Part shown: one piece after another, positions 1 through 58,280 of the stretch
How the letters are laid out: the number at the start of each line of letters is the position of its first letter
How positions within the stretch are numbered: position 1 is the stretch's first letter
NCBI GenBank assembly: GCA_964568065.1
Contig: CAZMOT010000003.1
Coordinates: 1-58,280 of the forward strand
From: an uncultured Anaerolineales bacterium
GTDB taxonomy: Bacteria; Chloroflexota; Anaerolineae; B4-G1
DNA length: 58,280 nt
Reading direction: 5' to 3'
The notes under the pieces: model-generated
Told to the model about the DNA's origin: nothing
Seen by the model: the letters and a program-made list of their open reading frames with translations, nothing else
The model's database searches: none
Program-made: the position numbers and the translations under genes

Positions 1-2
1 AA

Positions 3-458
3 CTGGGGCTGCTGTGCGCGCAAGTGCTGGCCCTCACCGGCTGCGACCTGACCGCCGTGGGACATCACCAGGATAAACTGGACATCCTGGCGCGGCGGGG
101 CATCCCCACAGCACTGGAGAGCGATTCGGTCGAGGGCGGAGCCGACCTGGTCATCGAGGCGACCGGTCGCCCCGAGGGTTACGCGGCGGCGCGGCGACTC
201 GTCCGTCCGCGAGGCACCATTGTGCTGAAATCCACCTACCACGGCTCCGTTGACGCCGATTTGGCAATGGCTGTGGTGGATGAGGTCACACTGGTCGGCT
301 CCCGCTGCGGGCCGTTCGCGCCGGCGCTGCGGCTGCTGGAACGGGGCCTGGTGGAGGTGACGCCGTTGATCCAGGCTCGCTACCTGTTGAGCGAGGTCCT
401 AACGGCCTTCGAACACGCGGCCCGGCCGGGGATGCTGAAGGTGTTGGTGAAGATGTAG
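3..458 (+). CDS. Medium-chain (Zn-dependent alcohol) dehydrogenase family protein, C-terminal part; 5' end lies outside the window
   Basis: The frame is open from the window edge to TAG 456-458. The translation (...VIEATGRPEGY...IVLKSTYHG...LVGSRCGPF...LKVLVKM) resembles the cofactor-binding and C-terminal half of MDR oxidoreductases. Confidence 0.7.
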   Translation: MGLLCAQVLALTGCDLTAVGHHQDKLDILARRGIPTALESDSVEGGADLVIEATGRPEGYAAARRLVRPRGTIVLKSTYHGSVDADLAMAVVDEVTLVGSRCGPFAPALRLLERGLVEVTPLIQARYLLSEVLTAFEHAARPGMLKVLVKM

Positions 459-636
459 GGCAGACTCTGATTTGCTACACGATAGCTTCCCTATCCCTGC
501 GTTTCCTGTTGTAGCCTCAGCAAACTTGACATATAATAAGCCCACCGCGTCTGGAGGCAGGCCAAGTAGCTGCCTGGTGTTGATGTCAGGATCGAGGTCG
601 AACGTGGATATAGAACATGCTTCACCTGAAACAATC

Positions 637-1476
637 ATGGCCCGTCTGGGCAAACCCTGGGACGAGCTTGCCCGCTTAGCCGATAAACATACCATGGCCG
701 TTCAGGCGTGGCTATCAACGCGCGCGCCACAGGCTAAGCGCTTCGAGGGCATTGGTGTTATAGTCGGTCGCAGTGGGCTGGCAGTCCCGCTCCTGAACCT
801 GGCCCTCGGCAGCGACTATCCCCCCGGAATAAACGACGATGTGCTCGCCGCCGAAATCGAAGCCATCAAAGCGTTTTTCGCTGACCGAGGTGTGCCCTGG
901 TATTGGTGGCTTGGTCCACACCTCCGCCCGCCCGATATGGCCCAACGTCTGGAGCGCCACGGTCTGACGTTCGACCCGCCGCCTCTACCTGCGCTAGTTG
1001 CTCCTTTGCCGGCCCAATTTTCCCCTCTCAATCCTGATGTAAAGGTATGGCTGGCGGCCAGCCGGGCAGACTTGGAAGCGGCCAGCACCATCCGCCGGAT
1101 CGCCTTTCGCTTCCCCGATGGCGTAGCCCTGGACTACTTCGAAGCTATGGCTGATGACTGGCTAAATGGGGAGCCCGCTCGTCTCTACCTGGCACGCCTG
1201 GGCGATGGCCCCCCAGCAACCATTTGTGCGTTGATTATGGGCGCCGGGCTGCCGGGTGTCTACGTAATGGCGACCCTGCCTGAGTGGCGCCGTCGTGGGC
1301 TGGGCAAAGCAATTCTGGCTCGCATTCTTTCCGACGCGGCTGCCGATGGCCATAGCCTGATTGCACTCACGGCCTCCAGATTTGGCTATCCCCTTTACCG
1401 TCAGTTTGGCTTTGAGCACATCTTTGGTTATTCCATTTATCGTCTGGTACGGGAAGAAGATGCAGGGGAACTGTAA
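637..1476 (+). CDS. GNAT-family N-acetyltransferase
   Basis: C-terminal YVMATLPEWRRRGLGKAILARIL...FGYPLYRQFGF is a typical acetyl-CoA binding motif (RxxGxG/A). I chose ATG 637 (MARLGKPW). The ORF extends upstream to 472, but that part looks non-coding, so the start is uncertain. Confidence 0.7.
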   Translation: MARLGKPWDELARLADKHTMAVQAWLSTRAPQAKRFEGIGVIVGRSGLAVPLLNLALGSDYPPGINDDVLAAEIEAIKAFFADRGVPWYWWLGPHLRPPDMAQRLERHGLTFDPPPLPALVAPLPAQFSPLNPDVKVWLAASRADLEAASTIRRIAFRFPDGVALDYFEAMADDWLNGEPARLYLARLGDGPPATICALIMGAGLPGVYVMATLPEWRRRGLGKAILARILSDAAADGHSLIALTASRFGYPLYRQFGFEHIFGYSIYRLVREEDAGEL

Positions 1477-1568
1477 AGCCTGGCGGGGCTGTCGAGAGAT
1501 TGGCAAGGAAACGAGAAGCCAGGAATGCCAGGCAAAGGCTAACTGCTAATCACCAGGGAGGTGCAACT

Positions 1569-2714
1569 ATGGCCAGCCAGATTCGACGCATCGGCGTTCT
1601 CACGGGCGGTGGTGACTGTCCTGGTCTGAACGCCGTCATCAGGGCGGTGGTCAAGACCGCCATCAACGAGTACGACTGGGAGGTGCTGGGCATCGAGGAT
1701 GGCTTTGAGGGGCTCATCCAGCCGGGCAAGGTGCGGCCGCTGACCATGGCTGACGTGCGCGGCATTCTTCCCCGGGGCGGCACGATCCTCGGCACCACTA
1801 ATCGTGCCAACCCTTTCCATTACGAAGTCGAGGTGGATGGCGAGGTGAAGGTCTTCGACATGTCGGGCGACGTGGTGCGCCACGCCCAGGTGCTCGAGAT
1901 AGACGCACTGGTCGTTATCGGCGGCGACGGCTCTCTGCGCATCGCCCACGAGTTGATGCAGAAAGGGCTGAAGGTGGTCGGTGTGCCTAAGACGATTGAC
2001 AGCGATCTACAAGGCACGGTGATCACCTTCGGTTTCGACACCGCCGTCAACACCGCCATGGATGCCCTCGATAAACTGCACACCACCGCCGAGAGTCATC
2101 ACCGCGTCATCATCCTGGAAGTGATGGGCCGCGACGCCGGCTGGATCGCGCTCAAGGCTGGCATAGCTGGCGGCGCCGACGTCATCCTGATCCCTGAAAT
2201 CCCCTACGACCTGGACGTGGTTGCCGGTAAGATCTCTCGCCGCACCCGGAGCGGGTCCAAGTTCAGCATCGTCGTCGTGGCCGAAGGGGCCAGACCGACG
2301 GGCGGCGAGGCCGTTTACCACGCGCAGCGTGAGATCGGCGGGGTGCGGCGCTTAGGCGGCATCGGTGAGGTCGTGGCCGAGCAACTCAAGGAGCGCTGCA
2401 AGGTCGAGGTGCGCGTCACCGTGCTGGGGCACCTGCAGCGGGGTGGCTCCCCCACTGCCTTTGACCGGCTGCTGGCCAGTCGCTTCGGCTCAATGTCGGT
2501 GCACCTCATCGCGGACGGCAAATTGGGGCACATGGTCGCGCTGCAAAAAGAGTGCATCATCTCCGTGCCCATTGCCGAAGCGGTGGCACAGCAAAAGTTT
2601 GTCCCGCTCGACACCGACATCCTGCTCACCGCCTTTGGGCTTGACATTTGCCTGGGGAACAGCCGGGAGGTGATTGAGAAGATGCAGGCGGGGGAGTGGC
2701 AGGGTGACGAGTGA
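1569..2714 (+). CDS. pfkA: 6-phosphofructokinase (PfkA family)
   Basis: Motifs IGVLTGGGDCPGLNAVIR, VIGGDGS and EVMGRDAGWIA are present. A GGGAGG RBS lies just upstream of ATG 1569. Confidence 0.88.
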   Translation: MASQIRRIGVLTGGGDCPGLNAVIRAVVKTAINEYDWEVLGIEDGFEGLIQPGKVRPLTMADVRGILPRGGTILGTTNRANPFHYEVEVDGEVKVFDMSGDVVRHAQVLEIDALVVIGGDGSLRIAHELMQKGLKVVGVPKTIDSDLQGTVITFGFDTAVNTAMDALDKLHTTAESHHRVIILEVMGRDAGWIALKAGIAGGADVILIPEIPYDLDVVAGKISRRTRSGSKFSIVVVAEGARPTGGEAVYHAQREIGGVRRLGGIGEVVAEQLKERCKVEVRVTVLGHLQRGGSPTAFDRLLASRFGSMSVHLIADGKLGHMVALQKECIISVPIAEAVAQQKFVPLDTDILLTAFGLDICLGNSREVIEKMQAGEWQGDE

Positions 2715-3559
2715 TGACCGTTGAAGCGGTCCTGCTGGGTAGCGCTCAGGATGGGGGCGTGCCGCAGGCCGGGTGTTACTGTACCTATTGTGCTCCGGCG
2801 CGCGCCGACCCGACCAGGCGTAAATGGGTGGTGTGTTTGGGATTGGTGGATCAGGCCACCCATCAGAGTTGGCTGATTGACGCCACCCCCGACTTGCGGG
2901 AGCAGTTACACGCCCTGCACAGCCTGGTTCCAGATTGCCCACTGGCCGGAATTGTGTTGACCCACGCGCACATCGGGCATTACACCGGCCTGATCCATCT
3001 AGGACGCGAAGCTTGGAACGTGCAGGGGTTGCCGGTGTATGCCTCGCCGCGGATGGCCAACTTCTTGCGTGAAAATGGTCCCTGGTCGCAACTTGTCGCC
3101 TTGGGCAACATCAGGCTGCGTTTGCTCACTCCCGCCCGTGAGGTCCAACTCAACCCCAACTTGCGTCTGACGCCGGCGCTGGTCCCCCATCGCGACGAGC
3201 TTAGCGACACGCTGGCTTTCCTGGTGCGCGGCCCCGCTCGGCAATTGTTCTACTGCCCGGATATAGACACGTGGGATCGCTGGGAACACGACCTGAGACG
3301 CTTTGTGGCAGAGATGGACGTGGCTTTGTTGGATGGGACCTTTTTCAGAGCCGATGAGTTTGCAGGGCGCGACTTGAGTCAAATTCCACATCCCCTGGTC
3401 ACCGATACGGCCGAGCAGTTGGTGGGAGTGGATTGTGACGTGCGACTGGTTCATCTCAATCACTCTAACCCGCTGCACAGGGCTGGGCCAGAGCGGGATT
3501 GGCTGGCGGCACAGGGGATTGGCGTAGGGGTCTTTGGCGCTCGATGGAGGTTGGATTGA
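2711..3559 (+). CDS. MBL-fold metallo-hydrolase, PqqB-like
   Basis: The start shares an ATGA overlap with the pfk stop. Motifs LGSAQDGGVPQ..C.C..C and THAHIGHYTGL are metallo-beta-lactamase/PqqB-like. Confidence 0.7.
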   Translation: MMTVEAVLLGSAQDGGVPQAGCYCTYCAPARADPTRRKWVVCLGLVDQATHQSWLIDATPDLREQLHALHSLVPDCPLAGIVLTHAHIGHYTGLIHLGREAWNVQGLPVYASPRMANFLRENGPWSQLVALGNIRLRLLTPAREVQLNPNLRLTPALVPHRDELSDTLAFLVRGPARQLFYCPDIDTWDRWEHDLRRFVAEMDVALLDGTFFRADEFAGRDLSQIPHPLVTDTAEQLVGVDCDVRLVHLNHSNPLHRAGPERDWLAAQGIGVGVFGARWRLD

Positions 3560-3593
3560 TGCAATGGGATTTCGGATGAGATAGAGGTGATGT

Positions 3594-4820
3594 GTGACTG
3601 AGAACCAATTCCCCAAACTACGAGCCGTTGACACACATCCAATCATCCACGGCGGGCGACGATCCATCCTGCTGCGCGATCCGCTGCAACTGGCCGATGA
3701 GACGGTGGTCATTCCTCAGCAACTGGCCCCGGTGCTGCAACTGTGTGACGGGACGCGGGACGTGGGTGGTTTGCGTGCTTCCCTCGCCATCAGGTTTGGA
3801 CTGCGCGTCGGGCCGGGCGTGCTGGAGCAACTCGTGGCCGTGCTCGACGAGGCGCTGTTGCTTTATAACGACCGCTTTGCCCAGGCGCGAGAACGGGCGC
3901 TGGCCGAGTATCGCCAGGCCCCCTTCCGCCCGCCCTCACTGGCCGGGCAGTCGTACCCGGCCGACGCAGACGAGCTGCGTCGCGTGCTGGATGGCTACCT
4001 CGAAGCCGTGGAAGCTGTGGAGGATGTGAGCACCCGCTTCACCGATGGCCGCGGCCTGGTATGCCCGCACATTGACTACGCGCGCGGTGGGCCGGTCTAT
4101 GCCTGCGTCTGGAAGGCCGCGATGGAGATGGTCAGGGCAGCCGACCTGGTGGTGGTGCTGGGCACCGACCACTTTGGAGATGGCGGCCTGCTGACGCTGA
4201 CGCGCCAGAACTACACCACGCCGTTCGGGGTGCTGCCCACAGCGCGGGAGGTCGTGGACGCGCTGGCCGAGGCAATAGGGCCGGACGAAGCCTTCGCCGG
4301 CGAACTCATTCATCGCAGCGAACATTCCATCGAACTGGCGGCGGTCTGGCTGCACCACGTCCGCGAGGGAAAGCCATGCGAACTGGTGCCCATCCTGTGT
4401 GGCTCGTTCGGCCAATTCGTCCGGGGCGAGGCGGAACTGAAGCACGATCTGATGATCAACGGGCTCGTGGATAAGCTCGGGCAGGCGACGGCCGGGCGAC
4501 AGGTGCTCGTCGTGGCAGCGGCCGATCTCTCGCACGTCGGGCCGGCCTTCGGCGGCCAACCGCAAGGCTGGGTGGAGCGCGCCCAACTGCAAGCGGCCGA
4601 CGACGAACTCATCGAGCGGGTGTGCGCGGGCGACGCCGAGGGGTTCTTCGCCGCGATCAAGCGCGAAGGCGACCGGCGCAACGTGTGTGGGCTGCCCCCC
4701 ATCTACCTGGCGCTGCAAATGCTGAGCCCGGTCGTGGGGGAGCGAGTGGCCTACGAGCGCTGTCCGGCCGATCAGAACGGCACGTCATTGGTATCAGTTT
4801 GCGGTATCGTATTCAGATGA
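3594..4820 (+). CDS. MEMO1 / AmmeMemoRadiSam system protein B family protein with an N-terminal extension
   Basis: GTG start preceded by an AGAGGTGA RBS. Motifs CPHIDYARGG, GTDHFG, AADLSHVG and CGLPPIY are present. Confidence 0.7.
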   Translation: MTENQFPKLRAVDTHPIIHGGRRSILLRDPLQLADETVVIPQQLAPVLQLCDGTRDVGGLRASLAIRFGLRVGPGVLEQLVAVLDEALLLYNDRFAQARERALAEYRQAPFRPPSLAGQSYPADADELRRVLDGYLEAVEAVEDVSTRFTDGRGLVCPHIDYARGGPVYACVWKAAMEMVRAADLVVVLGTDHFGDGGLLTLTRQNYTTPFGVLPTAREVVDALAEAIGPDEAFAGELIHRSEHSIELAAVWLHHVREGKPCELVPILCGSFGQFVRGEAELKHDLMINGLVDKLGQATAGRQVLVVAAADLSHVGPAFGGQPQGWVERAQLQAADDELIERVCAGDAEGFFAAIKREGDRRNVCGLPPIYLALQMLSPVVGERVAYERCPADQNGTSLVSVCGIVFR

Positions 4821-4831
4821 AAGGAGTCTCT

Positions 4832-5605
4832 ATGCCCAAGAAGCGAAGACAAGCGAGTAAGAAGCGGAAACCGACCGGTAGGCGAAAGCAACTTCAGGCC
4901 AAACCCCAGCGCGAGTCCACCTGGACTGACTACTGGTGGATCGGCGTCGTCGCTGTGACCCTCTTGCTGGTTGCGGTGATTCTCTGGTTTACCGTGGGGC
5001 CGGGCAAACTGGTGGCTTCTACACCCACAGATGTACCTACAGAATCAACAGAAACAGAAAAGGAGACTGATTCAATGCCAGCAAATCCTACTGACCGCAA
5101 CAACATGTACAGCCAGCCGCCTGAGATGCAGATTGACTCCAGCAAGACCTACGTCGCCACCTTCGAAACCGAAAAAGGCGACATCGTCGTCGAACTGTCT
5201 GCCGACAAGGTGCCCAATACCGTCAACAACTTTGTCTTTCTCTCCCGCGAGGGGTTCTACGACAACACGACGTTCCACCGTGTCCTCGAGGACTTTATGG
5301 CCCAGGGGGGCGACCCCACCGGCACAGGTAGCGGTGGCCCGGGTTACAAGTTCCTCGACGAGTTCCACCCGGAACTGAGGCACGACTGCCCTGGCATCCT
5401 CTCTATGACCAACTCTGGCCTCAACACCAACGGCAGCCAGTTCTTTATCACCTACAAGGCCACCTCCTGGCTTGATAACCGCCACTCCGTGTTCGGCCAG
5501 GTTATTGAGGGCATGGATGTGCTCAACTCGATCTCGCTCCGCGATCCTGGCACAGCAACCACCCCCGGCGACCTGATCAAGACGATCCGCATTGAGGAGC
5601 GGTAA
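4832..5605 (+). CDS. Membrane-anchored cyclophilin-type peptidyl-prolyl cis-trans isomerase
   Basis: AAGGAG RBS at 4821-4826. The protein has a basic N-terminus, one TM segment (WWIGVVAVTLLLVAVILWF) and a cyclophilin core (FHRVLEDFMAQGGDP...GSQFFIT). Confidence 0.88.
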   Translation: MPKKRRQASKKRKPTGRRKQLQAKPQRESTWTDYWWIGVVAVTLLLVAVILWFTVGPGKLVASTPTDVPTESTETEKETDSMPANPTDRNNMYSQPPEMQIDSSKTYVATFETEKGDIVVELSADKVPNTVNNFVFLSREGFYDNTTFHRVLEDFMAQGGDPTGTGSGGPGYKFLDEFHPELRHDCPGILSMTNSGLNTNGSQFFITYKATSWLDNRHSVFGQVIEGMDVLNSISLRDPGTATTPGDLIKTIRIEER

Positions 5606-5623
5606 GAGAAGCAAGCAGTTCCG

Positions 5624-5664
5624 GCTACCCTTGTGAAGGCACTCCCAACCTTCACAAGGGTAGC
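5624..5664 (+). terminator. Perfect 16-bp stem / 9-nt loop hairpin downstream of the cyclophilin gene
   Basis: GCTACCCTTGTGAAGG cactcccaa CCTTCACAAGGGTAGC. There is no U-tract, so terminator function is inferred only from its position. Confidence 0.45.
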
Positions 5665-5678
5665 GCCAAAGACACGCT

Positions 5679-6542
5679 ATGTCCGCACAGCGTCCCTACA
5701 ACACAACCGCCTATCGCTATCCCCACGAGCGTCTTATTCTGGCGCTCACGCTGCTCCTGGTGTTCCTGGTCATCACCCTGACCGCCACGGCAACTGTTTG
5801 TCTGAGTTTCGTGTTTGTCGTGGCGATGGTGGCGTACTCCTACGCAGTCACCCGTTCGCAACACAGGGCGCTGTTGGAGCAAGCCCGGCAGGTCACCCCG
5901 CACGACACTCCCGCCCTGGCGATCCTCGTCGCCGAGAGTGTCGCCCGGTTGCAGGCCGGCGGGGTGCAGGTCTTCGTCGCGCCCGGCGACAGGCTGAACG
6001 CCTATACCTTCGGCCTCCTCTCCCCCAAAGTCGTGGTACTCCATTCGGCGCTCTTGCAGGTGATGGACGCGGACGAGCTGCGCTTTATCCTGGGCCACGA
6101 ACTGGGTCACGTGCGGTTAGGGCATACCTGGCTTAACTCGCTGGTGGGCGGGATGGCCGGCATCCCCAGCCCATTGATGGCCTCAGCCATCCTGGCGATG
6201 GCCTTTCTGTGGTGGAACCGGGCGTGTGAGTACTCGGCCGACCGGGCCGGGTTATTGGCCTGCGGCCAGCCCCGCAAGGCGATTTCGGCGTTGGTCAAGC
6301 TGGCCGGTGGGGTAGGGGCGCGCACGCAGGCCGACCTGGCGCGGACGCTGCAACACATCGAGGCCGAGGATGACCACGCGCTGGCCAATCTGAGCGAGGC
6401 GTTTTCTACCCACCCGATGACGGTCCGGCGTATCGAGCAACTGCACTGCTACGCGACCTCGGCCAAGTACCGTCGCCTGCAGCCACTGGTGGAGCGAAAC
6501 GTAGTGTGGAGCGAGCTGGGGGTGAGTGGTTCAGCAGGCTAA
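5679..6542 (+). CDS. M48-family zinc metallopeptidase (HtpX-like), membrane bound
   Basis: HELGHVRLGH zinc motif, two N-terminal TM segments, and a C-terminal STHPMTVRRI motif. Confidence 0.8.
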   Translation: MSAQRPYNTTAYRYPHERLILALTLLLVFLVITLTATATVCLSFVFVVAMVAYSYAVTRSQHRALLEQARQVTPHDTPALAILVAESVARLQAGGVQVFVAPGDRLNAYTFGLLSPKVVVLHSALLQVMDADELRFILGHELGHVRLGHTWLNSLVGGMAGIPSPLMASAILAMAFLWWNRACEYSADRAGLLACGQPRKAISALVKLAGGVGARTQADLARTLQHIEAEDDHALANLSEAFSTHPMTVRRIEQLHCYATSAKYRRLQPLVERNVVWSELGVSGSAG

Positions 6543-7426
6543 CAGAGAAGATCGCAGTGGATATCGAAATCCCTTCTGCCTGGGAGCACCTCACACTTTC
6601 CGCGCTGAGCAGCGTTATTCTCATCGTCGGCGCGCCGGATACAGGCAAGTCCACCTTCGCTCGTTACCTCTACCGTCGCCTATGCGAGTACCACGAGCGC
6701 GCGGCCTTCGTGGATGGGGACATCGGCCAGGCCACGCTGGGGCCCCCGACGACGATGACGCTGGCGCTGGGCGAGCCCGGCGACGACGCTTTCCCGCCCG
6801 CCGGCCCGCGCTTTCGCGCCTTCGTTGGCGACGTCTCTCCCCGCGGCCACATGTTGCCCACCGTCGTCGGCGCGCACAGGCTGGCGCAGAAGGCGCGTGC
6901 GGAGGGAGCCACTGTCATCCTGTTCGATACGACCGGGTTGGTGGCCCCGGATCATGGCGGCGGCGAGCTCAAGCGGGCCAAAGTAGAATTACTGCGGCCC
7001 AAGGTGGTCGTCGGCATCCAACGCCGCGATGAACTGGAGCATCTGCTGGTTCCCCTGCGCCGCAGCCGCCGCATCCGTGTGATAGACCTCCCGGCCTCGC
7101 GGGCCGCTCACCGCCGTGAAGTGGCCGTGCGCCAGGAGTACCGGGCCGCTCGCTTTCGCCGTTACTTCGAGGGGGCGCACACATTGGAGGTAGCCTGGCA
7201 GCGCCTGGCCGTCTTCCCGGCCCCTGCCTTTAAGCTCCACCACCTGGTGGCACTGGAGGACAGCGAGGGATTCACGCTGGCGCTGGGCATCGTCACCGCC
7301 AACGATCCGGCCCATGGCACGGTTGCCCTGTACACTCCTATCTCCACGCTGGCAGGTATAGACGCCATCCGTTTGGGCGATCTGGTGCTTGACTTCCATA
7401 CTTTTCGAGAATCGCGGCTCCGGTAA
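6506..7426 (+). CDS. Clp1/Grc3-like P-loop polynucleotide kinase family protein
   Basis: ILIVGAPDTGKSTFARYL (Walker A) is followed by FVDGDIGQATLGPPTTMTL, which is typical of the Clp1 P-loop domain. It overlaps the M48 gene by 37 nt, so the start is uncertain. Confidence 0.6.
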   Translation: MERAGGEWFSRLTEKIAVDIEIPSAWEHLTLSALSSVILIVGAPDTGKSTFARYLYRRLCEYHERAAFVDGDIGQATLGPPTTMTLALGEPGDDAFPPAGPRFRAFVGDVSPRGHMLPTVVGAHRLAQKARAEGATVILFDTTGLVAPDHGGGELKRAKVELLRPKVVVGIQRRDELEHLLVPLRRSRRIRVIDLPASRAAHRREVAVRQEYRAARFRRYFEGAHTLEVAWQRLAVFPAPAFKLHHLVALEDSEGFTLALGIVTANDPAHGTVALYTPISTLAGIDAIRLGDLVLDFHTFRESRLR

Positions 7427-7428
7427 TC

Positions 7429-7451
7429 AAAAACCGCGCTCGTAGGCGCGG
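7429..7451 (-). terminator. Intrinsic terminator for the GAF histidine kinase gene
   Basis: On the minus strand the stem CCGCGC/GCGCGG is followed by TTTTT. It sits between convergent genes. Confidence 0.5.
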
Positions 7452-7485
7452 CTCTTGCTTGGCTTGTGCTCTGTCTCATTCCACG

Positions 7486-8691
7486 CTACTGTGCACCTTC
7501 TACAGGCAGCATGAAGGTGAACGTCGTACCCCGCCCCTCCTCGCTGGTGACGGTGATCTCCCCTCTGTGAGCCTCAATGATTTGACGGGTGATGGTGAGC
7601 CCCAACCCGGTCCCCAATGCCTGGCCTTCGGTAGCGGACACGCGATAGAAGCGTTCGAAAATGTGGGGTAAGGCGTCCGCCGGGATACCGGGACCGGTAT
7701 CGGTGACGCTTACGGTCAGGTAGTGCTCCTCACCCATCGCCGTGACCGTGATGTTGTCACCCGGGCGAGAATACTTAACCGCGTTGCTCAACAAATTGAG
7801 CATCACCTGGTGCAGACGTTGCGCGTCCCCCACGACACTCGGTAGGGTAGCAGGGACGTCGACCGATACCCCGATTTGTTTAGCATCCGCTTGTGGTATC
7901 AGCACGTTGACCGCCATACGGATCACCGTGCTCAGGTCAACTGGATCCTGGGCCATAGAGGCACGGCCCGACTCCAGTCGCGCCAAGTCGAGAAAACGAT
8001 TTGCCAGATCACTGAGTCGCTCGGCCTCGTGCATGATGATGTCTGCAAACTGGGAATTCTGCGCCGTCGTCGCGTCTGGCCGCTGCATGAGTTCGGCATA
8101 GGCGACGATAGACCCCAGTGGCGTGCGCATCTCGTGCACGATCTCGGCAACCAGGTCGGATTGTTGGAAGAGCAAAGCGTTCTGCACTGCCACTGCCGCT
8201 TGATTGCCCAGCACGGTCAGCAGTTCGACGTCTTCTTCAGTGAACTCACCCCCACTCTCCTTGTTGACCGCCTGCAACACACCGATCACGTTGTCCCTGG
8301 CGATCAACGGTGTAGAGAGGATGGAGCGAGTGGTGAAACCGGACTGCTCGTCCGACTTGTGGTAAAAGCGAGGATCGTCGCGGGCATCCGGAACAACCAG
8401 GGGTTTGCCGGTCTGCACGACCCATCCGGCAATGCTACCCTCCATCGGGATGACGATCGAACCAAGACCTGGCAGATTGGTCGCCGCCTCGAAGTACAAT
8501 TTGCCACTCTTGCGATCCACCAGCAAGATTGAACAGGCTTCCGTCTGGGTGAGTTCCTGAGCTGCGGCGAGGATACGATTTAGCAGTGGACGCTTGCTAA
8601 GAGTCGAGTTCAACGAGCGGCTAATCTCAATCAGCCGTTCCAACCGTGCCACGCGCTCCTCATACCGTATTTGCTGCTGGAGATCTACCAT
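7486..8691 (-). CDS. GAF-domain sensor histidine kinase
   Basis: GAF region, then a HisKA H-box (IVHEMRTPLGSI) and HATPase_c (N box LLSNAVKYS, G boxes DTGPGI and GTGLGL). I chose ATG 8691 (MVDLQQQ), which lies just after the Sir2 stop. The ORF extends to 8766. Confidence 0.85.
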   Translation of the reverse strand: MVDLQQQIRYEERVARLERLIEISRSLNSTLSKRPLLNRILAAAQELTQTEACSILLVDRKSGKLYFEAATNLPGLGSIVIPMEGSIAGWVVQTGKPLVVPDARDDPRFYHKSDEQSGFTTRSILSTPLIARDNVIGVLQAVNKESGGEFTEEDVELLTVLGNQAAVAVQNALLFQQSDLVAEIVHEMRTPLGSIVAYAELMQRPDATTAQNSQFADIIMHEAERLSDLANRFLDLARLESGRASMAQDPVDLSTVIRMAVNVLIPQADAKQIGVSVDVPATLPSVVGDAQRLHQVMLNLLSNAVKYSRPGDNITVTAMGEEHYLTVSVTDTGPGIPADALPHIFERFYRVSATEGQALGTGLGLTITRQIIEAHRGEITVTSEEGRGTTFTFMLPVEGAQ

Positions 8692-8698
8692 CTTCTTA

Positions 8699-9475
8699 CT
8701 ACCTCTCTGTGCAGGCCCGGACGATGCGCGGCAATGCCTGGGCAACGTCAGCGTGGATGACCACATCAGCTACGTCGTCAACGTAGGTGGGTGTCAGGTT
8801 CACCACAATGATCCGGCCAGCGCGCTCACGTACTATCAGCGGCAACTGCGAGGCGGGCACAACCTCCAAAGATGAGCCTGCAATGAGCATCAGGTCGGCT
8901 TGGCGGATGTGTGCCATCGCCGCGTTGACCACCGCAACCGGCAACTGTTCCCCAAAAAGCACGACGTTGGGCTTCATCACGCCATCACACATAGGGCAGC
9001 GGGGAACTTTTTCTGAGGAAAGAAAGTCGTCCAGAAATTCCTCGGTAGGCAGAATTTTGTAGCAACGAATGCAAGTTGCCTCTCGCAGATGGCCGTGTAG
9101 TTCCAGTACCTCACGCGACCCAGCCCGCTGGTGCAAACCGTCAATGTTCTGTGTGATGACTGCTTTCAACCACCCGCCTTGTTCCAGTTTCGCCAATGCC
9201 AGGTGACCGGGATTGGGCTCAGCCTCCAGCAGCGCAGTCACCAGTGGCCGTACCCAGTTGTAGAACGCCTCGGGATGGCGTCGAAAGGCGTAGATCGTGG
9301 CCACTTCCATTGGATTCGCACGCTCCCACAGCCCCGTACCCGGCGAACGGAAGTCGGGAATGCCGGAGGGCGTACTATGACCTGCGCCGGTCAACGCAAC
9401 TGCATAACGAGCTTCTCGCAGGAGAGCTGCGGCACGTGCGATGTCATCATGCGCGATCTCATCGGCGTGACTCAC
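8699..9475 (-). CDS. cobB: NAD-dependent protein deacylase (Sir2 family)
   Basis: Motifs GAGHSTPSGIPDFRS, ITQNIDGLH and a Zn ribbon (CIRC...CPMC). I chose GTG 9475, which has an upstream GAGG. The ORF is open to 9541, but that start would overlap nfi by 59 nt. Confidence 0.82.
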   Translation of the reverse strand: MSHADEIAHDDIARAAALLREARYAVALTGAGHSTPSGIPDFRSPGTGLWERANPMEVATIYAFRRHPEAFYNWVRPLVTALLEAEPNPGHLALAKLEQGGWLKAVITQNIDGLHQRAGSREVLELHGHLREATCIRCYKILPTEEFLDDFLSSEKVPRCPMCDGVMKPNVVLFGEQLPVAVVNAAMAHIRQADLMLIAGSSLEVVPASQLPLIVRERAGRIIVVNLTPTYVDDVADVVIHADVAQALPRIVRACTER

Positions 9476-9482
9476 ATCTACC

Positions 9483-10184
9483 TCACAAGTCGAAAAGTGT
9501 CGGCTGGCGAGCCACGGGCAGAGGCTGACCCCCAGCCACACGATGTGCCCATCGAGTCGGCTCTGGCAGACGGTACTTGGTGGTGCAGTTCAACACTAAC
9601 GAAATCGCCGCCTCCAGGTCGGCTCGATGTCCAATGGATACAAAGACTGGCCGGACACCGTCGCGCGTTCGCACGACCGCGCCAATCACCTCTTCCCCAT
9701 CAGTCAGCGGGGTCCAACTGCCTTTCCGCTCCTCGGGCTCTACATACCCCCCACACAGACGTGATTTGGCGCATCCCACAGCAGGCATGTCGAGCAGGAC
9801 ACCGAGATGGGTGGCCAGCCCCATGCGGCGCGGGTGTGCCAATCCCTGTGCATCGAACATCAGCACGTCCGGCCGATCTGTCAACTGCTCCAGCGCCGCC
9901 AGCACAACCGGTCCTTCGCGGAAAGCTAATAACCCTGGCACGTAGGGGAACGAAACAGCCATCTTCGCTGTAACTGCTCGAAAAGGGGTAAGGTCAGGAT
10001 AGGCGATTAGCACCACAGCCGCCTGTGCCCACTTCCCTTGTATGCTGACGTCTATCCCCGCGATGATCTCTGGCTGGTGATCGGCGGGCTGCACGAGCAC
10101 ACGTCCACGCAATTGGCACTGAATCTCTTTGGCCTCAGCCGGTGAGACGTCCCAAGGATGGGTGAAGATAGGCCGGACAGCCAT
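9483..10184 (-). CDS. nfi: Endonuclease V (deoxyinosine 3' endonuclease)
   Basis: Motifs IAGIDVS, PYVPGLLAFREGP and DAQGLAHPRRMGLATHLG are typical of Nfi. Confidence 0.88.
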   Translation of the reverse strand: MAVRPIFTHPWDVSPAEAKEIQCQLRGRVLVQPADHQPEIIAGIDVSIQGKWAQAAVVLIAYPDLTPFRAVTAKMAVSFPYVPGLLAFREGPVVLAALEQLTDRPDVLMFDAQGLAHPRRMGLATHLGVLLDMPAVGCAKSRLCGGYVEPEERKGSWTPLTDGEEVIGAVVRTRDGVRPVFVSIGHRADLEAAISLVLNCTTKYRLPEPTRWAHRVAGGQPLPVARQPTLFDL

Positions 10185-10197
10185 ATTCCGCTAATAT

Positions 10198-11346
10198 TCA
10201 GATCTCAGCCAGACGCTCCGCAATGGCGTGGAATTGTTGGCTAACTAGACTCTCTGGCTGCATCATTACCATCGGAATCCCTCGCTCTAGCGATTCGAAT
10301 GCCAGCTCGGGGGCCGGAGTGACTACTCCGGCGAGGTTGTGCTGTAACAATTCCTCTATTGTATCTTTAGTAAAAGTGGTTGTAGTGGGGGTCCTATTGA
10401 TCAGCACTACACTGATCCTGTGGGTAGTGAGATTCAGCGACTGAGTCATTTCACTTAACAGTGCCTGTGCCAGTGAGAGCGACGTACGTTGTGGCTCGAC
10501 GGTCACAAAGATATGATCGCAACTCGGCAGAATGTGACAAGTTGTCTCATCAAGACCCACCCCCAGGTCAAGAAGGAGATAGTCGGCCGTGGCCCCAAGA
10601 TACCGGACGATGGCCTCAGCGTGAGCCGGGAGTACAGGTGTTGCTGTTCCGGGCGGCTCAATCTGGCCAGTCAAGATCAGCAGGCCGGTCGCATGCTCCT
10701 CCAACTGAGCCTCCACCATCCTATCCTTGATCTGCTTGACTGGCTTATTCAACAGTCGCACCAATGTCCCCTGACGTCTCAGTCCCAACTGGATAGAGGC
10801 AGTCGCCATGCCAGATCGCATTTCGGCCAGGACGATCTTCTGCCCCTTCGCCAGGTCTTGGGCCAGGGCAACGGCGACGTTCACCGCCAGAGTGGTGGTA
10901 CCCACACCTCCCTTTGAACCCAGGAGGCCGAGAATCTTTGCCTGTGCCAGAGGCTGTCCACCCATTTGACCCCGCGCTGAGCGCAACAGCACGGCCTCTA
11001 CACGGGAAATCAATTCCTCCGGATGGATAGGCTTGGTCAGATAGTCATCTGCCCCGGCCTGAAACCCGGCCACTTTTTCGTCCACCTGCATTTTGGCAGT
11101 GAACATGATAATAGGCAGACTGGCTGTAGCGGGATCAGCACGGAGTCGGCGGCAAACCTCATAGCCGTCCACGTCTGGCATCATGATGTCCAGAATCATC
11201 AAGTCGGGGTTCTCCGTCTGGACCTTCGCCAAAGCCTGAGTACCTGACTGTGCAGCGACAATGTCATATCCCCGCCGCTGCAACATCAACCCAACTAACT
11301 TTACGCTTTCCAGGTGATCATCAACTATCATAATCTTCTTAACCAT
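10198..11346 (-). CDS. Response-regulator receiver domain fused to a ParA/MinD-like (CpaE-like) ATPase domain
   Basis: REC domain (IMIVDDH...DLMILDIMMPDVDG...TAK) followed by the deviant Walker A LGSKGGVGTTT. GGAGG RBS upstream of ATG 11346. Confidence 0.8.
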   Translation of the reverse strand: MVKKIMIVDDHLESVKLVGLMLQRRGYDIVAAQSGTQALAKVQTENPDLMILDIMMPDVDGYEVCRRLRADPATASLPIIMFTAKMQVDEKVAGFQAGADDYLTKPIHPEELISRVEAVLLRSARGQMGGQPLAQAKILGLLGSKGGVGTTTLAVNVAVALAQDLAKGQKIVLAEMRSGMATASIQLGLRRQGTLVRLLNKPVKQIKDRMVEAQLEEHATGLLILTGQIEPPGTATPVLPAHAEAIVRYLGATADYLLLDLGVGLDETTCHILPSCDHIFVTVEPQRTSLSLAQALLSEMTQSLNLTTHRISVVLINRTPTTTTFTKDTIEELLQHNLAGVVTPAPELAFESLERGIPMVMMQPESLVSQQFHAIAERLAEI

Positions 11347-11413
11347 TGTTGCCTCCACACGCTACTGTAGCACATAACGGGCTACTTGGCAAGCATAAAA
11401 TGAGAAAATGAGA

Positions 11414-11437
11414 AGAGGCAACCCTCCGGTTGCCTCT
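11414..11437 (-). terminator. Intrinsic terminator downstream of tRNA-Pro
   Basis: 10-bp stem AGAGGCAACC/GGTTGCCTCT with a 4-nt loop, followed on the minus strand by TCTCATTTTCTCA. Confidence 0.6.
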
Positions 11438-11440
11438 CTG

Positions 11441-11515
11441 TCGGGGCGCCGGGATTTGAACCCGGGATCTCTACAACCCCATTGTAGCGCGCTAGCCAAA
11501 CTGCGCCACGCCCCG
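11441..11515 (-). tRNA. tRNA-Pro (anticodon GGG)
   Basis: I folded a 75-nt cloverleaf by hand. Acceptor stem CGGGGCG/CGCCCCG, D arm GCGC-AGTTTGGCTA-GCGC, anticodon arm CTACA-ATGGGGT-TGTAG, T arm CCGGG-TTCAAAT-CCCGG, discriminator A. CCA is not encoded. Confidence 0.9.
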
Positions 11516-11616
11516 CACAATAGAGATTATAACAGAGAGTGTACCGGTTGGCAAATCGAGATCAGTCACCGGCCGAAAGTCAGCGGGAATCCGACACATG
11601 CCAGGCAGGATATTCC

Positions 11617-12300
11617 TCAGGGCTTCTCCACACGCAGGTTATCGAAGTGGACCTCCACACCTGGCTCGAAGAATGAGCCGGCGTAAAGGCCAATATCGCC
11701 CTGGCGGTAATCCACGTCCTCAACCTGGGCCAGTTGCACGCCGTTGACGAGGAAGGTCATCGTCGTATCCTGGCAGATGACTTCTAGGAGATTCGTCGCG
11801 GCACCAGGATGGATCGCGTTGGAGGGAGTCCAGTCTCCGCTCAAACCCTTCCGTTCCTCGCCGTCGTACTTGCTGACCTGGTAGTGGCCATCGCCGCTAA
11901 TGGAGAAGAGGTAGAAATGGTCAGGGTCTCGTATCCGCACCAGCACGCCGTACGCGTTGTCGTCAGGGCCAGCGACCTGGGTGGCCTCAACGGCTAGGTG
12001 AAAGTCGGAGAACTCGCGCCCGGCAAAGGCCCAGGCAAGAAGGTTAGGCATCTTGACGAGGACGCGCATCGCGTCCTCGTGATACCCGACCTCTGCGGAG
12101 AAATCCGACTCGACCTGCCACCCACTGGCTGGGTTGGAGAAATCGTCGCTCCAAGGCAAGGCTGCCTTAGGCATGGGGGTAGGACGAGGCTTTCTTGGGC
12201 TAATGAAGGAATACAGCCCCCCAATCAAACCTAGGACGATCATGACAGCGACCAGCAAAATACCCAGCACCACGACGAGCGATTTTCTGACTCTCTTCAT
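11617..12300 (-). CDS. Membrane-anchored hypothetical protein (paralogue of 12345-12995)
   Basis: N-terminal TM segment (LVVVLGILLVAVMIVLGLIGGL). The ectodomain aligns by eye with its neighbour (DDFSN..SGW, F.LFSISGDGHY, LVNG..LA.V.D, FDN..V..P). Confidence 0.6.
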   Translation of the reverse strand: MKRVRKSLVVVLGILLVAVMIVLGLIGGLYSFISPRKPRPTPMPKAALPWSDDFSNPASGWQVESDFSAEVGYHEDAMRVLVKMPNLLAWAFAGREFSDFHLAVEATQVAGPDDNAYGVLVRIRDPDHFYLFSISGDGHYQVSKYDGEERKGLSGDWTPSNAIHPGAATNLLEVICQDTTMTFLVNGVQLAQVEDVDYRQGDIGLYAGSFFEPGVEVHFDNLRVEKP

Positions 12301-12344
12301 CTATCTATTCGCTCCAATTCGTCGTCGCCCTGCAATCCGCCGCT

Positions 12345-12995
12345 CTACGGCTCGGTAACGAAAAAGTCGTCGAACTGAATACGGGCTTCTCCCGCTGGAC
12401 CGCTTCCGCCCCCGATCCCCACGTCGCCCCGCGTGTGGGTATCATCGGTGACGGTCGCCAGAAGCTCGCCATTGACGTACAGGCTCAACTCATTCCCCTG
12501 GCAGACCGCTCGGACGTGATTAACTTGCTCGCCCGTCTTGATGGCAGAGGAGGGAGTCATCCCTCTACCACCGGCGGTGAGGGCTTCCAAATCGCCACCG
12601 CCTGCACGCCGGAAGATAACATAGTAGCCGTCGGCGCTGATGGCGAAATAGTAGAAATTCCCCATGTCCGCATGGCGGCAAAGGAGACCGAAATGAAGAT
12701 CGTGGGACCCGGAGGCCGGATGTGTCTCCACCTCAACGCTCACATCGTCGAACTCTTGGCCAGGATGGGCCCAGGTGAACCAGTTTGGCTCGTACAATTC
12801 GATAAAGTACTCACCCCCCTCATACCCGCGCTTGAACTCCTCGCGCTGATCCTTGCCCCATCCACTGCGTGAGTTATTGAACTCGTCCTGAAAAAGCAAT
12901 CCCTGATTGTCGCTTCGAGTGCAGCCACAAGCCAGCAATAACAGGACAAGCACGATCGGGCCATTCTTCACGCGCCGGTAATGTCTCTTCATCAT
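12345..12995 (-). CDS. Putative lipoprotein, hypothetical (paralogue of 11617-12300)
   Basis: Lipobox-like LLLLACGC. Shared motifs DEFNNSRSGW, FYYFAISADGYY, YVNGELLATV and FDDFFVTEP. Confidence 0.6.
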   Translation of the reverse strand: MMKRHYRRVKNGPIVLVLLLLACGCTRSDNQGLLFQDEFNNSRSGWGKDQREEFKRGYEGGEYFIELYEPNWFTWAHPGQEFDDVSVEVETHPASGSHDLHFGLLCRHADMGNFYYFAISADGYYVIFRRAGGGDLEALTAGGRGMTPSSAIKTGEQVNHVRAVCQGNELSLYVNGELLATVTDDTHTRGDVGIGGGSGPAGEARIQFDDFFVTEP

Positions 12996-13077
12996 AGCCT
13001 CCCACCTGCAAGCAATGCTCTGTCACGTAGGACTGAGGAGATTATAGCACGAGCAGAGAATTTGCCAAAGGCCGTCT

Positions 13078-13106
13078 TTGCCCATCTTTGACGACTGTGC
13101 TATAAT
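13078..13106 (+). promoter_or_regulatory. Sigma-70-like promoter (TTGCCC-N17-TATAAT, with TG immediately upstream)
   Basis: -35 at 13078-13083 and -10 at 13101-13106, with TG at 13098-13099. It lies about 100 nt upstream of the 13209 gene. Confidence 0.5.
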
Positions 13107-13208
13107 CAATCCCAGATTCACACTGCGAAAAATCATACCAGGATGGGCAACCATTCTGCTGGGCTCACGCCTCTCGGTACACGCAGTCTCATCGAAGGAG
13201 TAAGAGTG

Positions 13209-13880
13209 ATGGCGAAGAAGCGGGTTAGTAAGGATGACTGTCGTAAGGCGAGGAAATACGTAGAGCAGGGCCTTAAGGCCTACCAAGCATGGGACGCTGA
13301 CCGAGCCGTCCAGTGTTTCCAGGCCGCTGTTCGTATTGTCCCCGATGAGCCGGATTGCCTGCTTCACCTGGCGCGGGCGTCGGCTCGCAGAGGTGATTTC
13401 GACCAGGCGTTGCGGGCGTTGGCCGACTTCATGCGCCTGGAGCCCGAATCGTCGCTGGCCGATCGGTTCGAGCCGCTCTTCGCCAGCGGGATGGATGAAG
13501 TGGAGCGAGTGCTCACCGACAAGATGACCGATGCCGGGATGCCCATCAAGGAAATCGGTGTCGCCATTCAGATGTGGTTGGAGTACCGCATTGTTATCGG
13601 ACGTGAACCGCTCATCGTGCGCAAACCTGAGACCTGGGCAGCAGCGCTCGACTACACAGTGCGCAAAGTCAACTTGCGCCCTGTGACGCGAAAGAAGATC
13701 GCGGATTTCTACGGTATCAGCGATGGGGCTGTGCGAGACCGACACAATGATCTGGTAAGTACGCTTGACGTAATGCCGTGCGACTATCGGTACTTTGTGG
13801 GTGAGGAAAACCCACTGGACAAACTGGTCGAGGCTGCGGAGTTGCTAGAACAATTGGAGGCCCGTTTCCAAGAGCCGTAG
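13209..13880 (+). CDS. Hypothetical protein with a TPR-like N-terminus and a possible C-terminal HTH
   Basis: GAAGGAG RBS upstream of ATG 13209. Helical repeat (AYQAWDADRAVQCFQAAVRIVPDEPDCLLHLARASARRGDFDQALRAL) and C-terminal KKIADFYGISDGAVRDRHNDL. Confidence 0.55.
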   Translation: MAKKRVSKDDCRKARKYVEQGLKAYQAWDADRAVQCFQAAVRIVPDEPDCLLHLARASARRGDFDQALRALADFMRLEPESSLADRFEPLFASGMDEVERVLTDKMTDAGMPIKEIGVAIQMWLEYRIVIGREPLIVRKPETWAAALDYTVRKVNLRPVTRKKIADFYGISDGAVRDRHNDLVSTLDVMPCDYRYFVGEENPLDKLVEAAELLEQLEARFQEP

Positions 13881-13999
13881 CATAGCCAGGTAAAGCAATA
13901 CGTCGTTGTTCAACGGTCAGGCTCAGGGGCACGCATTTGCGCGTGTCCCGTCGTATTATGTATTCACCAGGTGGAGCTTTGAGAGGAGCAACTGGGCTT

Positions 14000-16900
14000 C
14001 TACGCGGAAACCTCTTCTCGGACCGCAGGAATGGTAAACGAAAAGGTGCTACCCCCGCCCAATTTGCTCTCGACCCAGATTTCACCACCCTGCAGTTCCA
14101 CCAGGCTTTTGGTGATGACGAGTCCCAGTCCGGTACCGGCCACGCTGCGCACATCCGGACTGTCGGCACGGAAGTATTTGGTGAACAGACGCTCCTGATC
14201 TTCAGGGGCCATTCCTATGCCTGTATCGGCTACCGAACACAGCACAAACTCACCTTGCCCGTCTGACCACTTCTGGGCACGGACCGTGATGTGTCCTCCT
14301 TCGAGTGTATACTTCCAGGCGTTGCTCACCAGGTTGGTCAAAACCTGCACCAAGCGGTCCTGATTCCCTCTCACGAGTGGTAGGTCGGGTGGGATGTCTG
14401 TTTCCAGCGTCTGTTGCTTGGCTTCGATCTGCCCGTGGGTCGTCCGTAGTACGTCTTCGATCACCTGCTCAATGGGCACGTTTTTGAATTCCAGCCGTAG
14501 GCGACCACTCTCAATGCGTGAGACGTCCAGCAAGTCGCTAACCAGTGTGTTCATGCGGTCCACGTTCGAGCGTACCGTTCCGAGGAAATTCTGCTGGGCG
14601 TCGTTCAGTTCGCCAGCGGCTCCCTTGGCCAACAGATCGGTGTAGCCTTTGATTGAGGTCATCGGCTGCTTGAGTTCGTGGGACACAAAAGAGATAAAGT
14701 CGGTCTTGGCGTCGTTGGCACGGCGCACCTCCGCGAAGAGGCGGGCGTTCTCAATGGCGATGGCCGCGTGGTCGGCCAGACGGGTGACAAACTCCAGTGC
14801 TTCCAGGTCGAGACGGCCCGGCTGGGAAGACCCCACGACGATGACGCCGACGATCTGTTCCTCCCGCCGGATAGGCACCGTCAATTGGGCCACCGTCTCT
14901 GGCACCACTGGTGTGTAGTCAGGGTCGTTCTCCACGTCCTCCACAAGTTCGGGATTGCCAGTCCGCACCACCCGTCCAATGATCCCCTGCTCCAGCGACC
15001 AGGGCTCCTCCTCGTGGGCGGAGACCAACTCCTCCGGATAGCCTCGGTTGGCCAGGAAACGCAGCCCGCGCAATCCCTCCTCCGTCTCCACGACGACGGC
15101 CACGAGTCCTACGTCAGCTCCCGTCGTCCGCAGCGCCCAGTCCAGCGTCAGGGCCAGCACCTGGTTGTAGTCCAGGGTGGCATTGAGCTCCCGATCAATG
15201 CGCTGCATCATCGAGAGCTCTTCTACTCGTGCGGCGAGAGCCTGATCGGTCTGGGTGAACAGCCGGGCGTTCTCAAGCGAGATAGTGGCATTGGCTGCAA
15301 ACGCTGTCAGCAGCCGTTCGTCGTCCTCGTCAAAGGGCACACCATCACGCCGATTCAGGAGTTCTATCGCGCCGATGGCGCGTCCCCGGCTGATCATCGG
15401 CACGGCGATGATAGAACGGGTGACGAATTGGGCATCGAGGTCCTGATACCAGCGCTGGTCGGTTTGCGCGTCCTTGATGATAACCGGTTTGCCCCCTTCG
15501 ACCACCGTACCCAGGACGCCGGTACCAGAGGGAAGGCGCGTGCCCACCAAGTCGGCAGAGCCTGGGCCGGTGGTCACCTCGAAGACCAGTTCGTCGGTAT
15601 CCTGGTCCACCAGTATCAGCGATCCGGCCTCAGCCTGGAGAAGCTCGACCGCCTTGTCCATAATCAGGTTCAGTACTGCCCCCATGTCCAGGGTTGACGT
15701 GATTACGCTGCCGACCTCGTTGAGGGCAGCCAACTGTCGGGCACGCTCCTCCATCTCTCGATAAAGGTGCGCCCTGTCCAGGATCGCGGCTGTCTGATCG
15801 GCAATGGCGGAGAAGAACTGCAACTGTTCGTCAGAATAGGTCACGTCGGGGTCGAAACTGGAGATGTTCATAACTCCGATGACCTTATCACCGACGCTGA
15901 GCGGCACCCCCATCCAGGCTCGTCCCGCCTGGCCTTCGGGCGTGACCTCCCGGCGCTGGCATTCCTGGGCGTAATCCTCTGTCACGATGGGCCGCCCCGT
16001 GCGGACAATTTCACCGGTCAAACCTACGTCCACCGGCCACTCATCGTCTGGATAAAGTCGCTCGCTATTCTCGACGTAGAACGCGAATGATAGCGTCTCC
16101 TTCTCCGGGCTATACAACGCGATGTAAAAGTTGCTGGTATCAAGCACGCGGCTGGTCTGAGCATAGACCAGCTCTATCAGGTCATCCACGTCCATGGCGA
16201 AGTTGATCGCCTGCCCGATCCAACGCAACACGTCCACCTCGGTCATCCGTTGCTCCAGATCGCTGAAGAGACGCGCTTTTTCCAGAGCCGCCGCTACTTG
16301 AGAACCGAGCGACTCCAGTGTGGCTAAGTCATCTGATGAAAAAGGTGCACCGCTGCTTTTAGGGCCTAGCGTCAGCCAGCCGTGGCCCGGCACCGGGATG
16401 AATAGGGAAGAACGTAGAGCCTCCAGTGGTTCGCGCTCGGCTATCAGATGGGAGGGCAGGGGACGGTCGTGATAGAGATAGACACTTTCGCGCCGCTGGA
16501 GCATCTGACGAGCGAGTGGCCCCTCCTTGGCGAAGGTAACGGGTGGAAATAGACTATCTCCGATGATACGGGGCGCGTAACATAGATCTTGCGGATCGTA
16601 CAGGAACAACGCGGAAAACTGCAAACGCCAACCCTCCTCCTGCGTTTCATCCAGAGCCTGCAGAACCGATGGCAGTCCTGTGGTCTCGGCCAGCCGGCTG
16701 GTGAAGCGACGCGTTATCTGACGGTGGTCAACCGCTTCGCGCAGGAAGACTCGATCTACTGCGCGCTGCAGACGTATCCGCGCTGGGTTCAATAGCAAGG
16801 CCAGCAAAAAGACAAAGATGCCGAGGGGGATGGGATCGTTGGCCTGCAGCGTCACGCCAAACACGAGGCCGACCAAGGATAGCAGTAGGGAATATGCCCC

Positions 16901-17995
16901 GACTATTGCGACGCTCAAGAGCGCATAGACGACGCCCCGGCTGACCACCAGGTTAATGGCGAACAGACGATAGCGCAGGATGGCGTAGGCGATGGAGAGA
17001 GGAAACAGGGCCAACCAGGGTATAACGAATGCTAAGGTTCCTCCAGAGTAACTTGTAGAGATAATCCAGACCACTATCGGGCCGAAGGCCAATAGGCTGC
17101 CCAATAGAATAGTACGCGCCTGGGCCTGCACGATGGGCGATTCGGAGCGGCGGTTCCGATAGACCATCATTGCCAGGAGGGCAACAATTCCTATGATCGC
17201 AAAGTAAAAGGCCACGCGCCAGGTGTAGAAATAAACTGTGGGCGCGTCGAAGTTCAGGACGGTGAATTGATTCCAGACGGCAATAACTCCACCCGGCACG
17301 TAGACCAAATAGCGAAGGAAAGGGGCACGTTCCAGAAATCGTGCCCGCTGAGGGAACACCAGCGCCAGGTGAGCGAGAACGCTGCCGATCAGAGAAACAG
17401 CCGTGATCCACACGCGCGGGAACCAGTGGGTGGTATAGAGATCGAACAGCAAGCCCAGAAACAGCGCAGCCACTGCACACAACAGCCCGAAAACCCTACC
17501 GGCCGATTCGTGCCGCCGCGCCAGGAAGACCCAGATGCCAGCTCCCAGATAAATCAACCCCATGACGTAGGGCAGGACGAACCAGACGGTCAACCCCTTA
17601 CTGGGAAAGGGCTCCAGGCGCACGCGCACATCGCGCGGTGTGTCATCCTCGCCCTGTGCCGTCAGCGTGACCACGTCGCCGGATTCGTGCTGTGCCAACG
17701 CCTGCATCAACGCGGTGGTGCCTTCCAGCGGCTGACCGTCGAGCTCGACCAGGCGGTCGGGAATGTGGAGTCCGGCGGCATAGCCAGGCCAGGCGAAATC
17801 GCCCACATCGTTGACGATCAGGGTGGGCTCGGCAAACAGGCCGGGGAAAGGAATCTGCATCGTGCGCCAGGCCAGGAGAGCAGCCTGCACCATGAGAAGC
17901 GTTGTCACGGCTAATATTGCCGCGACAATCCAGATCTGCAGGAAAACTCTGTCTCGGAAGTATTGGGGATTCTTGGGAGCGTCTGCGTCTCCCAT
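14000..17995 (-). CDS. Very large sensor histidine kinase with a PDZ-like ectodomain, about 10 TM segments, several GAF domains, HisKA and HATPase_c
   Basis: The ORF is uninterrupted over roughly 1,330-1,348 aa. H-box SFVSHELKQPMTSI, N box LVSNAWKYT, G boxes DTGIGM and GTGLGL. A PDZ-like segment (RLVELDGQPLEG...GDVVTL) follows TM1. The start could be 17995 or 18046. Confidence 0.85.
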   Translation of the reverse strand: MGDADAPKNPQYFRDRVFLQIWIVAAILAVTTLLMVQAALLAWRTMQIPFPGLFAEPTLIVNDVGDFAWPGYAAGLHIPDRLVELDGQPLEGTTALMQALAQHESGDVVTLTAQGEDDTPRDVRVRLEPFPSKGLTVWFVLPYVMGLIYLGAGIWVFLARRHESAGRVFGLLCAVAALFLGLLFDLYTTHWFPRVWITAVSLIGSVLAHLALVFPQRARFLERAPFLRYLVYVPGGVIAVWNQFTVLNFDAPTVYFYTWRVAFYFAIIGIVALLAMMVYRNRRSESPIVQAQARTILLGSLLAFGPIVVWIISTSYSGGTLAFVIPWLALFPLSIAYAILRYRLFAINLVVSRGVVYALLSVAIVGAYSLLLSLVGLVFGVTLQANDPIPLGIFVFLLALLLNPARIRLQRAVDRVFLREAVDHRQITRRFTSRLAETTGLPSVLQALDETQEEGWRLQFSALFLYDPQDLCYAPRIIGDSLFPPVTFAKEGPLARQMLQRRESVYLYHDRPLPSHLIAEREPLEALRSSLFIPVPGHGWLTLGPKSSGAPFSSDDLATLESLGSQVAAALEKARLFSDLEQRMTEVDVLRWIGQAINFAMDVDDLIELVYAQTSRVLDTSNFYIALYSPEKETLSFAFYVENSERLYPDDEWPVDVGLTGEIVRTGRPIVTEDYAQECQRREVTPEGQAGRAWMGVPLSVGDKVIGVMNISSFDPDVTYSDEQLQFFSAIADQTAAILDRAHLYREMEERARQLAALNEVGSVITSTLDMGAVLNLIMDKAVELLQAEAGSLILVDQDTDELVFEVTTGPGSADLVGTRLPSGTGVLGTVVEGGKPVIIKDAQTDQRWYQDLDAQFVTRSIIAVPMISRGRAIGAIELLNRRDGVPFDEDDERLLTAFAANATISLENARLFTQTDQALAARVEELSMMQRIDRELNATLDYNQVLALTLDWALRTTGADVGLVAVVVETEEGLRGLRFLANRGYPEELVSAHEEEPWSLEQGIIGRVVRTGNPELVEDVENDPDYTPVVPETVAQLTVPIRREEQIVGVIVVGSSQPGRLDLEALEFVTRLADHAAIAIENARLFAEVRRANDAKTDFISFVSHELKQPMTSIKGYTDLLAKGAAGELNDAQQNFLGTVRSNVDRMNTLVSDLLDVSRIESGRLRLEFKNVPIEQVIEDVLRTTHGQIEAKQQTLETDIPPDLPLVRGNQDRLVQVLTNLVSNAWKYTLEGGHITVRAQKWSDGQGEFVLCSVADTGIGMAPEDQERLFTKYFRADSPDVRSVAGTGLGLVITKSLVELQGGEIWVESKLGGGSTFSFTIPAVREEVSA

Positions 17996-18112
17996 GTCGC
18001 TCACCTCGCGCGGTGCCCAATGCCCGTGCATGCCCAGCGCATGCAATCCTTGGTGCTATTTTATCACAGATTGGGAGGGATTGTCAATCGTCATCACCTC
18101 GCATTTTCTGCC

Positions 18113-18140
18113 TGTAACTACTCTGTAACCCTGCCGTAAC
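18113..18140 (+). promoter_or_regulatory. Triple 11-bp-phased hexamer direct repeat TGTAAC-N5-TGTAAC-N5-CGTAAC (site 1)
   Basis: Hexamers start at 18113, 18124 and 18135. A -10-like TAGAAT lies 21 nt downstream at 18162-18167. The site sits in the divergent intergenic region upstream of the TPR-LCP gene. Confidence 0.6.
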
Positions 18141-18215
18141 GCCATTCCATCAGAGGGGCGGTAGAATATAAGATGAAACGCGGGGCGCAGCAGATGGAGC
18201 GGCTGTGCTCCTGCC

Positions 18216-20045
18216 ATGGAAGCGGAGACGATGACGATTACAGAGAAGCTATGGAGAGGAATGAGGGCAGCCCATGCCGGGCGGAACGCGGAGGCTCAAG
18301 CTGCTTTTCAGGCCGTGCTGCGCGAGGACCCGACCAACGAGACCGCGCTGGTATGGCTCGGTTACCTGGCCGACGACTCCCGCGCCAGCCTGAACTATAT
18401 CACTCAAGCGCTGGAGGCCCATCCACAGAGTCCACGCATTCACGCGGCGCTGAAGTGGACGTGGCGACGTACTGCTGCTTCCACCTCGGAAGCGGCCAGT
18501 GAAGAGCGTGAGTCCACTCCCCCAGTGCAGTCTTCCCGACGCCGACGGCGCTGGAAGGTGTACCAAACAGGGTTGGCCGCACTGTGGATGGTGCTCATGA
18601 TGTTTGCGCTGGTTGGATGGGTGATCAATCCACCGGCGTGGGCGGAGCCTCCGGCCGCAGCGGCAATGGCTGTCAGTTCTCCCAGTCCTCCCGCGCCGAT
18701 GACTACCGATCTTGACCTTCCTTCGGCGACTCCCACTCCCACCCCCATCTCTACCCCTGCCGGGACGCCATCTTCAACCTCTCCTGCATTCACGCCGACC
18801 CCCATCCCGACACCGACAACACCTCCTCCTCCGGGCGCTGATTTTGTGGTTCCAGAACCGTTTCCTACCATTGCCCCGACCGTCCTTGCTGCGGTCTCCA
18901 CTACGCTTCCCATTCCCACTCCTGTACCACCTGTTGCGGTGGCTGCCGACGCCATCAACATCGTCGTCCTGGGCAGCGACCAGCGGCCGGATTGGTCGGA
19001 GTGGCACACAGATGTCGTTCAAGTTGTCTCCATTCAGCGCGACCGGGGAGCAGTTTCTGTGATCTCCATCCCACGCGACCTATACCTCTACATCCCTGGC
19101 TTCTGGATGAGCCGGATCAACTTCGCCGACTTCTACGGGGAGACTTATGGCTACGAGGGAGGTGGCCCGGCGCTGGTGCGAGACACGCTGCTCTATAACC
19201 TGGGCATCCGGGTGGACTATTACGCCCGCACCAACTTCGACGGTCTGATTGGCGTCGTGGACACGGTAGGTGGAGTGGACATCCCCGTCCACTGCCATCT
19301 CAGCGACCACTGGCCCTATCCAGATGAGAACGGAGAGTATCCCATTCTGACCCTGGAGCCGGGGATACACCACATGGACGGGGAGACGGCTCTCTGGTAC
19401 GCTCGCTCACGGCTGACCACCAACGTCTTCTCACGCGAGCGTCGCCAGCAGCAAGTCCTCCAGGCTATCTGGCACAAGGCACGGGATGCAGGGATGCTCT
19501 CTCAGATTCCGGCTCTATGGAGTCAAGGGCAGGATATGGTGGAGACGGATCTGACGTTCACCGACATCCTGGATCTGGCACTGATAGCTCTCACTCTGGA
19601 GGACCAGAATGTGCGCTTCTACAACATCGGCGCGGATGTGTTAGACCCGTGGGTGACGCCCCACGGCGGATGGGTCTTCCTTCCCCGGTGGGAGGACGTT
19701 CAGCCCCTCCTGGCGGAGGCCATGGCCCCCGCTCCTGAGGCCCGTCTAGGCCGTGTCTACCTGACGGTTGATGTGTGGAATGGGACGCCTAACGAGGGCT
19801 GGGGCTGGCTGGCGGCGGATCGGCTGTATCGGGCTGGGTTCCCGGCGGTGGTCAATGAGGCAGACCGGCGGGACTATGCTGAGACCCAGTTGATCGTCCT
19901 CACCGAGCACACCAAGGGCACTGGGGTGGGGTACTTGCAGCAGATGTTCCAAATCCCAGATAGCCAGGTAATCCACCAGCCAGGTGGGTCCTCCCAGTTT
20001 GGCTTTCGCCTGATCCTTGGGGCAGATTATCAGACCTGCCCTTAA
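18216..20045 (+). CDS. TPR-like domain / TM / Pro-Thr-rich linker / LytR-CpsA-Psr (LCP) domain / LytR_C-like domain protein
   Basis: LCP core NIVVLGSDQRP...HTDVVQVVSI...VSVISIPRDLY. One TM segment (LAALWMVLMMFALVGWVI). The C-terminal V.VWNGT...AD...Q..I segment is typical of LytR_C. An alternative start is at 18231. Confidence 0.82.
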   Translation: MEAETMTITEKLWRGMRAAHAGRNAEAQAAFQAVLREDPTNETALVWLGYLADDSRASLNYITQALEAHPQSPRIHAALKWTWRRTAASTSEAASEERESTPPVQSSRRRRRWKVYQTGLAALWMVLMMFALVGWVINPPAWAEPPAAAAMAVSSPSPPAPMTTDLDLPSATPTPTPISTPAGTPSSTSPAFTPTPIPTPTTPPPPGADFVVPEPFPTIAPTVLAAVSTTLPIPTPVPPVAVAADAINIVVLGSDQRPDWSEWHTDVVQVVSIQRDRGAVSVISIPRDLYLYIPGFWMSRINFADFYGETYGYEGGGPALVRDTLLYNLGIRVDYYARTNFDGLIGVVDTVGGVDIPVHCHLSDHWPYPDENGEYPILTLEPGIHHMDGETALWYARSRLTTNVFSRERRQQQVLQAIWHKARDAGMLSQIPALWSQGQDMVETDLTFTDILDLALIALTLEDQNVRFYNIGADVLDPWVTPHGGWVFLPRWEDVQPLLAEAMAPAPEARLGRVYLTVDVWNGTPNEGWGWLAADRLYRAGFPAVVNEADRRDYAETQLIVLTEHTKGTGVGYLQQMFQIPDSQVIHQPGGSSQFGFRLILGADYQTCP

Positions 20046-20322
20046 CCCCATCGACAGCACCTGCTGCGATACCTTTGCTGCCTGCGCAGCCCAGAGTAGC
20101 TTTTTCGGCACTAACACGCGGGCCAAAGGCGCACATAATTGAGGGAGTGTTGAGATAAAGAGCAAGTCCAGCGCCGGTTGAGTGGAGCGAAGCGACGTAT
20201 CGAAACCAAGTGGGCTGCCCGTAGAGCCGCTTGCTTGGTCTCGATGCGTTTTGCTTAACAACCAGCTCACAGTGGGAGGAAGGAGAATCTCTCCCCTCAT
20301 TCCTGTGGATGAACTCTAACGT

Positions 20323-20350
20323 GCAACACCATTGTAACACAACTGTAACC
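20323..20350 (+). promoter_or_regulatory. Triple 11-bp-phased hexamer direct repeat TGCAAC-N5-TGTAAC-N5-TGTAAC (site 2)
   Basis: Hexamers start at 20323, 20334 and 20345. An AT-rich -10-like TATATT at 20373-20378 lies 22 nt downstream. The site is upstream of the bactofilin gene. Confidence 0.6.
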
Positions 20351-20417
20351 CCTTGTCCGCTCGCCCTATGTTATATTGCCTAGTGATGGCTCAAAACTAC
20401 CTGGAGCGCTGAAAGCC

Positions 20418-21644
20418 ATGGGCAAGGAACGACGGCACACGCCAGACACCACGGTCGGTCCGCAGGCCGCCTTGATTGGACACATGGACACTGATCAGCC
20501 ACTACGCATCTATGGGATCTTTGAAGGCGATCTCGAAGTCACCAACACGGTCTTCATTGATAAGGAAGGACTGGTGAACGCCAACGTCACGGCCGATCAC
20601 GTCATCGTGCAAGGGGTCGTCATCGGCAACGTCTGCGCTGAACGGGTCGAAATCCGCGCCAGTGGCAAGGTTTGGGGCAACGTCTGCGCCCAGAGTTTCT
20701 GTGTCGAGTCAGGCGGTTTTATCCGCGGGCAAGTTATTATCTCCCGCCAGACCGAGCACCAACTCAATACCCGCTTTCTAGAATCACTCGCCGACCCCAT
20801 CGTTCCCCCTCTGCAACCACTGTACGACGATGACCTGGATCACCTGTCGGCCGAACCGGAAGAGATCGCCCAAAAAGCCTCGGCTGTAGACGGCCTGCCG
20901 ATATCTCCCCAACCGGTGCACAGCAAGGAATCGTTGATCCGTGTCGCCGAAGCCAAGAACTGGACGAGCTTTCCACTGCAACTGGGGCTCCAGGCCGTTC
21001 GGCAGGCCTTGGCGGAGCAGGAAGCGTTGGTAGCGACTTTCTCCGCCAACATAGCCCACACCGGCAGCGAACGCGAAACGGCGCTGGTGCAGCACAACAC
21101 CGAACTGCGCGACGAACTCAAGTGTTCGCGCGTGACCGCCTCACAGCACCTGCAGAGCCTGGCCGAACTCCAGGTCGAACTGGACGAGACACGTCTGGCT
21201 CTGGAGACAGCCCAGGATGAGATCTCGCACCTAAACACTAACCTGACTGAGGCCAATGCTCAACTCCAAGGCCTGAGTGATGAGCTTGCTCGCAGCCAGG
21301 CTCGCTACGACCATCTGGTTGCTGAGACCCCCAAGGCGTCTGAGCAACTTCACAGACAACTGGCCGAGGCTAAGGCCGAACAGGATCGGGCGGCTGCCAA
21401 CTTCAATGCCGCCCTGGCCGAAAAAAAAGAGGTAGGAATCGCCCGCTTGCAGGCCGACCCTAAGACAAGCCGAAACCAGGTTGAGCAACAACAACAGGTA
21501 CACATCGCCTACTGTCTGACCTGCCACGGCCAGCGCCCCATGGCAGACGTGCGTGAAATCGTCATGCCCGACGGCCGCCGTACGGTCAAGGGACGCTGTA
21601 CTGCCTGTGGTGCCAGTCTCCTCAGCCTGATACCTTCGAACTAG
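20418..21644 (+). CDS. Bactofilin-domain protein with a long coiled coil and a C-terminal CxxC...CxxC zinc ribbon (DUF5679-like)
   Basis: The N-terminal beta-helical repeat (IFEGDLEVTNTVFIDKEGLVNANVTADHVIVQGVVIGNVCAERVEIRASGKVWGNV...) is typical of bactofilin/CcmA. The central part is Q/E/A/L-rich. The C-terminus reads CLTCHG...CTACG. I chose ATG 20418 because the track start (TTG 20376) overlaps the putative -10. Confidence 0.75.
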   Translation: MGKERRHTPDTTVGPQAALIGHMDTDQPLRIYGIFEGDLEVTNTVFIDKEGLVNANVTADHVIVQGVVIGNVCAERVEIRASGKVWGNVCAQSFCVESGGFIRGQVIISRQTEHQLNTRFLESLADPIVPPLQPLYDDDLDHLSAEPEEIAQKASAVDGLPISPQPVHSKESLIRVAEAKNWTSFPLQLGLQAVRQALAEQEALVATFSANIAHTGSERETALVQHNTELRDELKCSRVTASQHLQSLAELQVELDETRLALETAQDEISHLNTNLTEANAQLQGLSDELARSQARYDHLVAETPKASEQLHRQLAEAKAEQDRAAANFNAALAEKKEVGIARLQADPKTSRNQVEQQQQVHIAYCLTCHGQRPMADVREIVMPDGRRTVKGRCTACGASLLSLIPSN

Positions 21645-21671
21645 GGGGCTGTCTGGGAATGGCTGGCCGCC

Positions 21672-21764
21672 GTGGCTGTGCTGGCTGCCATGGGCCTGGT
21701 CCTGAGCGCGGGCCTGCTGGCCGAGCACTTTCTCATCGCCCTGGCGCTGAGCCACCAATCATAA
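21672..21764 (+). CDS. Candidate small hydrophobic peptide (24-30 aa)
   Basis: It is absent from the track because it is under 60 aa. The frame reads (V)AVLAAMGLVLSAGLLAEHFLIALALSHQS-stop with strongly G/C-biased third positions. Starts could be GTG 21672, GTG 21678 or ATG 21690. There is no clear RBS. Confidence 0.3.
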   Translation: MAVLAAMGLVLSAGLLAEHFLIALALSHQS

Positions 21765-21788
21765 TGCAACACAAGAGAGTAATGAATC

Positions 21789-22340
21789 ATGACCTACATC
21801 AAACTGGTCGTCACCGGGCCTTTTAGTGCTGGCAAGACAGCGCTCATCAATAGCGTCAACGAGATTCGCGGTGTGAACACCGATGTGGACATCGACGCAG
21901 GCCGCCAAGTCAAGCAGCAGACGACGGTGGCGATGGATTTTGGCCAGATCACGTTGCCCGATGGCCCCACGCTACACCTGGTTGGTACGCCGGGACAACA
22001 GCGATTTGCCTTCATGTGGGAGATGCTCATCATCGAGTGTAACGGCATACTGATGCTGGTGGACAGCAGCGATCCAAGTAGCTTTGCCGAGGCCAGGCGG
22101 ATGTTCGATTTTTTTGCTGTTCGTGCCAATGGCGTTCCGATGTTTGTCGCCGCCAACAAGCAGGATTTGCCCGGCGCGCTATCGCCTGATGAGGTGAGCC
22201 AAGCACTGAACTTGGTCGGCCTTGGACAGGCGGGGCGTGCGGTTGCTCTGTTGCCACCCCCGGGCTGCATCGCTTGCGACCGAAGCAGTGTATTGTCCGT
22301 CTTGGAAGCGATAGTGCCCTACCTGGCAGTCGGCCACTAA
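21789..22340 (+). CDS. Small Ras-like GTPase of the CvnD/MglA-like (ATP/GTP-binding protein) family
   Basis: G1 TGPFSAGKT, G3 LVGTPGQQRF (Asp replaced, as in conservon CvnD-type proteins) and G4 ANKQD. Length 183 aa. Confidence 0.8.
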   Translation: MTYIKLVVTGPFSAGKTALINSVNEIRGVNTDVDIDAGRQVKQQTTVAMDFGQITLPDGPTLHLVGTPGQQRFAFMWEMLIIECNGILMLVDSSDPSSFAEARRMFDFFAVRANGVPMFVAANKQDLPGALSPDEVSQALNLVGLGQAGRAVALLPPPGCIACDRSSVLSVLEAIVPYLAVGH

Positions 22341-22406
22341 GTGAAAACGGGAGGGTAACTGCTCAGCCATAGCTCCAAAAGATAGCCGATATAACACACC
22401 TGGCTC

Positions 22407-22489
22407 GGCCTGGATTGCCAAATCCAGGCCAAAGGCGATGAGATTAGATCGAATCAGTCTTTCAGCCGCCGGATCGCCAGATCCGGCGG
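22407..22489 (+). other. Two GC-rich perfect hairpins in the GTPase-Roadblock spacer
   Basis: Hairpin 1 is GGCCTGGAT-tgccaa-ATCCAGGCC (22407-22430). Hairpin 2 is CCGCCGGATC-gcca-GATCCGGCGG (22466-22489). Neither has a U-tract. Confidence 0.5.
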
Positions 22490-22523
22490 GAGCGGGTGAG
22501 TAGTTACACAGGAGGAAACGAAA

Positions 22524-23345
22524 ATGAACGAATCGCACAGAGGTGCCTTTTTAAAGGGAATTCTGCAGGGTCTCTATGGCACTCAGGGGAACATCCCCCC
22601 GGTACCAATGGGGGATCCTCTGAACAGCCTGCTGGGGCAGGTCATCCGACGACGGCCCTACATTTCGGCTCTGGCCCTGATCAGCCCCGGCGGACAACTG
22701 TGGGCCTCGGCGCTGCCGGGCGGCGTGGAGGCGGAAAGTGTGGCGGCGATGGCCGCGCCCGTCGCCTTGCTGGGGCGGCGTGTTGCCCTGGAGCAACTGA
22801 GATCCGATATGCGCCAGGCGTACGTCGAGGGGGAGGGTGGATACGCCATCTTGCGGGCTATCGGCGAAGCAGCAGTTCTGCTGACCATCGCCTCTGCCGG
22901 CGCCAACCTGGCCCTGGTCTTGCACGACGTGGATCTGCTTGAGGGTCACGTGGCCCAGATCTTGGGAGTCACCGTACCCGAGTCGGGCAAGTGGACTGAG
23001 GCTGCCACGTCCATCGAGCATTTGCGCAGGCTGATCAGCGAGAGGCCGACGTCTGAGGTGCTAGAGGAACGCCAGGATGACCTACGGGCCAAGCTCAACT
23101 CACTGGACATGGGCTTCTACCAGAAGCGAGTGGCTGCCATTCGTGCCAGACTGCAGGATCCCACCCAACTCGAAGAGATCAAGGACCTCGAAGAAATCGA
23201 GGCCGAGTTGCTGGCACTAGAGAGGGACGTGATGGCTACGTTAGAACAAGAAATGGTCCCTGCGACTGAACGGGCGGACCAACAGAATTCACTCTTGAGG
23301 AGGACACTTAAATGGTTAGCGTCGATGATCGAATCCGAAGACTAG
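22524..23345 (+). CDS. Roadblock/LC7 (MglB/CvnB-like) domain protein with a C-terminal coiled-coil extension
   Basis: AGGAGG RBS. The N-terminal region ISALALISPGGQLWASALPGG...AYVEGEGGYAILRAIGEAAVLLTIA follows the Roadblock pattern. The C-terminal roughly 120 aa are charged and helical. Confidence 0.72.
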   Translation: MNESHRGAFLKGILQGLYGTQGNIPPVPMGDPLNSLLGQVIRRRPYISALALISPGGQLWASALPGGVEAESVAAMAAPVALLGRRVALEQLRSDMRQAYVEGEGGYAILRAIGEAAVLLTIASAGANLALVLHDVDLLEGHVAQILGVTVPESGKWTEAATSIEHLRRLISERPTSEVLEERQDDLRAKLNSLDMGFYQKRVAAIRARLQDPTQLEEIKDLEEIEAELLALERDVMATLEQEMVPATERADQQNSLLRRTLKWLASMIESED

Positions 23346-23773
23346 GCGGGTTGCTGCGCCAGGTGCAGGGACTCACGCCTAATATCGAAGCCTCGGCTAT
23401 CGTCAGTCCCGAGGGATTGGTACTGGCGTCGGCCTTGCCAGCCGGCACCGACGAGCAGGAGATTGGTGCTATGTCGGCGGCCGTGCTCACGCTGGGCGAG
23501 CGCATTGCGAGAGAGCTACTGTCGGGTCAGGTCAGGCAGGTATACGTCGAAGGAGAGGGCACCGGATATGTCTTTTTGACCTCCATCGGTGAGGAGGCTA
23601 TCCTGGTCACATTGGCCAACCCCGACGCCAAGCTTGCTCTGGTCTTTATGGACATGGGGCGCATCGCCTCCGAGGCCCAGAAGATCTTGCAGGAGGACAT
23701 ACTGGCCGTGACTCAGGCCGATCAGCAACCAGCAATCAGTGTCCAGCAACCAGTGCCCAGTGCAGTGTCGTAG
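23312..23773 (+). CDS. Roadblock/LC7 (MglB/CvnB-like) domain protein
   Basis: GAGGAGG RBS. SAIVSPEGLVLASALPAGTDEQEIGAMSAAVLTLGERIA...VYVEGEGTGYVFLTSIGEEAILVTLA. It overlaps the previous gene by 34 nt. Confidence 0.78.
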   Translation: MVSVDDRIRRLGGLLRQVQGLTPNIEASAIVSPEGLVLASALPAGTDEQEIGAMSAAVLTLGERIARELLSGQVRQVYVEGEGTGYVFLTSIGEEAILVTLANPDAKLALVFMDMGRIASEAQKILQEDILAVTQADQQPAISVQQPVPSAVS

Positions 23774-24073
23774 CCAATCCGCCTACTACATTACCTCGAC
23801 CGTGCTGTGTCATCTGCTGGAGGCCAGCCTCAAGCTGCAGCGGATGGGATCACCGTACAGCGATGAAGTAGTGGAGTGCATCATCGAGAAACTGGGACAG
23901 TCGCTTTCCTCTGTGTCGTACGGTAGGGTTGCGCCGCTAGCAAGGACCCATGTATGGAACAGAAACGAGCTACCTGGCGCTCTTCACCTGGTTCCCTGTA
24001 TGATCCATATTCAGGGTGTAAGGTGCAGTACCCAGCGCCATAGCTCTTTATGGTAGTCACCAGAGTGAGAACA

Positions 24074-25900
24074 ATGAAACCCATTCAGATTTCTGTAAAC
24101 CATCGTCTTTTTGCCGCCTTAGGGCTCGGGGCGATCCTGGCGCTGCTGTTGCTCACAGTATCCCAGGTCGGGGCTCAACCCCCTGTACCTCACGACATAG
24201 TCTTCCTGATTGACAACAGCCAATCGGTGCGCACAGGCGAGGGAACACCAGATGGACAGCCCACCGATCCTGCACTGGTGCGGTTACGCCTGACCCGCTT
24301 TGTGATCACCGTGCTCGGTCTTGACCCCGCCAGTGCCAACCAGCGCGTGGGAGTGATCAGTTTTGCAGACCACACAGAGACTCTGATGCCAATGACACCG
24401 GTTCAGGATTGGTCAAGGGCGGATTTTGCCGAGATCCGCGCGGTAAGACAGGGAGGAACAGACTTTGCGCTCGCCCTGGACGCTGCCTCAGAGATGCTCG
24501 CTTCCGACTGTTCGCCAGACGTCCGTTGTTGTGACGCCATTATGGTAACCGACGGAATCTTCGAGAAATACAAAGCTCGGCGAGACCAGCAGGCGACCGA
24601 AGATGCCTTGCAGAGTCTGCGCTCCCGCGGCGTATCGGTACACCTGTTGACGTTTGGAGCGGGAGATCAGAAATGGCAGGAATTCCTGACCGACGACCTC
24701 ATTTCTACCTACCAGCCGAGCGTCACCTCGGCCCCTCCCGACCAGGTGTACGGCACCGTGCTCCGCAATCTGGGAGCTGAAGCGCTGCTGGCCGGCCTGA
24801 CGCCTGTGGAGGTGGTCGGTGAGGAGATCGTTGCCCTGACCGTCCACAACTTCCGCACCTGGACGCGCTACCAGATTTTGCCGGACTCACCGCTGACCGT
24901 GACGTTCCTCCACGCAGGCCAGGTAGTGACGCCGGTCGTGGTGGGCACTGAGTACACGTTGTTCCAGCCGCAAGCCGGGGAGTGGAACGTGCGGCTGCAG
25001 GGTGATGGACTGGCCTACTACCAGCAAACCGGTGAGGGCGTCGCTGACCTTTCGCTGTACCTGCGTGCACCGGAGGGGGTCTTGACGTTGGGGGAGGACG
25101 TAACAGTGCGCGCTGGGCTCACAGCAGATGGTGCACCTGTGACCGACCTGATCCCCTTCACCATTACGGCGGCAATCAACGGTGCAGCGGGTATCATCGG
25201 TCCGCTGAACCTGGAACTGGATAAGACGATTGGCCTGTTCGCAACCACGGCACCGGCGGACCGGTTCAAGAGCGGTGTGTACACCGTGACACTGGCGGCA
25301 CAGAGCAGCGTTCCAGGCTTAGGGGTGCAGCCTGTGACGGAGCAATTCGAGATAGCCGCACTACCGACGCTTGCAATGACGGTAACGCCGACCGGACCAA
25401 TCCGGCCCGGGCAGTCTGTGCATGTGATTGTGACAGTTGAAAACTGGAGACCGGGATATGTGCCCAGGCTTCGATTTTATGGCCCTGCGGCGGTTAGCAT
25501 CGACACACCCACCTGGAGCACCCAAGGGACGGGAGTGTTCACCGGCACGATAACGATGACTTCTGGCATCACGTCCTCTTTCGCCATAGTAGCTCAACTG
25601 GTGGGAGGAGCGGGGACACCTGCGGGCGAACTGTTTGACGCTATTGAAACTACACCGCAACTTGTTGAATTCACCACGATGTCCCCAGTTGTTATGACAG
25701 CCCAATACTCGATGTGGCTAACGATCCCTCTGTGCGCCTTGCTCACCATCGGCGCATTTGCTTGGTGGCGCTTTTATGGCACAAGTAGACAACGAAAACG
25801 ACGAATAAAACAGTTGCGCGACGAGGTAGAGACATTGGCCCGTATAGTGGGAGAAGTACCAGAGGAGTCTGGTGCTATTATTGAATCGTGGAATGTTTAG
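24074..25900 (+). CDS. Membrane-anchored von Willebrand factor A (vWA) domain protein
   Basis: N-terminal signal or TM segment, then the MIDAS motif DIVFLIDNSQSV. It continues with beta-rich repeats, a C-terminal TM segment (WLTIPLCALLTIGAFAWW) and a basic cytosolic tail. Confidence 0.75.
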   Translation: MKPIQISVNHRLFAALGLGAILALLLLTVSQVGAQPPVPHDIVFLIDNSQSVRTGEGTPDGQPTDPALVRLRLTRFVITVLGLDPASANQRVGVISFADHTETLMPMTPVQDWSRADFAEIRAVRQGGTDFALALDAASEMLASDCSPDVRCCDAIMVTDGIFEKYKARRDQQATEDALQSLRSRGVSVHLLTFGAGDQKWQEFLTDDLISTYQPSVTSAPPDQVYGTVLRNLGAEALLAGLTPVEVVGEEIVALTVHNFRTWTRYQILPDSPLTVTFLHAGQVVTPVVVGTEYTLFQPQAGEWNVRLQGDGLAYYQQTGEGVADLSLYLRAPEGVLTLGEDVTVRAGLTADGAPVTDLIPFTITAAINGAAGIIGPLNLELDKTIGLFATTAPADRFKSGVYTVTLAAQSSVPGLGVQPVTEQFEIAALPTLAMTVTPTGPIRPGQSVHVIVTVENWRPGYVPRLRFYGPAAVSIDTPTWSTQGTGVFTGTITMTSGITSSFAIVAQLVGGAGTPAGELFDAIETTPQLVEFTTMSPVVMTAQYSMWLTIPLCALLTIGAFAWWRFYGTSRQRKRRIKQLRDEVETLARIVGEVPEESGAIIESWNV

Positions 25901-25920
25901 GGCACCGTGCTGATTCCGAA

Positions 25921-26197
25921 CTCACCTTTGACCAATGCAAATTGGGGATCGCGCTGTTGGTGGCGGAGCGACTGTATCGAGCCGGTTCCCGGCAGTGGTC
26001 AGCGAGCCGGACCGGTCGAAATACGCCAAGACCTAGTTGGTCGCCTTCAGCGAGCACGTCAAAAGCGCCAGAAGGGAATACCTGCAGCGGATGCTCAGGT
26101 TCCAAACAGCCAGGTGCTCCACCAGTCAGGTGGGTCCTCCGAGCTTGGCTTTCGTCCGAGCCTTGGGGCGGATTATCAAACCCGCCCTCGACCCTAG
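25921..26197 (+). pseudogene. Decayed fragment of a third LCP/LytR_C copy (last 80-90 codons only)
   Basis: The nucleotide sequence aligns by eye with the 3' ends of 18216-20045 and 27306-30752. The homologous peptides are split over three frames (AERLYRAG / QLVAFSEH / QVLHQSGGSSELGFR..LGADYQTRPRP-stop). There is an in-frame TAG where the intact copies have CAG (gaccTAGttg). Confidence 0.7.
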
Positions 26198-26275
26198 CAA
26201 TGCTTCTAAATCCCAGAGCGACAACGCGGTCACCACGACCTGGGACGGTCTTGCTATTCTCCTGGCCTTGTTCTC

Positions 26276-26303
26276 AGTAACCAGCCTGTAACATGGCTGT
26301 AAC
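26276..26303 (+). promoter_or_regulatory. Triple 11-bp-phased hexamer direct repeat AGTAAC-N5-TGTAAC-N5-TGTAAC (site 3)
   Basis: Hexamers start at 26276, 26287 and 26298. TATAAT at 26325-26330 lies 21 nt downstream. The site is upstream of the ParA / PAS-GAF-LCP operon. Confidence 0.6.
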
Positions 26304-26551
26304 GTCCTCCCACCTAAAGCTATGTATAATAGAAGCGCAATAAATGCTTGCATCGCCGCTGTGCTGTGTCAGACCTTACACGTTGGGCGAGGATGTGACG
26401 GAACTGATCATTACCGTCTCCGGTTGGGCGGAGGTCAGCGAGTAGTTCGACAGCCAAACCTGCTGGGAGTCATCCTGTCCTCACACGGTGATGGAATAAG
26501 GTAAGTCATACGTAAGCGGTACCCTGGGTTTGTTGGAGGGTGAAATTAGCT

Positions 26552-27313
26552 ATGACCATAACTATTGCCATTGGTAATCAGAAAGGTGGAGTGGCTAAGA
26601 CCACCACGTGCCTGTCTCTGGGAGCCTGTCTGGCCGAGATGGGACAAATTGTCCTACTGATTGACCTGGACCCCCAGACCAACCTCACCCTCTCGCTGGG
26701 ATTGAAGCCAGAGAAACTGCGCTACACGGTGGACGATGCCTTACTGGGGAATACTTCGCTGGTGAGCGTCAGTCGCGAGAGTGAGGCATTCGGTCTGGAT
26801 ATCATTCCTGCCAACCGGGGGCTGGCTGCCCTTGACAAAGTCCTTTATGGGCGACGGAACTATGAGTTTTTCTTAAGGCGTGGGCTGGATGCTATGGACG
26901 AGAACTTCTACGACGTTGTCCTGATTGACTGTCCGCCCTCCTTTGGCACGCTAACTCTCAATGCCTTGACCGCGGCAGACTTGCTCATTATCCCTGTCCA
27001 GTGTGAGTACTACGCCGTGCACTCGTTGCGTCGAACCATAGAACTGGCGAAACTGGTGCGCGAGAAAACCAACCCGCGGCTGGTCTACCGTTTGCTGGTG
27101 ACAATGTACGACCAGCGCAACAAGATCTGCCGGATCCTGCTCGACTATATGCGGCAAGGGCTGAACAAGGTTCTCTTCGAGACTATTATCGAGGTAGACA
27201 CCAAGTTGAAAGAGAGCCCAGTGTTTGGTCAGCCAATTACGCTTTACGCACCAGGGACCCGAGGTGCTCAACAGTACCGGGCACTTGCAAAGGAGTTAAT
27301 GAATCATGGATAA
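26552..27313 (+). CDS. ParA/Soj-family deviant Walker-A ATPase
   Basis: IAIGNQKGGVAKTTT, LLIDLDPQTNLT and VLIDCPPS motifs. GGAGGG RBS upstream of ATG 26552. Confidence 0.85.
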   Translation: MTITIAIGNQKGGVAKTTTCLSLGACLAEMGQIVLLIDLDPQTNLTLSLGLKPEKLRYTVDDALLGNTSLVSVSRESEAFGLDIIPANRGLAALDKVLYGRRNYEFFLRRGLDAMDENFYDVVLIDCPPSFGTLTLNALTAADLLIIPVQCEYYAVHSLRRTIELAKLVREKTNPRLVYRLLVTMYDQRNKICRILLDYMRQGLNKVLFETIIEVDTKLKESPVFGQPITLYAPGTRGAQQYRALAKELMNHG

Positions 27314-30300
27314 CGACAAGGAGATGAAAGTTCAACTTGAGGATCTATTTTCCGAGTTGGAAGACCCCATAGTAGCCAAGGAAGATATGCTCGTGTCTCT
27401 GAAAGGTCTGATAGAGGATGTCACTGAGCGCAAGCAGACCCAGAAACAACGGATCATCTTCCGCGCCCTGGTGGAGAACGGCATAGACGCTATCACTGTC
27501 AGCGACCTAGAAGGCTGCCAGACCTACAGCAACCGCGCCTGCTACGAGGTCTTTGGCTACGACCACGAAAACCAGGAGATGAATGACCTGTCGCTGGTCA
27601 ATCTCTGGCCCGCAGAGGACACTTTCACTTTTCCCGGTCAGGTGCTTCCTCAGGCCAAGGCCGGAAGCTGGAGCGGCGAAGTGCAGCTCAAGCGCAGAGG
27701 CGGCACCCTGTTCGATGCCTACCTGACTGCCTTCCCTGTGCTGGACAAGGCAGGTCAACCCATCAGCATAGCCATCATCATCCGCGACATCTCCGAGCGC
27801 AAGCGACTGGAGCGCGAACGCAATACAATGCACGAGAACCGCGCCCGTCAGGTGCGGCTCATCACCGAGGTAGCCCAGGAGATTGCTGCCGCCCCGGCTC
27901 TGGACGAGCTCTACCGCCGCGTCGTAACCTTGGTCAAAGAACGCTTCGGCTATTACCACGTTCAGCTCTATCGCTACGATCCCGAACTGGACGACATGGT
28001 GGTCGTAGAGAGCTACGTCCAGGCCGGGGGGGAGATGAGCGCTGCCAGCCACAGATCGTCCCACAATGGTAATAGAGGCATCGTCGTCACGGCATCGGCC
28101 ACCGGGCAGCCTGTCCTGGTCTCCGACGTATCCCAGAACCCCCACTGGGTGGCCCACCCCGACTTGCCCGATGTCAAAGGTGAGTTGGTCGTGCCCATCA
28201 AGTTGCGCGGCCAAGTGCTGGGTGTGCTGGACGTGCTGAGCGACACGGTCGGCACACTCACCCGTGAGGACGAAATCGTGCTCCTGGAGTTGGCCGGCCA
28301 AATCGCCAGTGCTATGGAGAAGACCCGCTTGCTCGAAGAAGCTAATATCCTCCGCCAGTTTGGCAAAGCCCCCGAAGGGATTGGCTGGATTACATTAGAA
28401 GGTAGCATTATCATCTACATCAACCCCACTCTCTGCAGCATCCTCGGTGAAGCCAAACCAGAAGACACCTTCGGCAGATCCATCATCTCCTACTACCCCA
28501 GAGAATTGCGGCAACGCGTACAAAATGAAATCCTGCCTACCGTCCTGCGAGAAGGTCAATGGATTGGTGAATTGGCATTCCTCTCAGCCCGGGGCAAAAT
28601 CACTTCTACCATTCAGAGCATCTTCCTTATCCGTGACGAAAATGGGAATCCACTCTATTTAGCCAACGTGGTAACCGACATTACCGAACAGAAGCAGGCT
28701 GAATTCCTCCTGAACAAGCGCGCCGAGCAGATCAACTGCCTGAACGAAATTGGCCGGAGGATAGATGAGACCCCGCAGGTACCCGAGTTCCTGCAATGGG
28801 TAGCGGAGCGCATCCCACCGGCCATGCAGTATCCGGACGTGTGTGTGGCTGCCGTTGAGTTCGAAGACACCGACCACAGCGGTCGGGCAGTCTACGGTGT
28901 AGCCAAGGCGGTGGAGATGCCGTGTCAGATCGTGGAGGGTCTGAGTATCGGCGGTGAGACGGTGGGCCAGATGTACCTCTCGTATACTCAGGCGCACGAC
29001 TTTCTCGACGAGGAGAGAGCACTGCTGGGTGACATCGCTAGACGGGTGAGCAACTACATCGAGAGTCGCCGCCTGTTAGAGCAGACCCGGGATGCGCTGA
29101 CCGAGGTGAAGACTACCCATCAGCATTACATGCCCGGCCAGTGGACCAGGCTCGCCCCCCAGCAGACATCTCCCGAATCTGCCCAGCCAGACACGCCCCC
29201 CCCCGGCGACGATGGGCTGCAGGCTCGTCCGCGGGGCAGCCGCGTGGGCGCAGCGCTGCGGAAAACGTGGCAACGTGTGATCACGGGGCTGTCCGCCCTG
29301 GTGATATTGTTCTTGCTGGGAACGCTGCTCACGTGGACGTTCGGTCTCCAGGTGCAGGCAGATCCTCCGGCGGCGCTGGCTGTGGCCCTACCCTTCAGCT
29401 CTCCTTCGCCAACGGTTGCGCTTTTTCCCCGCCTCACGACGACGCCCAGCCTCATCTATCGCCCGATCAGATCGCCCCCGCACGTTTCTACCCCCTCATC
29501 CCCCCCCAGCCTGGCGCCGACTCTCTCTTCTTCGCACGCCTCCTTCATTGTTCCAGAGCCGTTCCCTGCCATTGATCCGAACGTCCCTGCCACGGTCTCC
29601 ACTACACTTCCCATCCCCACCCCCGTCCCGCCTGTCCCGGTGGCCGCCGACGCCGTCAACATCGTCGTCCTGGGCAGCGACCGGCGACCGGACTGGTCGG
29701 AGTGGCACACCGACGCCGTCCACGTTGTCTCCATCCAGCGCGACCGGGGAGAGGTCTCCGTCATCTCCATCCCACGCGACGTATACCTCTACGTCCCTGG
29801 TTTCTGGATGAGTCGGATCAACTTCGCCGATTTCTACGGGGAGGCTTATGACTACGAGGGGGAAGGCCCGGCGCTGGTGCGGGACACGCTGCTCTATAAC
29901 CTGGGCATCCGGGTGGACTATTTCGTCCGCACCAACTTCGATGGCCTGATCGGCATCGTAGACACGTTGGGCGGAGTGGACATCCCGGTCCACTGTCGCC
30001 TCAGCGACTACTGGCCCTACCCAGACGAGAACGGGGAGTATCCCATCCTGACCATGGAGCCGGGAATACACCACCTGGACGGGGAGACCGCTCTCTGGTA
30101 CACTCGTTCGCGGATGACGACCAGCGTCTTCTCCCGCGACCGGCGCCAGCAGCAAGTCCTCCGGGCTATCTGGCACAAGGCACGGGATGCAGGGATGCTC
30201 TCTCAGGTTCCGGCCCTGTGGAGACAAGGGCGAGACATGGTGAAGACCGACCTGACGCTGACCGACATTCTGGATCTGGCACAGATAGCTTTCACGCTGG

Positions 30301-30752
30301 AAGATCAGAACGTGCGCTTCTACAACATCGGCGCGGACGAGGTGACCCCGTGGACGACACCCTACGGCGGTGGCGTCTTTCTCCCTCGCTGGGAGGACAT
30401 CAAGCCCATCTTGGCAGAGGCGATGGCCCCCATACCTGAGGCCCGTCTGAGCCGCACCTATATGCCAGTCGAGGTATGGAACGGAACATCCAATCCAGAC
30501 TGGGACCTGCTGGCGGCGGATCGGTTGTATCAAGCCGGGTTCCCGGCGGTGGCCGGTGAGCCGGAGCGGCGAGACTACGCCGAGACCCAGTTGATCGTCT
30601 TCAGCGAGCACATCAAGGGCACCGGGGTGGAGTACCTGCAGCAGACGTTCCAGATTCCGGACGACCAGGTGATCCACCAGCCACACGTATCCTCCGAGTT
30701 TGGATTCCGCCTGATCCTCGGGGCGGATTACCAGACCTGCCCTCAACCTTAA
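27306..30752 (+). CDS. PAS-GAF-PAS cytoplasmic sensor region fused through one TM segment and a Pro/Ser-rich linker to an LCP (LytR-CpsA-Psr) plus LytR_C ectodomain
   Basis: The start overlaps the parA stop by 8 nt. PAS-like segments (FRALVENGIDAITVSDLEG..., ...IIIRDISERK; GWITLEGSIIIYINPT...VVTDITEQK). GAF-like segment (YHVQLYRYD...GELVVPIKLRGQVLGVLDV). TM segment LSALVILFLLGTLLTWTF. LCP core NIVVLGSDRRP...VSVISIPRDVY. Confidence 0.82.
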   Translation: MDNDKEMKVQLEDLFSELEDPIVAKEDMLVSLKGLIEDVTERKQTQKQRIIFRALVENGIDAITVSDLEGCQTYSNRACYEVFGYDHENQEMNDLSLVNLWPAEDTFTFPGQVLPQAKAGSWSGEVQLKRRGGTLFDAYLTAFPVLDKAGQPISIAIIIRDISERKRLERERNTMHENRARQVRLITEVAQEIAAAPALDELYRRVVTLVKERFGYYHVQLYRYDPELDDMVVVESYVQAGGEMSAASHRSSHNGNRGIVVTASATGQPVLVSDVSQNPHWVAHPDLPDVKGELVVPIKLRGQVLGVLDVLSDTVGTLTREDEIVLLELAGQIASAMEKTRLLEEANILRQFGKAPEGIGWITLEGSIIIYINPTLCSILGEAKPEDTFGRSIISYYPRELRQRVQNEILPTVLREGQWIGELAFLSARGKITSTIQSIFLIRDENGNPLYLANVVTDITEQKQAEFLLNKRAEQINCLNEIGRRIDETPQVPEFLQWVAERIPPAMQYPDVCVAAVEFEDTDHSGRAVYGVAKAVEMPCQIVEGLSIGGETVGQMYLSYTQAHDFLDEERALLGDIARRVSNYIESRRLLEQTRDALTEVKTTHQHYMPGQWTRLAPQQTSPESAQPDTPPPGDDGLQARPRGSRVGAALRKTWQRVITGLSALVILFLLGTLLTWTFGLQVQADPPAALAVALPFSSPSPTVALFPRLTTTPSLIYRPIRSPPHVSTPSSPPSLAPTLSSSHASFIVPEPFPAIDPNVPATVSTTLPIPTPVPPVPVAADAVNIVVLGSDRRPDWSEWHTDAVHVVSIQRDRGEVSVISIPRDVYLYVPGFWMSRINFADFYGEAYDYEGEGPALVRDTLLYNLGIRVDYFVRTNFDGLIGIVDTLGGVDIPVHCRLSDYWPYPDENGEYPILTMEPGIHHLDGETALWYTRSRMTTSVFSRDRRQQQVLRAIWHKARDAGMLSQVPALWRQGRDMVKTDLTLTDILDLAQIAFTLEDQNVRFYNIGADEVTPWTTPYGGGVFLPRWEDIKPILAEAMAPIPEARLSRTYMPVEVWNGTSNPDWDLLAADRLYQAGFPAVAGEPERRDYAETQLIVFSEHIKGTGVEYLQQTFQIPDDQVIHQPHVSSEFGFRLILGADYQTCPQP

Positions 30753-30778
30753 CACTACAACCGCACTAACCCGCTTCT

Positions 30779-32248
30779 TTATTCCCGTGGCACGTAGTAC
30801 AGTATTCTGAAGTCAGTCGTGCCATGCACGACACCATCAATGTAGAGCGTCACGCTGTAATTCCCACCAGAAAGCACCCGGCCGAGTTCGTTGTGGTAGG
30901 CTACCCAGTGCGTGCCCTCCGCCCCATCGGTCCCCACGTCCCAGAAGTATTCCTCCTGCGCCACCTCCCGACCATAGCGCATCCACACCGCCGCCCACCT
31001 CAGCCCACCGCTCATCCCCACGTACTCGAAGATGCCGTAGACCACTTTGGTGTTCCAATCGAAGACGTTATCTGGCGCAGTGATGATCGGCGTGCCGTCG
31101 GGTTGTACACCCAGAGCGATGGTGGCGCCGCTAAAGGCAGGGGGCACCACTTCTTCCACTGCCGCCTTCCCAATCGTGAGCCCCACACGGGCCTGCTCTT
31201 CGCCCGCCACAGCCACTGCTACCTCGCAGTCGCCGGGGGAGAATGATTGGTCGCCTGGGGCCTGGAAACCGACCTGCATCCGCCCCTGGGGGGCACCGCT
31301 CCACACATCCGTGTTCTCCTGGATCGCCCTCCCCTCGTGGTAGAGCGTGTGTGAGACGTCCAACCCTGGACATAATCCCTCATATTCGTAACTCAGATAG
31401 ATCACCCGCACGCCGGCTTCAAACACATTTCCATCCGCTTCATCGGGCGCTTCCTCGGCCGGCTCAGGCACATCCGCCACCCGCAGGTTGAAAACGCGCT
31501 GGACTGTGTCCAGCACCTGAAACGAGCGCCCCCCCACCACTTGCTCGCCCACGTAGATGAGCAGGTCATACTGACCCGGTTCCACACCCTCCGAACCACT
31601 GACCAGGGTGCGTATGGTGGTGCGCTGAGTCTCCTTTCCCCACGGGGTCGCAGGCTGAGCATCCACGACTACGCCATCGCGTTGCATTTCCCAGCGCCAT
31701 TCCATCTCAGGCTCAATACCCTCCAGCGCGAACTCGGCGATGATTTCAGGGCTGCCCAGGCAGAAGGTATCGGTGGCCGTCTTCAACGCGCCGCTCGTGT
31801 TCAGCTCTGTGCCCACCACAGCGTAACTCAAGAGGGGCACCGGCATCGGCGTGGCCGTTTCCCTGGAACTCGTGTCTACTACGGATGTAAGTGCGAACAG
31901 GCCCACGGCGATGATGACCACCGCTGCCCCACCGACGAGCATCCAGACCAGAGGGAACGGTGGGCGGCGGGCAGGCTCTTCTGGCGGGGGTGCTCTCCTG
32001 GGGTCGAGCGGCTGCAGCATGGTGTCGGGGTAGACGCCCGTGTGATCGTAGACGACGTTGCCCCAGAAGCGCATCAGCGCCCGCAGTTGGCCGCGTTTGG
32101 CTGGGTTAGCAACGACGGTGCCAGCCTGCCTCAGGTCGGTGATCAGCGTGTTGGTCTCGTCCAGGAAGGCTTCATCTACCACACCACGTTTCAGTTGGCC
32201 TAGTTTCTCTTGGTGCCGTCGTTGAAAGGTATCCAAAAGGTCGCTCAT
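30779..32248 (-). CDS. Hypothetical single-pass membrane protein with three repeated beta-rich ectodomain modules
   Basis: Cytosolic N-terminal roughly 90 aa, then the TM segment FPLVWMLVGGAAVVIIAVGLFAL. Three modules of about 100 aa each end in a G.Y.V.LY..G..V....F.. pattern. The start shares an ATGA overlap with the upstream gene. Confidence 0.55.
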   Translation of the reverse strand: MSDLLDTFQRRHQEKLGQLKRGVVDEAFLDETNTLITDLRQAGTVVANPAKRGQLRALMRFWGNVVYDHTGVYPDTMLQPLDPRRAPPPEEPARRPPFPLVWMLVGGAAVVIIAVGLFALTSVVDTSSRETATPMPVPLLSYAVVGTELNTSGALKTATDTFCLGSPEIIAEFALEGIEPEMEWRWEMQRDGVVVDAQPATPWGKETQRTTIRTLVSGSEGVEPGQYDLLIYVGEQVVGGRSFQVLDTVQRVFNLRVADVPEPAEEAPDEADGNVFEAGVRVIYLSYEYEGLCPGLDVSHTLYHEGRAIQENTDVWSGAPQGRMQVGFQAPGDQSFSPGDCEVAVAVAGEEQARVGLTIGKAAVEEVVPPAFSGATIALGVQPDGTPIITAPDNVFDWNTKVVYGIFEYVGMSGGLRWAAVWMRYGREVAQEEYFWDVGTDGAEGTHWVAYHNELGRVLSGGNYSVTLYIDGVVHGTTDFRILYYVPRE

Positions 32249-32880
32249 AGCATCCCTCCCAGCAGGCGTGTGGACAACCGCTGCAGCTTGTCCATGACCG
32301 CCCGTAGTTTGCGATCGGTCAGGGCCAGGTGGCGATGACAGACGCTGTTGAACTCCTCGGCCAGTTCGAGCAAGCTCTCAGGGCTGGGATGTTCTTCCTT
32401 CAGTGCATTCTCTAACAACAGTTGCAGCGCGACGATTTCCACCACCCATCGCTCCCCGCGCAATTCACGCCCTTCCCGCCGGAATGGGCGGCCGATGTGC
32501 TCGATCTCCTCAGCAAAGTCCACCAGCATATCCACCCTATCCTGGCAGGGCCGCCAGTTCTGCAGCAATGCCTGGCGTTCGTCTGCACTAAAACCACCCT
32601 CCCCGAATGGGATAACCCGAGTATGGAACAGGGAGAAGGCGACCAGTACCTCGTGCAGCAGGTGATGCAATTCTTTCCAACCTGCCATCCGGGCCTGCAG
32701 AGCGGTGAGTTTCGCGATTACCTCGCATAGTTCAGCCTGTGCCTGTTCGTCGGTCGGCAGCGAGTGCTGGAGAGTTTCTCTTACCCTCTCGGCCATCCAC
32801 TCGATTTCTTCAACGTGAATTACGTCACCCATTCGCGCCTCGAAGTCGCCGCCTGTGGGTGTTGCTTCGGTATCGTCCAT
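32245..32880 (-). CDS. Hypothetical cytosolic alpha-helical protein
   Basis: 211-aa ORF with no recognisable motif. It appears translationally coupled on both sides. An alternative start is at 32832. Confidence 0.5.
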   Translation of the reverse strand: MDDTEATPTGGDFEARMGDVIHVEEIEWMAERVRETLQHSLPTDEQAQAELCEVIAKLTALQARMAGWKELHHLLHEVLVAFSLFHTRVIPFGEGGFSADERQALLQNWRPCQDRVDMLVDFAEEIEHIGRPFRREGRELRGERWVVEIVALQLLLENALKEEHPSPESLLELAEEFNSVCHRHLALTDRKLRAVMDKLQRLSTRLLGGML

Positions 32881-34336
32881 TACGTCTCCTCCTCGTCAAC
32901 ATGGTGTGGGTCTCGTAGCCATGGCCGGCCGAGCGTTCGACCGATGAATCGCTGTCAGAGCCGCCAGGCACAGTGCAGGTGCGTAGTAACGGGGGCCATA
33001 AGATGGGGTTAAAGCATACGAAAAGAGTGTAGGCGCATAGAGATGAGTATGGAAGGAGCCAGTCTGCTTTACGGCCACGTTTCCAGTAATAGGCTAACAC
33101 GGTTAGCACAAGAGCCGCCTGGATTGGTTTCAGGGCTTGCTCCCAACCGGCGTACCAGAACCATCCGGCGAAACTGATCACGAAAAGCTGCTGGTGACCG
33201 TGCACGACCCAGGCGCTACGTGCGACAATATTGAGGTCGTTGAGCCAGGTGAACGCTCCATAGAAAAAGTCCTGGAGAGCCCAAACGACAAACGGCACCA
33301 TAAGAGCCAGGAAAGGCGCAAGCGTCAACGCTCCTAGTTTCCACCATCGTTTCGGTGAGATGGCGCGAGCCAGGTGTAGGGCGACAAAAGGCGAGATGAC
33401 CAGGGTCAATGGGCTGGTGGCCAAGGCTATTCCCCATATCAACGTGGCTGCCCAAACTCGTCCGGCCGCAAGAAGCGTGAAGAGAAGCACGATCAGCATC
33501 CAGAAGATGAGATGCTCGGTGTAGATATCAAATATGACAACAGATGGAGAAAGGTAGATCAGCATAGCAATCAGAGTTCCAAGGGGCAGGGAGTTGTGGA
33601 CCCGATTGTGATGACTGAGGGCCAAGGCCCCCAGGACGACCAGTCCAGCCATGGCGTTGACTAGCCTTGGGTCCAACGCGGTGGCTACGGCGGGCAGGTA
33701 GGCCAGCCACGTGCCTGGCAGGTAAGACAAAGGTAAGGGCCAGGAATGAAGGTTGTACAAGCGGTAGGGACTCAGACCTGCCAGGAAAGACTTGTTGGCA
33801 GCCTCTATTAGAGGTAACATAGCAGCACTTTCTACTGCAATGGGGTTAAGCCAAAAGGCCACCAAGCGTAGCGCAAGACCCGCTACAGCGACTGAGAAAA
33901 GCGACTTCTTGAGTGAGAATGGCTGAAAGGCCGACCAAATCAGCATACCCGCACACCCAACAATGACCACGGCAAGCAACGCTTCGTGGGTTTCCCAACC
34001 ATTTGCAGCCAGCCGTCGTATCAGTGCCACCGACGTAACCCCGTAAAAAGACAGGCCTGCCACGTGAAAGAAAAGCGTTATCCATCTGTCATTGACGTAC
34101 TTGATCGCCCATTGCTGTAGCCTGCCCGGCGGTTCCCGATTGGTCGTGAACAGAATAAACAGAAAGACGACCGTAGTTACGGCATAGACGAGCGGCCACT
34201 TCAAATCAAGACCTGGATGACTGGTGCGGGAGCCACTGGGCCAATCGTTGGTCAGGTAGAGGATGCCGCTGGCGGCAAATAGGGCCAGATCGGACCACAA
34301 GATGTTTATCAGACGGTACGTGGCAGAGTGTTCCAT
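32825..34336 (-). CDS. Polytopic membrane protein, probable GT-C-type glycosyltransferase (DUF2029/GT87-like)
   Basis: About 12 predicted TM segments over 450 aa and a basic C-terminal tail. The family assignment rests on topology and overall resemblance only. Confidence 0.5.
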   Translation of the reverse strand: MEHSATYRLINILWSDLALFAASGILYLTNDWPSGSRTSHPGLDLKWPLVYAVTTVVFLFILFTTNREPPGRLQQWAIKYVNDRWITLFFHVAGLSFYGVTSVALIRRLAANGWETHEALLAVVIVGCAGMLIWSAFQPFSLKKSLFSVAVAGLALRLVAFWLNPIAVESAAMLPLIEAANKSFLAGLSPYRLYNLHSWPLPLSYLPGTWLAYLPAVATALDPRLVNAMAGLVVLGALALSHHNRVHNSLPLGTLIAMLIYLSPSVVIFDIYTEHLIFWMLIVLLFTLLAAGRVWAATLIWGIALATSPLTLVISPFVALHLARAISPKRWWKLGALTLAPFLALMVPFVVWALQDFFYGAFTWLNDLNIVARSAWVVHGHQQLFVISFAGWFWYAGWEQALKPIQAALVLTVLAYYWKRGRKADWLLPYSSLCAYTLFVCFNPILWPPLLRTCTVPGGSDSDSSVERSAGHGYETHTMLTRRRRNGRYRSNTHRRRLRGANG

Positions 34337-34398
34337 AGATATGCTTCGCAGGGCTATGTCTGGCTTGACAGACCTGATTATAGGCCAGACGCTCAGAC

Positions 34399-34427
34399 TT
34401 TACAAATCGGCTGAGTTGTTGTAAAAT
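34399..34427 (+). promoter_or_regulatory. rpsT promoter (TTTACA-N17-TAAAAT)
   Basis: -35 at 34399-34404 and -10 at 34422-34427, about 40 nt upstream of the rpsT start. Confidence 0.55.
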
Positions 34428-34465
34428 AGCGCCCGCTGTAATCTGTCAAGTGGAGGGATTAGGTA

Positions 34466-34738
34466 TTGGCCAATACAAAGTCAGCAATCAAGCGTCTCCG
34501 CAGTGCGGAGCGTAGACGCCAGCGCAACCAGATATATCGTGGACGGGCCCGCACTACCATCAAGAAGGCTCGACGTTTAATGGAGGAGGGTCGTCTTGAG
34601 GAGGCCCGCGAAGCCGTGAGCGTGGCGATCAGCGCGCTGGATAAAGCCGCTGAGAAGGGCATCATCCATAAGAATAACGCCGCCCGGCGCAAGTCGCGCC
34701 TGATGCGGCGGTTGAATCAGATCGAACGTGCCGCTTGA
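34466..34738 (+). CDS. rpsT: 30S ribosomal protein S20
   Basis: TTG start with a GGAGGG RBS at 34452-34457. MANTKSAIKRLRSAERRRQRNQ...AARRKSRL. Confidence 0.92.
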   Translation: MANTKSAIKRLRSAERRRQRNQIYRGRARTTIKKARRLMEEGRLEEAREAVSVAISALDKAAEKGIIHKNNAARRKSRLMRRLNQIERAA

Positions 34739-34769
34739 TGATGAGGAGGGCCGCGATTCAATCGTGAGA

Positions 34770-34804
34770 GCACTGTTGCCTTGTGCAATGGTGCTTTTGT
34801 TTTC
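34770..34804 (+). terminator. Intrinsic terminator of rpsT
   Basis: 10-bp stem (GCACUGUUGC/GCAAUGGUGC, including 2 G-U pairs), loop CUUGU, then UUUUGUUUUC. Confidence 0.7.
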
Positions 34805-34818
34805 TTGATATGCCTTAT

Positions 34819-34847
34819 TTGGAATCCAGCCACAAGTGGTGTACAAT
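34819..34847 (+). promoter_or_regulatory. Promoter of the gcvH-like gene (TTGGAA-N17-TACAAT)
   Basis: -35 at 34819-34824 and -10 at 34842-34847. GGTAGGAG RBS, ATG at 34867. Confidence 0.5.
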
Positions 34848-34866
34848 ATAGGTAGGAGATGCAACA

Positions 34867-35298
34867 ATGCAGATCAACGGCTTCGAGTTCCCCGACGACC
34901 TGTACTATGATAAACTTCACGATTGGGCTCGGGTGGAGGGGAACGTAGTTACTCAGGGCTTGACCGAATTTGGCCAAGCGATCGCTCAGGAGATCGTTTT
35001 CGTCGAAGCCCCCCGCACCGGTCGGGAGGTCGAGCAGGGGCAAACCTTCATGTCCATGGAGTCAGGCAAGTGGGTCGGCCGCATTGCTGCTTTGGTCAGC
35101 GGCAAGGTCGCTGAGGTCAACGAGGAGCTAGAGTGGGAGCCCTCGCTGGTCAACGAGTCCCCCTACAAGGAGGGCTGGCTGGTCAAGATCGAGTTATCTG
35201 ATCTCTCCGAACTGGACAACCTGATGCAGGCCGATTCCCCAGAGCTGAAGGCCCTCATTGAGGAGGAAACGGAGAAGTACAAGGAAATCCTGGGTTAG
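34867..35298 (+). CDS. gcvH: Glycine-cleavage H-protein-like lipoyl carrier protein (GcvH/LbpA-like)
   Basis: HDWARVEGNVVTQGLTEFGQ..., a lipoyl-lysine region SMESGKWVG, and SPYKEGWLVKIE. No gcvT or gcvP lies nearby, so a role outside glycine cleavage is possible. Confidence 0.75.
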   Translation: MQINGFEFPDDLYYDKLHDWARVEGNVVTQGLTEFGQAIAQEIVFVEAPRTGREVEQGQTFMSMESGKWVGRIAALVSGKVAEVNEELEWEPSLVNESPYKEGWLVKIELSDLSELDNLMQADSPELKALIEEETEKYKEILG

Positions 35299-35484
35299 CA
35301 AGGTGCCTACCCGGAACCTGATTTTGATCCTCATATGCTGCCAAAACGGGCTCCGTGATGGATATAGCAGGCGCGGAACGCGATATCTGCCTTGTGGCAG
35401 GGCCTGGCAAGTGTGTAAGAAACATAGCAAATCGTCTGGAGAAACTTGCTCGACCCTATCGGCAGCGCAGGGGAAGGGCTGGAG

Positions 35485-35829
35485 ATGAAACTGGAGGAAC
35501 TGAGCTCTCAACTCTCATTGGAAGCGCGAACGGCGGCGGGGAAACTGGATACGGAAGTTACAGGCGGTTACGCTGCCGATCTGCTGAGTTGTGTGATGGC
35601 CCAAGCGCAGGCGGGCAACGTGTGGGTTACTCTGCAGGGGCATCCCAATATTGTGGCCGTGGCCAGCCTGCTCGGTCTGGCCGGCATCATCATTACCGAG
35701 GGAATGACTCCTGATGCCACTACCATAGAGAGGGCAGAGGAGGAAGGCATCCCCATTCTGACCACACAACTCACAACGTACACCGTCGTCGGCCGGTTGT
35801 TTGAGCTGGGTGTGCCAGGAGTGGATTAG
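35485..35829 (+). CDS. DRTGG-domain protein
   Basis: EVTGGYAADLLSCVM...VWVTLQGHPNIVAVASLLGLAGIIITEG...AEEEGIPILTT. GGAG upstream of ATG 35485. Confidence 0.7.
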   Translation: MKLEELSSQLSLEARTAAGKLDTEVTGGYAADLLSCVMAQAQAGNVWVTLQGHPNIVAVASLLGLAGIIITEGMTPDATTIERAEEEGIPILTTQLTTYTVVGRLFELGVPGVD

Positions 35830-35883
35830 TACAGCCCGGCGGGGATGAGTTGTCGGTGGATTTGACGAGGCTGGTCTGCCTGT

Positions 35884-36435
35884 ATGCGCGAGTTGAGTCT
35901 GCACATTCTGGACGCCCTGGAGAACTCGCTGGAAGCGGGGGCTACTGTCATTGAATTGATCGTTGAGGAAGACTTAGCTCTGGATCGGCTGACCATCATC
36001 ATTCGAGACAACGGTCGAGGGATGAGCGAGGCTCAACTGGCTCGCATTTTTGATCCCTTCTTCACCACGCGCAGCACGCGCCACGTTGGACTAGGTATTC
36101 CTCTCTTCAAAGCTGCCGCAGAACGCTGCAATGGGGATTTGACCATCACCTCGCAGTTGGAGGAGGGCACCACACTTCAAGCTACCTTCCAGCATAGCCA
36201 CATTGACCGCGCTCCCCTGGGCGACATGACAGGGACGCTGTTGGCGATTATCCTGTCGGGGTCGTGTGATGTGCATTATGTCCATCGGGCGGATGCCCAC
36301 CCGACGGGTGGAGGTGAGTTCGAATTTCACACAGCAGACATGCGAGCCGAGTTGGGGGAAGTACCGCTGACGCACCCGGCGGTGCGGAAGTGGCTGCAGG
36401 AGTTCATCGCCGAGGGAGAAAAAGAGTTGAGGTGA
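35884..36435 (+). CDS. GHKL/HATPase-like ATP-binding protein (anti-sigma-factor / kinase-like)
   Basis: HILDALENSLEAGA (N box), RDNGRGM (G1) and GLGIPLF (G2). There is no HisKA domain. Confidence 0.7.
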   Translation: MRELSLHILDALENSLEAGATVIELIVEEDLALDRLTIIIRDNGRGMSEAQLARIFDPFFTTRSTRHVGLGIPLFKAAAERCNGDLTITSQLEEGTTLQATFQHSHIDRAPLGDMTGTLLAIILSGSCDVHYVHRADAHPTGGGEFEFHTADMRAELGEVPLTHPAVRKWLQEFIAEGEKELR

Positions 36436-36477
36436 TCCATCCTGCCTAACTCGGTAGATTTTAAGGAGGCAATCGCG

Positions 36478-37671
36478 ATGACAGGGGAGAGTCTGGATCT
36501 GGCTAGTGCCACATTTGATCATTCATTCCTCGAAGCCATTGATCCGTCGGCGAACTTGCAGAGCTGCATACAGTGTGGCACTTGTTCTGCCACCTGCCCT
36601 ACGGCCTATGCCATGGACTACTCGCCACGGCAGGTGTGGCGCATAGTACAACTGGGTATGCGGGACAAGGTGTTAAATAGCCGCACCTTCTGGCTTTGCA
36701 CAACCTGTAAATCGTGCCAAGTACACTGTCCGCGGGGCATTGATCTGATGGATGCCATGATCGCCCTGAAGGAGTATTCTATTGGCAAAGACATCAACGT
36801 CCCTGAAGGGATGAAGATGTTTGGGGAGACGGTGGCTACCAGCTACAACATCTCCGGCGACGATAACAAGGAGCGCCAGATTTGGAGTCAGAACCTCGAC
36901 CACATTCCGCGTGGCGTCAAGCCCCGCCGCAGGAAGGCCGAGGTTCTTTACTTCATCGGCTGTGTCAGTTCCTTCTACCCCCGCGTCTACAGCATCCCCC
37001 AGGCGCTTGTGCAGATTATGGAGCGGGCTGACGTGGAGTTCACCACGCTGGGTGGCGACGAGTGGTGCTGTGGCTATCCCCTTCACATTGCCGGCATGGG
37101 CGCTCCGCTGGCGAAGTTGGCTCAGCACAATGTCAAGAAGGCACGAGCCGTGGGGGCCAAGAAGGTCGTCTTTACCTGCCCCTCCTGCTATTACGCCTGG
37201 GCGCATCTTTACCCCGAGGTCGCGGATGTTTCCGGTATCCAGTTGCAGCACTCCACCGAGTTCCTGGTCGATCTGGTCGCTGGCGACGGGCTCGCCCTCG
37301 GGCCGGTGGAAGAGGTGGTCACCTACCACGACCCCTGCGACCTGGGTCGCAAAAGCGGGGTCTACGATGCACCTCGTGAGCTGTTGGCCCTTATTCCAGG
37401 GGTGGACTTCCGCGAGATGTCGGCCATCCGCGAGGATGCGATCTGCTGTGGCGGCGGTGGCGACGTCGAAATCTCTGACCGCACTGTCTCCGTTGGCGTT
37501 GCCGCGCAACGGATGGCTCAGGTACAGGCCACCGACGCCAGCTACGTCATCTCCGCCTGCCAGCAGTGTAAGCGGACGTTGCAAGAGGGAGCTCGCCAGA
37601 ACAGGATTCGCGTCAGAGCCATGGACGTCGTCGAGTTGCTGTGGAACTCCATGCAAGCCGCCGAGGCGTGA
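36478..37671 (+). CDS. HdrD-like (fused HdrC/HdrB-like) iron-sulfur protein with two [4Fe-4S] motifs and two CCG-type cysteine-rich domains
   Basis: CIQCGTCSATCP and CTTCKSCQVHCP. The first Cys-rich unit is FIGCVSSF...CCGYP...CPSC and the second is YHDPCDLGR...CCGGGG...CQQC. Confidence 0.78.
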   Translation: MTGESLDLASATFDHSFLEAIDPSANLQSCIQCGTCSATCPTAYAMDYSPRQVWRIVQLGMRDKVLNSRTFWLCTTCKSCQVHCPRGIDLMDAMIALKEYSIGKDINVPEGMKMFGETVATSYNISGDDNKERQIWSQNLDHIPRGVKPRRRKAEVLYFIGCVSSFYPRVYSIPQALVQIMERADVEFTTLGGDEWCCGYPLHIAGMGAPLAKLAQHNVKKARAVGAKKVVFTCPSCYYAWAHLYPEVADVSGIQLQHSTEFLVDLVAGDGLALGPVEEVVTYHDPCDLGRKSGVYDAPRELLALIPGVDFREMSAIREDAICCGGGGDVEISDRTVSVGVAAQRMAQVQATDASYVISACQQCKRTLQEGARQNRIRVRAMDVVELLWNSMQAAEA

Positions 37672-37716
37672 GAGCGGGGAGTTGGTGAGCAAGCTGATCC
37701 CGATTGGGTCACTATA

Positions 37717-38481
37717 GTGCGCTTCTTTCTCGCTGACCTGCACATTCATACTGTCCTCTCGGCCTGCGCCGAGGCGGAGATGCTCCCGGAGTTCATCGTG
37801 GAGCGCGCCCAGGAACTGAACCTGGGTTTGATCACTGTCACTGATCACAACTCCGCGGAGAACGCGGCGGCAGTGCTCGCCGCCGCCGAAGGGACAGGTA
37901 TCACGGTATTGCCAGGAATGGAGGTACAGACGCGGGAGGAGGTGCACCTGCTCTGTCTGTTCGACACCCTGGAGCAGGTTGGGCTCTGGCAGGAGGAAGT
38001 CTATGCCCATCTCCCTCCCCTGAAGAACGACGAGGATGTGTTTGGGGCGCAGGTGGTGCTCGACGCTGAGGGGAGCGTCGTGGGACGTAACGATCGGCTG
38101 CTTTTGACCTCGACCTCATTTTCAATGGAAGAAGTCGTCCGAAGAGTCCACGACTTGAACGGTTTGTGTATCCCGGCCCACGTGGACCGGCCTGCCTACA
38201 GCGTCATCGCCAATCTGGGTTTCATCCCACCTGATTTGGAGATCACGGGGGTAGAGATCTCTCCTCTCGTCGGCCCGAAGGAGGCGCGTGCTCGCTTCCC
38301 GCAGTTGGAGCGCTACAGCCTGGTGGCTGGCGGCGACGCGCACCGTCTGCGGGAGATGGCCCGGCGCACGACGTTAAAGCTGGCGGAGGCGACGGTGGCT
38401 GAGCTTTCCCTGGCCCTTGCCAGTGAGGGGGACAGGGGTATCTGGGTGGATGGTATTCAGTCGGTAGGAAAGGGAGCTTGA
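37717..38481 (+). CDS. PHP-domain (polymerase/histidinol-phosphatase-like) metal-dependent phosphoesterase
   Basis: GTG start. ADLHIHTVLSACAE, ITVTDHNS and IPAHVDRP motifs. Confidence 0.75.
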   Translation: MRFFLADLHIHTVLSACAEAEMLPEFIVERAQELNLGLITVTDHNSAENAAAVLAAAEGTGITVLPGMEVQTREEVHLLCLFDTLEQVGLWQEEVYAHLPPLKNDEDVFGAQVVLDAEGSVVGRNDRLLLTSTSFSMEEVVRRVHDLNGLCIPAHVDRPAYSVIANLGFIPPDLEITGVEISPLVGPKEARARFPQLERYSLVAGGDAHRLREMARRTTLKLAEATVAELSLALASEGDRGIWVDGIQSVGKGA

Positions 38482-38487
38482 GACTAT

Positions 38488-38883
38488 CTACCAGAGGATA
38501 CTCACCAAACCGGATTGAGTGATCAGTGCGTCACGAGTAAGCAGTTGGGCATTCCATCGCAGTGCCTCGGAGACGATCAGGCGATCGAAGATGTCGGGAA
38601 TGGCGGTCAAAGTCGCGCTACTCAGTACGGTCTCAACGGAGAGCGGTGGCAGATGACAGACCGAATCGCGTTGGAGGCTTTGGACTACCCGTTGCAGGTC
38701 AGCCAGAGTGGCTTGTACCCGGCCTTTCTCGATCACATGACCATCTCAGCTACCACAATCACGGGTATGACCAACGTGGCCTGGCCCATTCCCACTTGGG
38801 CCAATGCGGCGTGTGCCCGCGCACTCTGGTTTGGGTTGAAGAAATACCAGAGTATAACGTGTGTCGGCTACATAGGTGGGCAT
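38488..38883 (-). pseudogene. PIN-domain (VapC-like) toxin gene disrupted by at least two frameshifts
   Basis: I translated the minus strand by hand. ATG at 38883 gives MPTYVADT. After a frame change in an ACACAC run it reads HVILWYFFNPNQSARAHAALAQVGMGQATLVIPVIVVAEMVM-stop. After a second frame change it continues as the track ORF IEKGR...DIFDRLIVSEALRWNAQLLTRD...ILW. Confidence 0.65.
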
Positions 38884-39152
38884 TATTCTGCGTTTTCTGC
38901 AAGGTTGGATATCAGCGAGCGCCAATGTGTTTCCGCTGCTTCCTGAGTGATTGCTCCGATCTCTTAAGTTGGATCACCCAGCTCTTTCCAGATACCTTGC
39001 AGGGCCGCGAAATCACTGGCGGGTGTATCTTGTGCGTCGGGGAGGACGATCTCGACTAATAGGGGCGTCTCTTCGGGCAGAGGTAATGGCGTCAAGGGAT
39101 ATAAAATCCCCTGGCGATAGATCACGTTCACGGTAATGGTTGTTTGTGTCAT
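38883..39152 (-). pseudogene. DUF104-like antitoxin gene with an in-frame premature TAA
   Basis: MTQTTITVNVIYRQGILYPLTPLPLPEETPLLVEI is antitoxin-like. The TAA at 38964-38966 is followed in the same frame by 26 more sense codons (EIGAITQEAAETHWRSLISNLAENAE). These end in a TAATG stop/start overlap with the PIN gene. Confidence 0.55.
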
Positions 39153-39219
39153 AACTCACCTCGATTTGATTGTACACTATTCTTGTGGCGCTGTCAATGC
39201 ACTCGCCTGGGGATAGGCT

Positions 39220-40365
39220 GTGAGTCTGTGGATTGAGATCGCATATCAGAGTCTCGCCAGAGCCGGCGAAGATGTGTGTTCTGACGTGGTAAGAACCTCT
39301 CAAAACGAAGAGCGGTTTTTCGCTATCCTCGCCTGTGGCCCGCAGGGCGGCGCGGAGGGAAAAGCAAAGGCGACGCTGATAGCAGATAAGGCGGCTTCCA
39401 TGCTGGCACAAAGGACGTCGCTTGACCTTGACAAGGTGGTGGAGAACCTGCTCGCCGTCCTGCCCCAGGGCGAGTATGTGCCCTTTTCCATCCTCCAGGT
39501 TCTTGGGGGATGTCGGGCCTACGTGGTGGAATGTGACACCCCTCCCCTGTTTCTGACCCGTGGTGGACAACTGGTGTTGCTGCCCGTGCTGGAGGAAATC
39601 TCCCATGGGCATCTGATCCGCGAGTGCCGGTTCCTCCTGCGGGATGGCGATCACCTGGCGATGGTCAGCGAGGGCTACCTGCGCCCCCGGGGCTGGGGAT
39701 GGAGCTGGGCCGACGTCGCCGTCGCCGTGCGGCGTTGGACCGACACCCGCTGTGACGCCGACGAACTGTCGGGTGCGCTGGTGCGCACTTACCGCCGCCT
39801 GAACCCTGAAGCTCCCCGGCAGGATGTGACCATCGTCGCCATGCACATCCGGCCGGAGCGCCGCGCCACCGTCTGGACTGGCCCGCCGGCCGATCCGGCG
39901 CAGGACGAGGTGACGCTGGACAAGCTGATGGCCGAACAGGGTGCGCGCATTATCTGCGGCGACACGACCGCGCAGATAGCCGCCCGGCTGCTGGGGGCCA
40001 AACTGGAGTTGGAACCGCGCCCCGAGGACGGCACGGATAAAAGACATTCGTGGGCGGAGGTGCCACCCGTCGCGAACCTGGAGGGGGTGAGCCTGGTCAC
40101 GGAGGGGCTGGTGACGCTGGGTAAGGCGCGGGAACGGATGGACGGAGCGCAGCGGTTGCGCGACTTGCCCCGGGGCGAAGATGGTGCCACGCGCCTGGCT
40201 CGTGCGCTGCTGATCGCCGATAAGATACACTTCATCGTCGGCCTGGCGGTGAACCCGCAGCAGGCCGATGAATCCGGCACTGTCCCCTTGCGCCGGTTGG
40301 TGGTGGAGGAACTGATCCGCGCTCTGAAAGCAGAGGGAAAACTGGTATCGGTTGAGTATCTGTGA
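39220..40365 (+). CDS. SpoIIE/PP2C-like serine phosphatase family protein
   Basis: 381 aa with a GTG start. The N-terminal half (GEDVCSD...FAILACG...LLRDGDHLAMVSEG...TIVAMHI) follows the PP2C/SpoIIE pattern. The family call is from memory of similar proteins in hydrogenase/Nuo-like operons. Confidence 0.6.
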   Translation: MSLWIEIAYQSLARAGEDVCSDVVRTSQNEERFFAILACGPQGGAEGKAKATLIADKAASMLAQRTSLDLDKVVENLLAVLPQGEYVPFSILQVLGGCRAYVVECDTPPLFLTRGGQLVLLPVLEEISHGHLIRECRFLLRDGDHLAMVSEGYLRPRGWGWSWADVAVAVRRWTDTRCDADELSGALVRTYRRLNPEAPRQDVTIVAMHIRPERRATVWTGPPADPAQDEVTLDKLMAEQGARIICGDTTAQIAARLLGAKLELEPRPEDGTDKRHSWAEVPPVANLEGVSLVTEGLVTLGKARERMDGAQRLRDLPRGEDGATRLARALLIADKIHFIVGLAVNPQQADESGTVPLRRLVVEELIRALKAEGKLVSVEYL

Positions 40366-40404
40366 TCTATGGACGAGGAAATGAAGATGGAAGGTAAGCG
40401 TTCA

Positions 40405-40425
40405 CCCCTCCCACCCAGGGAGGGG
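40405..40425. repeat. G/C-rich palindromic element (CCCCTCCC-accca-GGGAGGGG)
   Basis: Perfect 8-bp inverted repeat. It is related in sequence to the element at 40512-40536. Confidence 0.6.
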
Positions 40426-40511
40426 CGGGTGGAGGGTAGAGTCCCGGCAACCTGGCAGGGATACTGCAAATTCAACCGGTATATGGGACGCAATCTTCAC
40501 CCCCCACCCCA

Positions 40512-40536
40512 CCCCTCCCCCTGACAGGGGGAGGGG
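40512..40536. repeat. G/C-rich palindromic element (CCCCTCCCCC-tgaca-GGGGGAGGGG)
   Basis: Perfect 10-bp inverted repeat, the second copy of the same motif within about 110 nt (REP-like). Confidence 0.6.
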
Positions 40537-40549
40537 GCGAACGGTTACG

Positions 40550-40791
40550 ATGGCAGTACGGTGTAATTTCTGTGGTAGCGATCTCTGCGAAGAAAGGAGA
40601 ATCGACTATACAGCTACAAAGGGAAATACTTGTTGGTGCCGAACACTCCTGTCGAGGTATGCCTCGACTGTGGAATGGTTTACTATGATGTGGCTGTTCT
40701 CAAGGAGATTGAGCGACGCTTCTTCGCCATTCACCACAAGACGGAGAAGCCAGATTGTTACATTCAAGTGCCAGCAGTGTCATACACTTAG
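40550..40791 (+). pseudogene. YgiT-type (MqsA N-terminal-like) zinc-finger protein gene with a frameshift
   Basis: Frame 1 reads MAVRCNFCGSDL.... Another frame then carries YSYKGKYLLVPNTPVEVCLDCGMVYYDVAVLKEIERRFFAIHHKTEKPDCYIQVPAVSYT-stop at 40789-40791. The frame break lies near the GAAGAAAGGAG run. Confidence 0.55.
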
Positions 40792-40848
40792 GATGATCAG
40801 GACACTGCAAAGGCCACGGCCAAGGCGAAGCGGCTGATCAGTTCGATC

Positions 40849-41311
40849 GTGGCGTGGATGGCCTATCAGGAGGCACTGGAAGCGCGTACGGAGCCGGTCA
40901 CCCAGGCGGTGCTCATCGCCGGCATCCAGGCTGCGTTGACGATAGCAGATGCTGGCTATCCGGTCTACCTGGTCGAGCGGGAGCCTTCCATCGGCGGGCA
41001 CATGGCCCAACTGGACAAGACCTTCCCCACCCTCGACTGTAGCACCTGAATTCTCGGCTCCAACCAAGATGATGGATGCCGGTCGGCATCCCAAGATCAC
41101 GCTCCTGAGCCACAGCGAGGTCGAGCAAGTTTCGGGCTACGTGGGCAACTTCAAGGTCAAAGCGCGCAAGAAGGCCCGCTACGTGGACGAGGAGAAGTGC
41201 ACCGGCTGCGGTATTTGCCGGATCGAGTGCATGACAAGACGTATCCCGCGCCTGAAACTGATCAAGATGGGTGAGATTAGCGTTGGGGAGAGGAGGCCCG
41301 GAGAACAATGA
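40849..41311 (+). pseudogene. hdrA: Relic of an HdrA N-terminus (FAD-binding part), carrying TGA 41047-41049, a +1 frameshift, a lost GxGxxG and a truncation
   Basis: Frame 1 reads ...[52 protein letters not shown]. The +1 frame reads APTKMMDAGRHPKITLLSHSEVEQVSGYVGNFKVKARKKARYVDEEKCTGCGIC. The canonical VIGGG segment is missing. The relic ends by overlapping the nuoE-like start. Confidence 0.6.
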
Positions 41312-41853
41312 GTGAGATTCCGGTAAGCGAGATTCTCGACCGCTATCCGGCGGACAGAACTTCCAGTCTGGCTGTCCTGGAGGACATCCAGGCGGAGTAC
41401 AAGTACTTGCCCCGCGAGGCTCTGGAAGAGACAGCCGAACGGCTGCATATGTACCTGAGCGAGGTCTACCAGATCGCCACCTTCTTCCGGGCCTTCAGCC
41501 TGGAGCCAAAGGGTGAACACATGATCAAAGTGTGCCTGGGCACAGCCTGTCACGTTGCTGGCGGCCCACGCCTCCTCGACCAACTGGAGAGGGATCTGGG
41601 CATCAAGGCGGGGGGCACAACGCCCGACGGAAAGTTCTCCCTCGAGGCGGTCCGTTGCGTGGGTGCCTGTGCTCTGAGTCCTCTAATCTTGGTGGATGAG
41701 GAGCCCCATAGCAATATGACACCCGCCAAGGCCAGCGAGCTCATTGCGAAGATGGCCAGCGCGGGGGAAAAGGTGGGGGTTACCGAGGCGCCAACGGCTG
41801 ATGTGTCTTCGCGAACGTCGGTAGATCTTTCGGGTGTTCCGCCCACGGGATAG
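41308..41853 (+). CDS. NuoE/HydC-like [2Fe-2S] subunit of an NADH-dependent (bifurcating-type) complex
   Basis: IQAEYKYLP..., CLGTACHVAGG and VRCVGACALSP motifs. Confidence 0.85.
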   Translation: MSEIPVSEILDRYPADRTSSLAVLEDIQAEYKYLPREALEETAERLHMYLSEVYQIATFFRAFSLEPKGEHMIKVCLGTACHVAGGPRLLDQLERDLGIKAGGTTPDGKFSLEAVRCVGACALSPLILVDEEPHSNMTPAKASELIAKMASAGEKVGVTEAPTADVSSRTSVDLSGVPPTG

Positions 41854-41870
41854 GTAAAGGAGAGAGTTCG

Positions 41871-42242
41871 ATGCCAAAACTCAAGAGTCTCGAAGAACTG
41901 CACAAGTTGCGTCAGCAACTGCAAAAAGACATCAAGGCCCGCACTGAGACGAGCACAACCATCACCGTGGGCGTGGGCACCTGCGGTATCTCGACCGGGG
42001 CACGCGAAGTGATGCAATCAATCCTCGCAGAGTTGGAGGCACGCGATATTGATGCTCACGTGACCACCACTGGTTGTATTGGCATGTGCTCCAAGGAGCC
42101 CCTGGTGGATATCCAGCAGGGCGATGAACTGCGCGTCACCTACGGCAACGTCACCCCGGTGATAGTGCCCCACCTGATCGAGGAACACCTGGTGCAGGGC
42201 AACGTGGTGACCGAATGGGTCATCGGACGAGTAGGAGGGTAG
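41871..42242 (+). CDS. Thioredoxin-like [2Fe-2S] ferredoxin (HydD-like)
   Basis: AAGGAG RBS. VGVGTCGISTGA and TGCIGMCSKEPLV motifs. Confidence 0.75.
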   Translation: MPKLKSLEELHKLRQQLQKDIKARTETSTTITVGVGTCGISTGAREVMQSILAELEARDIDAHVTTTGCIGMCSKEPLVDIQQGDELRVTYGNVTPVIVPHLIEEHLVQGNVVTEWVIGRVGG

Positions 42243-42252
42243 GAGGGATAAA

Positions 42253-44049
42253 ATGGCTGAACGATATCGTGTTGACGTGCTGGTCTGCACCTGCCCGGCC
42301 TGTACAAAGGCCGGCGGGCCAGAAATGCAGCAGGCCCTGGAAGCAGAGGTGGAACGGCGTGGTCTAGCAAATGAGGTACGGGGGGTTGAAACGGGCAGCC
42401 GTGGTTTCTGCTCCATGGGGCCTATCGTCATCATCCAGCCCGAAGGTATCCTGTACTGCCAGGTGCACGCTGCGGATGTACCGGAGCTGGTGGAGGAGAC
42501 GCTGGTCAAGGGACGCATCGTCGAGCGTCTGACGTACAAAGAGCCAGCGACCCACAAGGCCGTACCTCACTACAGCGAGATTCCCTTCTACGGCAAGCAG
42601 ATGCGCGTCGTACTGCGCAACTGCGGGCTGATCAACCCCCAGAATATCGAGGAGTATATCGCCGTCGGCGGCTACCAGGCGTTGGGTAAAGCGCTCACCT
42701 CAATGACCCCCGAGGAGGTTATCGAGGAGGTCAAGAAATCGGGGTTACGAGGCCGTGGTGGGGCTGGCTTCCCCACCGGCCGCAAGTGGGAGTTCACCCG
42801 CGATGCCCCAGGCGACGTCAAGTACATCGTCGCTAACGGTGACGAGGGCGACCCCGGCGCCTTCATGGATCGCAGCCTGATGGAGGGTGACCCGCACGCT
42901 ATCCTGGAGGGCATGACCATCGGTGCCTACGCCATCGGCGCGCATGAAGGCCATATCTACGTGCGCGACGAGTACCCCCTGGCGCTGCGAAATCTGAACA
43001 TCGCGATGGAGCAGGCACGGGAGTATGGCCTGCTGGGCCAGGACATCCTGGGATCGGAGTTCGACTTCGACATCGAGATCACCCGAGGCGCTGGCGCCTT
43101 CGTCTGCGGCGAGGAGACGGCGCTGCTGGCCTCTATCGAGGGCCATGCCGGTGATCCGCGGCCGCGACCGCCTTACCCAGCCCAAAGCGGCCTGTGGGGC
43201 AGGCCAACCAACATCAACAACGTCAAGTCCTGGGCCAATATCCCGGTCATTATCAACCGAGGTGCAGATTGGTTCAACCAGATCGGCACCGAAACTAGTA
43301 GAGGGACAATGATCTTCTCGCTGGTGGGCAAGGTCAACAACGCCGGGTTGGTCGAAGTGCCTATGGGTATCACGTTGCGGGAGTTGATCTTCGACATTGG
43401 TGAGGGCATCCGGGATGGCAAGCAGTTCAAGGCGGTGCAGACGGGTGGGCCATCGGGCGGCTGCATCCCGGAGAAACTGCTCGACCTGCCGATTGACTAC
43501 GAACATCTGAAAGAGGCGGGCTCAATCATGGGCTCCGGAGGCATGATCGTCATGGACGAGAACACCTGCATGGTGGACATCGCCCGTTACTTCCTCGACT
43601 TCCTCAAGGACGAATCGTGCGGCAAGTGCACGCCCTGCCGTGAGGGGATCAAGCAAATGCTGGCTATCCTGACCCGCATCGCCGAGGGGGAGGGGGAAAT
43701 GGCCGATCTGCAGGTGCTGGAGTCGCTGGCCCACGTGGTGAAAGACACCTCGCTGTGCGGCCTGGGCCAAACGGCACCCAACCCCGTCCTCAGCACGCTG
43801 CGCTATTTCCGCGATGAGTACGTGGCCCACATTGTAGACCACAACTGCCCGGCTGGTGTCTGTGAGGCGCTGATCGAGTACTACATCATCGAGGATCTGT
43901 GCACCGGCTGCGGAGTTTGCCTCCACAAGTGCCCCCAGGAGGCGATCAGCGGGGAGAAGAAAGAGCTACACGTCATTGACCAGGCGTTGTGTATCAAGTG
44001 CGGCGTCTGCCGTGATCTATGCAAATTCGACGCAGTCGCTGTGCGGTAG
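42253..44049 (+). CDS. NuoF/HydB-like NADH- and FMN-binding subunit with an N-terminal Trx-like [2Fe-2S] domain and a C-terminal 2x[4Fe-4S] ferredoxin domain
   Basis: GLRGRGGAGFPTGRKW (FMN site), ANGDEGDPGAF, ESCGKCTPCREG, CTGCGVCLHKCP and CIKCGVCRDLC. Confidence 0.88.
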   Translation: MAERYRVDVLVCTCPACTKAGGPEMQQALEAEVERRGLANEVRGVETGSRGFCSMGPIVIIQPEGILYCQVHAADVPELVEETLVKGRIVERLTYKEPATHKAVPHYSEIPFYGKQMRVVLRNCGLINPQNIEEYIAVGGYQALGKALTSMTPEEVIEEVKKSGLRGRGGAGFPTGRKWEFTRDAPGDVKYIVANGDEGDPGAFMDRSLMEGDPHAILEGMTIGAYAIGAHEGHIYVRDEYPLALRNLNIAMEQAREYGLLGQDILGSEFDFDIEITRGAGAFVCGEETALLASIEGHAGDPRPRPPYPAQSGLWGRPTNINNVKSWANIPVIINRGADWFNQIGTETSRGTMIFSLVGKVNNAGLVEVPMGITLRELIFDIGEGIRDGKQFKAVQTGGPSGGCIPEKLLDLPIDYEHLKEAGSIMGSGGMIVMDENTCMVDIARYFLDFLKDESCGKCTPCREGIKQMLAILTRIAEGEGEMADLQVLESLAHVVKDTSLCGLGQTAPNPVLSTLRYFRDEYVAHIVDHNCPAGVCEALIEYYIIEDLCTGCGVCLHKCPQEAISGEKKELHVIDQALCIKCGVCRDLCKFDAVAVR

Positions 44050-44059
44050 GAGAAGACCC

Positions 44060-45868
44060 ATGGTTACTTTCACCATTGATGGACAAGAAGTTCAAGGCGA
44101 GGAAGGGCAGACCATCCTTGAGGTCGCTCAGCAGGTCGGGATCGAAATACCTACCCTCTGCTATCATCCTCTTCTCACGCCCTACGGCGGCTGTCGGCTG
44201 TGCACGGTGGAGATCGTCGCCAGGGGCAGGACAGGGCTGCAGACCGCCTGCACTTACCCGGCCGAGGAAGGGTTGGAGGTGCTGACCCGTTCCCCCGGCG
44301 TCGTCGAGGCGCGCAAGGTGATCCTGGGGCTGCTGCTTTCGCGCACGCCCAACGTCGAGGTGATGCAGGACCTGGCACGGGAGTACGGCATCACGGAACC
44401 ACCCTTCCCCACCGACACCCCCGACGAGCGGTGCATCCTCTGCGGCCACTGCGTGCGCACGTGCGACGAACTGGTCCAAGCCCACGTGCTGAACTTCTCC
44501 GAGCGGGGCATCGAACGGCGGGTGGGGCCGCCCTTCCTGGAAAAGACCCGCCAGTGCATCGGCTGCGGTGCCTGCACTATCGTCTGCCCCACCGGCGCCA
44601 TCGAGATCGCTCTGGAAGAAGCGGGGGTCTACCAGGCAAAGCCGCTGGGGCCGACTTCGGCCATCTATGTGCCTTCGCTGCAAGCGGTGCCGCAGGTGCC
44701 GGTCATTGATACCGACTCTTGTATTCGCTTCCGCCAGAACGATCGCACCGAGGGCGAGATCGCGGACGCCTGCGCGGCCTGCCAGATGCTGTGTGAGGCT
44801 GACGCGATCAACTTCGACCAGCAGGACGAGATCGTCGAGCTGGACGTGGGGGCCATCATCGTCGCTACCGGCTTCGAGATGTGGGATCCCACCCAGCTTT
44901 CCCAGTATTCCTACGGCAAGTCGCCCAACATCATCACCGGTATGGAGTTTGAGCGCCTCTCCAATGCCGGCGGGCTGACGGGCGGCAAGATCTTGCTCGC
45001 CGACGGCCGGGAGCCCGAGCGCGTGGCCATCATCCACTGCGTCGGCAGCCGTGACCACAACGCGCATCCCTACTGCTCCCGCATCTGCTGCATGTACTCG
45101 CTCAAACAGGCCCACCTGGTGCACGATAAAACCGGGGCCAAGGTGTACGAGTTCTACGTGGACATGCGCACCTTCGGCAAGGCCTACGAGGAGTTCTACG
45201 AGCGGGTGCAGAAGGAGAAGGGCATCTGTATGGTGCGCGGCCGGGGCGCCAGGGTAGAGGTGCTACCAGACGGCAAACTGCGCGTCAGGGGAGAGGATGC
45301 TAACCTGGGCCAGTTAGTGCACGTGGACGTGGACATGGTCGTGCTCAGCACGGCCATCGAGGCCCCGCACGACGCCGACCGGGTGGCGGCGCTCTTCGGC
45401 CTGGGCCGCACGGAGGACGGCTTCTTCGCCGAGGCGCACCCCAAACTGCGCCCGGTGGAGACCAACACCGATGGGGTATTCCTGGCCGGCGTTGCCCAAG
45501 GCCCCAAAGACGTGCCGGATACAGTGGCTCACGCCGGTGCGGCGGCCTCCATGGCCCTGGCTTTGCTGGGTAAGGGGGAAGTGACCATCTCGCCCGCCGT
45601 CGCCTGCGTGAATGAGAAACTCTGCTCCGCCTGCAAGACCTGCATCGCGCTCTGCCCCTACACCGCCATCAGTTTCATCGAGGAGATCGGTGAAAAGGGC
45701 GTGGCCCGCGTCAACGAGGTGCTGTGCAAGGGCTGCGGCACCTGCGCAGCAGCCTGCCCCTCCGGCGCCATCACGGCGCGGCATTTCACGGATCAGCAGA
45801 TCCTGGCTCAGATCGAGGGGCTGTTCCGCATGCCTGCGGCGCAACCTGCTGAAGGAGTACGCTCATGA
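44060..45868 (+). CDS. hdrA: Fusion of a NuoG/HydA-N-terminal-like Fe-S module with an HdrA-like flavoprotein body that lacks the HdrA N-terminal dinucleotide-binding segment
   Basis: N-terminus FTIDGQEV...PTLCYHP...GGCRLCTVE is a [2Fe-2S] motif. CILCGHCVRTC and CIGCGACTIVCPTGAI follow. The HdrA-like part reads AIYVPSLQAVP..., GAIIVATGFE, IIHCVGSRD, CSRICCMY and GVFLAGVAQGPKD, with a C-terminal CSACKTCIALCP...CKGCGTCAAACP. Confidence 0.78.
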   Translation: MVTFTIDGQEVQGEEGQTILEVAQQVGIEIPTLCYHPLLTPYGGCRLCTVEIVARGRTGLQTACTYPAEEGLEVLTRSPGVVEARKVILGLLLSRTPNVEVMQDLAREYGITEPPFPTDTPDERCILCGHCVRTCDELVQAHVLNFSERGIERRVGPPFLEKTRQCIGCGACTIVCPTGAIEIALEEAGVYQAKPLGPTSAIYVPSLQAVPQVPVIDTDSCIRFRQNDRTEGEIADACAACQMLCEADAINFDQQDEIVELDVGAIIVATGFEMWDPTQLSQYSYGKSPNIITGMEFERLSNAGGLTGGKILLADGREPERVAIIHCVGSRDHNAHPYCSRICCMYSLKQAHLVHDKTGAKVYEFYVDMRTFGKAYEEFYERVQKEKGICMVRGRGARVEVLPDGKLRVRGEDANLGQLVHVDVDMVVLSTAIEAPHDADRVAALFGLGRTEDGFFAEAHPKLRPVETNTDGVFLAGVAQGPKDVPDTVAHAGAAASMALALLGKGEVTISPAVACVNEKLCSACKTCIALCPYTAISFIEEIGEKGVARVNEVLCKGCGTCAAACPSGAITARHFTDQQILAQIEGLFRMPAAQPAEGVRS

Positions 45869-46401
45869 ACAGTACGGACTCTGAACCGAGAATCGTCGGC
45901 TTTCTGTGCAACTGGTGTACCTACGCCGCAGCCGACACGGCCGGTATCTCCCGCATGGAGCAGCCGTCCAACGTGGACATCATCCGCGTGATGTGCTCGG
46001 GGCGCATAGACCCGGTCTTTATCCTCAAGGCCTTCGCCGAGGGAGCCGACGTCCTCATCGTCTCAGGCTGCCACCCGCCCGGCGATTGTCACTATCAGGA
46101 GGGCAACTACAAGACCTTCCGCCGCATGCCGCTGGTGGAGGCGCTGCTGGCGCAGTACGGCATCGAGAAGGAACGCTTCCACTGGGGCTGGATCTCCGGC
46201 GCGGAGGCCCCTCAGTGGGCGCAACTAGTGCGCGAGTTCACCGTCCAGGTACACGACCTGGGGCCGGATGCGCCACCCGCTGAACACAACATCCTGGGGC
46301 TAATCCACAAGGTCGGTCTGGAGATCGATGGCAATGTGATCAGCAGCCGTGGAAAGGCTATGGACATCGTGGATATGCTGGGCGGCAAGACCATCCGGTA
46401 G
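45865..46401 (+). CDS. mvhD: MvhD/FlpD-like (methyl-viologen-reducing hydrogenase delta subunit family) protein
   Basis: ATGA overlap with the upstream gene. IVGFLCNWCTYAAAD...IRVMCSGRIDP...GADVLIVSGCHPGDCHY. Confidence 0.85.
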   Translation: MNSTDSEPRIVGFLCNWCTYAAADTAGISRMEQPSNVDIIRVMCSGRIDPVFILKAFAEGADVLIVSGCHPPGDCHYQEGNYKTFRRMPLVEALLAQYGIEKERFHWGWISGAEAPQWAQLVREFTVQVHDLGPDAPPAEHNILGLIHKVGLEIDGNVISSRGKAMDIVDMLGGKTIR

Positions 46402-46467
46402 ATTAGTCAGGGAGACCAATCTACCGATTTACCAGCTTACCAATCTACCTTTTCGAGAGCGATTGCT

Positions 46468-46944
46468 TTGAAGATATTGGTGCTGGGCCTGGGTAATCCG
46501 ATCCTGAGCGACGATGGAGTCGGGATTCACGTGGCGCGAGCAGTGGCGAAGCACTGTTCACAGGACGACGTGACTCTCACCGAAGCGAGCGTCGGAGGGC
46601 TGCGGTTGCTGGACGTCGTCGCTGGCTACGAACGGATCATCATGGTGGATGCAATTCAGACCCGCGACGGCAAACCGGGCGATCTTTATCGTCTGTCCCC
46701 CAATGACTTGAAGGTATCGTTGCATTCGAGCTCGACGCACGATCTTTCCCTGCCCGGCGCACTGGCCCTGGGTAGGAATCTGGGCATGACGTTGCCCGAC
46801 GATGAAGCCATCGTCATCATCGCCGTCGAGGTGGAGGACGTGCTGACGTTCGGTGAGGGATGCACGCCTGCGGTGGTAGATGCCATCCACCGGGCCGTGG
46901 AGGCAGTACTGGCTGAACTGGAGGATTTAAGATCGGCGGATTGA
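46468..46944 (+). CDS. [NiFe]-hydrogenase maturation endopeptidase family protein (HyaD/HycI/FrhD-like)
   Basis: TTG start. MKILVLGLGNPILSDDGVGIHVA...IIMVDA...HSSSTHDLSL. Confidence 0.78.
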   Translation: MKILVLGLGNPILSDDGVGIHVARAVAKHCSQDDVTLTEASVGGLRLLDVVAGYERIIMVDAIQTRDGKPGDLYRLSPNDLKVSLHSSSTHDLSLPGALALGRNLGMTLPDDEAIVIIAVEVEDVLTFGEGCTPAVVDAIHRAVEAVLAELEDLRSAD

Positions 46945-47030
46945 TGATTTGGGAACTTGATTGTCCGACTTCCGCGATCTGTGCTGCTGCGCCCCTGCCA
47001 AATCCGAAATCATAACAGAAGGCACACTGA

Positions 47031-48065
47031 ATGAAACTCTATCGTCTCAAAACCGTATCCTGGCAAGATTCCCAACTTCTCTATCACGCCCTGCCCCGCC
47101 TGGGCCGCGAGGGGGTGATCCTCTGTTCCCCTGCCACTACCTACGTCTGCAGTGGCTACTTCCAGGACGTGGGGCAGGAGGTGGACGTGGCGTTCTGCCG
47201 CGAGAACGACATTCCCATCTTCCGGCGAGAAGTCGGCGGTGGCGCGGTCTACCTGGACGGCGAGCAGCTCTTCTATCAGTTAATCATCCGCAAGGACAAC
47301 CCCTTGGCCCCTGCCAGCAAAGAGGCCTTCTACCGTAAGTTTCTCCAGGCCCCCATCGAGGCCTATCGGGCGCTGGGCATCCCCGCCGAGTACAAACCGG
47401 TCAACGACATCATCGCCAACGGGCGCAAGGTCTCCGGCAACGGCGTGGCCGAGATTGGCGAATACATCGTCCTCGTCGGCAATCTGATCGTGGACTTTGA
47501 CTACGAGATGATGGCCCGCGTGCTGAAGGTGCCCGACGAGAAGTTCCGCGACAAGGTCTACAAGACGATCTACGAGAACCTTTCAACCATCAAGCGAGAG
47601 ATTGGCGAGGTGCCACCGACCGATGAACTATGGACGCTGATGGCGGATAAATTCGCTGAGACGCTGGGCCCGCTGGAGGAGCACACGAAGGTGGACGAGG
47701 AATGGCGCGCCCAGGCGGACGAATTGGCGGCGCAGTTCCTCACCGATGAGTGGCTCCATCAGAAAAGGCATCCCCGTACCGACCGAGAGGTAAAGATCCG
47801 CGCTGGCGTGCAGGTTAGGCGTAAGATGCACAAGGCGTCCGGCGGCCTCATACGCGCTACGACCGAGGTGCAGGACGGTGTCATCGCTGCGGTGTCTCTT
47901 TCGGGGGACTTTTTCTTTTTCCCAGAAGAGAGACTGACCGACCTGGAGGCGGCGCTGGTAGACGTACGGGTCGAGGAAGTGGAGCAGGCCGTCGCCCGCT
48001 TCTACCAGGAGCACAGTATCGAAAGCCCTGGCGTAACGTCGGCGGATTTTGCGCAGGTAGTGTGA
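47031..48065 (+). CDS. Lipoate-protein ligase (LplA family)
   Basis: RREVGGGAVYLDGEQLFYQLI and NDIIANGRKVSGNGVAEIG (lipoyl-AMP-binding Lys region), plus a C-terminal accessory domain. Confidence 0.8.
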   Translation: MKLYRLKTVSWQDSQLLYHALPRLGREGVILCSPATTYVCSGYFQDVGQEVDVAFCRENDIPIFRREVGGGAVYLDGEQLFYQLIIRKDNPLAPASKEAFYRKFLQAPIEAYRALGIPAEYKPVNDIIANGRKVSGNGVAEIGEYIVLVGNLIVDFDYEMMARVLKVPDEKFRDKVYKTIYENLSTIKREIGEVPPTDELWTLMADKFAETLGPLEEHTKVDEEWRAQADELAAQFLTDEWLHQKRHPRTDREVKIRAGVQVRRKMHKASGGLIRATTEVQDGVIAAVSLSGDFFFFPEERLTDLEAALVDVRVEEVEQAVARFYQEHSIESPGVTSADFAQVV

Positions 48066-48182
48066 AGTGATGCCGAAAACATGAAATCCCCTGAACGTAC
48101 CCGGTGCTCTCTCCGACCTGGAAGAGTCTGCCAAAGAGCGCATCGGAGGGATACCGCAATTAATCCCACTTACAGATCTGAT

Positions 48183-48210
48183 TTGACATTCCCCCACGAC
48201 GTGATAGAAT
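48183..48210 (+). promoter_or_regulatory. Strong sigma-70-type promoter for rpsA (TTGACA-N16-TGaTAGAAT, extended -10)
   Basis: -35 at 48183-48188, TG at 48202-48203 and -10 at 48205-48210. This implies a leader of about 225 nt. Confidence 0.6.
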
Positions 48211-48442
48211 ACGCGCACATTCGAGATACTGCCCTTTATTTGTTCGTGCGGACGGCGACGCCGAACCGTCTCTTACTTGTTGGCCTTTTTGCGAGGTAGG
48301 CAGGGATAAGACGACCCGATTAAGTACCCGTCTAATATCAGGCGTGATCCCCGAACCCGGCATCGCCCGCACCTATTCCAAGTGCAGGTAGTGCCGGGTT
48401 TCTCATCGGAGGGCAGTATCTCAGGAGGAGTAACCTAGATTC

Positions 48443-50227
48443 ATGGTAGACGTGAATGCAGATGCTTCAACCCACCAGGGTCCAACTGACCATAACTTGA
48501 CCGACCAGGATCCGGCTGGCCAAGGTCCGAGTGACCAGGGCATGGGCGAGTATCTGGCGGAGTATCAGGCACCCCGGCGCGGAGACCTCTGCACCGGTGT
48601 CGTGATAGACACCAACGAGCGTGGTTTGGTCGTGGACGTCAGCCTTAAGCGAGAGGGCTTCGTCCCCGCTGAAGACCTGGCACGCCTGGACAAGGAAACC
48701 CGCTCCGCAATCCAGATCGGCACCACGGTCACAGTATTAGTGCTCCGACCAGAAGATAGGGATGGGCATCCCATCTTGTCCATCCATCAGGCTCGGCTGC
48801 AACAGGACTGGCTCAGGGCTGAGGAGATGATGGAGAGAGGCGAACTCTACGAAGGCGAGGTTTCCGGACACAACCGCGGCGGTCTCGTGGTTCAATTTGG
48901 TAGAATTCGCGGCTTCGTCCCTGCCTCGCAAATCGTAGGGCTGCCCAGACGATTGTCAGAAGAAGAGCGCCGCCGACGCCTGGCGGACATAGTCGGGCAG
49001 CAACTCGGCCTCAAGATCATAGAAGTGGATCGCCGTCGCCGTCGCCTGATCTTTTCCCAACGGCGAGCACTGCGCGCCTGGCAGGAACTACAGCGCGAGC
49101 GAGTCATGGCCCAATTAACCGAGGGGGAGACGCAACGTGGGCGAGTCACCGACATCACCAGCTTTGGTGCTTTCGTGGACCTGGGTGGGGCTGACGGCTT
49201 GATCCACGTTTCGGAACTCAGTTGGAGCCGGGTAGACAATCCACACCAGGTGCTCAAGGTCGGCGATGAGGTGGACGTCTACGTGCTCGACGTAGACCGC
49301 GAGCGGAAACGAATCGCGCTCAGCCTCAAGAAACTACAGCCCGATCCCTGGACTCAGGTAGACGACAAGTATCAGATAGGCCAGTTGGTCGAGGGATGTG
49401 TCACCCGTGTGCTAGATTTCGGCGCTTTCATCGAACTGGACCCCGGAGTGGAAGGACTACTCCACGCCAGCGAGATGATCGGCACACCAGAACTTAACCC
49501 CTCGGACATCGTTCATCCCGGCGAAACGCTGCTGGTGAAGATCATTCGCATAGATAGCCGGAGAAGACGACTCGCCCTGAGCGCCAAGCAAGTGCGGCGG
49601 AATGAGTGGGAACGTTGGGTAGCAGAGCAGCAGGCAGCAGCGGCTGAAGCAGCCCAACAAGAGGAAGCCGCAGAACTCACGGGCGACGAAGTAGCCGAGG
49701 AAGAGGCCGCGGCGCCAGAGGCGGGGGGCGTGGGTGACGAAGCAGCCGAGGAAGAGGCCATAGTCCCAGAGGTGGAGGGCGCGGGCGACGAAGTAGTCGA
49801 GGAAGAGGCTATAGCCCCAGAGGCAGAGGGCGCGGGCGACGAAGCAGTCGAGGAAGAGGCCGCGGCGCCAGAGGCGGAGGCTGAGGGCGACGAAGCAGTT
49901 GAGGAAGAGACCGCGGCGCCAGAGGCGGGGGGCGCGGGCGACGAAGCAGTCGAGAAAGAGACCGCGGCGCCAGAGGCGAAGGCCGTGGGCGACGAAGCAG
50001 TCGAGGAAAAGACCGCGGCGCCAGAGGCAAAGGTAGCGACCAGCGGAGCGGTTGAGGAAGAGACGACAATGTCAGAGGAAGTAGCGGGCGAGGAAGATGC
50101 CGAAGAGGTCACTGCAAACGAGGCAGCACCTCAAATAGAGGTTCCCCTAGCTCCCGATGAGGAAGCGGTGGAGCCCACCAGAGTTCCCGCTCCTGGCGTC
50201 GCATCTGAGGCAGAGGCCAACCTATAG
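48443..50227 (+). CDS. rpsA: 30S ribosomal protein S1 (four S1 domains) with a long acidic repetitive C-terminal tail
   Basis: AGGAGG RBS. Four repeats of the G..v.G.V......G..V.......G..... pattern. The tail starts after about residue 400. Confidence 0.9.
   Translation: MVDVNADASTHQGPTDHNLTDQDPAGQGPSDQGMGEYLAEYQAPRRGDLCTGVVIDTNERGLVVDVSLKREGFVPAEDLARLDKETRSAIQIGTTVTVLVLRPEDRDGHPILSIHQARLQQDWLRAEEMMERGELYEGEVSGHNRGGLVVQFGRIRGFVPASQIVGLPRRLSEEERRRRLADIVGQQLGLKIIEVDRRRRRLIFSQRRALRAWQELQRERVMAQLTEGETQRGRVTDITSFGAFVDLGGADGLIHVSELSWSRVDNPHQVLKVGDEVDVYVLDVDRERKRIALSLKKLQPDPWTQVDDKYQIGQLVEGCVTRVLDFGAFIELDPGVEGLLHASEMIGTPELNPSDIVHPGETLLVKIIRIDSRRRRLALSAKQVRRNEWERWVAEQQAAAAEAAQQEEAAELTGDEVAEEEAAAPEAGGVGDEAAEEEAIVPEVEGAGDEVVEEEAIAPEAEGAGDEAVEEEAAAPEAEAEGDEAVEEETAAPEAGGAGDEAVEKETAAPEAKAVGDEAVEEKTAAPEAKVATSGAVEEETTMSEEVAGEEDAEEVTANEAAPQIEVPLAPDEEAVEPTRVPAPGVASEAEANL
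49682..50038 (+). repeat. Seven in-frame tandem 51-nt repeats (17-aa unit GDEAVEEEAAAPEAxGA) inside rpsA
   Basis: GGY-GAC unit starts at 49682, 49733, 49784, 49835, 49886, 49937 and 49988. Confidence 0.9.
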
Positions 50228-50277
50228 AGTGCTGTATGCTTCCTAACCGTCGCAGCCAATGCGAAGAGGTAAACTGA

Positions 50278-50529
50278 ATGGGCAAAAAGAAAGAGGACAA
50301 GATAGATATGGAGGGCACCGTCATTGAGGCGTTTCCAGCCACTCAGTTCCGTGTACGGCTTGATAACGGTCACGTGATACTGGCTTACCTCTCTGGCAAA
50401 ATGCGCAAGTACTACATCCGTATCCTGCTGGGCGACCGCGTGCGGGTGGAACTATCTCCTTACGACCTAACACGCGGTCGAATCACCTACCGATATAAAC
50501 GCTCCGTTCAGCAGCAAGAAGAGCGGTAA
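50278..50529 (+). CDS. infA: Translation initiation factor IF-1
   Basis: [64 protein letters not shown]. Confidence 0.92.
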
Positions 50530-51398
50530 CCTCTTTTTGCCACCAGGCATACCCAGTCATCTCTCTGCTGCCGTTCTACTAGGGTAAGCCCGCCTCGCTC
50601 CAGTGCCGCAATGACCTCTGGCTCCTGATCAGCGATGATTCCGGCGGCGATTAGTACCCCCCCAGAGCGCACCCGCGTTGCGAGCCCCTCCTGCATCATC
50701 TCCACGATGACCTTCGCCAGGATGTTGACCACTGCCACGTCGTAACCCCTCGACACATCTGCAAGAGACCCGCACATCACGCTTACAGTCTCCTGCACCT
50801 CGTTGGTGACCACGTTGCTCCGTGCTGCTCTGACCGCCGCAGGATCATTGTCCACCGCCAGCACGCACCCAGCACCCAACTTGGCTGCCGCAATCGCCAG
50901 GATGCCGGAACCGGTACCCATGTCGAGCACTTCTGCCTCCGGGCGTACCAACTTCTCCAGCGTTACCAGACACATCTGCGTCGTAGGATGCAGACCGGTA
51001 CCAAAGGCCATTCCGGGGTCCAACTGGATGACGACGTCCCCAGGTGCGGGCGCGTAGTCGCGCCACGAGGGCCGGATGACGATGTGCTGGCCTACGTGCA
51101 GGACATTCAACCGCTCCTTCCACGCTTCTGCCCAGTCCGCCTCGGCGATAGGACGGAAGGTGGGCGCAGAAGTAGGCTGGATCTGACCCAGGTGCCAGAG
51201 CGCCTCCTCGACGCGGCGCTTGTTGTCCCGCAATTGGTCGTCGGCAGGTAAGTAGGCCCTAACAATCACCGGGCCCGCATTCCAACCGCTGGGCCCGGCT
51301 TCGATAACTACCCCACGATAGGCATAGCGCGAAAGCACCTCGGCCACCGCCTCCGCGGTCTCGTTCTCCACCGTCACACTGACCTCAAGCCACTCCAT
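50508..51398 (-). CDS. prmA: Ribosomal protein L11 methyltransferase
   Basis: MEWLEVSV..., [13 protein letters not shown] and [20 protein letters not shown] (SAM motif I). Confidence 0.88.
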
Positions 51399-51412
51399 GT
51401 TGGATCAGGAAG

Positions 51413-52081
51413 TCAGCATTGACCGATTGGCTCCAAAGGATTGGGAAAATGTCCAAATCTGACCTGAGGCCCGTCCACCAGTGCAGCCCAGTGCACGGCA
51501 TTGGCGATGACACGTAGCACCTCAGGCTGATGGAAGATCAGGTAAGTCTCGTGACCGGGGCGAAAGTAGAAGACCTTGCCCTTGCCACAGTGATAGCAGC
51601 GCCCGCTACGAAAAACCTCGCCGCCCTGGAACCAACTGACGAAGACCAGCGTATCGGGCGCGGGGATATCAAAGCACTCACCGTACATCTCTGTATAGGG
51701 AATCTCAAAATACTCGCCCAGACCTTCGGCGATGGGATGTCCCGGCTCAATCACCCAGATGCGTTCCTTCTCGCCTGCCTCACGCCACTTGAGGTCACAG
51801 GAAGTAGCCATCAGCTTCTTGAACTTAGTGTCCTGAGTGCAGCACGATCAGGCCCATCCCGTCCAACACGCGCCCATACACCCTATCCACGACCTCATCC
51901 TGGACTTTATCGTGTGCCATGTGCCCCCACCAGATCAGGACGTCGGTCTGGGCCAGCACGTCATCGGTCAAACCATGCTGATGTGGGTCGTATCCAACTG
52001 CTGCAACATACTTTGGATGTGATGGCGGGCCATTCCACCACAGCCGATGATGGTTGTCTGGATAGGTTTCTTTGCAGCCAT
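51413..52081 (-). pseudogene. ThuA-domain (trehalose-utilisation-like) gene, frameshifted and N-terminally eroded
   Basis: The C-terminal 132 aa are intact ([16 protein letters not shown]...FYFRPGHE). The preceding ...[50 protein letters not shown]-stop lies in another frame. There is no in-frame start codon for that segment. Confidence 0.6.
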
Positions 52082-52115
52082 GAAAGTCTGTTCTCCCAAC
52101 CAGTAGCAGACGGCG

Positions 52116-53246
52116 CTACAGGCCAAGTAACTCCCGTAGTTCGTCCAGAAAACTACGTTTCTCTTGCCAGACGGTCTCTGGCTCTAACGTTTCGCCCAGT
52201 TCCCGGAAGAGACGCTTCTGCTCGCGGGAGAGTTTGGTCGGAACTGTAACGCGCATCAGCACCAGTTCGTCTCCCCGCCCATTGCTTCGCAAATGAGGCA
52301 CCCCCTTGTTTCTCAACCGTAACACGGTGCCGCTCTGTATCCCGGCAGAGATGGTGATCTCCTCCTCACTCTCAAGAGTGGGCACCTTCACCTCGGCCCC
52401 CAGCGCCGCCTGAGCGACGTTGATCTGCAATTCGACCAGGATGTCGTCGCCGCGTCGCTGGAAGATGGGGTGTGGCTCCACATCCAAGACGACGTACAGA
52501 TTACCAGGGGGACCACCCCGCTCCCCAATCTGCCCCTCACCTGCCAGCCGGACCTGGGTGCCGTGATCCACGCCTGGCGGGACGGTGACGGAGAGCCTGC
52601 GGGTGATGTAGACCCGTCTCTTGCCACTACATTTGGAGCAGGGAATCGGAATCGTCTCCCCCTCGCCCTGGCAGACGGGACAGGTGGTGACGCTGACGAA
52701 GGAGCCCAGAATGGAGCGCTGGACCCGCCGCACCTGCCCGGTGCCGTTGCACTCCGAGCAGCGGACCGGCGACGTCCCCGCCTCAGCTCCGCTACCCTTG
52801 CACCCGGGGCACACCTCGTAGCGCGTAACCTCAATCTCTTTCTCACATCCGAAGACCGCTTCCTCAAAGGTCATGGGCAAGTCGTAGCGCAAATCAGCGC
52901 CGCGCCGTGGCCCGCGGCGGGTGGAGGTACGAAAGCCGAACCCCCGCCCGAAAACCTCCTCGAAAATCTCGAAGGGGTCACGGAAGCCGCCGAAGTCAAA
53001 ACTGAAACCCGTTCCACTCAGTCCGGCGTGGCCAAAGCGATCGTAAGTAGCCCGTTTTTCCGGATCGGAGAGCGCCTCGTAAGCCTCGTTGATCTCCTTT
53101 AAGCGGGTCTCGGCGTCGGGCGCGTTGCTGACGTCCGGGTGATACCTACGCGCTAGCCCTCGATAGGCTTTCTTGATTTCATCTTGGGTCGCCGAGCGAC
53201 CGACTCCCAGTACCTCGTAATAATCCCGTTTGCCACTCATACTCAT
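52116..53246 (-). CDS. dnaJ: Molecular chaperone DnaJ
   Basis: J domain (DYYEVLGV...YHPD), G/F region and four CxxCxGxG zinc motifs. The start could be 53246 or 53240. Confidence 0.93.
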   Translation of the reverse strand: MSMSGKRDYYEVLGVGRSATQDEIKKAYRGLARRYHPDVSNAPDAETRLKEINEAYEALSDPEKRATYDRFGHAGLSGTGFSFDFGGFRDPFEIFEEVFGRGFGFRTSTRRGPRRGADLRYDLPMTFEEAVFGCEKEIEVTRYEVCPGCKGSGAEAGTSPVRCSECNGTGQVRRVQRSILGSFVSVTTCPVCQGEGETIPIPCSKCSGKRRVYITRRLSVTVPPGVDHGTQVRLAGEGQIGERGGPPGNLYVVLDVEPHPIFQRRGDDILVELQINVAQAALGAEVKVPTLESEEEITISAGIQSGTVLRLRNKGVPHLRSNGRGDELVLMRVTVPTKLSREQKRLFRELGETLEPETVWQEKRSFLDELRELLGL

Positions 53247-53316
53247 CCACCAAGCAGCGAGCAACGAGGGGGACCTCGCTACTCGCTACCCATCCGCTCA
53301 TTTCACTACACGTTCG

Positions 53317-55209
<1,893 letters not shown>

Positions 55210-55222
55210 TGTACATCACTCC

Positions 55223-55849
55223 TTAGTCCTCAGTTGTATCGCTATCACTATCACTATCTTTCTCAAACTGGGCGGCCGGGGCCTTGGCTACCCGCACCAA
55301 CGCGGGTCGCAGCACACGCTCGCCGAGTATGTATCCCCGCTGTACCTCACCGATGATCTGACCTTCCTCGTAGCCTGAAACCTCCTCATACGTCACAGCC
55401 TCGTGGTAACGGGGATTGAACTCCTGCCCATCGGTCTCGATGGGCTTGACCCTCTCGAATTCGAGAATGGCATCCAATTTGTGCTTGATCAAAAGGACGC
55501 CTTCGCACCAGGTCAGTTGACTCAAATTGTAGGGTAGAGTCATCATAGCCCGCTCGAAGTCGTCCACTATGGATAGCAGTTTGCGCAACAGTGTCGCGTT
55601 TGCGAGCGTAATCATCTGTGCTCGCTCTGCTTCCTGACGCTTCTTGTAGTTAGAGAACTCCGCCTGAGCCCGCTGCCAACCGTCAAGATACTCGGCTGCC
55701 TGGGCCTCGGCCTTCCCCAATTCCTCCCGCAATTCCTCCAGTTCGTCGCGCTCCTCTTCCGGTTCCTCCTCAACCACTTCTGCTTCTACTGCCGCTTGCT
55801 CCTCCTCCACGGTCTCAACCTCAGCCTCTCGTTCTTTCTTCTTCGCCAC
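55223..55849 (-). CDS. grpE: Nucleotide exchange factor GrpE
   Basis: Acidic N-terminus, YLDGWQRAQAEFSNYKKR, and a C-terminal GY.L..RVLRPA.V motif. Confidence 0.9.
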   Translation of the reverse strand: MAKKKEREAEVETVEEEQAAVEAEVVEEEPEEERDELEELREELGKAEAQAAEYLDGWQRAQAEFSNYKKRQEAERAQMITLANATLLRKLLSIVDDFERAMMTLPYNLSQLTWCEGVLLIKHKLDAILEFERVKPIETDGQEFNPRYHEAVTYEEVSGYEEGQIIGEVQRGYILGERVLRPALVRVAKAPAAQFEKDSDSDSDTTED

Positions 55850-55893
55850 TTGGACCTCCTTGCGACCACGTCATTTGGTCATTGGCTATTGCG

Positions 55894-56925
55894 TTATTCC
55901 ACGTACACATCATACACCAGGTCAGATAACAGCCCGCCGACGAAACGCACGGCCGAGATGGCACGGCCATAGAGCATGCGGGTGGGACCTACGACGCCCA
56001 GCGCTCCAGTGACGAAGCCAGTCACGCCATAGCGTGCCAGCACCAGGCTGCAGGCCCGGAGTTCATCCCAACGCCCCTCACCGCCTATGAGAACCCGCAC
56101 ATTGCCCACCTCTGGACTGAGGGCGTCGGCCAGCACCGCCTCGAGAAAACTGTGCTCTTCCATCACCCGCACCAATCCCTGAGCCTGTTCCCCCTCAGAG
56201 AACTCTGGCTGCTGCAACACTTCGCCCAACCCATCACGATAGACCACCCCAGCAGCTCGCGAGTCGGTACGGCACATGATGTCAACCACAAGGCTGCCTA
56301 TATCGGCTTCGAAAGTGGGCAGTTCATCAAGACGGCCCTGTATCTCATCGGCCGCAAGCCCGCTACCCAGTTGGTTGAGCCGATCACTGGCCTCGTTGAG
56401 AGCTTCCTGGTTGAGAGGTTCAGTCAAAGTCAGCATCTGCTGCTTGACCGCCCCCCCACGCAGGACAAGGACAAGCAACACCATTTGCCCCTGAGTAGAG
56501 ATCAGTTGCAGGTGTTTATGGTACGATTCCGTGGCCTGAGGCGCGGTCACCAGAGCAGCCCCACGAGCGGTACGAGCCAGCACGGAAGCCGCCAACGGCA
56601 TCCACTGCTCAAAGTCCTGACGCGCCTGGTAAAACTGGTGGGCAATCGTACGGCGCTCTTGCAGTGGCAGTTCCACCCCACCCAGCAGCCGCGTGACGAA
56701 GCGACGGTAGCCCTTACCCGTGGGGACGCGCCCGGCCGAAGTATGCGGATGGGTGAGATAACCTAACTCCTCCAGTCGAGCCAGTTCGTTGCGCACGGTG
56801 GCCGTGCTCACCCCCAGACCATAACCCTCGACCAGCGCGCGGGAACTGATCGGGGAGGCACTTTCCACGTACTCCCGCACGACCAGGCCTAGAATTGTCC
56901 GTTGACGAGGTGTCAACTCATCCAT
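55894..56925 (-). CDS. hrcA: Heat-inducible transcription repressor HrcA
   Basis: LTPRQRTILGLVVREYVESASPISSRALV...VSTATVRNELARLEELGYL, with a CIRCE operator immediately upstream. Confidence 0.92.
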   Translation of the reverse strand: MDELTPRQRTILGLVVREYVESASPISSRALVEGYGLGVSTATVRNELARLEELGYLTHPHTSAGRVPTGKGYRRFVTRLLGGVELPLQERRTIAHQFYQARQDFEQWMPLAASVLARTARGAALVTAPQATESYHKHLQLISTQGQMVLLVLVLRGGAVKQQMLTLTEPLNQEALNEASDRLNQLGSGLAADEIQGRLDELPTFEADIGSLVVDIMCRTDSRAAGVVYRDGLGEVLQQPEFSEGEQAQGLVRVMEEHSFLEAVLADALSPEVGNVRVLIGGEGRWDELRACSLVLARYGVTGFVTGALGVVGPTRMLYGRAISAVRFVGGLLSDLVYDVYVE

Positions 56926-56944
56926 TTTTCATCTCACAACCTCT

Positions 56945-56971
56945 TTAGCACTCTCACCTATAGAGTGCTAA
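56945..56971 (-). promoter_or_regulatory. CIRCE operator (TTAGCACTC-N9-GAGTGCTAA)
   Basis: A perfect match to the consensus inverted repeat, 20 nt upstream of the hrcA start. Confidence 0.95.
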
Positions 56972-56984
56972 AGTTCAGTTCCCC

Positions 56985-57013
56985 ATAATACCACAGGGGG
57001 AAGAATCTGTCAA
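56985..57013 (-). promoter_or_regulatory. hrcA operon promoter (minus strand TTGACA-N17-TATTAT, with TG upstream of the -10)
   Basis: Plus-strand tgtcaa at 57008-57013 and ataata at 56985-56990. CIRCE lies just downstream of the -10. Confidence 0.7.
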
Positions 57014-57166
57014 ACAGACTTGAAAGCCACGCCGAACTGTGGAGGGGAAAAGAGGTATGGAGGCAAAAACCGCGTGTGGAGGCGGGTTCGAAAGCTGGTC
57101 CCAGCTACTGCAATGGACAGTGAAAAACGGAGATACCGAAGGACTCACGTAGATGGCAGACTACGC

Positions 57167-57580
57167 CTACTCCGCCTCCGGCGTTTCTGGTCCCTTTAGC
57201 TGGTACTCTCCCTCGATCACTACAGGAGGCCCATCATCCTCATCCACCACGCGCCACTCTTTGATACGCGCCCCTAGAGCCAGCAGATGCTCACGCACTA
57301 CGTCTGACGGAGCCAGTTCGATGAACAGCTTGACCCCGAGCAGCAGCACAGCAATGTCATCCAGTTGGCCCAAGCCCAGCGCTACGTCGGGGACAATGTC
57401 TATGGGGAAAAGAACATAGCCTAACGCTGCTGGCGGGATCAACTTTGTCCACAACGGCACACGCCGATCCCAGAACAGCCGCCAGGCCAAGCGTGCCTGG
57501 CGCGCCATATCCTGAAGCCACGCCAACAGCGCACTCGTATCACCCGGCGGAACCCGCATTGGTCGTCGATCTTTGCTCAT
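57167..57580 (-). CDS. DUF1232 (YkvA-like) membrane protein
   Basis: LGYVLFPIDIVPDVALGLGQLDDIAVLLLGVKLF is typical of DUF1232. Confidence 0.7.
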   Translation of the reverse strand: MSKDRRPMRVPPGDTSALLAWLQDMARQARLAWRLFWDRRVPLWTKLIPPAALGYVLFPIDIVPDVALGLGQLDDIAVLLLGVKLFIELAPSDVVREHLLALGARIKEWRVVDEDDGPPVVIEGEYQLKGPETPEAE

Positions 57581-57645
57581 TATTTCACTCCTTGGTGTAT
57601 GCAGTACATGGATAATTATAGTCCCTCACATTCAAATACGCAACC

Positions 57646-57735
57646 AGGCTTTTCCAGTTTCCTGATCGCCCCAGAATCTGCCAAGCAGCACGCTCTCTAA
57701 CCACGAGATATTTGCGAATCAGGCTGGAAAAGCCT
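57646..57735. other. Long imperfect inverted repeat (90 nt) in a divergent intergenic region
   Basis: AGGCTTTTCCAG (57646-57657) pairs with CTGGAAAAGCCT (57724-57735). The pairing is extended by CCTGATCGC (57661-57669) with GCGAATCAGG (57714-57723). Confidence 0.5.
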
Positions 57736-57860
57736 AAGCAATTCCCGCAATCAGGCCTTCTTACGCTGGCGTACGCTTGCAGTCAACATCCATGAAACAA
57801 CTACTTCTCTGGAATTGCCCTATGCCTTGTGGTATCACACAGTTGGGCTATAATACCGCT

Positions 57861-58280
57861 ATGCGCCCACTCCACCAATGTCTGCTCGATACCAACTTAG
57901 TCCGGCTGCGAGTCATCGCTCGTTTCTGGAACGTGGAACCGACAGCCAGCCGCCAGCGGGACGTAGCTGCCCAACTGGCCGAGGCAATGGCTGCCCCCGA
58001 AACCGTCACCGGTGCCTGGGATGCGCTTCCCGATGACCAACGCCAGGCACTAGAACAGTTGCTCACTGCTGGCGGACGGATGCCGCTGCGGGTTTTCGCC
58101 CGCGATTGGGGAGAAATACGCAGCATGGGACCAGGCCGCCTGGAGCGGGAGCAGCCCTGGCAGGAGCCCATCTCCCCCGCCGAAGGACTCTGGTACAGAG
58201 GCTTTATCTCCCGCACCTTCGATCAGGGACCTGATGGAACCTACGAGGTCGTCTTCGTCCCCCCTGAACTGTGCGCCCAC
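57861..58280 (+). CDS. Hypothetical protein, 5' part (continues beyond the window end)
   Basis: It is absent from the track because no stop is reached. ATG 57861 opens a clean frame to the window end (MRPLHQCLLDTNLVRLRVIARFWNVEP...WDALPDDQRQALEQLL...GRLEREQPWQEP...). G/C-rich third positions fit the local codon usage. TATAAT at 57849-57854 lies 6 nt upstream. Confidence 0.6.
   Translation, partial: MRPLHQCLLDTNLVRLRVIARFWNVEPTASRQRDVAAQLAEAMAAPETVTGAWDALPDDQRQALEQLLTAGGRMPLRVFARDWGEIRSMGPGRLEREQPWQEPISPAEGLWYRGFISRTFDQGPDGTYEVVFVPPELCAH

What the first reader, a model, noticed from the sequence alone, without database searches (positions are those of the whole stretch)
18113..26303. Triple, 11-bp-phased nGTAAC direct repeats upstream of three transcription units (candidate operator of a local regulon)
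Seen, all on the plus strand and all intergenic. Site 1 (18113-18140) is TGTAAC-tactc-TGTAAC-cctgc-CGTAAC. Site 2 (20323-20350) is TGCAAC-accat-TGTAAC-acaac-TGTAAC. Site 3 (26276-26303) is AGTAAC-cagcc-TGTAAC-atggc-TGTAAC. Each site ends 21-22 nt upstream of an AT-rich -10-like hexamer (TAGAAT 18162, TATATT 20373, TATAAT 26325). Each precedes a plus-strand unit: the TPR-LCP gene, the bactofilin-GTPase-Roadblock-vWA unit, and the ParA plus PAS-GAF-LCP unit. By eye I saw only isolated single hexamers elsewhere in the window. Housekeeping promoters here (rpsT, rpsA, hrcA) have ordinary TTGACA-like -35 boxes with 16-17 nt spacers, so this is not the generic -35. Established knowledge: hexamer direct repeats phased at one helical turn and overlapping the -35 position are the classical binding architecture of OmpR/PhoB-family response regulators (Pho boxes). 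In Bacillus, PhoP controls wall anionic-polymer genes. Inference: a winged-helix regulator that is not encoded in this window co-regulates the three units.
Basis: partly seen in the sequence, partly recalled or inferred. Interest (0 to 1): 0.65.

Follow-up and report, generated by a model that had tools for sequence, protein, structure and literature searches.

The report
Conserved activator boxes before cell-envelope genes
Three promoters in this uncultured marine-sediment Chloroflexi (Anaerolineae-like) genome carry three evenly spaced GTAAC boxes where a normal -35 element would sit; this is the classical docking site of a two-component (OmpR/PhoB-type) activator, and it is kept in front of the same cell-wall and cell-shape genes in dozens of related genomes.

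Summary
There are three plus-strand intergenic sites of form YGTAAC-N5-TGTAAC-N5-YGTAAC: 3 pattern matches against 0 in 100 shuffles. Each ends 21-22 nt upstream of a TAnAAT-like -10 box and has no -35 box. Site 2 is off by one base in the finding.

RNA contigs from a metatranscriptome begin 24-32 nt after each -10 box, while DNA contigs of the same sample run straight across these regions.

The same architecture sits upstream of orthologues elsewhere:
- the bactofilin-GTPase-Roadblock operon in two distant loci found by protein homology;
- TPR-LCP or ParA/sensor-LCP genes in 30 of 40 GC-rich contigs from a complete metagenome pattern scan, and in three named Anaerolineales/Chloroflexota MAGs.

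Only the hexamers and the -10 box are conserved.

GTAAC-type repeats at 11-bp phase with the same distance to the -10 box also precede pstS, a Na/Pi transporter, amt and glnA in other phyla. The half-site matches the WalR, MtrA and GlnR consensus sequences.

Best reading: a class-II operator of an OmpR/PhoB-family winged-helix activator that defines a conserved envelope and morphogenesis regulon. This is a known kind of element with a new regulon, of moderate interest.

The parts
18113..18140 (+). Operator 1: TGTAAC-N5-TGTAAC-N5-CGTAAC, three head-to-tail half-sites at 11-bp phase
   Evidence: The orthologous site lies upstream of TPR-LCP genes in L126 and in about 25 metagenome loci.
18162..18167 (+). 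-10 box TAGAAT, 21 nt after operator 1. There is no -35 box (the position reads ACgcca).
   Evidence: The X8 RNA contig starts at 18195, with no RNA from 18021 to 18194, while DNA contigs span the region.
18216..20045 (+). Unit 1: TPR-LytR/CpsA/Psr (LCP) gene
   Evidence: Pfam. RNA depth is 26-31 against DNA depth of about 13.
20322..20349 (+). Operator 2: TGCAAC-N5-TGTAAC-N5-TGTAAC. The first half-site is degenerate (GGCAAC in the 94%-identical strain L001).
   Evidence: The same triple site plus N21 plus TATAAT lies upstream of the bactofilin operon in L009 and L010.
20371..20377 (+). -10 box: TATATT at 20372-20377 (22-nt spacer), or TTATAT at 20371-20376 (21-nt spacer)
   Evidence: and alignment. 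The RNA contig starts at 20409, which lies after the GGAG ribosome-binding site, so that contig end is eroded rather than a transcription start.
20418..25900 (+). Unit 2: bactofilin-DUF5679 (20418-21644), Ras/Arf-like GTPase (21789-22340), two Roadblock/LC7 proteins (22524-23345, 23312-23773), vWA protein (24050-25900)
   Evidence: Pfam. One RNA contig runs from 20409 to 22668.
26276..26303 (+). Operator 3: AGTAAC-N5-TGTAAC-N5-TGTAAC
   Evidence: The orthologous site lies upstream of ParA(-LCP) in L141, L235 and at least 5 metagenome loci.
26325..26330 (+). -10 box TATAAT, 21 nt after operator 3
   Evidence: The RNA contig starts at 26354.
26540..30752 (+). Unit 3: ParA-like ATPase (26540-27313) and PAS-GAF-PAS-LCP sensor enzyme (27306-30752)
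   Evidence: Pfam. RNA depth is 25.
18058..18087 (-). Divergent canonical promoter of the PDZ-GAF histidine-kinase gene (TTGACA-N18-TAAAAT with a TG extension). Its -35 box lies 25 nt upstream of operator 1.
   Evidence: An RNA contig covers 17758-18020.

Best explanation
Each site is the operator of an activator-dependent sigma-A-type promoter. Three head-to-tail half-sites are centred at about -36, -47 and -58. Their extended consensus is C-YGTAAC-CnGCC, repeated every 11 bp. An OmpR/PhoB-family winged-helix protein binds them on one face of the helix. It is most likely a phosphorylated response regulator encoded elsewhere in the genome.

The promoter-proximal protomer sits where the -35 box is missing and recruits RNA polymerase through sigma region 4. 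This is class II activation, as PhoB does at pho boxes.

The regulator thereby co-activates two LCP wall-polymer ligases, a ParA-like ATPase, and a bactofilin / small-GTPase / Roadblock / vWA module. This envelope and morphogenesis regulon is conserved across Anaerolineae-like Chloroflexota.

Shown here: the motif, its non-random occurrence, its fixed geometry, its conservation before orthologues, and transcript starts downstream.

Inferred, not shown: the type of protein that binds, activation rather than repression, and the identity and signal of the regulator. By target function and half-site, I favour a WalR/MtrA-like envelope regulator over PhoB or GlnR.
For: 1. The pattern is non-random. 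It gives 3 matches against 0 in shuffles, and GTAAC pairs occur only inside the sites. In about 400 kb of related loci, GTAAC-N6-GTAAC occurs only once outside triple sites.

2. Protein-first footprint. Bactofilin homologues in L009 and L010 have GTPase 71-73%, Roadblock 71% and vWA 62% identity to the window. They carry YGTAAC-gacct-TGTAAC-ccgct-TGTAAC-N21-TATAAT, with spacers unlike the window's.

3. Pattern-first evidence. A complete metagenome scan gave 114 loci. Of the 40 with GC >= 0.56, 25 have a TPR-LCP homologue and 5 a ParA homologue directly downstream. The named MAGs L126 (Anaerolineales) -> TPR-LCP, and L235 (Anaerolineales) and L141 (Chloroflexota) -> ParA(+PAS-LCP), show the same.

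4. Across 30 distinct sites, only the three hexamers, the C before each, and gTAnAAT are near 2 bits. The flanks are 0.1-0.8 bit.

5. Geometry. In the cross-phylum scan the gap to the -10 box is 21 nt in 59 of 136 gap assignments, against 11-22 for each other gap from 19 to 24. Housekeeping promoters here have TTGACA and these three do not.

6. Transcription. X8 RNA contigs begin 28, 32 and 24 nt after the -10 boxes. The rpsA control contig begins 21 nt after its -10 box. DNA contigs from the same sample are continuous across all three regions.

7. The same architecture precedes classical OmpR-family targets: pstS (Methylomirabilis, Methylovulum), a Na/Pi cotransporter (Prevotellaceae), and amt and glnA (Chloroflexi, Dehalococcoidia).

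8. The half-site matches WalR TGTWAH-N5-TGTWAH (PMC4168254), GlnR GTnAC-n6-GTnAC (PMC3087709) and MtrA RTAACAAT-ttn-RTAACAAT (PMC3353115).
Against: - No binding protein was identified. There is no OmpR-type gene in the window or next to the LCP and ParA targets in about 45 related loci.
- The response regulators beside the bactofilin operon in L009 and L010 are only 41% identical to each other, so they are not orthologues. That adjacency is therefore weak evidence.
- There are three strong half-sites, not two or four. The fourth in-phase slot is only weakly conserved. The stoichiometry is therefore unclear for a family that binds as dimers.
- Transcript starts come from assembled contigs, not from mapped 5' ends. 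One contig end (20409) lies downstream of the ribosome-binding site, so it is not a true start.
- The metagenome and genome scans required a -10-like box in the pattern, so that part of the architecture is partly there by construction.
Confidence: 0.75

Rival explanations
1. The sites are this lineage's Pho boxes. PhoB/PhoP~P activates the LCP, ParA-LCP and bactofilin units under phosphate starvation, analogous to Bacillus PhoP control of wall anionic-polymer genes.
For: - TGTAAC-type triple and quadruple repeats with the same distance to the -10 box precede pstS in Methylomirabilis/Methylovulum and a Na/Pi cotransporter in Prevotellaceae.
- LCP enzymes attach phosphate-rich wall polymers (established knowledge).
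- The response regulator beside the L009 operon scores nearly as well on PhoB (221 bits) as on MtrA (225 bits), both below the curated cut-offs.
Against: - None of the 40 GC-rich loci in the complete metagenome scan has a pst or pho gene of Anaerolineae type downstream. The 4 PstS hits are 83-90% identical to Methylomirabilis PstS and have a fourth GTCAC repeat and a 22-nt gap.
- All three units are well transcribed in situ in sediment. The LCP and ParA-LCP units reach about 40-50% of the rpsA contig depth. That is not expected of a starvation-only regulon, though this inference is weak.
Confidence: 0.12
2. The sites belong to a Chloroflexota-wide GlnR-like global regulator. This would be an orphan OmpR-type protein that also controls nitrogen genes.
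For: - In other Chloroflexi the same GTAAC x3 array precedes amt (L202, L205) and glnA (L133), followed by a fourth GAAAC repeat as in actinobacterial GlnR boxes (PMC3087709).
- In L202 a 103-aa stand-alone Trans_reg_C protein lies between two such sites.
- An earlier scan note (e1-767906) raised the same idea. It is a lead only.
Against: - The envelope-type sites lack the GAAAC b-site. Their fourth slot reads TCCACC or TTTGCC at 0.4-0.8 bit.
- No nitrogen gene appears among the Anaerolineae-type hits.
- The amt and glnA loci come from other Chloroflexi lineages.
Confidence: 0.08
3. The repeats are overlapping ECF-sigma promoters. Repeat 1 would be a GTAAC -35 box and repeat 3, 16 nt downstream, a CGTA -10 box. 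The element would then not be an activator array.
For: - Repeats 1 and 3 are separated by exactly 16 nt. Site 1 reads TGTAAC-N16-CGTAAC.
- TGTAAC is the -35 box of Bacillus sigma-X (own knowledge).
Against: - Only 3 of 30 distinct sites have C at the first base of repeat 3. The rest read TGTA.
- The middle repeat, which would be spacer in an ECF promoter, is invariant.
- A gTAnAAT box is conserved at a fixed 21-22 nt downstream, including in loci found by protein homology.
Confidence: 0.03
4. The similarity is due to duplication or common descent of promoter segments, or to a dispersed repeat, without regulatory meaning.
For: The two LCP genes share a recent duplication of about 1.2 kb, and a decayed LCP 3' fragment lies upstream of site 3 (earlier notes e1-4457160 and e1-4457164; chimeric contigs).
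Against: - The alignment of the three window promoters with L009, L126 and L235 shows identity only at the hexamers and the -10 box.
- Conservation persists at 42-70% protein identity.
- There are no copies inside genes.
Confidence: 0.02

Closest known systems
E. coli PhoB / pho box and OmpR-PhoB-family class II activation in general
   Same: - Head-to-tail half-sites at 11-bp phase.
- A fixed distance to the -10 box.
- A missing -35 box whose place is taken by the array.
- The core TGTAA(C) resembles CTGTCAT.
   Different: - There are three strong half-sites instead of two or four. The last strong one ends 21 nt (10 + 11) from the -10 box, so the slot next to the -10 box is only weakly conserved.
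- The targets are envelope and cytoskeleton genes, not phosphate genes.
- The regulator is unidentified.
WalR/YycF/VicR boxes of Bacillota (TGTWAH-N5-TGTWAH; PMC4168254)
   Same: TGTAAC-N5-TGTAAC is an exact match to the consensus. WalR controls cell-wall metabolism genes.
   Different: - The phylum is different (Chloroflexota).
- The site is a triple, not a double, repeat.
- No walRK-type operon was seen.
- The response regulators found near one target in relatives score below the YycF cut-off: 191-200 bits against 340.
MtrA of Actinomycetota (RTAACAAT-ttn-RTAACAAT; PMC3353115)
   Same: - An 8-bp direct repeat with a 3-bp linker (11-bp period) and a GTAAC core.
- A cell-wall and division regulon.
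- An activator when located upstream of or at the -35 box.
- MtrA is the top NCBIfam hit of the L009 and L010 response regulators.
   Different: The scores are below the equivalog cut-off: 211-225 bits against 300. No mtrB or lpqB context was seen. The hexamer is followed by C/G-rich, not AAT, bases.
GlnR boxes of actinomycetes (GTnAC-n6-GTnAC / gTnAc-n6-GaAAc; PMC3087709)
   Same: The a-site is identical (GTAAC) and the 11-bp register is the same. Tandem arrays occur at strongly regulated promoters.
   Different: There is no GAAAC b-site and no nitrogen genes among the targets.
Cyanobacterial SphR Pho boxes (8-bp PyTTAAPyPy(T/A) repeats 3 nt apart; PMC4195498)
   Same: These are arrays of direct repeats at 11-bp phase bound by a PhoB homologue. 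That they come in threes is my own recollection; the cited paper states only the 8-bp repeat and the 3-nt spacing.
   Different: The half-site sequence and the regulon differ.

Membership tests
OmpR/PhoB-family (winged-helix) activator operator, class II | Two or more direct (head-to-tail) half-sites of 6-8 bp at 10-11 bp phase | tested here: met
   Three hexamers occur at exact 11-bp phase in all three window sites and in 30 distinct related sites.
OmpR/PhoB-family (winged-helix) activator operator, class II | Fixed position relative to the -10 box, overlapping or replacing the -35 box | tested here: met
   The gap is 21-22 nt in the window, L009, L010, L126, L141 and L235. A 21-nt gap is preferred (59 of 136) in the cross-phylum scan. 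No TTGACA-like box is present, while rpsA, hrcA and the kinase promoters have one.
OmpR/PhoB-family (winged-helix) activator operator, class II | Bound by a protein with a Trans_reg_C winged-helix domain | not testable with these tools
   No such gene is in the window.
OmpR/PhoB-family (winged-helix) activator operator, class II | Transcription starts a few bases downstream of the associated -10 box | tested here: inconclusive
   RNA contigs start 24-32 nt after the -10 boxes, against 21 nt for the rpsA control. DNA contigs are continuous across the regions. This is consistent, but contig ends are not mapped 5' ends.
WalR (YycF/VicR) regulon box | Sequence TGTWAH-N5-TGTWAH | tested here: met
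   TGTAAC-N5-TGTAAC is present in sites 1, 2 and 3. The consensus is from PMC4168254.
WalR (YycF/VicR) regulon box | A WalR/WalK orthologue is present (Bacillota-specific essential system) | tested here: inconclusive
   The organism is Anaerolineae-like, judged from the titles of the closest loci. The response regulators near targets in L009 and L010 score 191-200 bits against the 340 cut-off for YycF. The genome could not be searched.
Pho box (PhoB/PhoP/SphR regulon) | The same box lies upstream of pstS, phoA or phoU genes in the same lineage | tested here: inconclusive
   None of the 40 GC-rich metagenome hits is an Anaerolineae-type pst gene. The pattern demanded a TAnAAT box, and the organism's own pst locus was not available.
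GlnR box (actinomycete type) | An a-site GTnAC followed 6 nt later by a b-site GaAAC, upstream of amtB, glnA and similar genes | tested here: not met
   a-sites are present. The slot after repeat 3 reads TCCACC or TTTGCC at 0.4-0.8 bit. The targets are not nitrogen genes.
ECF sigma promoter (GTAAC-N16/17-CGT.) | A conserved CGT-type -10 box 16-17 nt after the AAC -35 box, with a non-conserved spacer | tested here: not met
   Only 3 of 30 sites have CGTA at that position. The 'spacer' contains an invariant TGTAAC.

The most novel reading that the evidence does not exclude
The GTAAC x3 box may be the operator of a Chloroflexota counterpart of WalR (Bacillota) and MtrA (Actinomycetota). That would be a third master envelope regulator of the monoderm 'Terrabacteria', one that is constitutively active during growth. 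Its conserved core regulon would couple wall-polymer ligation (two LCP enzymes, one with PAS-GAF sensor domains) to a ParA ATPase and, in some lineages, to a bactofilin / MglA-like GTPase / Roadblock / vWA polarity module. Its three-half-site operator would imply an unusual binding stoichiometry: a trimer, or a dimer plus a sigma-contacting monomer.
Probability: 0.3. Interest if true: 0.6.

Novelty: new member of a known kind. Interest (0 to 1): 0.42.

Why it matters
Anaerolineae are abundant, mostly uncultured filamentous bacteria. Almost nothing is known about how their envelope is built or regulated.

A sharply defined, conserved operator gives a sequence handle on a regulon. That regulon links LCP wall-polymer ligases, a ParA-type ATPase, and a bactofilin / small-GTPase / Roadblock module that has no assigned function.

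The operator can be used to list the full regulon in any Anaerolineae genome. It can also be used to fish out the regulator by DAP-seq or EMSA, and to test whether monoderm phyla share a WalR/MtrA-like logic of wall homeostasis.

As a mechanism it is classical, so the value lies in the regulon, not in the principle.

Tried and rejected
1. Whole-genome motif scan and genome download. I used the window, about 400 kb of related loci, and collection scans instead.

This shows that chance and unrelated hits swamp large collections, so a -10 box was added to later patterns.

4. Looking for the regulator:
- There is no Trans_reg_C gene in the window. A tblastn with PhoB found only the REC domain of a REC-ParA fusion at 10198-11358.
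- None lies near the LCP or ParA targets in about 45 related loci.
- The response regulators next to the bactofilin operon in L009 and L010 looked promising but are only 41% identical to each other. The L010 kinase is only 29% identical to the window's GAF kinase.
- I therefore rejected neighbourhood as evidence of the regulator's identity.

5. A fourth in-phase repeat. None exists upstream, and only a weak T/C-rich slot downstream.

6. A paralogous origin of the three promoters was rejected by alignment.

7. The conserved CCGTCAA-like word 7-30 nt upstream of many sites is best read as TTGAC -35 boxes of divergent promoters, because its distance from the sites varies. It is not part of the operator.

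rpsA was used as the control instead.
Full report
**Observation**

The three sites exist as described.
- Site 1, 18113-18140: TGTAAC-tactc-TGTAAC-cctgc-CGTAAC.
- Site 2: TGCAAC-accat-TGTAAC-acaac-TGTAAC. It lies at 20322-20349, one base left of the stated coordinates.
- Site 3, 26276-26303: AGTAAC-cagcc-TGTAAC-atggc-TGTAAC.

The shorter GTAAC-N6-GTAAC gives five matches, all inside the sites, against 0.04 expected. Single TGTAAC hexamers are not enriched (15 against 11).

Each site is followed after 21-22 nt by TAGAAT (18162), TATATT (20372) or TATAAT (26325). With a 17-nt spacer the -35 position reads ACgcca, ACccct and ACgtcc. By contrast, the rpsA, hrcA and divergent histidine-kinase promoters of the same window have TTGACA with 16-18 nt spacers.

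- TPR-LCP;
- bactofilin-DUF5679, a Ras/Arf-like GTPase, two Roadblock proteins and a vWA protein;
- a ParA-like ATPase and a PAS-GAF-PAS-LCP protein.

**Source and transcription**

The window comes from a marine-sediment metagenome organism that is present in many runs.

In a metatranscriptome of one such sample (X8), assembled RNA contigs begin at 18195, 20409 and 26354. That is 28, 32 and 24 nt after the three -10 boxes. There is no RNA over 18021-18194 or 20197-20408, and little upstream of 26354.

DNA contigs of the same sample (X3) and of another (X1) run uninterrupted through all three regions. The RNA gaps are therefore not assembly artefacts.

As a control, the rpsA contig begins 21 nt after that promoter's -10 box.

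Contig ends are not mapped 5' ends. The 20409 end lies downstream of the GGAG ribosome-binding site, so it is eroded. Even so, all three units clearly start between the repeat array and the start codon.

Contig depths suggest the units are well expressed in situ:

| Feature | Depth |
|---|---|
| LCP (RNA) | 26-31 |
| ParA-LCP (RNA) | 25 |
| Bactofilin operon (RNA) | 10.5 |
| rpsA (RNA) | 59 |
| DNA | about 13 |

**Conservation, protein first**

The bactofilin-DUF5679 protein has few relatives.
- A 94%-identical strain (L001, L002) keeps all three sites.
- Two distant loci, L009 and L010, have the same operon. Identities to the window are GTPase 71-73%, Roadblock 71%, vWA 62% and bactofilin domain 55-57%. 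It is preceded by CGTAAC/TGTAAC-gacct-TGTAAC-ccgct-TGTAAC, 21 nt, then TATAAT. The spacers are unrelated to those of the window.
- A third clade (L003-L008) has a different operon make-up, a canonical TTGACG...TGATACAAT promoter and a long leader, and no triple repeat. The bactofilin unit therefore belongs to the regulon only in some lineages.

**Conservation, pattern first**

It still returned three named relatives:
- L126 (Anaerolineales): the site precedes a 610-aa TPR-LCP orthologue.
- L235 (Anaerolineales) and L141 (Chloroflexota): it precedes ParA followed by a PAS-LCP gene.

A complete scan of JGI metagenome contigs used GTAAC-N5-TGTAAC-N5-YGTAAC-N21/22-TANAAT and gave 114 loci. Of the 40 with GC >= 0.56:
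- 25 have a TPR-LCP homologue directly downstream (42-70% identity over the full length);
- 5 have a ParA homologue (74-78%).

Across 30 distinct sites, only the three hexamers, the C before each, and gTAnAAT approach 2 bits. Upstream flanks, spacers and the fourth in-phase slot carry 0.1-0.8 bit.

In about 400 kb of these loci, GTAAC-N6-GTAAC occurs only once outside a triple site.

In these genomes the LCP unit and the ParA-LCP unit lie in different neighbourhoods. The regulon is therefore defined by the operator, not by the local clustering seen in this window.

**What kind of element**

The cross-phylum scan shows the same design in front of textbook targets of OmpR/PhoB-family regulators:
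- pstS in Methylomirabilis and Methylovulum;
- a Na/Pi cotransporter in many Prevotellaceae and Bacteroidales, with that phylum's TAnnTTTG box;
- amt and glnA in other Chloroflexi and Dehalococcoidia.

In those cases a fourth repeat (GTCAC, GAAAC or CGTAAT) fills the slot 10-11 nt from the -10 box. This explains why a 21-nt gap after the third repeat dominates the scan: 59 of 136 gap assignments, against 11-22 for each other gap. Many of these hits are orthologous promoters, however, so the counts are not independent.

[quoted passage not shown] It also shares its core and register with MtrA's RTAACAAT-ttn-RTAACAAT (PMC3353115).

The most economical reading is a class II activator array for a winged-helix protein of this family.

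**Which regulator**

This remains open.
- The window encodes two GAF histidine kinases and a REC-ParA fusion, but no Trans_reg_C protein.
- None is found beside the LCP or ParA targets in related loci.
- OmpR-family regulators do lie next to the bactofilin operon in L009 and L010. They are only 41% identical to each other and sit in different contexts: beside an MCP gene in one, and with a GAF kinase behind an inserted transposase in the other.
- They score highest on MtrA, then on PhoB, RpaB and YycF, all below the curated cut-offs.

I favour a dedicated WalR/MtrA-like envelope regulator for three reasons: the nature of the targets, the absence of pst and nitrogen genes among Anaerolineae-type hits, and the good expression in situ. 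This preference is inference.

A Pho-type or GlnR-type regulator is not excluded. An ECF-sigma reading (repeat 1 as the -35 box, repeat 3 as a CGTA -10 box) fits site 1 by spacing. It fails in 27 of 30 sites and does not explain the invariant middle repeat or the conserved TAnAAT box.

**Limits**
The genome-wide enrichment test and the inventory of regulators could therefore not be done.
- Both collection scans included a -10-like box in the pattern.
- The genome scan was truncated.
- RNA evidence comes from assembled contigs of two metatranscriptomes.

**Verdict**

The element is of a well-known kind. Similar GTAAC arrays have been noted repeatedly in this scan, including in another Anaerolineae genome. 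These notes are leads, not evidence.

What is new is the conserved regulon it defines in an uncultured class.

Noticed in passing
L202:6304-6331 and 6870-6897; L202:6392-6703: In a groundwater Chloroflexi MAG, two GTAAC x3 + GAAAC arrays flank a 103-aa protein that consists only of a Trans_reg_C winged helix with no receiver domain. The second array precedes an ammonium transporter. L205 (amt) and L133 (glnA, Dehalococcoidia) have the same array. This looks like a GlnR-box-type nitrogen regulon outside the Actinomycetota, possibly with a receiver-less regulator.
   Followed up: partly
L125, L142, L151, L152, L158, L172, L186, L226, L227, L233 and others: Many Prevotellaceae and Bacteroidales genomes carry four to five TGTAAC/CGTAAC repeats at 11-bp phase, ending at a TAnnTTTG box. 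In L125 these lie upstream of a Na/Pi cotransporter gene. This is probably the Pho box of that order.
   Followed up: partly
L170, L129, L127, L189 (Methylomirabilis) and L191 (Methylovulum); L244, L279, L297, L312: The pstS promoters of NC10 bacteria and of a MAG labelled as a gammaproteobacterial methanotroph share nearly the same TGTAAC x3 + GTCAC array. Their PstS N-termini look alike by eye, and metagenome PstS hits are 83-90% identical to the Methylomirabilis protein. This could be horizontal transfer or a mis-binned contig.
   Followed up: no
window 18058-18087 (minus strand): A strong canonical promoter (TTGACA-N18-TAAAAT with a TG extension) for the PDZ / 10-TM / 4xGAF histidine kinase lies back-to-back with operator 1. 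Its -35 box is 25 nt from the first repeat, so a protein bound at the operator could also influence the kinase gene. Similar TTGAC words on the opposite strand occur 7-30 nt upstream of many related sites.
   Followed up: partly
related sites; window about 18150-18157 and 26314-26319: A semi-conserved GAAGC/AAAGC word lies about 5 nt upstream of the -10 box in most LCP-type and ParA-type promoters (0.5-0.9 bit). It is out of phase with the GTAAC repeats, and its role is unknown.
   Followed up: no
L249:5612-5667 and L295:1687-1740: Two contigs from one study carry almost the same triple-repeat promoter and the first ~25 nt of transcript. The downstream genes differ: an adenylate-cyclase-AAA-TPR protein of 1459 aa in one, and a secreted beta-helix protein in the other. 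This may be a portable promoter or a shared small leader.
   Followed up: no
L347:1-200: A tandem array of at least 15 copies of the 11-bp unit TGTAACTATAA. It is a satellite-like expansion of the same half-site register.
   Followed up: no
L003:9735-9765, L005:2815-2845, L007:70-100: In the clade whose bactofilin operon also encodes a GH43-like protein and an ~830-aa protein, the operon has a conserved TTGACG-N..-TGATACAAT promoter. This is followed by a leader of about 170-240 nt instead of the GTAAC array. L005 keeps a residual TGTAAC-N5-TGTAAA near the gene start.
   Followed up: partly
window 18849-19211 against 29545-30752: RNA and DNA contigs of several runs join the two LCP paralogues ('goes back 8652'). 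This is an assembly effect of the ~1.2-kb duplication of the LCP catalytic module.
   Followed up: no
window 10198-11358 (minus strand): A receiver domain is fused to a ParA/MinD-type ATPase. It lies a few genes from the large histidine kinase and in the same window as the operator-controlled ParA. It is a possible non-transcriptional output of the same signalling network.
   Followed up: no

Follow-up and report, generated by a model that had tools for sequence, protein, structure and literature searches.

A bactofilin, MglA-family GTPase and Roadblock module conserved in Anaerolineae and adjoining predicted cell-envelope genes

Genes of the locus

The window (the whole stretch of DNA analysed, 58,280 nt of contig CAZMOT010000003.1, assembly GCA_964568065.1, from an uncultured Anaerolineales bacterium) contains a run of genes that a first-pass annotation had described as consecutive, with short gaps or overlaps. 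Overlaps of 34 and 8 nt are indeed present, but the gaps measure 144, 183, 276 and 651 nt, and since the longest of these holds a promoter as well as a frameshifted LCP fragment, the run comprises at least three transcription units. The domain calls made in that annotation were all upheld by profile searches. Unless indicated otherwise, the features described below lie on the plus strand.

The first gene (20,418..21,644, in an ORF from 20,376) encodes a bactofilin, with the beta-helical bactofilin (DUF583) domain at residues 25-120 (Pfam Bactofilin PF04519, 1.3e-20, 73.9 bits versus a cut-off of 27.9), a coiled coil of ~200 residues and a C-terminal Zn-ribbon (DUF5679). The start is most likely the ATG at 20,418, given that the TTG at 20,376 and the -10 element overlap. 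The protein is shortened, its orthologues being 630-1054 residues long. It is followed by a small ORF (21,645..21,764) that had been taken for a hydrophobic-peptide gene. This was rejected, as tblastn and alignments identify the ORF as a relic of an MmpL4/5-like gene that is intact in relatives: it corresponds to approximately the last ~35 codons at the 3' end, and 22-24 of 32 residues are identical to the C-termini encoded in three related loci (L005, L007 and L172). The MMPL identity of the intact gene is itself weak when judged by the MMPL domain, 12 TM helices and two periplasmic loops that define MMPL/RND proteins, since PF03176 exceeds its cut-off in the L172 orthologue alone (26.4 versus 20.5; three others gave no match), while the best PDB profile matches, in two regions, are MmpL4 and MmpL5 (E = 8e-4 and 0.027).

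The next gene (21,789..22,340) encodes a small GTPase (Pfam ATP_bind_1, Arf, Ras) with the motifs GPFSAGKT (G1), TT at positions 45-46 (G2), GTPGQ (G3) and NKQD (G4). All G-box residues, including G66-T-P-G-Q70, are invariant in 24 orthologues. The AF2 model (pLDDT 81.8) has a Ras-superfamily fold for which Arl, Arf and Ras rank level with MglA in fold comparison, and among solved structures those closest in sequence are Arl8, Arl2 and Arf. The MglA family is characterised by a G3 box without the conserved Asp, reading TVPGQ in Group 1 and GTPGQ in Groups 2-5 (Wuichet & Sogaard-Andersen 2015, PMC4316618); both an Asp-less G3 box and an adjoining Roadblock/MglB homologue were found here. The signature of Group 1 (MglA/SofG proper) is absent, as the G2 region reads QTTVAMDFG (Thr-Thr) without an arginine finger and G3 is GTPGQ, not TVPGQ. 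Group 5 is described as having GTPGQ, a canonical [NT]KxD G4 box, a variable neighbourhood and members in Chloroflexi, Aquificae and others. With NKQD and the taxon in agreement, and an Aquifex protein among the matches, the GTPase appears to be Group-5-like, an assignment by motifs and taxon. Its earlier designation as 'CvnD-type' is imprecise: the GTPGQ box is common to MglA groups 2-5, and the G4 box is not the NxFD of conservons. Membership of the conservons, which are four-gene operons of a CvnA kinase, a CvnB Roadblock, CvnC (DUF742) and a CvnD with an NxFD G4 box, was rejected, given that DUF742 and a kinase are missing from the operon and the gene order differs as well.

Two Roadblock/LC7 genes lie directly 3' of the GTPase gene. 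The first (22,524..23,345; Pfam; PDB 7F8M, 6.8e-14) carries the domain at residues ~30-150, followed by a coiled-coil tail of ~120 residues, and this tail-bearing form has only 2 full-length 50%-identity clusters among 1.84 billion proteins. The second (23,312..23,773; Pfam; PDB 7F8M, 2.2e-24) overlaps the first by 34 nt, an overlap kept in the gene calls of 8 of 10 related two-Roadblock loci (the exceptions being L010 and L176).

The vWA protein (24,050..25,900) consists of a vWA domain with a MIDAS motif (D55xS57xS59), three beta-sandwich domains, a TM helix and a helical, cytoplasmic tail of 44 residues with the motif RRIKxLRDExExLARxV. It had been credited with TM anchors at both ends; however, the hydrophobic segment at the N-terminus resembles a signal peptide, ending ...VGA/QPP, by which the protein would be type I and anchored only once, at its C-terminal end. 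The family has ~19 members, and the tail is conserved only in the orthologues linked to the module. A Bat-type vWA protein, for which an equivalog-level match to BatA or BatB and a bat operon would be expected, was rejected (NF047506, 23.8 bits versus a cut-off of 350; no bat operon; different architecture).

Further downstream, a Soj-like ParA ATPase (26,552..27,313, in an ORF from 26,540; Pfam AAA_31 1.7e-50, NCBIfam, PDB 8RAY 4e-52) overlaps by 8 nt the gene of a cytoplasmic PAS-GAF-PAS-(GAF-like) sensor that is fused, by way of one TM helix (658-676), to an extracytoplasmic LCP and LytR_C portion (27,306..30,752; Pfam, NCBIfam, topology). Of the marks of ParA/Soj proteins, which are a deviant Walker A motif (KGGxxK[ST]), whole-length Soj similarity and a cognate ParB/parS, the first is seen as NQKGGVAKT and the Thermus Soj match reaches 5e-43; no equivalog cut-off of NCBIfam was reached and no ParB gene adjoins. 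The ParA orthologue in L009 is 76% identical. Directly 5' of ParA lies a remnant of a third LCP gene, broken by frameshift and stop and comprising its LytR_C end (25,986..26,188; tblastn 2e-11; a 111-nt stretch has 82% nucleotide identity with the 3' end of LCP609, described below), a position that recalls the LCP-ParA order of L009.

Upstream, the LCP paralogue and giant kinase noted earlier were both confirmed by Pfam. LCP609 (18,216..20,045; Pfam, NCBIfam, topology) has a cytoplasmic TPR region, a TM helix (115-139), a Pro/Thr linker, LCP and LytR_C, and is 61% identical to LCP630 of L009. Both predicted LCP (LytR-CpsA-Psr) glycopolymer transferases match PF03816 (99-101 bits) and TIGR00350 (84 bits), and in both a single TM helix precedes the LCP domain, in keeping with the extramembrane position of the catalytic domain by which this family is recognised. 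Divergently transcribed from LCP609 is an orphan histidine kinase of 1348 residues (14,000..18,046, minus strand) with four GAF domains, HisKA and HATPase (Pfam; PDZ matches are weak and below cut-off). It is a possible input to the module; its position is not kept in all relatives. L173 and L176 also have an upstream GAF histidine kinase together with an OmpR-type regulator. In L010, an OmpR-type regulator adjoins a kinase-like fragment, truncated at the contig end, for which no domain is recorded.

Conservation of the core and its two architectures

The seven genes had been put forward as one system, but only four are conserved together, as a cytoplasmic module, namely those of the bactofilin with coiled coil and Zn-ribbon, the MglA-family GTPase, the coiled-coil-tailed Roadblock and the second Roadblock. 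The order of this core is kept in ~20 distinct loci or lineages, all Anaerolineae, and nowhere else among the loci compared, whose hosts are all uncultured MAGs. The proposed check of gene order across genomes comes out in favour of the core and against the seven-gene set, with the vWA, PAS-GAF, LCP and ParA genes being clade-limited. The orthologues of the GTPase are clearly set apart, sharing at least 56% identity among themselves versus at most 51% with the next relatives. Bactofilin or its Zn-ribbon is present in 26 of the 32 orthologous loci (the remaining 6 end at contig edges) versus none of the 86 loci around more distantly related GTPases, which bears out the joining of GTPase, Roadblocks and bactofilin proposed at first reading. 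Roadblock pairs are likewise restricted to the orthologous loci, and 31 of the 32 have the two Robl_LC7 genes directly 3' of the GTPase gene as in the window. It is thus supported that the GTPase switch, its Roadblock partners and the bactofilin form a single conserved unit.

Around this core two architectures occur. In the ancestral one (type A), found in most relatives, a gene for a secreted repeat protein and the MmpL4/5-like transporter gene lie between bactofilin and GTPase, and the MmpL-like gene runs up to or into that of the GTPase (-4 to +40 nt). In the derived one (type B), which includes the window, both of these genes are lost and the gene of the type-I vWA-Ig membrane protein lies 3' of the Roadblocks. 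Type B is monophyletic and nested inside type A, and inheritance of the module is vertical, within one clade. A membrane-spanning envelope partner always adjoins the core, being MmpL-like in type A and vWA in type B, where the vWA gene is found in the window and 4 of 5 related loci (L009, L010, L171 and L176; L173 ends before that position). The PAS-GAF and LCP genes adjoin the module only in the subclade of the window, L009 and L171, with gene content retained but order permuted in the latter two, and ParA in two of the three (not L171). In L010 and L176, ClpB directly follows vWA in place of the ParA, PAS-GAF or LCP genes.

No description of this gene composition was found in the literature, in line with what had been supposed at the outset, and the module is an undescribed variation on MglA/Roadblock-bactofilin systems.

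A shared promoter element

The nGTAAC repeats noticed earlier proved to be a conserved promoter and operator architecture shared by the LCP, bactofilin and ParA units, consisting of three direct repeats with 11-bp spacing, 21-22 nt 5' of a -10 element. The triple boxes lie at 18,113..18,140 before LCP609 (21 nt upstream of TAGAAT), at 20,322..20,349 before the bactofilin operon (as (G/T)nAAC: TGCAAC, TGTAAC, TGTAAC; 22 nt upstream of TATATT) and at 26,276..26,303 before ParA and PAS-GAF-LCP (21 nt upstream of TATAAT, 26,325-26,330). TGTAAC-N5-TGTAAC was observed 3 times in the window versus 0.00 expected, each copy being 5' of a transcription unit, and a box search over 2.07 Mb of loci gave 13 matches, every one in orthologous loci. 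The fixed geometry of box and -10 element is seen in 12 promoters of 7 genomes (the 3 units of the window and 9 units in 6 related loci), including those before the bactofilin gene in L010, L173, L176 and L014. In L009, one box promoter precedes ParA, PAS-GAF, the four core genes and vWA. Within the window, no gene qualified as a candidate regulator acting on the boxes.

Possible function and alternative explanations

In this genome the module lies next to cell-surface and cell-wall genes and has a promoter element in common with them, and it may thus govern the place or the timing of envelope construction. It is tentatively proposed, as a plausible reading, that a GTPase switch scaffolded by bactofilin is linked here to the envelope machinery. 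The two Roadblocks would pair as a heterodimer and set the GTP/GDP state of the GTPase, which in its GTP-bound form would dock both on the scaffold of bactofilin and coiled coil and, from the cytoplasm, on the envelope partner. Docking would then fix the site or timing of surface-protein display and of LCP-mediated polymer attachment in these filamentous cells. The whole set would be turned on together by a single regulator, which is probably a response regulator of the winged-helix type. LCP might be positioned by ParA or by the GTPase. A precedent is the positioning of ParA by BacNOP/PadC (10.1101/2020.06.17.156356). In Caulobacter BacAB-PbpC and Myxococcus BacNOP-PadC-ParA alike, a bactofilin polymer is the landmark for a wall-modifying enzyme or ParA, and an orphan Soj-like ParA is likewise nearby here; however, PadC and ParB are missing, the bactofilin is extended by a long coiled coil and by a Zn-ribbon, a switch of GTPase and Roadblocks stands in between, and the enzyme is a predicted LCP ligase, not a PBP. 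Eukaryotic Ragulator/LAMTOR with Rag/Arl8 also combines two distinct Roadblocks and a small GTPase in a membrane-anchored assembly, a likeness in parts and folds only; longin and Rag C-terminal Roadblock domains do not occur here.

A different role, rather unlikely but the foremost among the alternatives, is that of a signalling relay without positioning, as a conservon-like or two-component accessory pathway running from GAF/PAS-GAF input through Roadblocks and GTPase to enzyme activity or transcription, with the bactofilin as a passive platform. Streptomyces conservons likewise combine, in one operon with sensor-kinase links, a CvnB-like Roadblock with a GTPase of the GTPGQ type; the GTPGQ and TT catalytic signature is shared with CvnD, the Roadblocks match CvnB5 (3LEQ) in PDB, OmpR-type regulators lie beside the module in L010, L173 and L176 (and stand immediately 5' of the GTPase in many more distant relatives), and GAF histidine kinases are present in L173, L176 and the window. 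A relay is nevertheless difficult to reconcile with an operon that has neither a CvnA-type kinase nor CvnC (DUF742) and a G4 box of the canonical NKQD form instead of NxFD. It also fits poorly with the strict co-inheritance of the polymer-forming bactofilin and its long coiled coil, and with a kinase whose position and type vary across loci. The module further differs from conservons in having the GTPase gene first and two Roadblocks after it, with bactofilin and membrane partner added.

An extension of the envelope reading, and an unlikely one as it stands, is integrin-style inside-out coupling, in which the bactofilin scaffold and the Roadblock-governed GTPase would grip the vWA-Ig tail (ancestrally an MmpL-type exporter) and dictate the sites of LCP grafting in multicellular filaments, as one regulon under a dedicated response regulator acting on the triple GTAAC boxes. 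If true, this would be a bacterial counterpart of such coupling. Anthrax-toxin-receptor and integrin-type vWA receptors have the same layout of signal peptide, MIDAS vWA, Ig-like stalk, one TM helix and short tail; here, the gene adjoins cytoskeletal genes, three beta-sandwich domains are present, and structural matches are weak (TM-score ~0.23 on the query), making the likeness of this bacterial family an analogy and not a demonstrated homology.

Fairly close relatives can retain the same gene order even where the genes are not functionally linked, and the PAS-GAF-LCP fusion, recurring in at least 25 protein clusters and thus wider than the module, may work independently. Both points speak against coupling to envelope machinery, as do the lack of ParA in L171, the ClpB gene that follows vWA in L010 and L176, the missing regulator in the window and the weak MMPL assignment. 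It is nonetheless doubtful that no system exists past the four-gene core, with vWA, ParA, PAS-GAF-LCP and LCP as independent neighbours kept by shared ancestry in a rearrangement-prone region. The presence of neighbouring genes does vary among relatives, and the region bears traces of duplication and deletion as well as pseudogene relics, in addition to the breadth of the PAS-GAF-LCP family; yet a rare promoter element stands before every unit and is conserved across genomes despite the permuted order, in L009 a single such promoter precedes core, ParA, PAS-GAF and vWA, and conservation of the vWA tail is limited to module-linked copies.

Many filamentous Chloroflexota glide, and MglA/MglB and SofG/BacP are the sole characterised bacterial systems that combine these families, but a Myxococcus-type polarity or motility switch that sorts pili or gliding machinery, with the envelope genes as bystanders, is very unlikely. 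SofG-BacP and MglA/MglB/MglC of Myxococcus xanthus share with the module an MglA-family GTPase with an Asp-less G3 box, a bactofilin landmark and two different Roadblock-fold regulators (MglB and MglC). Here, in contrast, a single operon contains the genes for bactofilin, GTPase and the two Roadblocks, with the Roadblock genes 3' of the GTPase gene and one of them coiled-coil-tailed, and the Group-5-like GTPase has TT in G2 where Group-1 MglA has its arginine finger, with GTPGQ for TVPGQ. In place of pilus ATPases, the products of the cargo genes are envelope proteins. The genes that are tightly or translationally coupled are those of the MmpL-like transporter or the vWA protein, and no pilus, gliding or chemosensory genes occur in the window or the ~20 loci, except one MCP gene 7 kb off in L001.

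An anti-phage or conflict system, suggested by vWA, NTPase and coiled-coil combinations known from such systems and by an integrase (L172) or transposase (L173) adjoining the module, is extremely improbable, as PADLOC gave no family match for ten proteins beyond two marginal, domain-generic ones (E ~5e-4; coiled-coil/P-loop segments), nuclease or other effector domains are absent, the surroundings are housekeeping chromosomal DNA and inheritance is vertical inside one clade.

Lastly, the spacer between the GTPase and the first Roadblock gene contains two perfect 10-bp hairpins with GCCA loops (22,407..22,489), for which an Rfam search gave no match. This spacer is much shorter in most relatives, measuring 12-28 nt in five loci, but reaches 88-164 nt in L001, L003 and L172.

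Gene content and the conserved core

Profile searches bore out all domain calls of the first-pass annotation, which had read seven consecutive genes as a single system. On the plus strand these encode a bactofilin with a C-terminal DUF5679 Zn-ribbon (20376-21644), a small GTPase (21789-22340), two Roadblock/LC7 proteins (22524-23345 and 23312-23773), a vWA protein (24050-25900), a ParA-type ATPase (26540-27313) and a PAS-GAF-PAS-LCP-LytR_C fusion (27306-30752). Upstream lie a TPR–LCP–LytR_C protein (LCP609; 18216-20045, plus strand) and an orphan histidine kinase of 1348 aa with four GAF domains (14000-18046, minus strand). The short gaps or overlaps ascribed to these genes exist in the Roadblock pair (34-nt overlap) and in ParA and the LCP fusion (8-nt overlap), the only places of tight coupling, but the other gaps amount to 144, 183, 276 and 651 nt.

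Neighbourhoods were gathered by contig look-ups, one scan of GTDB species genomes and one metagenome scan with the GTPase alignment, and compared by tblastn. Of the proposed gene order, four genes are fixed across genomes (i.e. the bactofilin–coiled coil–Zn-ribbon protein, the GTPase, a Roadblock protein whose coiled-coil tail measures ~120 aa, and a further Roadblock protein), whereas the LCP, PAS-GAF and ParA genes vary in order and presence. The 34-nt Roadblock overlap recurs in the gene calls of 8 out of 10 related loci, and a bactofilin or Zn-ribbon was found in 26 of 32 orthologous loci, the remainder being cut by contig ends. Among more distantly related GTPases, 86 long loci showed neither bactofilin, Zn-ribbon nor paired Roadblocks. 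The GTPase orthologues form a sharply delimited set (44 protein clusters at 56-97% identity, next relatives at 51% or less), annotated as Chloroflexota or Anaerolineae; among the GTDB species genomes an orthologue occurs in only six representatives, all Anaerolineae or Chloroflexota MAGs. When 1.84 billion representatives were searched exhaustively for the tailed Roadblock, two full-length clusters at 50% identity and a few fragments came up. A separate metagenome scan, started from the vWA protein, gave no confirmed locus. The bactofilin/GTPase/2×Roadblock operon is narrowly distributed and vertically inherited.

The spacer between the GTPase and Roadblock genes (183 nt) contains two perfect 10-bp hairpins with GCCA loops (22407-22430 and 22466-22489). 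In relatives it is mostly much shorter (12-28 nt in five loci), with 88-164 nt in L001, L003 and L172, and an Rfam scan of 17900-31000 gave no match, hairpins included. An inserted palindromic element is one possible explanation for the hairpins, a site of processing or attenuation another.

GTPase and Roadblock proteins

In an alignment of 24 orthologues the G-boxes of the GTPase are fully invariant (GxxxxGKT, T45-T46, G-T-P-G-Q70 and N-K-Q-D126). GTPGQ together with Thr-Thr in G2 is the signature of Groups 2-5 of the MglA family (Wuichet and Søgaard-Andersen, PMC4316618). The conservon group, to which CvnD belongs, has NxFD in G4 (PMC4316618), whereas the window GTPase has the canonical NKQD, which excludes it from that group. 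Since sequence and fold searches do not separate MglA from Arf, Arl and Ras, the group assignment goes by motifs, and the best fit would be Group 5, which is without known function and whose neighbourhoods are reportedly variable (PMC4316618). The earlier label 'CvnD-type' is therefore only loosely apt: the G3 box agrees with it but the G4 box does not, and the protein is no closer to MglA than to Arl8, Arl2, Arf or Ras. Both Roadblock proteins match the solved structure 7F8M (2e-24 and 7e-14), and also CvnB5.

Many of the more distant GTPase relatives (40-48% identity) have an OmpR-type response regulator gene directly upstream of the GTPase gene, at about 9200-9950 in locus coordinates (L018, L021, L024, L028-L035, L037 and L045-L047, among others), which looks like a recurrent pairing.

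Two architectures and a deletion stump

The related loci fall into two architectures. In type A, which comprises most loci (L001, L003, L005, L007, L011, L013, L014, L092, L095, L096, L098-L101 and L172), the bactofilin measures 630-1054 aa, and between bactofilin and GTPase lie genes for a secreted repeat protein (~420 aa) and a polytopic membrane protein (~820-860 aa), of which the second adjoins or overlaps the GTPase gene. In one orthologue the membrane protein passes the Pfam cut-off for MMPL. Searched as a profile, it matches MmpL4 and MmpL5 best among solved structures, over two separate stretches, and it shares with both a long coiled-coil insert in the centre. This gene pair (L005 6224-9995, L003 6255-9996, L001 6227-10004) is mostly without a Pfam family, and the secreted protein is built of ~50-aa repeats (YxVVWxD...DIYG). 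Type B comprises six loci (the window, L009, L010, L171, L173 and L176), in which a short bactofilin is followed directly by the GTPase; on contigs long enough to show it, a vWA protein of ~570-620 aa comes after the Roadblocks. Neighbour-joining of the three concatenated core proteins places type B as a single clade (78% bootstrap) within type A, and type B is therefore the derived state.

The ~420-aa and ~830-aa type-A genes were sought elsewhere in the window, including 30779-34336, and only a 30-codon relic matched. It lies at 21645-21764, in frame and immediately past the bactofilin stop codon, and encodes a sequence ending in LAAVAVLAAMGLVLSAGLLAEHFLIALALSHQS followed by a stop codon, with 22-24 of 32 residues identical to the MmpL-like C-termini of L005, L007 and L172. 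What had been listed as a candidate small hydrophobic peptide thus matches the C-terminal end of the MmpL-like proteins, and is the stump left by deletion of both type-A genes. No trace of it was found in the other type-B loci, so that the window alone keeps the stump.

In two type-A lineages LysM (peptidoglycan-binding) proteins are encoded after the Roadblock genes (L003 12536-13420, L005 12028-13149), which is a further envelope link. A phage-type integrase gene lies directly beyond the module in L172 (6267-7199, minus strand), and in L173 a transposase gene (2676-3875, minus strand) separates the bactofilin from the kinase/regulator pair.

The vWA protein

Among 5.8 billion proteins the vWA protein has only 19 homologues. 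Its AlphaFold model (pLDDT 78.6) consists of a signal-peptide-like helix, the vWA domain, three β-sandwich domains and a TM helix running into a cytoplasmic helix. The MIDAS is invariant (D55, S57, S59). By fold the protein comes nearest to Ig/MG arrays and to anthrax toxin receptors in their vWA(+Ig) ectodomains, all at low TM-scores. The TM helix and tail (RRIKxLRDExExLARxV...ESWNV) are 50-62% identical among the ten other module-linked orthologues and unrelated (8-22%) in longer vWA paralogues. For docking of the cytoplasmic module, the conserved tail would be the most obvious candidate. Two of these longer paralogues (785-814 aa) are found in a different conserved cluster without the GTPase (L174 1-16706, L175 1-20712), which also encodes a metallophosphatase, a pair of giant proteins (>1600 aa) with faint TPR and several proteins that belong to no family.

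LCP, PAS-GAF and ParA neighbours

The seven genes do not form one conserved system as had been proposed, since LCP, PAS-GAF and ParA are found with the module in one subclade only, (window, (L009, L171)), supported at 97% bootstrap. The order in L009 is LCP630 (an LCP protein 61% identical to LCP609), ParA, PAS-GAF-PAS (676 aa, soluble), bactofilin, GTPase, two Roadblocks and vWA. In L171 it is bactofilin, GTPase, two Roadblocks, vWA and a PAS-GAF-PAS-TM protein, without ParA, and in L010 and L176 vWA is followed by ClpB.

The two LCP proteins of the window are 68% identical overall and far more so across the catalytic domain, and are recent paralogues. The 3′ relic of a third LCP gene (25986-26188, the LytR_C end), frameshifted and stop-containing, sits between the vWA gene and ParA in the 651-nt gap, and its nucleotides are 82% identical to those at the 3′ end of LCP609. 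The relic and the 68%-identical pair show recent duplication and decay in this region. An ancestral order LCP–ParA–PAS-GAF as in L009, followed by duplication, deletion and fusion, would fit this arrangement. The PAS-GAF–LCP fusion is not confined to the window genome, being carried by 25 or more clusters of ~1150 aa, the unfused form of ~650-676 aa is about as common, and a vWA orthologue and a PAS-GAF protein occur together on two further contigs. By predicted topology, the TPR and PAS-GAF parts are cytoplasmic and both LCP domains outside. ParA is nearest to chromosomal Soj/ParA (8RAY, 4e-52), and no ParB partner was found nearby.

A shared promoter element

The operator-like nGTAAC repeats reported earlier are real: the 58-kb window has three copies of TGTAAC-N5-TGTAAC (0.00 expected), each within a triple nGTAAC array of 11-bp period. 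One array precedes LCP609 (18113-18140), one the bactofilin (20322-20349) and one ParA (26276-26303). The two-box pattern was met 13 times in the 2.07 Mb of loci that were collected, exclusively in orthologous loci, and twelve aligned promoters from seven genomes have a common layout of three boxes, 21-22 nt and TAnAAT. Box arrays precede the bactofilin in L010, L173, L176 and the type-A locus L014, LCP and ParA in L009, and the PAS-GAF gene in L171. In the window subclade, these putative co-regulation signals are common to the core, the LCP ligases and the PAS-GAF sensor.

The direct-repeat sites of winged-helix response regulators include the Pho and OmpR boxes, which the nGTAAC geometry resembles. 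L010, L173 and L176 have OmpR-type regulators beside the module, the last two with GAF kinases as well. The window has the orphan GAF kinase, and a search there for such a regulator matched nothing but a fusion of a receiver domain to a ParA-like ATPase. TGTAAC is also a -35 element of sigma-X-type ECF promoters; reading the boxes in that way was dropped, as it fits neither the triple 11-bp array nor the 21-22 nt to a sigma-70-type TATAAT.

The receiver fusion (Response_reg + AAA_31, 10198-11358, minus strand) is a second, ParA/MinD-like member of the ParA family nearby, and a second GAF histidine kinase (7486-8766) lies on the same strand ~1.4 kb away. In L176 a protoglobin gene has a further GTAAC-type triple box upstream (5305-5333), just past the OmpR-type regulator gene; the regulon may include more than envelope genes.

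Proposed function and alternatives

An envelope-spanning partner is always encoded beside the core. In the leading interpretation the Roadblocks would work as a heterodimer regulating the GTPase in GAP/GEF fashion, and the GTP-bound GTPase would bridge the bactofilin scaffold and the cytoplasmic face of the envelope partner, through which surface-protein display and wall-polymer attachment would be controlled in space or time. Precedents are BacP–SofG and bactofilin–PbpC (PMC4085708) and BacNOP/PadC–ParA (10.1101/2020.06.17.156356).

A pure signalling relay is rather unlikely. That the core merely has unrelated neighbours is improbable, and the shared promoter element is the strongest evidence for the LCP, bactofilin and ParA units working together. 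A role as motility switch seems very improbable. The defence-system reading, the least credible, was dropped, as PADLOC gave no family match beyond two marginal, domain-generic ones and the window is ordinary chromosomal DNA (PFK, DnaK, HrcA, PrmA, S1 and Nuo-like genes).

None of the parts falls outside known families, and Myxococcus offers precedents for the logic; as for the composition itself, a full-text literature search gave no account of this gene set, in agreement with the first-pass annotation. Group-5 MglA GTPases would gain from this clade a fixed, interpretable context of bactofilin, two Roadblocks and envelope partner. The bactofilin–GTPase partnership, so far demonstrated only for SofG-BacP in Myxococcus, is found here as genomic linkage in a distant phylum, which is independent support for it. 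For the poorly understood envelope and multicellular growth of Chloroflexota, three leads emerge (i.e. the conserved cis-element, the specifically conserved 44-aa receptor tail and the natural deletion series of type A, type B and relic), of interest to the fields of bacterial small GTPases, bactofilins and the Chloroflexota envelope. The clade is uncultured and small (6 GTDB species, 2 full-length protein clusters at 50% identity).

Other genes in the window

Three successive minus-strand genes (30779-34336; 489, 211 and 503 aa) are without Pfam or PADLOC family, the first product having a single TM helix and the third being polytopic. They were excluded from the system, since a counterpart was sought in the related loci and was absent from every one. 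Further on, a 183-aa ORF (35884-36435) consists of HATPase_c only, without HisKA or a sensor part.

Follow-up and report, generated by a model that had tools for sequence, protein, structure and literature searches.

What redox system is encoded between a GcvH-like lipoyl carrier and its lipoate-protein ligase in an uncultured Anaerolineales bacterium, and does the carrier take part in it? The question is raised by a gene run at positions 34,867 to 48,065 of a 58,280-nucleotide stretch of contig CAZMOT010000003.1 (hereafter the window), for which an NADH-linked, lipoyl-protein-dependent bifurcating complex had been predicted. We consider it probable that the run encodes a BamDEFGHI-like complex whose CCG-domain subunit HdrD would use the lipoyl carrier as substrate, and which would have lost HdrA-based bifurcation and H2 coupling in this genome.

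All genes named in the original prediction, except the toxin-antitoxin genes, were recovered with Pfam and NCBIfam profiles on the plus strand and in their predicted places. Dozens of Anaerolineae contigs share this gene order, thus the arrangement in the window is not due to chance. The GKW-type GcvH-like carrier gene (34867..35298, 143 amino acids, Pfam GCV_H 1e-36) follows rpsT, the gene for ribosomal protein S20 (34466..34738, plus strand, identified by tblastn and by Pfam Ribosomal_S20p in syntenic loci). A terminator-like hairpin (34764-34800) lies between the two genes and a promoter-like site (34819-34847) precedes the carrier gene. At the other end is an Lpl(AB)-type lipoate-protein ligase (47031..48065, Pfam LplA-B_cat 5e-36 and Lip_prot_lig_C), which combines a catalytic domain with an LplB-like C-terminal domain. 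This ligase scores 64.3 bits against the NCBIfam LplB model (cut-off 65) and has distant PDB matches, with a C-terminus resembling LplB of T. acidophilum.

Between carrier and ligase lie the genes of a soluble iron-sulfur flavoprotein complex. The HdrD-like subunit (36478..37671, Pfam CCG 1e-29 in two stretches) is an HdrC-HdrB fusion that matches both HdrC and HdrB in the PDB and has two CX2CX2CX3C cubane [4Fe-4S] motifs and two CCG domains, all complete; both CCG motifs are near-identical between soluble and membrane-linked HdrD paralogues. A NuoE/HydC (BfuC)-type [2Fe-2S] subunit (41308..41853, Pfam 2Fe-2S_thioredx 8e-48, NCBIfam NuoE/HoxE models) is followed by a small Trx-like [2Fe-2S] ferredoxin-like protein (41871..42242, weak Pfam match of 1e-4 and weak NCBIfam match, 48-83% identity in relatives). 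The NuoF/HydB (BfuB)-type subunit (42253..44049, Pfam and PDB) comprises an N-terminal 2Fe-2S domain, an FMN/NADH site and a C-terminal pair of [4Fe-4S] clusters. It resembles HydB of the bifurcating NiFe-HydABCSL complex (best PDB match 7T2R_B, 895 bits, full length), and the predicted NuoEF module belongs to the bifurcating HydBC/Bfu type. In the next gene (44060..45868, Pfam, NCBIfam and PDB), the NuoG/HydA N-terminal Fe-S domains (residues 1 to ~200, PDB match to the NuoG-like 9MQX_A) are fused to HdrA from residue ~223 to its end, that is, the rest of the TrxR-like domain and the C-terminal ferredoxin domain (NCBIfam HdrA2 model positions 240-647; residues 223-658 of HdrA in 8RVU/5ODC). 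This fusion protein is 76-86% identical across more than 120 clusters. The [2Fe-2S] adaptor MvhD comes last (45865..46270, in an ORF that continues to 46401; Pfam FlpD 1e-47 over residues 10-133), and its residues 6-135 match MvhD chains in the PDB. The suggestion that this module combination may be undescribed has to be withdrawn, as HdrD, HdrA, MvhD and NuoE/F/G-N together make up BamDEFGHI, the electron module of class II benzoyl-CoA reductase (PMC9304861; bioRxiv 10.64898/2026.04.10.717634). Sharing the same combination, the window cluster is shown to be of the BamDEFGHI kind, here in Anaerolineae.

Comparison across genomes gives strong support to a predicted functional link between the GcvH-like carrier, the dedicated ligase and Hdr-type CCG proteins, as was originally proposed. 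A ligase and/or Hdr-type (CCG or HdrA) gene lies near the GKW carrier gene in 34 of the 36 Chloroflexota loci for which 6 kb or more of downstream sequence is available; such counts overstate independence, since relatedness or redundancy is common among the metagenome loci. The link would be a coincidence if rpsT-gcvH-lplA were a housekeeping lipoylation locus into which redox clusters were inserted repeatedly, with no functional tie to Hdr or NuoEF proteins. We regard this as unlikely, even though GcvH is preceded by rpsT in 47 of 70 loci, GcvH and LplA are immediate neighbours in many (L088, L090, L093 and others), nothing relevant lies downstream of rpsT-GcvH in L084 and L104, and most type-1 clusters of relatives are located elsewhere, not adjacent to GcvH (only 7 of 30 include HdrD). 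The window and the related locus L081 also contain toxin-antitoxin and IS debris, which shows that the locus is recombinogenic. In the window this debris includes a vapBC-like pair (38534..39152) that had been read as decayed plus-strand genes; it lies on the minus strand, and the PIN toxin gene is indeed frameshifted (38534-38883, 64% and 100% identity in two frames by tblastn with the intact L081 pair, whose toxin matches Pfam PIN), but the antitoxin ORF (38964-39152) is intact and 95% identical to its L081 counterpart.

Against coincidence, a compact type-2 operon (GcvH-HdrD-HdrA(N)-NuoE-NuoF-NuoG::HdrA(C)-LplA) is not at the usual rpsT locus, having GlmS genes upstream, yet it keeps GcvH and LplA at its ends, with the stop codon of the fusion gene (Fus) overlapping the LplA start. 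CCG proteins are encoded near the GcvH-like gene in 23 of the 36 loci, and in 21 loci the genes immediately after GcvH encode a NarI-like protein and then HdrD'. The same linkage extends beyond the Chloroflexota: a CCG protein is close to the GKW carrier gene in all five contexts from other phyla (Desulfocarbo, Thermodesulfobacteriota, Altiarchaeales, Coprothermobacterota and Syntrophomonadaceae), where rpsT is absent.

The carrier could also be a true glycine-cleavage H-protein, with Hdr modules replacing the L-protein (dihydrolipoyl dehydrogenase) and linking NAD, ferredoxin or quinone to the cleavage or synthesis of glycine. GKW proteins reach or exceed the curated GcvH thresholds and could therefore be the cells' only H-protein, a point against our main reading. 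The window protein passes NF002270 (134 bits, cut-off 117) and nearly reaches the cut-off of TIGR00527 (110.8 bits against 115.85), which several other GKW members pass; its best PDB matches are bona fide GcvH (E ~1e-26), and no second gcvH was seen within the loci inspected, which are not whole genomes. We nevertheless hold this reading to be improbable. In E. coli GcvH, Glu12, Glu14, Ser67, Asp68 and Tyr70 hold the aminomethyl-lipoyl arm (PMC7733448), whereas in GKW carriers these cavity residues are replaced by Leu, Asp/Ser/Gly/Asn, Gly, Arg and Ala/Pro, respectively. The K+4 position is D or E in 64 of 68 canonical representatives and R, K or P in GKW proteins. Canonical gcvH with an ESVKA-type lipoyl motif was absent from 2.1 Mb of retrieved loci, and gcvT/gcvP were found neither as domains in 15 neighbourhoods with Pfam-labelled genes nor among the ORFs scanned in eight loci (L001, L039, L116, L117, L146, L155, L162 and L165). 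In the rest of the window, the ORFs that were scanned (smaller ones in part) yielded no gcvT, gcvP, E2, Lpd or hydrogenase subunit. The carrier shows MESGKWVGR, and its motif TFMSMESGKWVGR is invariant across 16 aligned relatives. On these sequence features it is placed in a distinct, unrecognised "GKW" subfamily, and the comparisons suggest that this carrier family may be the long-sought disulfide substrate of Hdr-type reductases outside methanogens.

Does the complex bifurcate electrons through HdrA? HdrA is split in these clusters: the N-terminal third, which carries the FAD-binding motif, is a separate gene, and the C-terminal two-thirds of this methanogen-type HdrA are fused to NuoG-N. 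The intact orthologue corresponds to residues 1-256 of HdrA (5ODC, E 9e-104) and is found in relatives, where it is predicted to contain selenocysteine (of 71 homologues, 66 have TGA at the Sec position, followed by a conserved hairpin). The window copy (~40798..41311, plus strand, from alignment and tblastn), predicted as a relic, is a true pseudogene that lacks ~107 N-terminal codons, has lost VVGGG of the FAD-binding motif to a 15-nt deletion and is frameshifted by a 4-nt CCAA duplication, although it keeps the TGA (Sec) codon at 41047. In place of its 5' end stands the remnant of a zinc-finger gene (~40550..40830, plus strand), recognised in three-frame translation by CxxC...CxxC split over two frames and assigned as YgiT/MqsA-like by eye, without a profile; in the alignment, L081 and L170 lack this stretch. 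Since hdrA-N is a pseudogene, the HdrA flavin site cannot form in the predicted complex, which thus cannot be an HdrA-type bifurcator.

It is thus quite unlikely that an active NADH-dependent, HdrA-based bifurcating complex reduces lipoyl-GcvH in this organism, even though the full length of NuoE, NuoF, the fusion protein, MvhD and HdrD is preserved, with 83-88% identity to relatives, and HdrD is under purifying selection (P = 1.6e-4). The three hdrA-N lesions are independent, loss of the FAD-binding glycine motif is common to L081, an independent assembly, and the fusion protein itself lacks HdrA residues 1 to ~222. Lipoamide, with a textbook potential of ~-290 mV, is ill-suited as the high-potential acceptor in NADH-driven bifurcation, a point that also weighs against our main reading, and judging from standard potentials bifurcation onto lipoamide and ferredoxin would be thermodynamically unfavourable.

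The complex had also been seen as NADH- rather than H2-dependent, but this is no intrinsic trait. In 22 of 22 relatives, mvhD and the protease gene are separated by intact mvhG and mvhA; the MvhAG hydrogenase of relatives is sometimes accompanied by FdhAB. In the window, plus-strand remnants totalling ~250 nt (46157..46395, tblastn with L001 MvhG and MvhA) consist of MvhG residues 1-37 (46157-46267, 84% identity to L001, overlapping the MvhD ORF) and MvhA residues 118-163 (46258-46395, 83%), and an MvhA fragment makes up the final ~45 codons of the 'MvhD' ORF. As read from these remnants, mvhGA is shown to have been deleted here from ancestors that carried MvhAG with or without FdhAB. With only remnants left, the HycI-type [NiFe]-hydrogenase maturation endopeptidase (46468..46944, Pfam HycI 5e-15, TIGR00072 118 bits) is an orphan. 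Dead hdrA-N and deleted mvhGA together show the predicted loss of HdrA-type bifurcation and H2 coupling in this genome.

A sulfur-oxidation system of the sHdr-LbpA type, as in Hyphomicrobium and Thioalkalivibrio, is highly improbable: a GcvH-like protein with a dedicated ligase is present and LipS1/LipS2/LipT-like genes adjoin GcvH in L082, L144, L165 and L174, but the carrier has no Cys in contrast to the two strictly conserved in LbpA (PMC6067878), HdrA is not the short sHdrA but the long methanogen type, which here has Sec and ferredoxin domains, and the annotated neighbourhoods showed no genes for DsrE, TusA or rhodanese.

In the BamDEFGHI-like reading that we prefer, the CCG (HdrD) subunit would act on the lipoylated carrier, whose dithiolane disulfide would serve as its thiol/disulfide substrate. 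Where the cluster is intact, as in relatives, NADH, reduced ferredoxin, H2 or formate would supply electrons that reach the carrier disulfide through the HdrA flavin; in the present genome the remaining Fe-S clusters may instead form a simple wire from NADH (or ferredoxin) to the lipoyl carrier.

Once hdrA-N had become a pseudogene, purifying selection continued to act on HdrD and the accessory genes (omega 0.33, P = 6e-7; the estimates leave out NuoE through LplA, which no close relative covers). The GcvH-like gene is likewise constrained, and we infer that these genes still work. The conserved accessory set comprises four proteins. The DRTGG-domain protein (35446..35829, Pfam DRTGG 3e-9, start codon uncertain) and the GHKL (HATPase_c) ATPase-like protein (35884..36435, Pfam 8e-18, dN/dS 0.26 against L081) may be accessory or regulatory; the former keeps its position in type-1 clusters, and the latter is syntenic in relatives, as is the PHP-domain protein (37717..38481, Pfam PHP 1.5e-9). 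The fourth, a 381-amino-acid protein (39220..40365) first called SpoIIE-like, has no Pfam, NCBIfam or PDB profile match in the window copy, but 6 of 12 orthologues match SpoIIE weakly (best E 1.2e-4), so that it is possibly PP2C/SpoIIE-like; its synteny holds in 30 loci.

The plus-strand gene run at 34867-48065 is confirmed by Pfam and NCBIfam searches as the original prediction described it. It begins with a GcvH-fold protein (34867-35298, plus strand) and ends with an Lpl(AB) lipoate-protein ligase, LplA (47031-48065, plus strand). The genes in between, on the same strand, encode a DRTGG protein, a GHKL ATPase-like protein, a PHP protein, an HdrD-like protein (two cubane-cluster motifs plus two motifs, both complete, of the Cys-rich CCG domain), NuoE, a small Trx-like 2Fe-2S protein (Fdx), NuoF, a fusion protein of 602 aa (Fus) in which the NuoG/HydA N-terminal Fe-S domains are joined to most of HdrA, MvhD and a HycI-type protease. 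The stated absence of gcvT/gcvP, an E2 component and a hydrogenase catalytic subunit is borne out among the other size-appropriate window ORFs scanned, none of which encodes Lpd or any hydrogenase subunit. By its homologues, the window is assigned to the class Anaerolineae of the Chloroflexota. The SpoIIE-like call has weak family-level support, but a PDB profile search returned no match. The toxin-antitoxin genes described as decayed, located between the genes for the PHP protein and for a 381-aa protein, form a vapBC-like pair that is half decayed in the window and intact in L081, a locus from a relative. An accessory set consisting of the DRTGG protein, the GHKL ATPase, the PHP protein and the 381-aa protein is present in 30 genome loci, and a literature search found nothing specific on DRTGG/PHP/HATPase accessory sets around hydrogenases.

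The GcvH-like protein is a member of a Chloroflexota family of closely similar 143 aa proteins, which are 81-88% identical, lack cysteine and share the invariant sequence TFMSMESGKWVGR. Its lipoyl lysine is present, in the context ESGKWVGRIA rather than ES(V/T)KA, and we refer to carriers of this type as the GKW class. Curated libraries do not tell this class apart from GcvH: the window carrier scores 126 bits with Pfam GCV_H, 134 bits with the subfamily model NF002270 (above the cut-off of 117) and 110.8 bits with the equivalog model TIGR00527 (just below the cut-off of 115.85), and other GKW members score 97-127 bits. In E. coli GcvH, the aminomethyl-lipoyl arm is locked by Glu12, Glu14, Ser67, Asp68 and Tyr70 (PMC7733448). 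In the Chloroflexota family, Glu12 is replaced by Leu, Ser67 by Gly, Asp68 by Arg, Tyr70 by Ala or Pro, and Glu14, variably, by Asp, Ser, Gly or Asn. We compared the classes among the top 150 clusters from an exhaustive search of 1.8 billion representatives. The GKW type (E-x-G-K-W-x-G, a non-Glu residue in the HxW motif and R, K or P at position K+4) accounts for 38 clusters, and ESVKA is found in 68 canonical clusters, 64 of which have D or E at K+4; HEW or HDW occurs in 54 of the 57 canonical clusters with a readable HxW motif. Judged from these motifs, the comparison shows the replacement of cavity residues to be a property of the whole GKW class. The class also occurs in Desulfocarbo/Desulfarculales, Thermodesulfobacteriota, Altiarchaeales, Coprothermobacterota and Syntrophomonadaceae.

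Canonical gcvH genes sit with gcvT and gcvP. Beyond the window, 15 neighbourhoods with Pfam-labelled genes and the scanned ORFs of eight more loci contained neither gene; the remaining fetched loci were compared only with the cluster's own proteins, so that gcvT/gcvP there would go unseen. The canonical GcvH motif is absent from 2.1 Mb of fetched loci, which is uninformative given that these were picked around the GKW family. rpsT usually precedes the carrier gene (47 of 70 loci). Among the 36 loci with at least 6 kb downstream of GcvH, 26 encode an Lpl ligase, 23 a CCG protein and 11 HdrA, and 34 have at least one of these, counts that describe GKW loci alone. GcvH is directly followed by a NarI-like membrane cytochrome b in 21 loci, 18 of which also have, just after it, a second, membrane-linked HdrD paralogue (HdrD'). 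This pair is an HdrED/DsrMK-like module. Some of the NarI-like loci add multihaem cytochromes or a Psr-like molybdoenzyme, and LplA is often next. In two carrier loci (L117, 10531-18740, and L158), GcvH is separated from HdrD'-LplA by genes for a molybdopterin oxidoreductase of the Psr/Phs-like kind (PsrABC-like, accompanied by a NarJ-like chaperone) and for a fusion of a multihaem cytochrome c with NarI; here the carrier locus is home to a respiratory reductase module. LipS1/LipS2/LipT-like genes occur with HdrBC in three loci (L082, L144 and L165), and in these and in L174, LipS-like, LipT-like and DUF116-Lpl genes adjoin GcvH. In the HdrD of the window and in the type-1, type-2 and membrane-linked paralogues, no CCG cysteine is missing, and Pfam recognises CCG in two stretches of the window protein. 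The soluble and the membrane-linked paralogues have almost the same CCG domain sequences, which fits a substrate shared by the two forms.

In the contexts examined from other phyla, a CCG protein is encoded within ~7 kb of the GKW gene in five of five cases (within 4 kb in three), and HdrA- and/or MvhD-domain proteins are present too in four of the five. The Coprothermobacterota locus L173 (8001-16417) encodes a GKW-type GcvH, LplA, fumarate hydratase alpha and beta subunits, a 1229-aa GltD::HdrA::MvhD protein, HdrC and HdrB, and is adjoined by methylmalonyl-CoA pathway genes; this order hints at a thiol:fumarate-reductase-like use of the carrier. In the Altiarchaeales locus L172 (2906-11319), the GKW-type GcvH gene comes first and is followed by FwdA-, FwdC- and FwdD-like genes, HdrA::MvhD, HdrC and HdrB, a predicted Hdr-Fwd-type arrangement in a non-methanogen archaeon. 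This arrangement fits the reported transfer of Lpl ligases from Altiarchaeota to Chloroflexota (PMC10332631). A 1391-aa protein from the representative library (P0241) joins three GcvH-like domains, none with the lipoyl-lysine, to an FAD-linked oxidase domain and, at its C-terminus, to an HdrD-like part with 2x[4Fe-4S] and two CCG domains, and is a putative link of the Rosetta-stone type between the H-protein fold and CCG reductases. The order GcvH, FAD oxidase, HdrD-like is found unfused in L174.

A link between lipoate-binding proteins (LbpA) and the sHdr sulfur-oxidation system is established (PMC6067878, PMC10332631), and the cluster could be read as such a system. Features in common with sHdr-LbpA (Cao et al. 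2018; Tanabe et al. 2023) are Hdr-type CCG proteins encoded together with a lipoyl protein of the GcvH-like type and a dedicated ligase, Lpl(AB), with LipS1/LipS2/LipT as an optional addition; in some relatives, LipS1/S2/LipT genes lie beside the carrier. However, the hallmark of LbpA is a pair of strictly conserved cysteines near the N- and C-termini (PMC6067878), and the window carrier and its close relatives have no cysteine. Sulfur transferases (DsrE, TusA, rhodanese) accompany sHdr genes, and no such domains were found among the annotated neighbours; the adjoining HdrA is methanogen-type, of the long bifurcating kind with MvhD, NuoEF or hydrogenase partners. The hosts here are anaerobic Anaerolineae and other strict anaerobes. 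We reject the sHdr reading on the grounds of the Cys-free carrier, the absence of sulfur transferases among the annotated neighbours and the long HdrA. A GcvH serving H-cluster maturation of [FeFe] hydrogenase, in which aminomethyl-lipoyl-H-protein takes part (PMC12752695), is ruled out by the lack of an [FeFe] hydrogenase or hydEFG and by the altered aminomethyl cavity.

A tblastn comparison of the window proteins with 80 genome loci, with a flank limit of 10 kb, separates two cluster types. Type 1 consists of the accessory set, with or without HdrD, followed by HdrA-N (a separately encoded N-terminal half of HdrA), NuoE, Fdx, NuoF, Fus, MvhD, MvhGA and the protease. Type 2 is a compact operon of GcvH, HdrD, HdrA-N, NuoE, (Fdx), NuoF, Fus and LplA in which the stop codon of Fus overlaps the start of LplA. 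It is found in five loci (L037, L039, L043, L135 and L153) and partially in three (L031, L034 and L055), and is located between glmS paralogues and a two-component system rather than at rpsT. The window contains a type-1 cluster between GcvH and LplA (83-88% identity to type 1 vs 62-74% to type 2). The order of GcvH followed by type 1 is syntenic in L081, L086/L087/L097 and L170, although among loci with enough upstream sequence the majority of type-1 clusters do not adjoin GcvH, and HdrD is found in only 7 of the 30 type-1 clusters. A literature search gave nothing specific on a GcvH-Hdr link in Anaerolineae, and no description of the GKW subfamily, the type-2 operon or the split NuoG::HdrA architecture was found in the literature searched, coverage of which was incomplete.

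Fus aligns with HdrA residues ~223-658 only. In relatives, an intact hdrA-N of ~280 codons lies upstream of nuoE, and its product aligns with residues 1-256 of the Methanothermococcus HdrA (E 9e-104). HdrA is therefore split, and nuoE, fdx and nuoF set its halves apart. In 66 of 71 homologues, hdrA-N has an in-frame TGA at a known Cys/Sec site (FPTLDCST-U-ILGPK), and 3' of it lies a conserved hairpin, GGATGCC-GGTC-GGCATCC, which looks like a bacterial SECIS element. The TGA and hairpin are located at 41047-41100 in the window, at 6990 in L001, at 7314 in L039 and in 60+ other loci; gene callers break hdrA-N into ORFs of 195 aa and 80 aa. The features of a full HdrA (a complete TrxR-like FAD domain with GxGxxG, an N-terminal Cys-cluster domain, Cys/Sec at FPTxDCSxC/U, and inserted and C-terminal ferredoxin domains) are all found in the relatives L001, L039, L086 and L170. 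The window has the part supplied by Fus, and its N-half gene is a pseudogene with three lesions: a decayed zinc-finger gene stands in place of the first ~107 codons, VVGGG of the FAD-binding motif is lost through a 15-nt deletion, and CCAA (4 nt) is duplicated after the TGA and ahead of the hairpin, which causes a frameshift. The earlier description as an HdrA N-terminal relic thus holds for the window copy, but not for the gene in relatives, where it is intact and encodes half of a split HdrA.

The 15-nt deletion is common to the window and L081, an independent assembly with a 97% identical GcvH, which indicates that the loss of hdrA-N is real and predates the split of the two. Sequencing or assembly error as the source of the frameshifts is ruled out by the three lesions and by this deletion in L081. 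L081 has its own further deletion in hdrA-N and, at 15401-15956, an IS630-like transposase fragment placed exactly at the common deletion, where the contig ends. This insertion site suggests that the hdrA-N lesion may have been IS-mediated.

The hydrogenase genes are also lost from the window. Relatives in which mvhD and the protease can both be seen number 22, and every one of them has intact mvhG and mvhA in the interval, which spans 2.5-5.8 kb compared with 66 nt in the window; fdhAB is additional in some relatives. At its tail, the window "MvhD" ORF turns into a piece of MvhA (residues 118-163, 46 residues, 83% identity), preceded by residues 1-37 of MvhG. The large and small subunit genes that define an Mvh-type [NiFe] hydrogenase are therefore present in the window only as fragments, and the maturation protease is an orphan. 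Given mvhGA in the relatives and its remnants in the window, the cluster is not intrinsically NADH- rather than H2-dependent, as had been suggested. From this gene content, both HdrA-type chemistry and H2 coupling are probably gone from the window genome. GcvH, HdrD and the accessory genes are nevertheless under purifying selection in a comparison of the window with L081, which carries the same hdrA-N lesion (HdrD, P = 1.6e-4; four cluster genes jointly, omega 0.33, P = 6e-7). Some of the system is therefore still functional, possibly as a wire that does not bifurcate.

NuoF matches HydB/BfuB of solved bifurcating enzymes over its full length (best 7T2R_B, 895 bits; also 7Q4V_B and 9N5U_B). 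NuoE and the N-terminus of Fus match HydC and HydA/NuoG-N, the latter in 9MQX_A and 8A6T_A. The components of a Bfu/HydBC module (BfuB with an N-terminal 2Fe-2S, an FMN/NADH site and a C-terminal 2x[4Fe-4S], a NuoE-like BfuC and BfuA-type N-terminal clusters) are thus present by Pfam/NCBIfam architecture and full-length PDB matches, at the level of domains rather than of each cluster ligand. In NiFe-HydABCSL of Acetomicrobium mobile (PDB 7T2R), which contains the closest PDB match of NuoF and, with the Bfu family, shares the architecture of NuoE and NuoG-N, HydSL is bound directly to HydA; here HdrA/MvhD/HdrD serves as the third module, joined in relatives by an Mvh-type hydrogenase.

The module combination was predicted to be possibly undescribed, but NuoE, NuoF, NuoG-N, MvhD, HdrA and HdrD together constitute the module named "Bam-Bfu" by Schut et al. 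2022 (PMC9304861), so that the combination as such is already known. A literature search aimed at a Bfu-HdrA combination gave nothing specific. BamDEFGHI is the electron module of class II benzoyl-CoA reductase in Geobacter metallireducens, and the enzyme was recently solved (bioRxiv 10.64898/2026.04.10.717634). In it, NADH and reduced ferredoxin feed an HdrA-type flavin (PMC9304861; bioRxiv 10.64898/2026.04.10.717634), which bifurcates electrons to BamD and the tungsten module. The NuoE-, NuoF- and NuoG-N-like proteins correspond to BamG, BamH and BamI, the MvhD-like adaptor to BamF and the HdrD-like CCG protein to BamD, and both modules have an HdrA-like flavoprotein with selenocysteine (BamE/F). 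Unlike Bam, the window cluster lacks the BamBC tungsten module, and no AOR-type (BamB) or BamC-like gene was found in the window or in the relatives' clusters. Further differences are that NuoG-N and HdrA-C form a single protein here, and that HdrA occurs in two parts, as opposed to the duplicated HdrA of Bam. Both CCG clusters are intact, in contrast to most BamD proteins, in which the distal cluster is degenerate; MvhAG and FdhAB are additional in relatives; and the cluster goes with a lipoyl carrier, not ETF. In L170, the closest relative, NuoF is fused with a GltD/NfnB-like domain (6984-10004, 1006 aa), and the cluster goes on with HdrC, HdrB and a 1035-aa double HdrA-like protein recalling BamE (15071-18178), without a hydrogenase.

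Enzymes resembling HdrABC and HdrD are widely found in anaerobes that are not methanogens, among them sulfate reducers, syntrophs, acetogens, Chloroflexota and many archaea. To our knowledge, their thiol/disulfide substrates are mostly not known, which blocks models of energy metabolism. The lipoyl disulfide of the GKW carrier is inferred to be the substrate of the CCG subunit. In intact relatives, the carrier would be reduced via the HdrA flavin, with input from NuoEF (NADH and ferredoxin), Mvh (H2) or Fdh (formate), and the membrane NarI-HdrD' module may re-oxidise it to quinone. The potential of lipoamide is ~ -290 mV, which suits it poorly to be the high-potential partner in bifurcation driven by NADH; schemes assisted by H2 or ferredoxin, or the reverse direction (confurcation), are more plausible. 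We tentatively propose, as a possibility that we hold to be rather less probable than its converse, that GKW H-proteins are a widespread, hitherto overlooked class of lipoyl redox carriers and the physiological dithiol/disulfide substrate of CCG Hdr enzymes outside methanogens. They would be reduced by soluble HdrA complexes (with H2, formate, NADH or ferredoxin) and re-oxidised to the quinone pool by membrane NarI-HdrD, in a protein-bound analogue of the CoM-S-S-CoB or DsrC cycle. In four loci (L143, L162, L165 and L167), a single GcvH gene has around it both the membrane module and a soluble HdrA/MvhD module, which may include MvhA, and these loci fit such a cycle. The original interpretation is in part upheld by the family-wide association of carrier, Hdr and ligase, and in part weakened by the decay of the window copy, and the weight of the finding lies mainly in the former.

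Close matches to the methanogen MvhAGD-HdrABC complex are seen in HdrA (including its Sec), in MvhD, in what remains of MvhAG and in the maturation protease, and the GcvH of relatives followed by a NarI-like cytochrome b and an HdrD-like protein resembles HdrED/DsrMK. In contrast to these systems, no CoM/CoB or DsrC genes are in view here, and, compared with MvhAGD-HdrABC, a fused HdrD replaces HdrBC and a NuoEF module is added. A GcvH gene is also found inside the Ehe/HdrA2B2C2 cluster of Culexarchaeia (Kohtz et al. 2022), for which a single sentence proposes GcvH as a disulfide carrier for HdrB (PMC9723716); that cluster is archaeal and tied to a membrane-bound hydrogenase, and comes without a NuoEF module, a ligase bracket or an analysis of the carrier subfamily. 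Work on acetogens weighed GcvH/LpdA as a partner of MetVF and dismissed it (PMC8760232).

The GKW carrier, which pipelines label 'GcvH' and which has its own ligase, is a concrete and easily expressed candidate Hdr substrate. If the link between carrier and Hdr is confirmed, lipoate would acquire a new function, that of carrying electrons when anaerobes conserve energy, the annotation of thousands of genes as 'glycine cleavage H' would need correction, and orphan Hdr complexes would have a defined assay. For the window genome the meaning is more modest: it shows such a cluster in the course of losing its hydrogenase and bifurcating flavin, with the carrier, the ligase and the CCG subunit retained.

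The flanks of the run are unrelated to it, with two minus-strand genes without assigned identity and rpsT upstream, and genes for an S1-domain protein, prmA, dnaJ and dnaK downstream. On the minus strand at 30779-34336, two to three conserved proteins (~490 and ~220 aa) without a Pfam match are encoded in synteny with rpsT-gcvH across Anaerolineae (L081, L082, L084 and L088). The S1 protein (48443-50227) has four S1 domains and an acidic C-terminal tail of ~200 aa built of imperfect repeats of GDEAVEEE[A/T]AAPEA.
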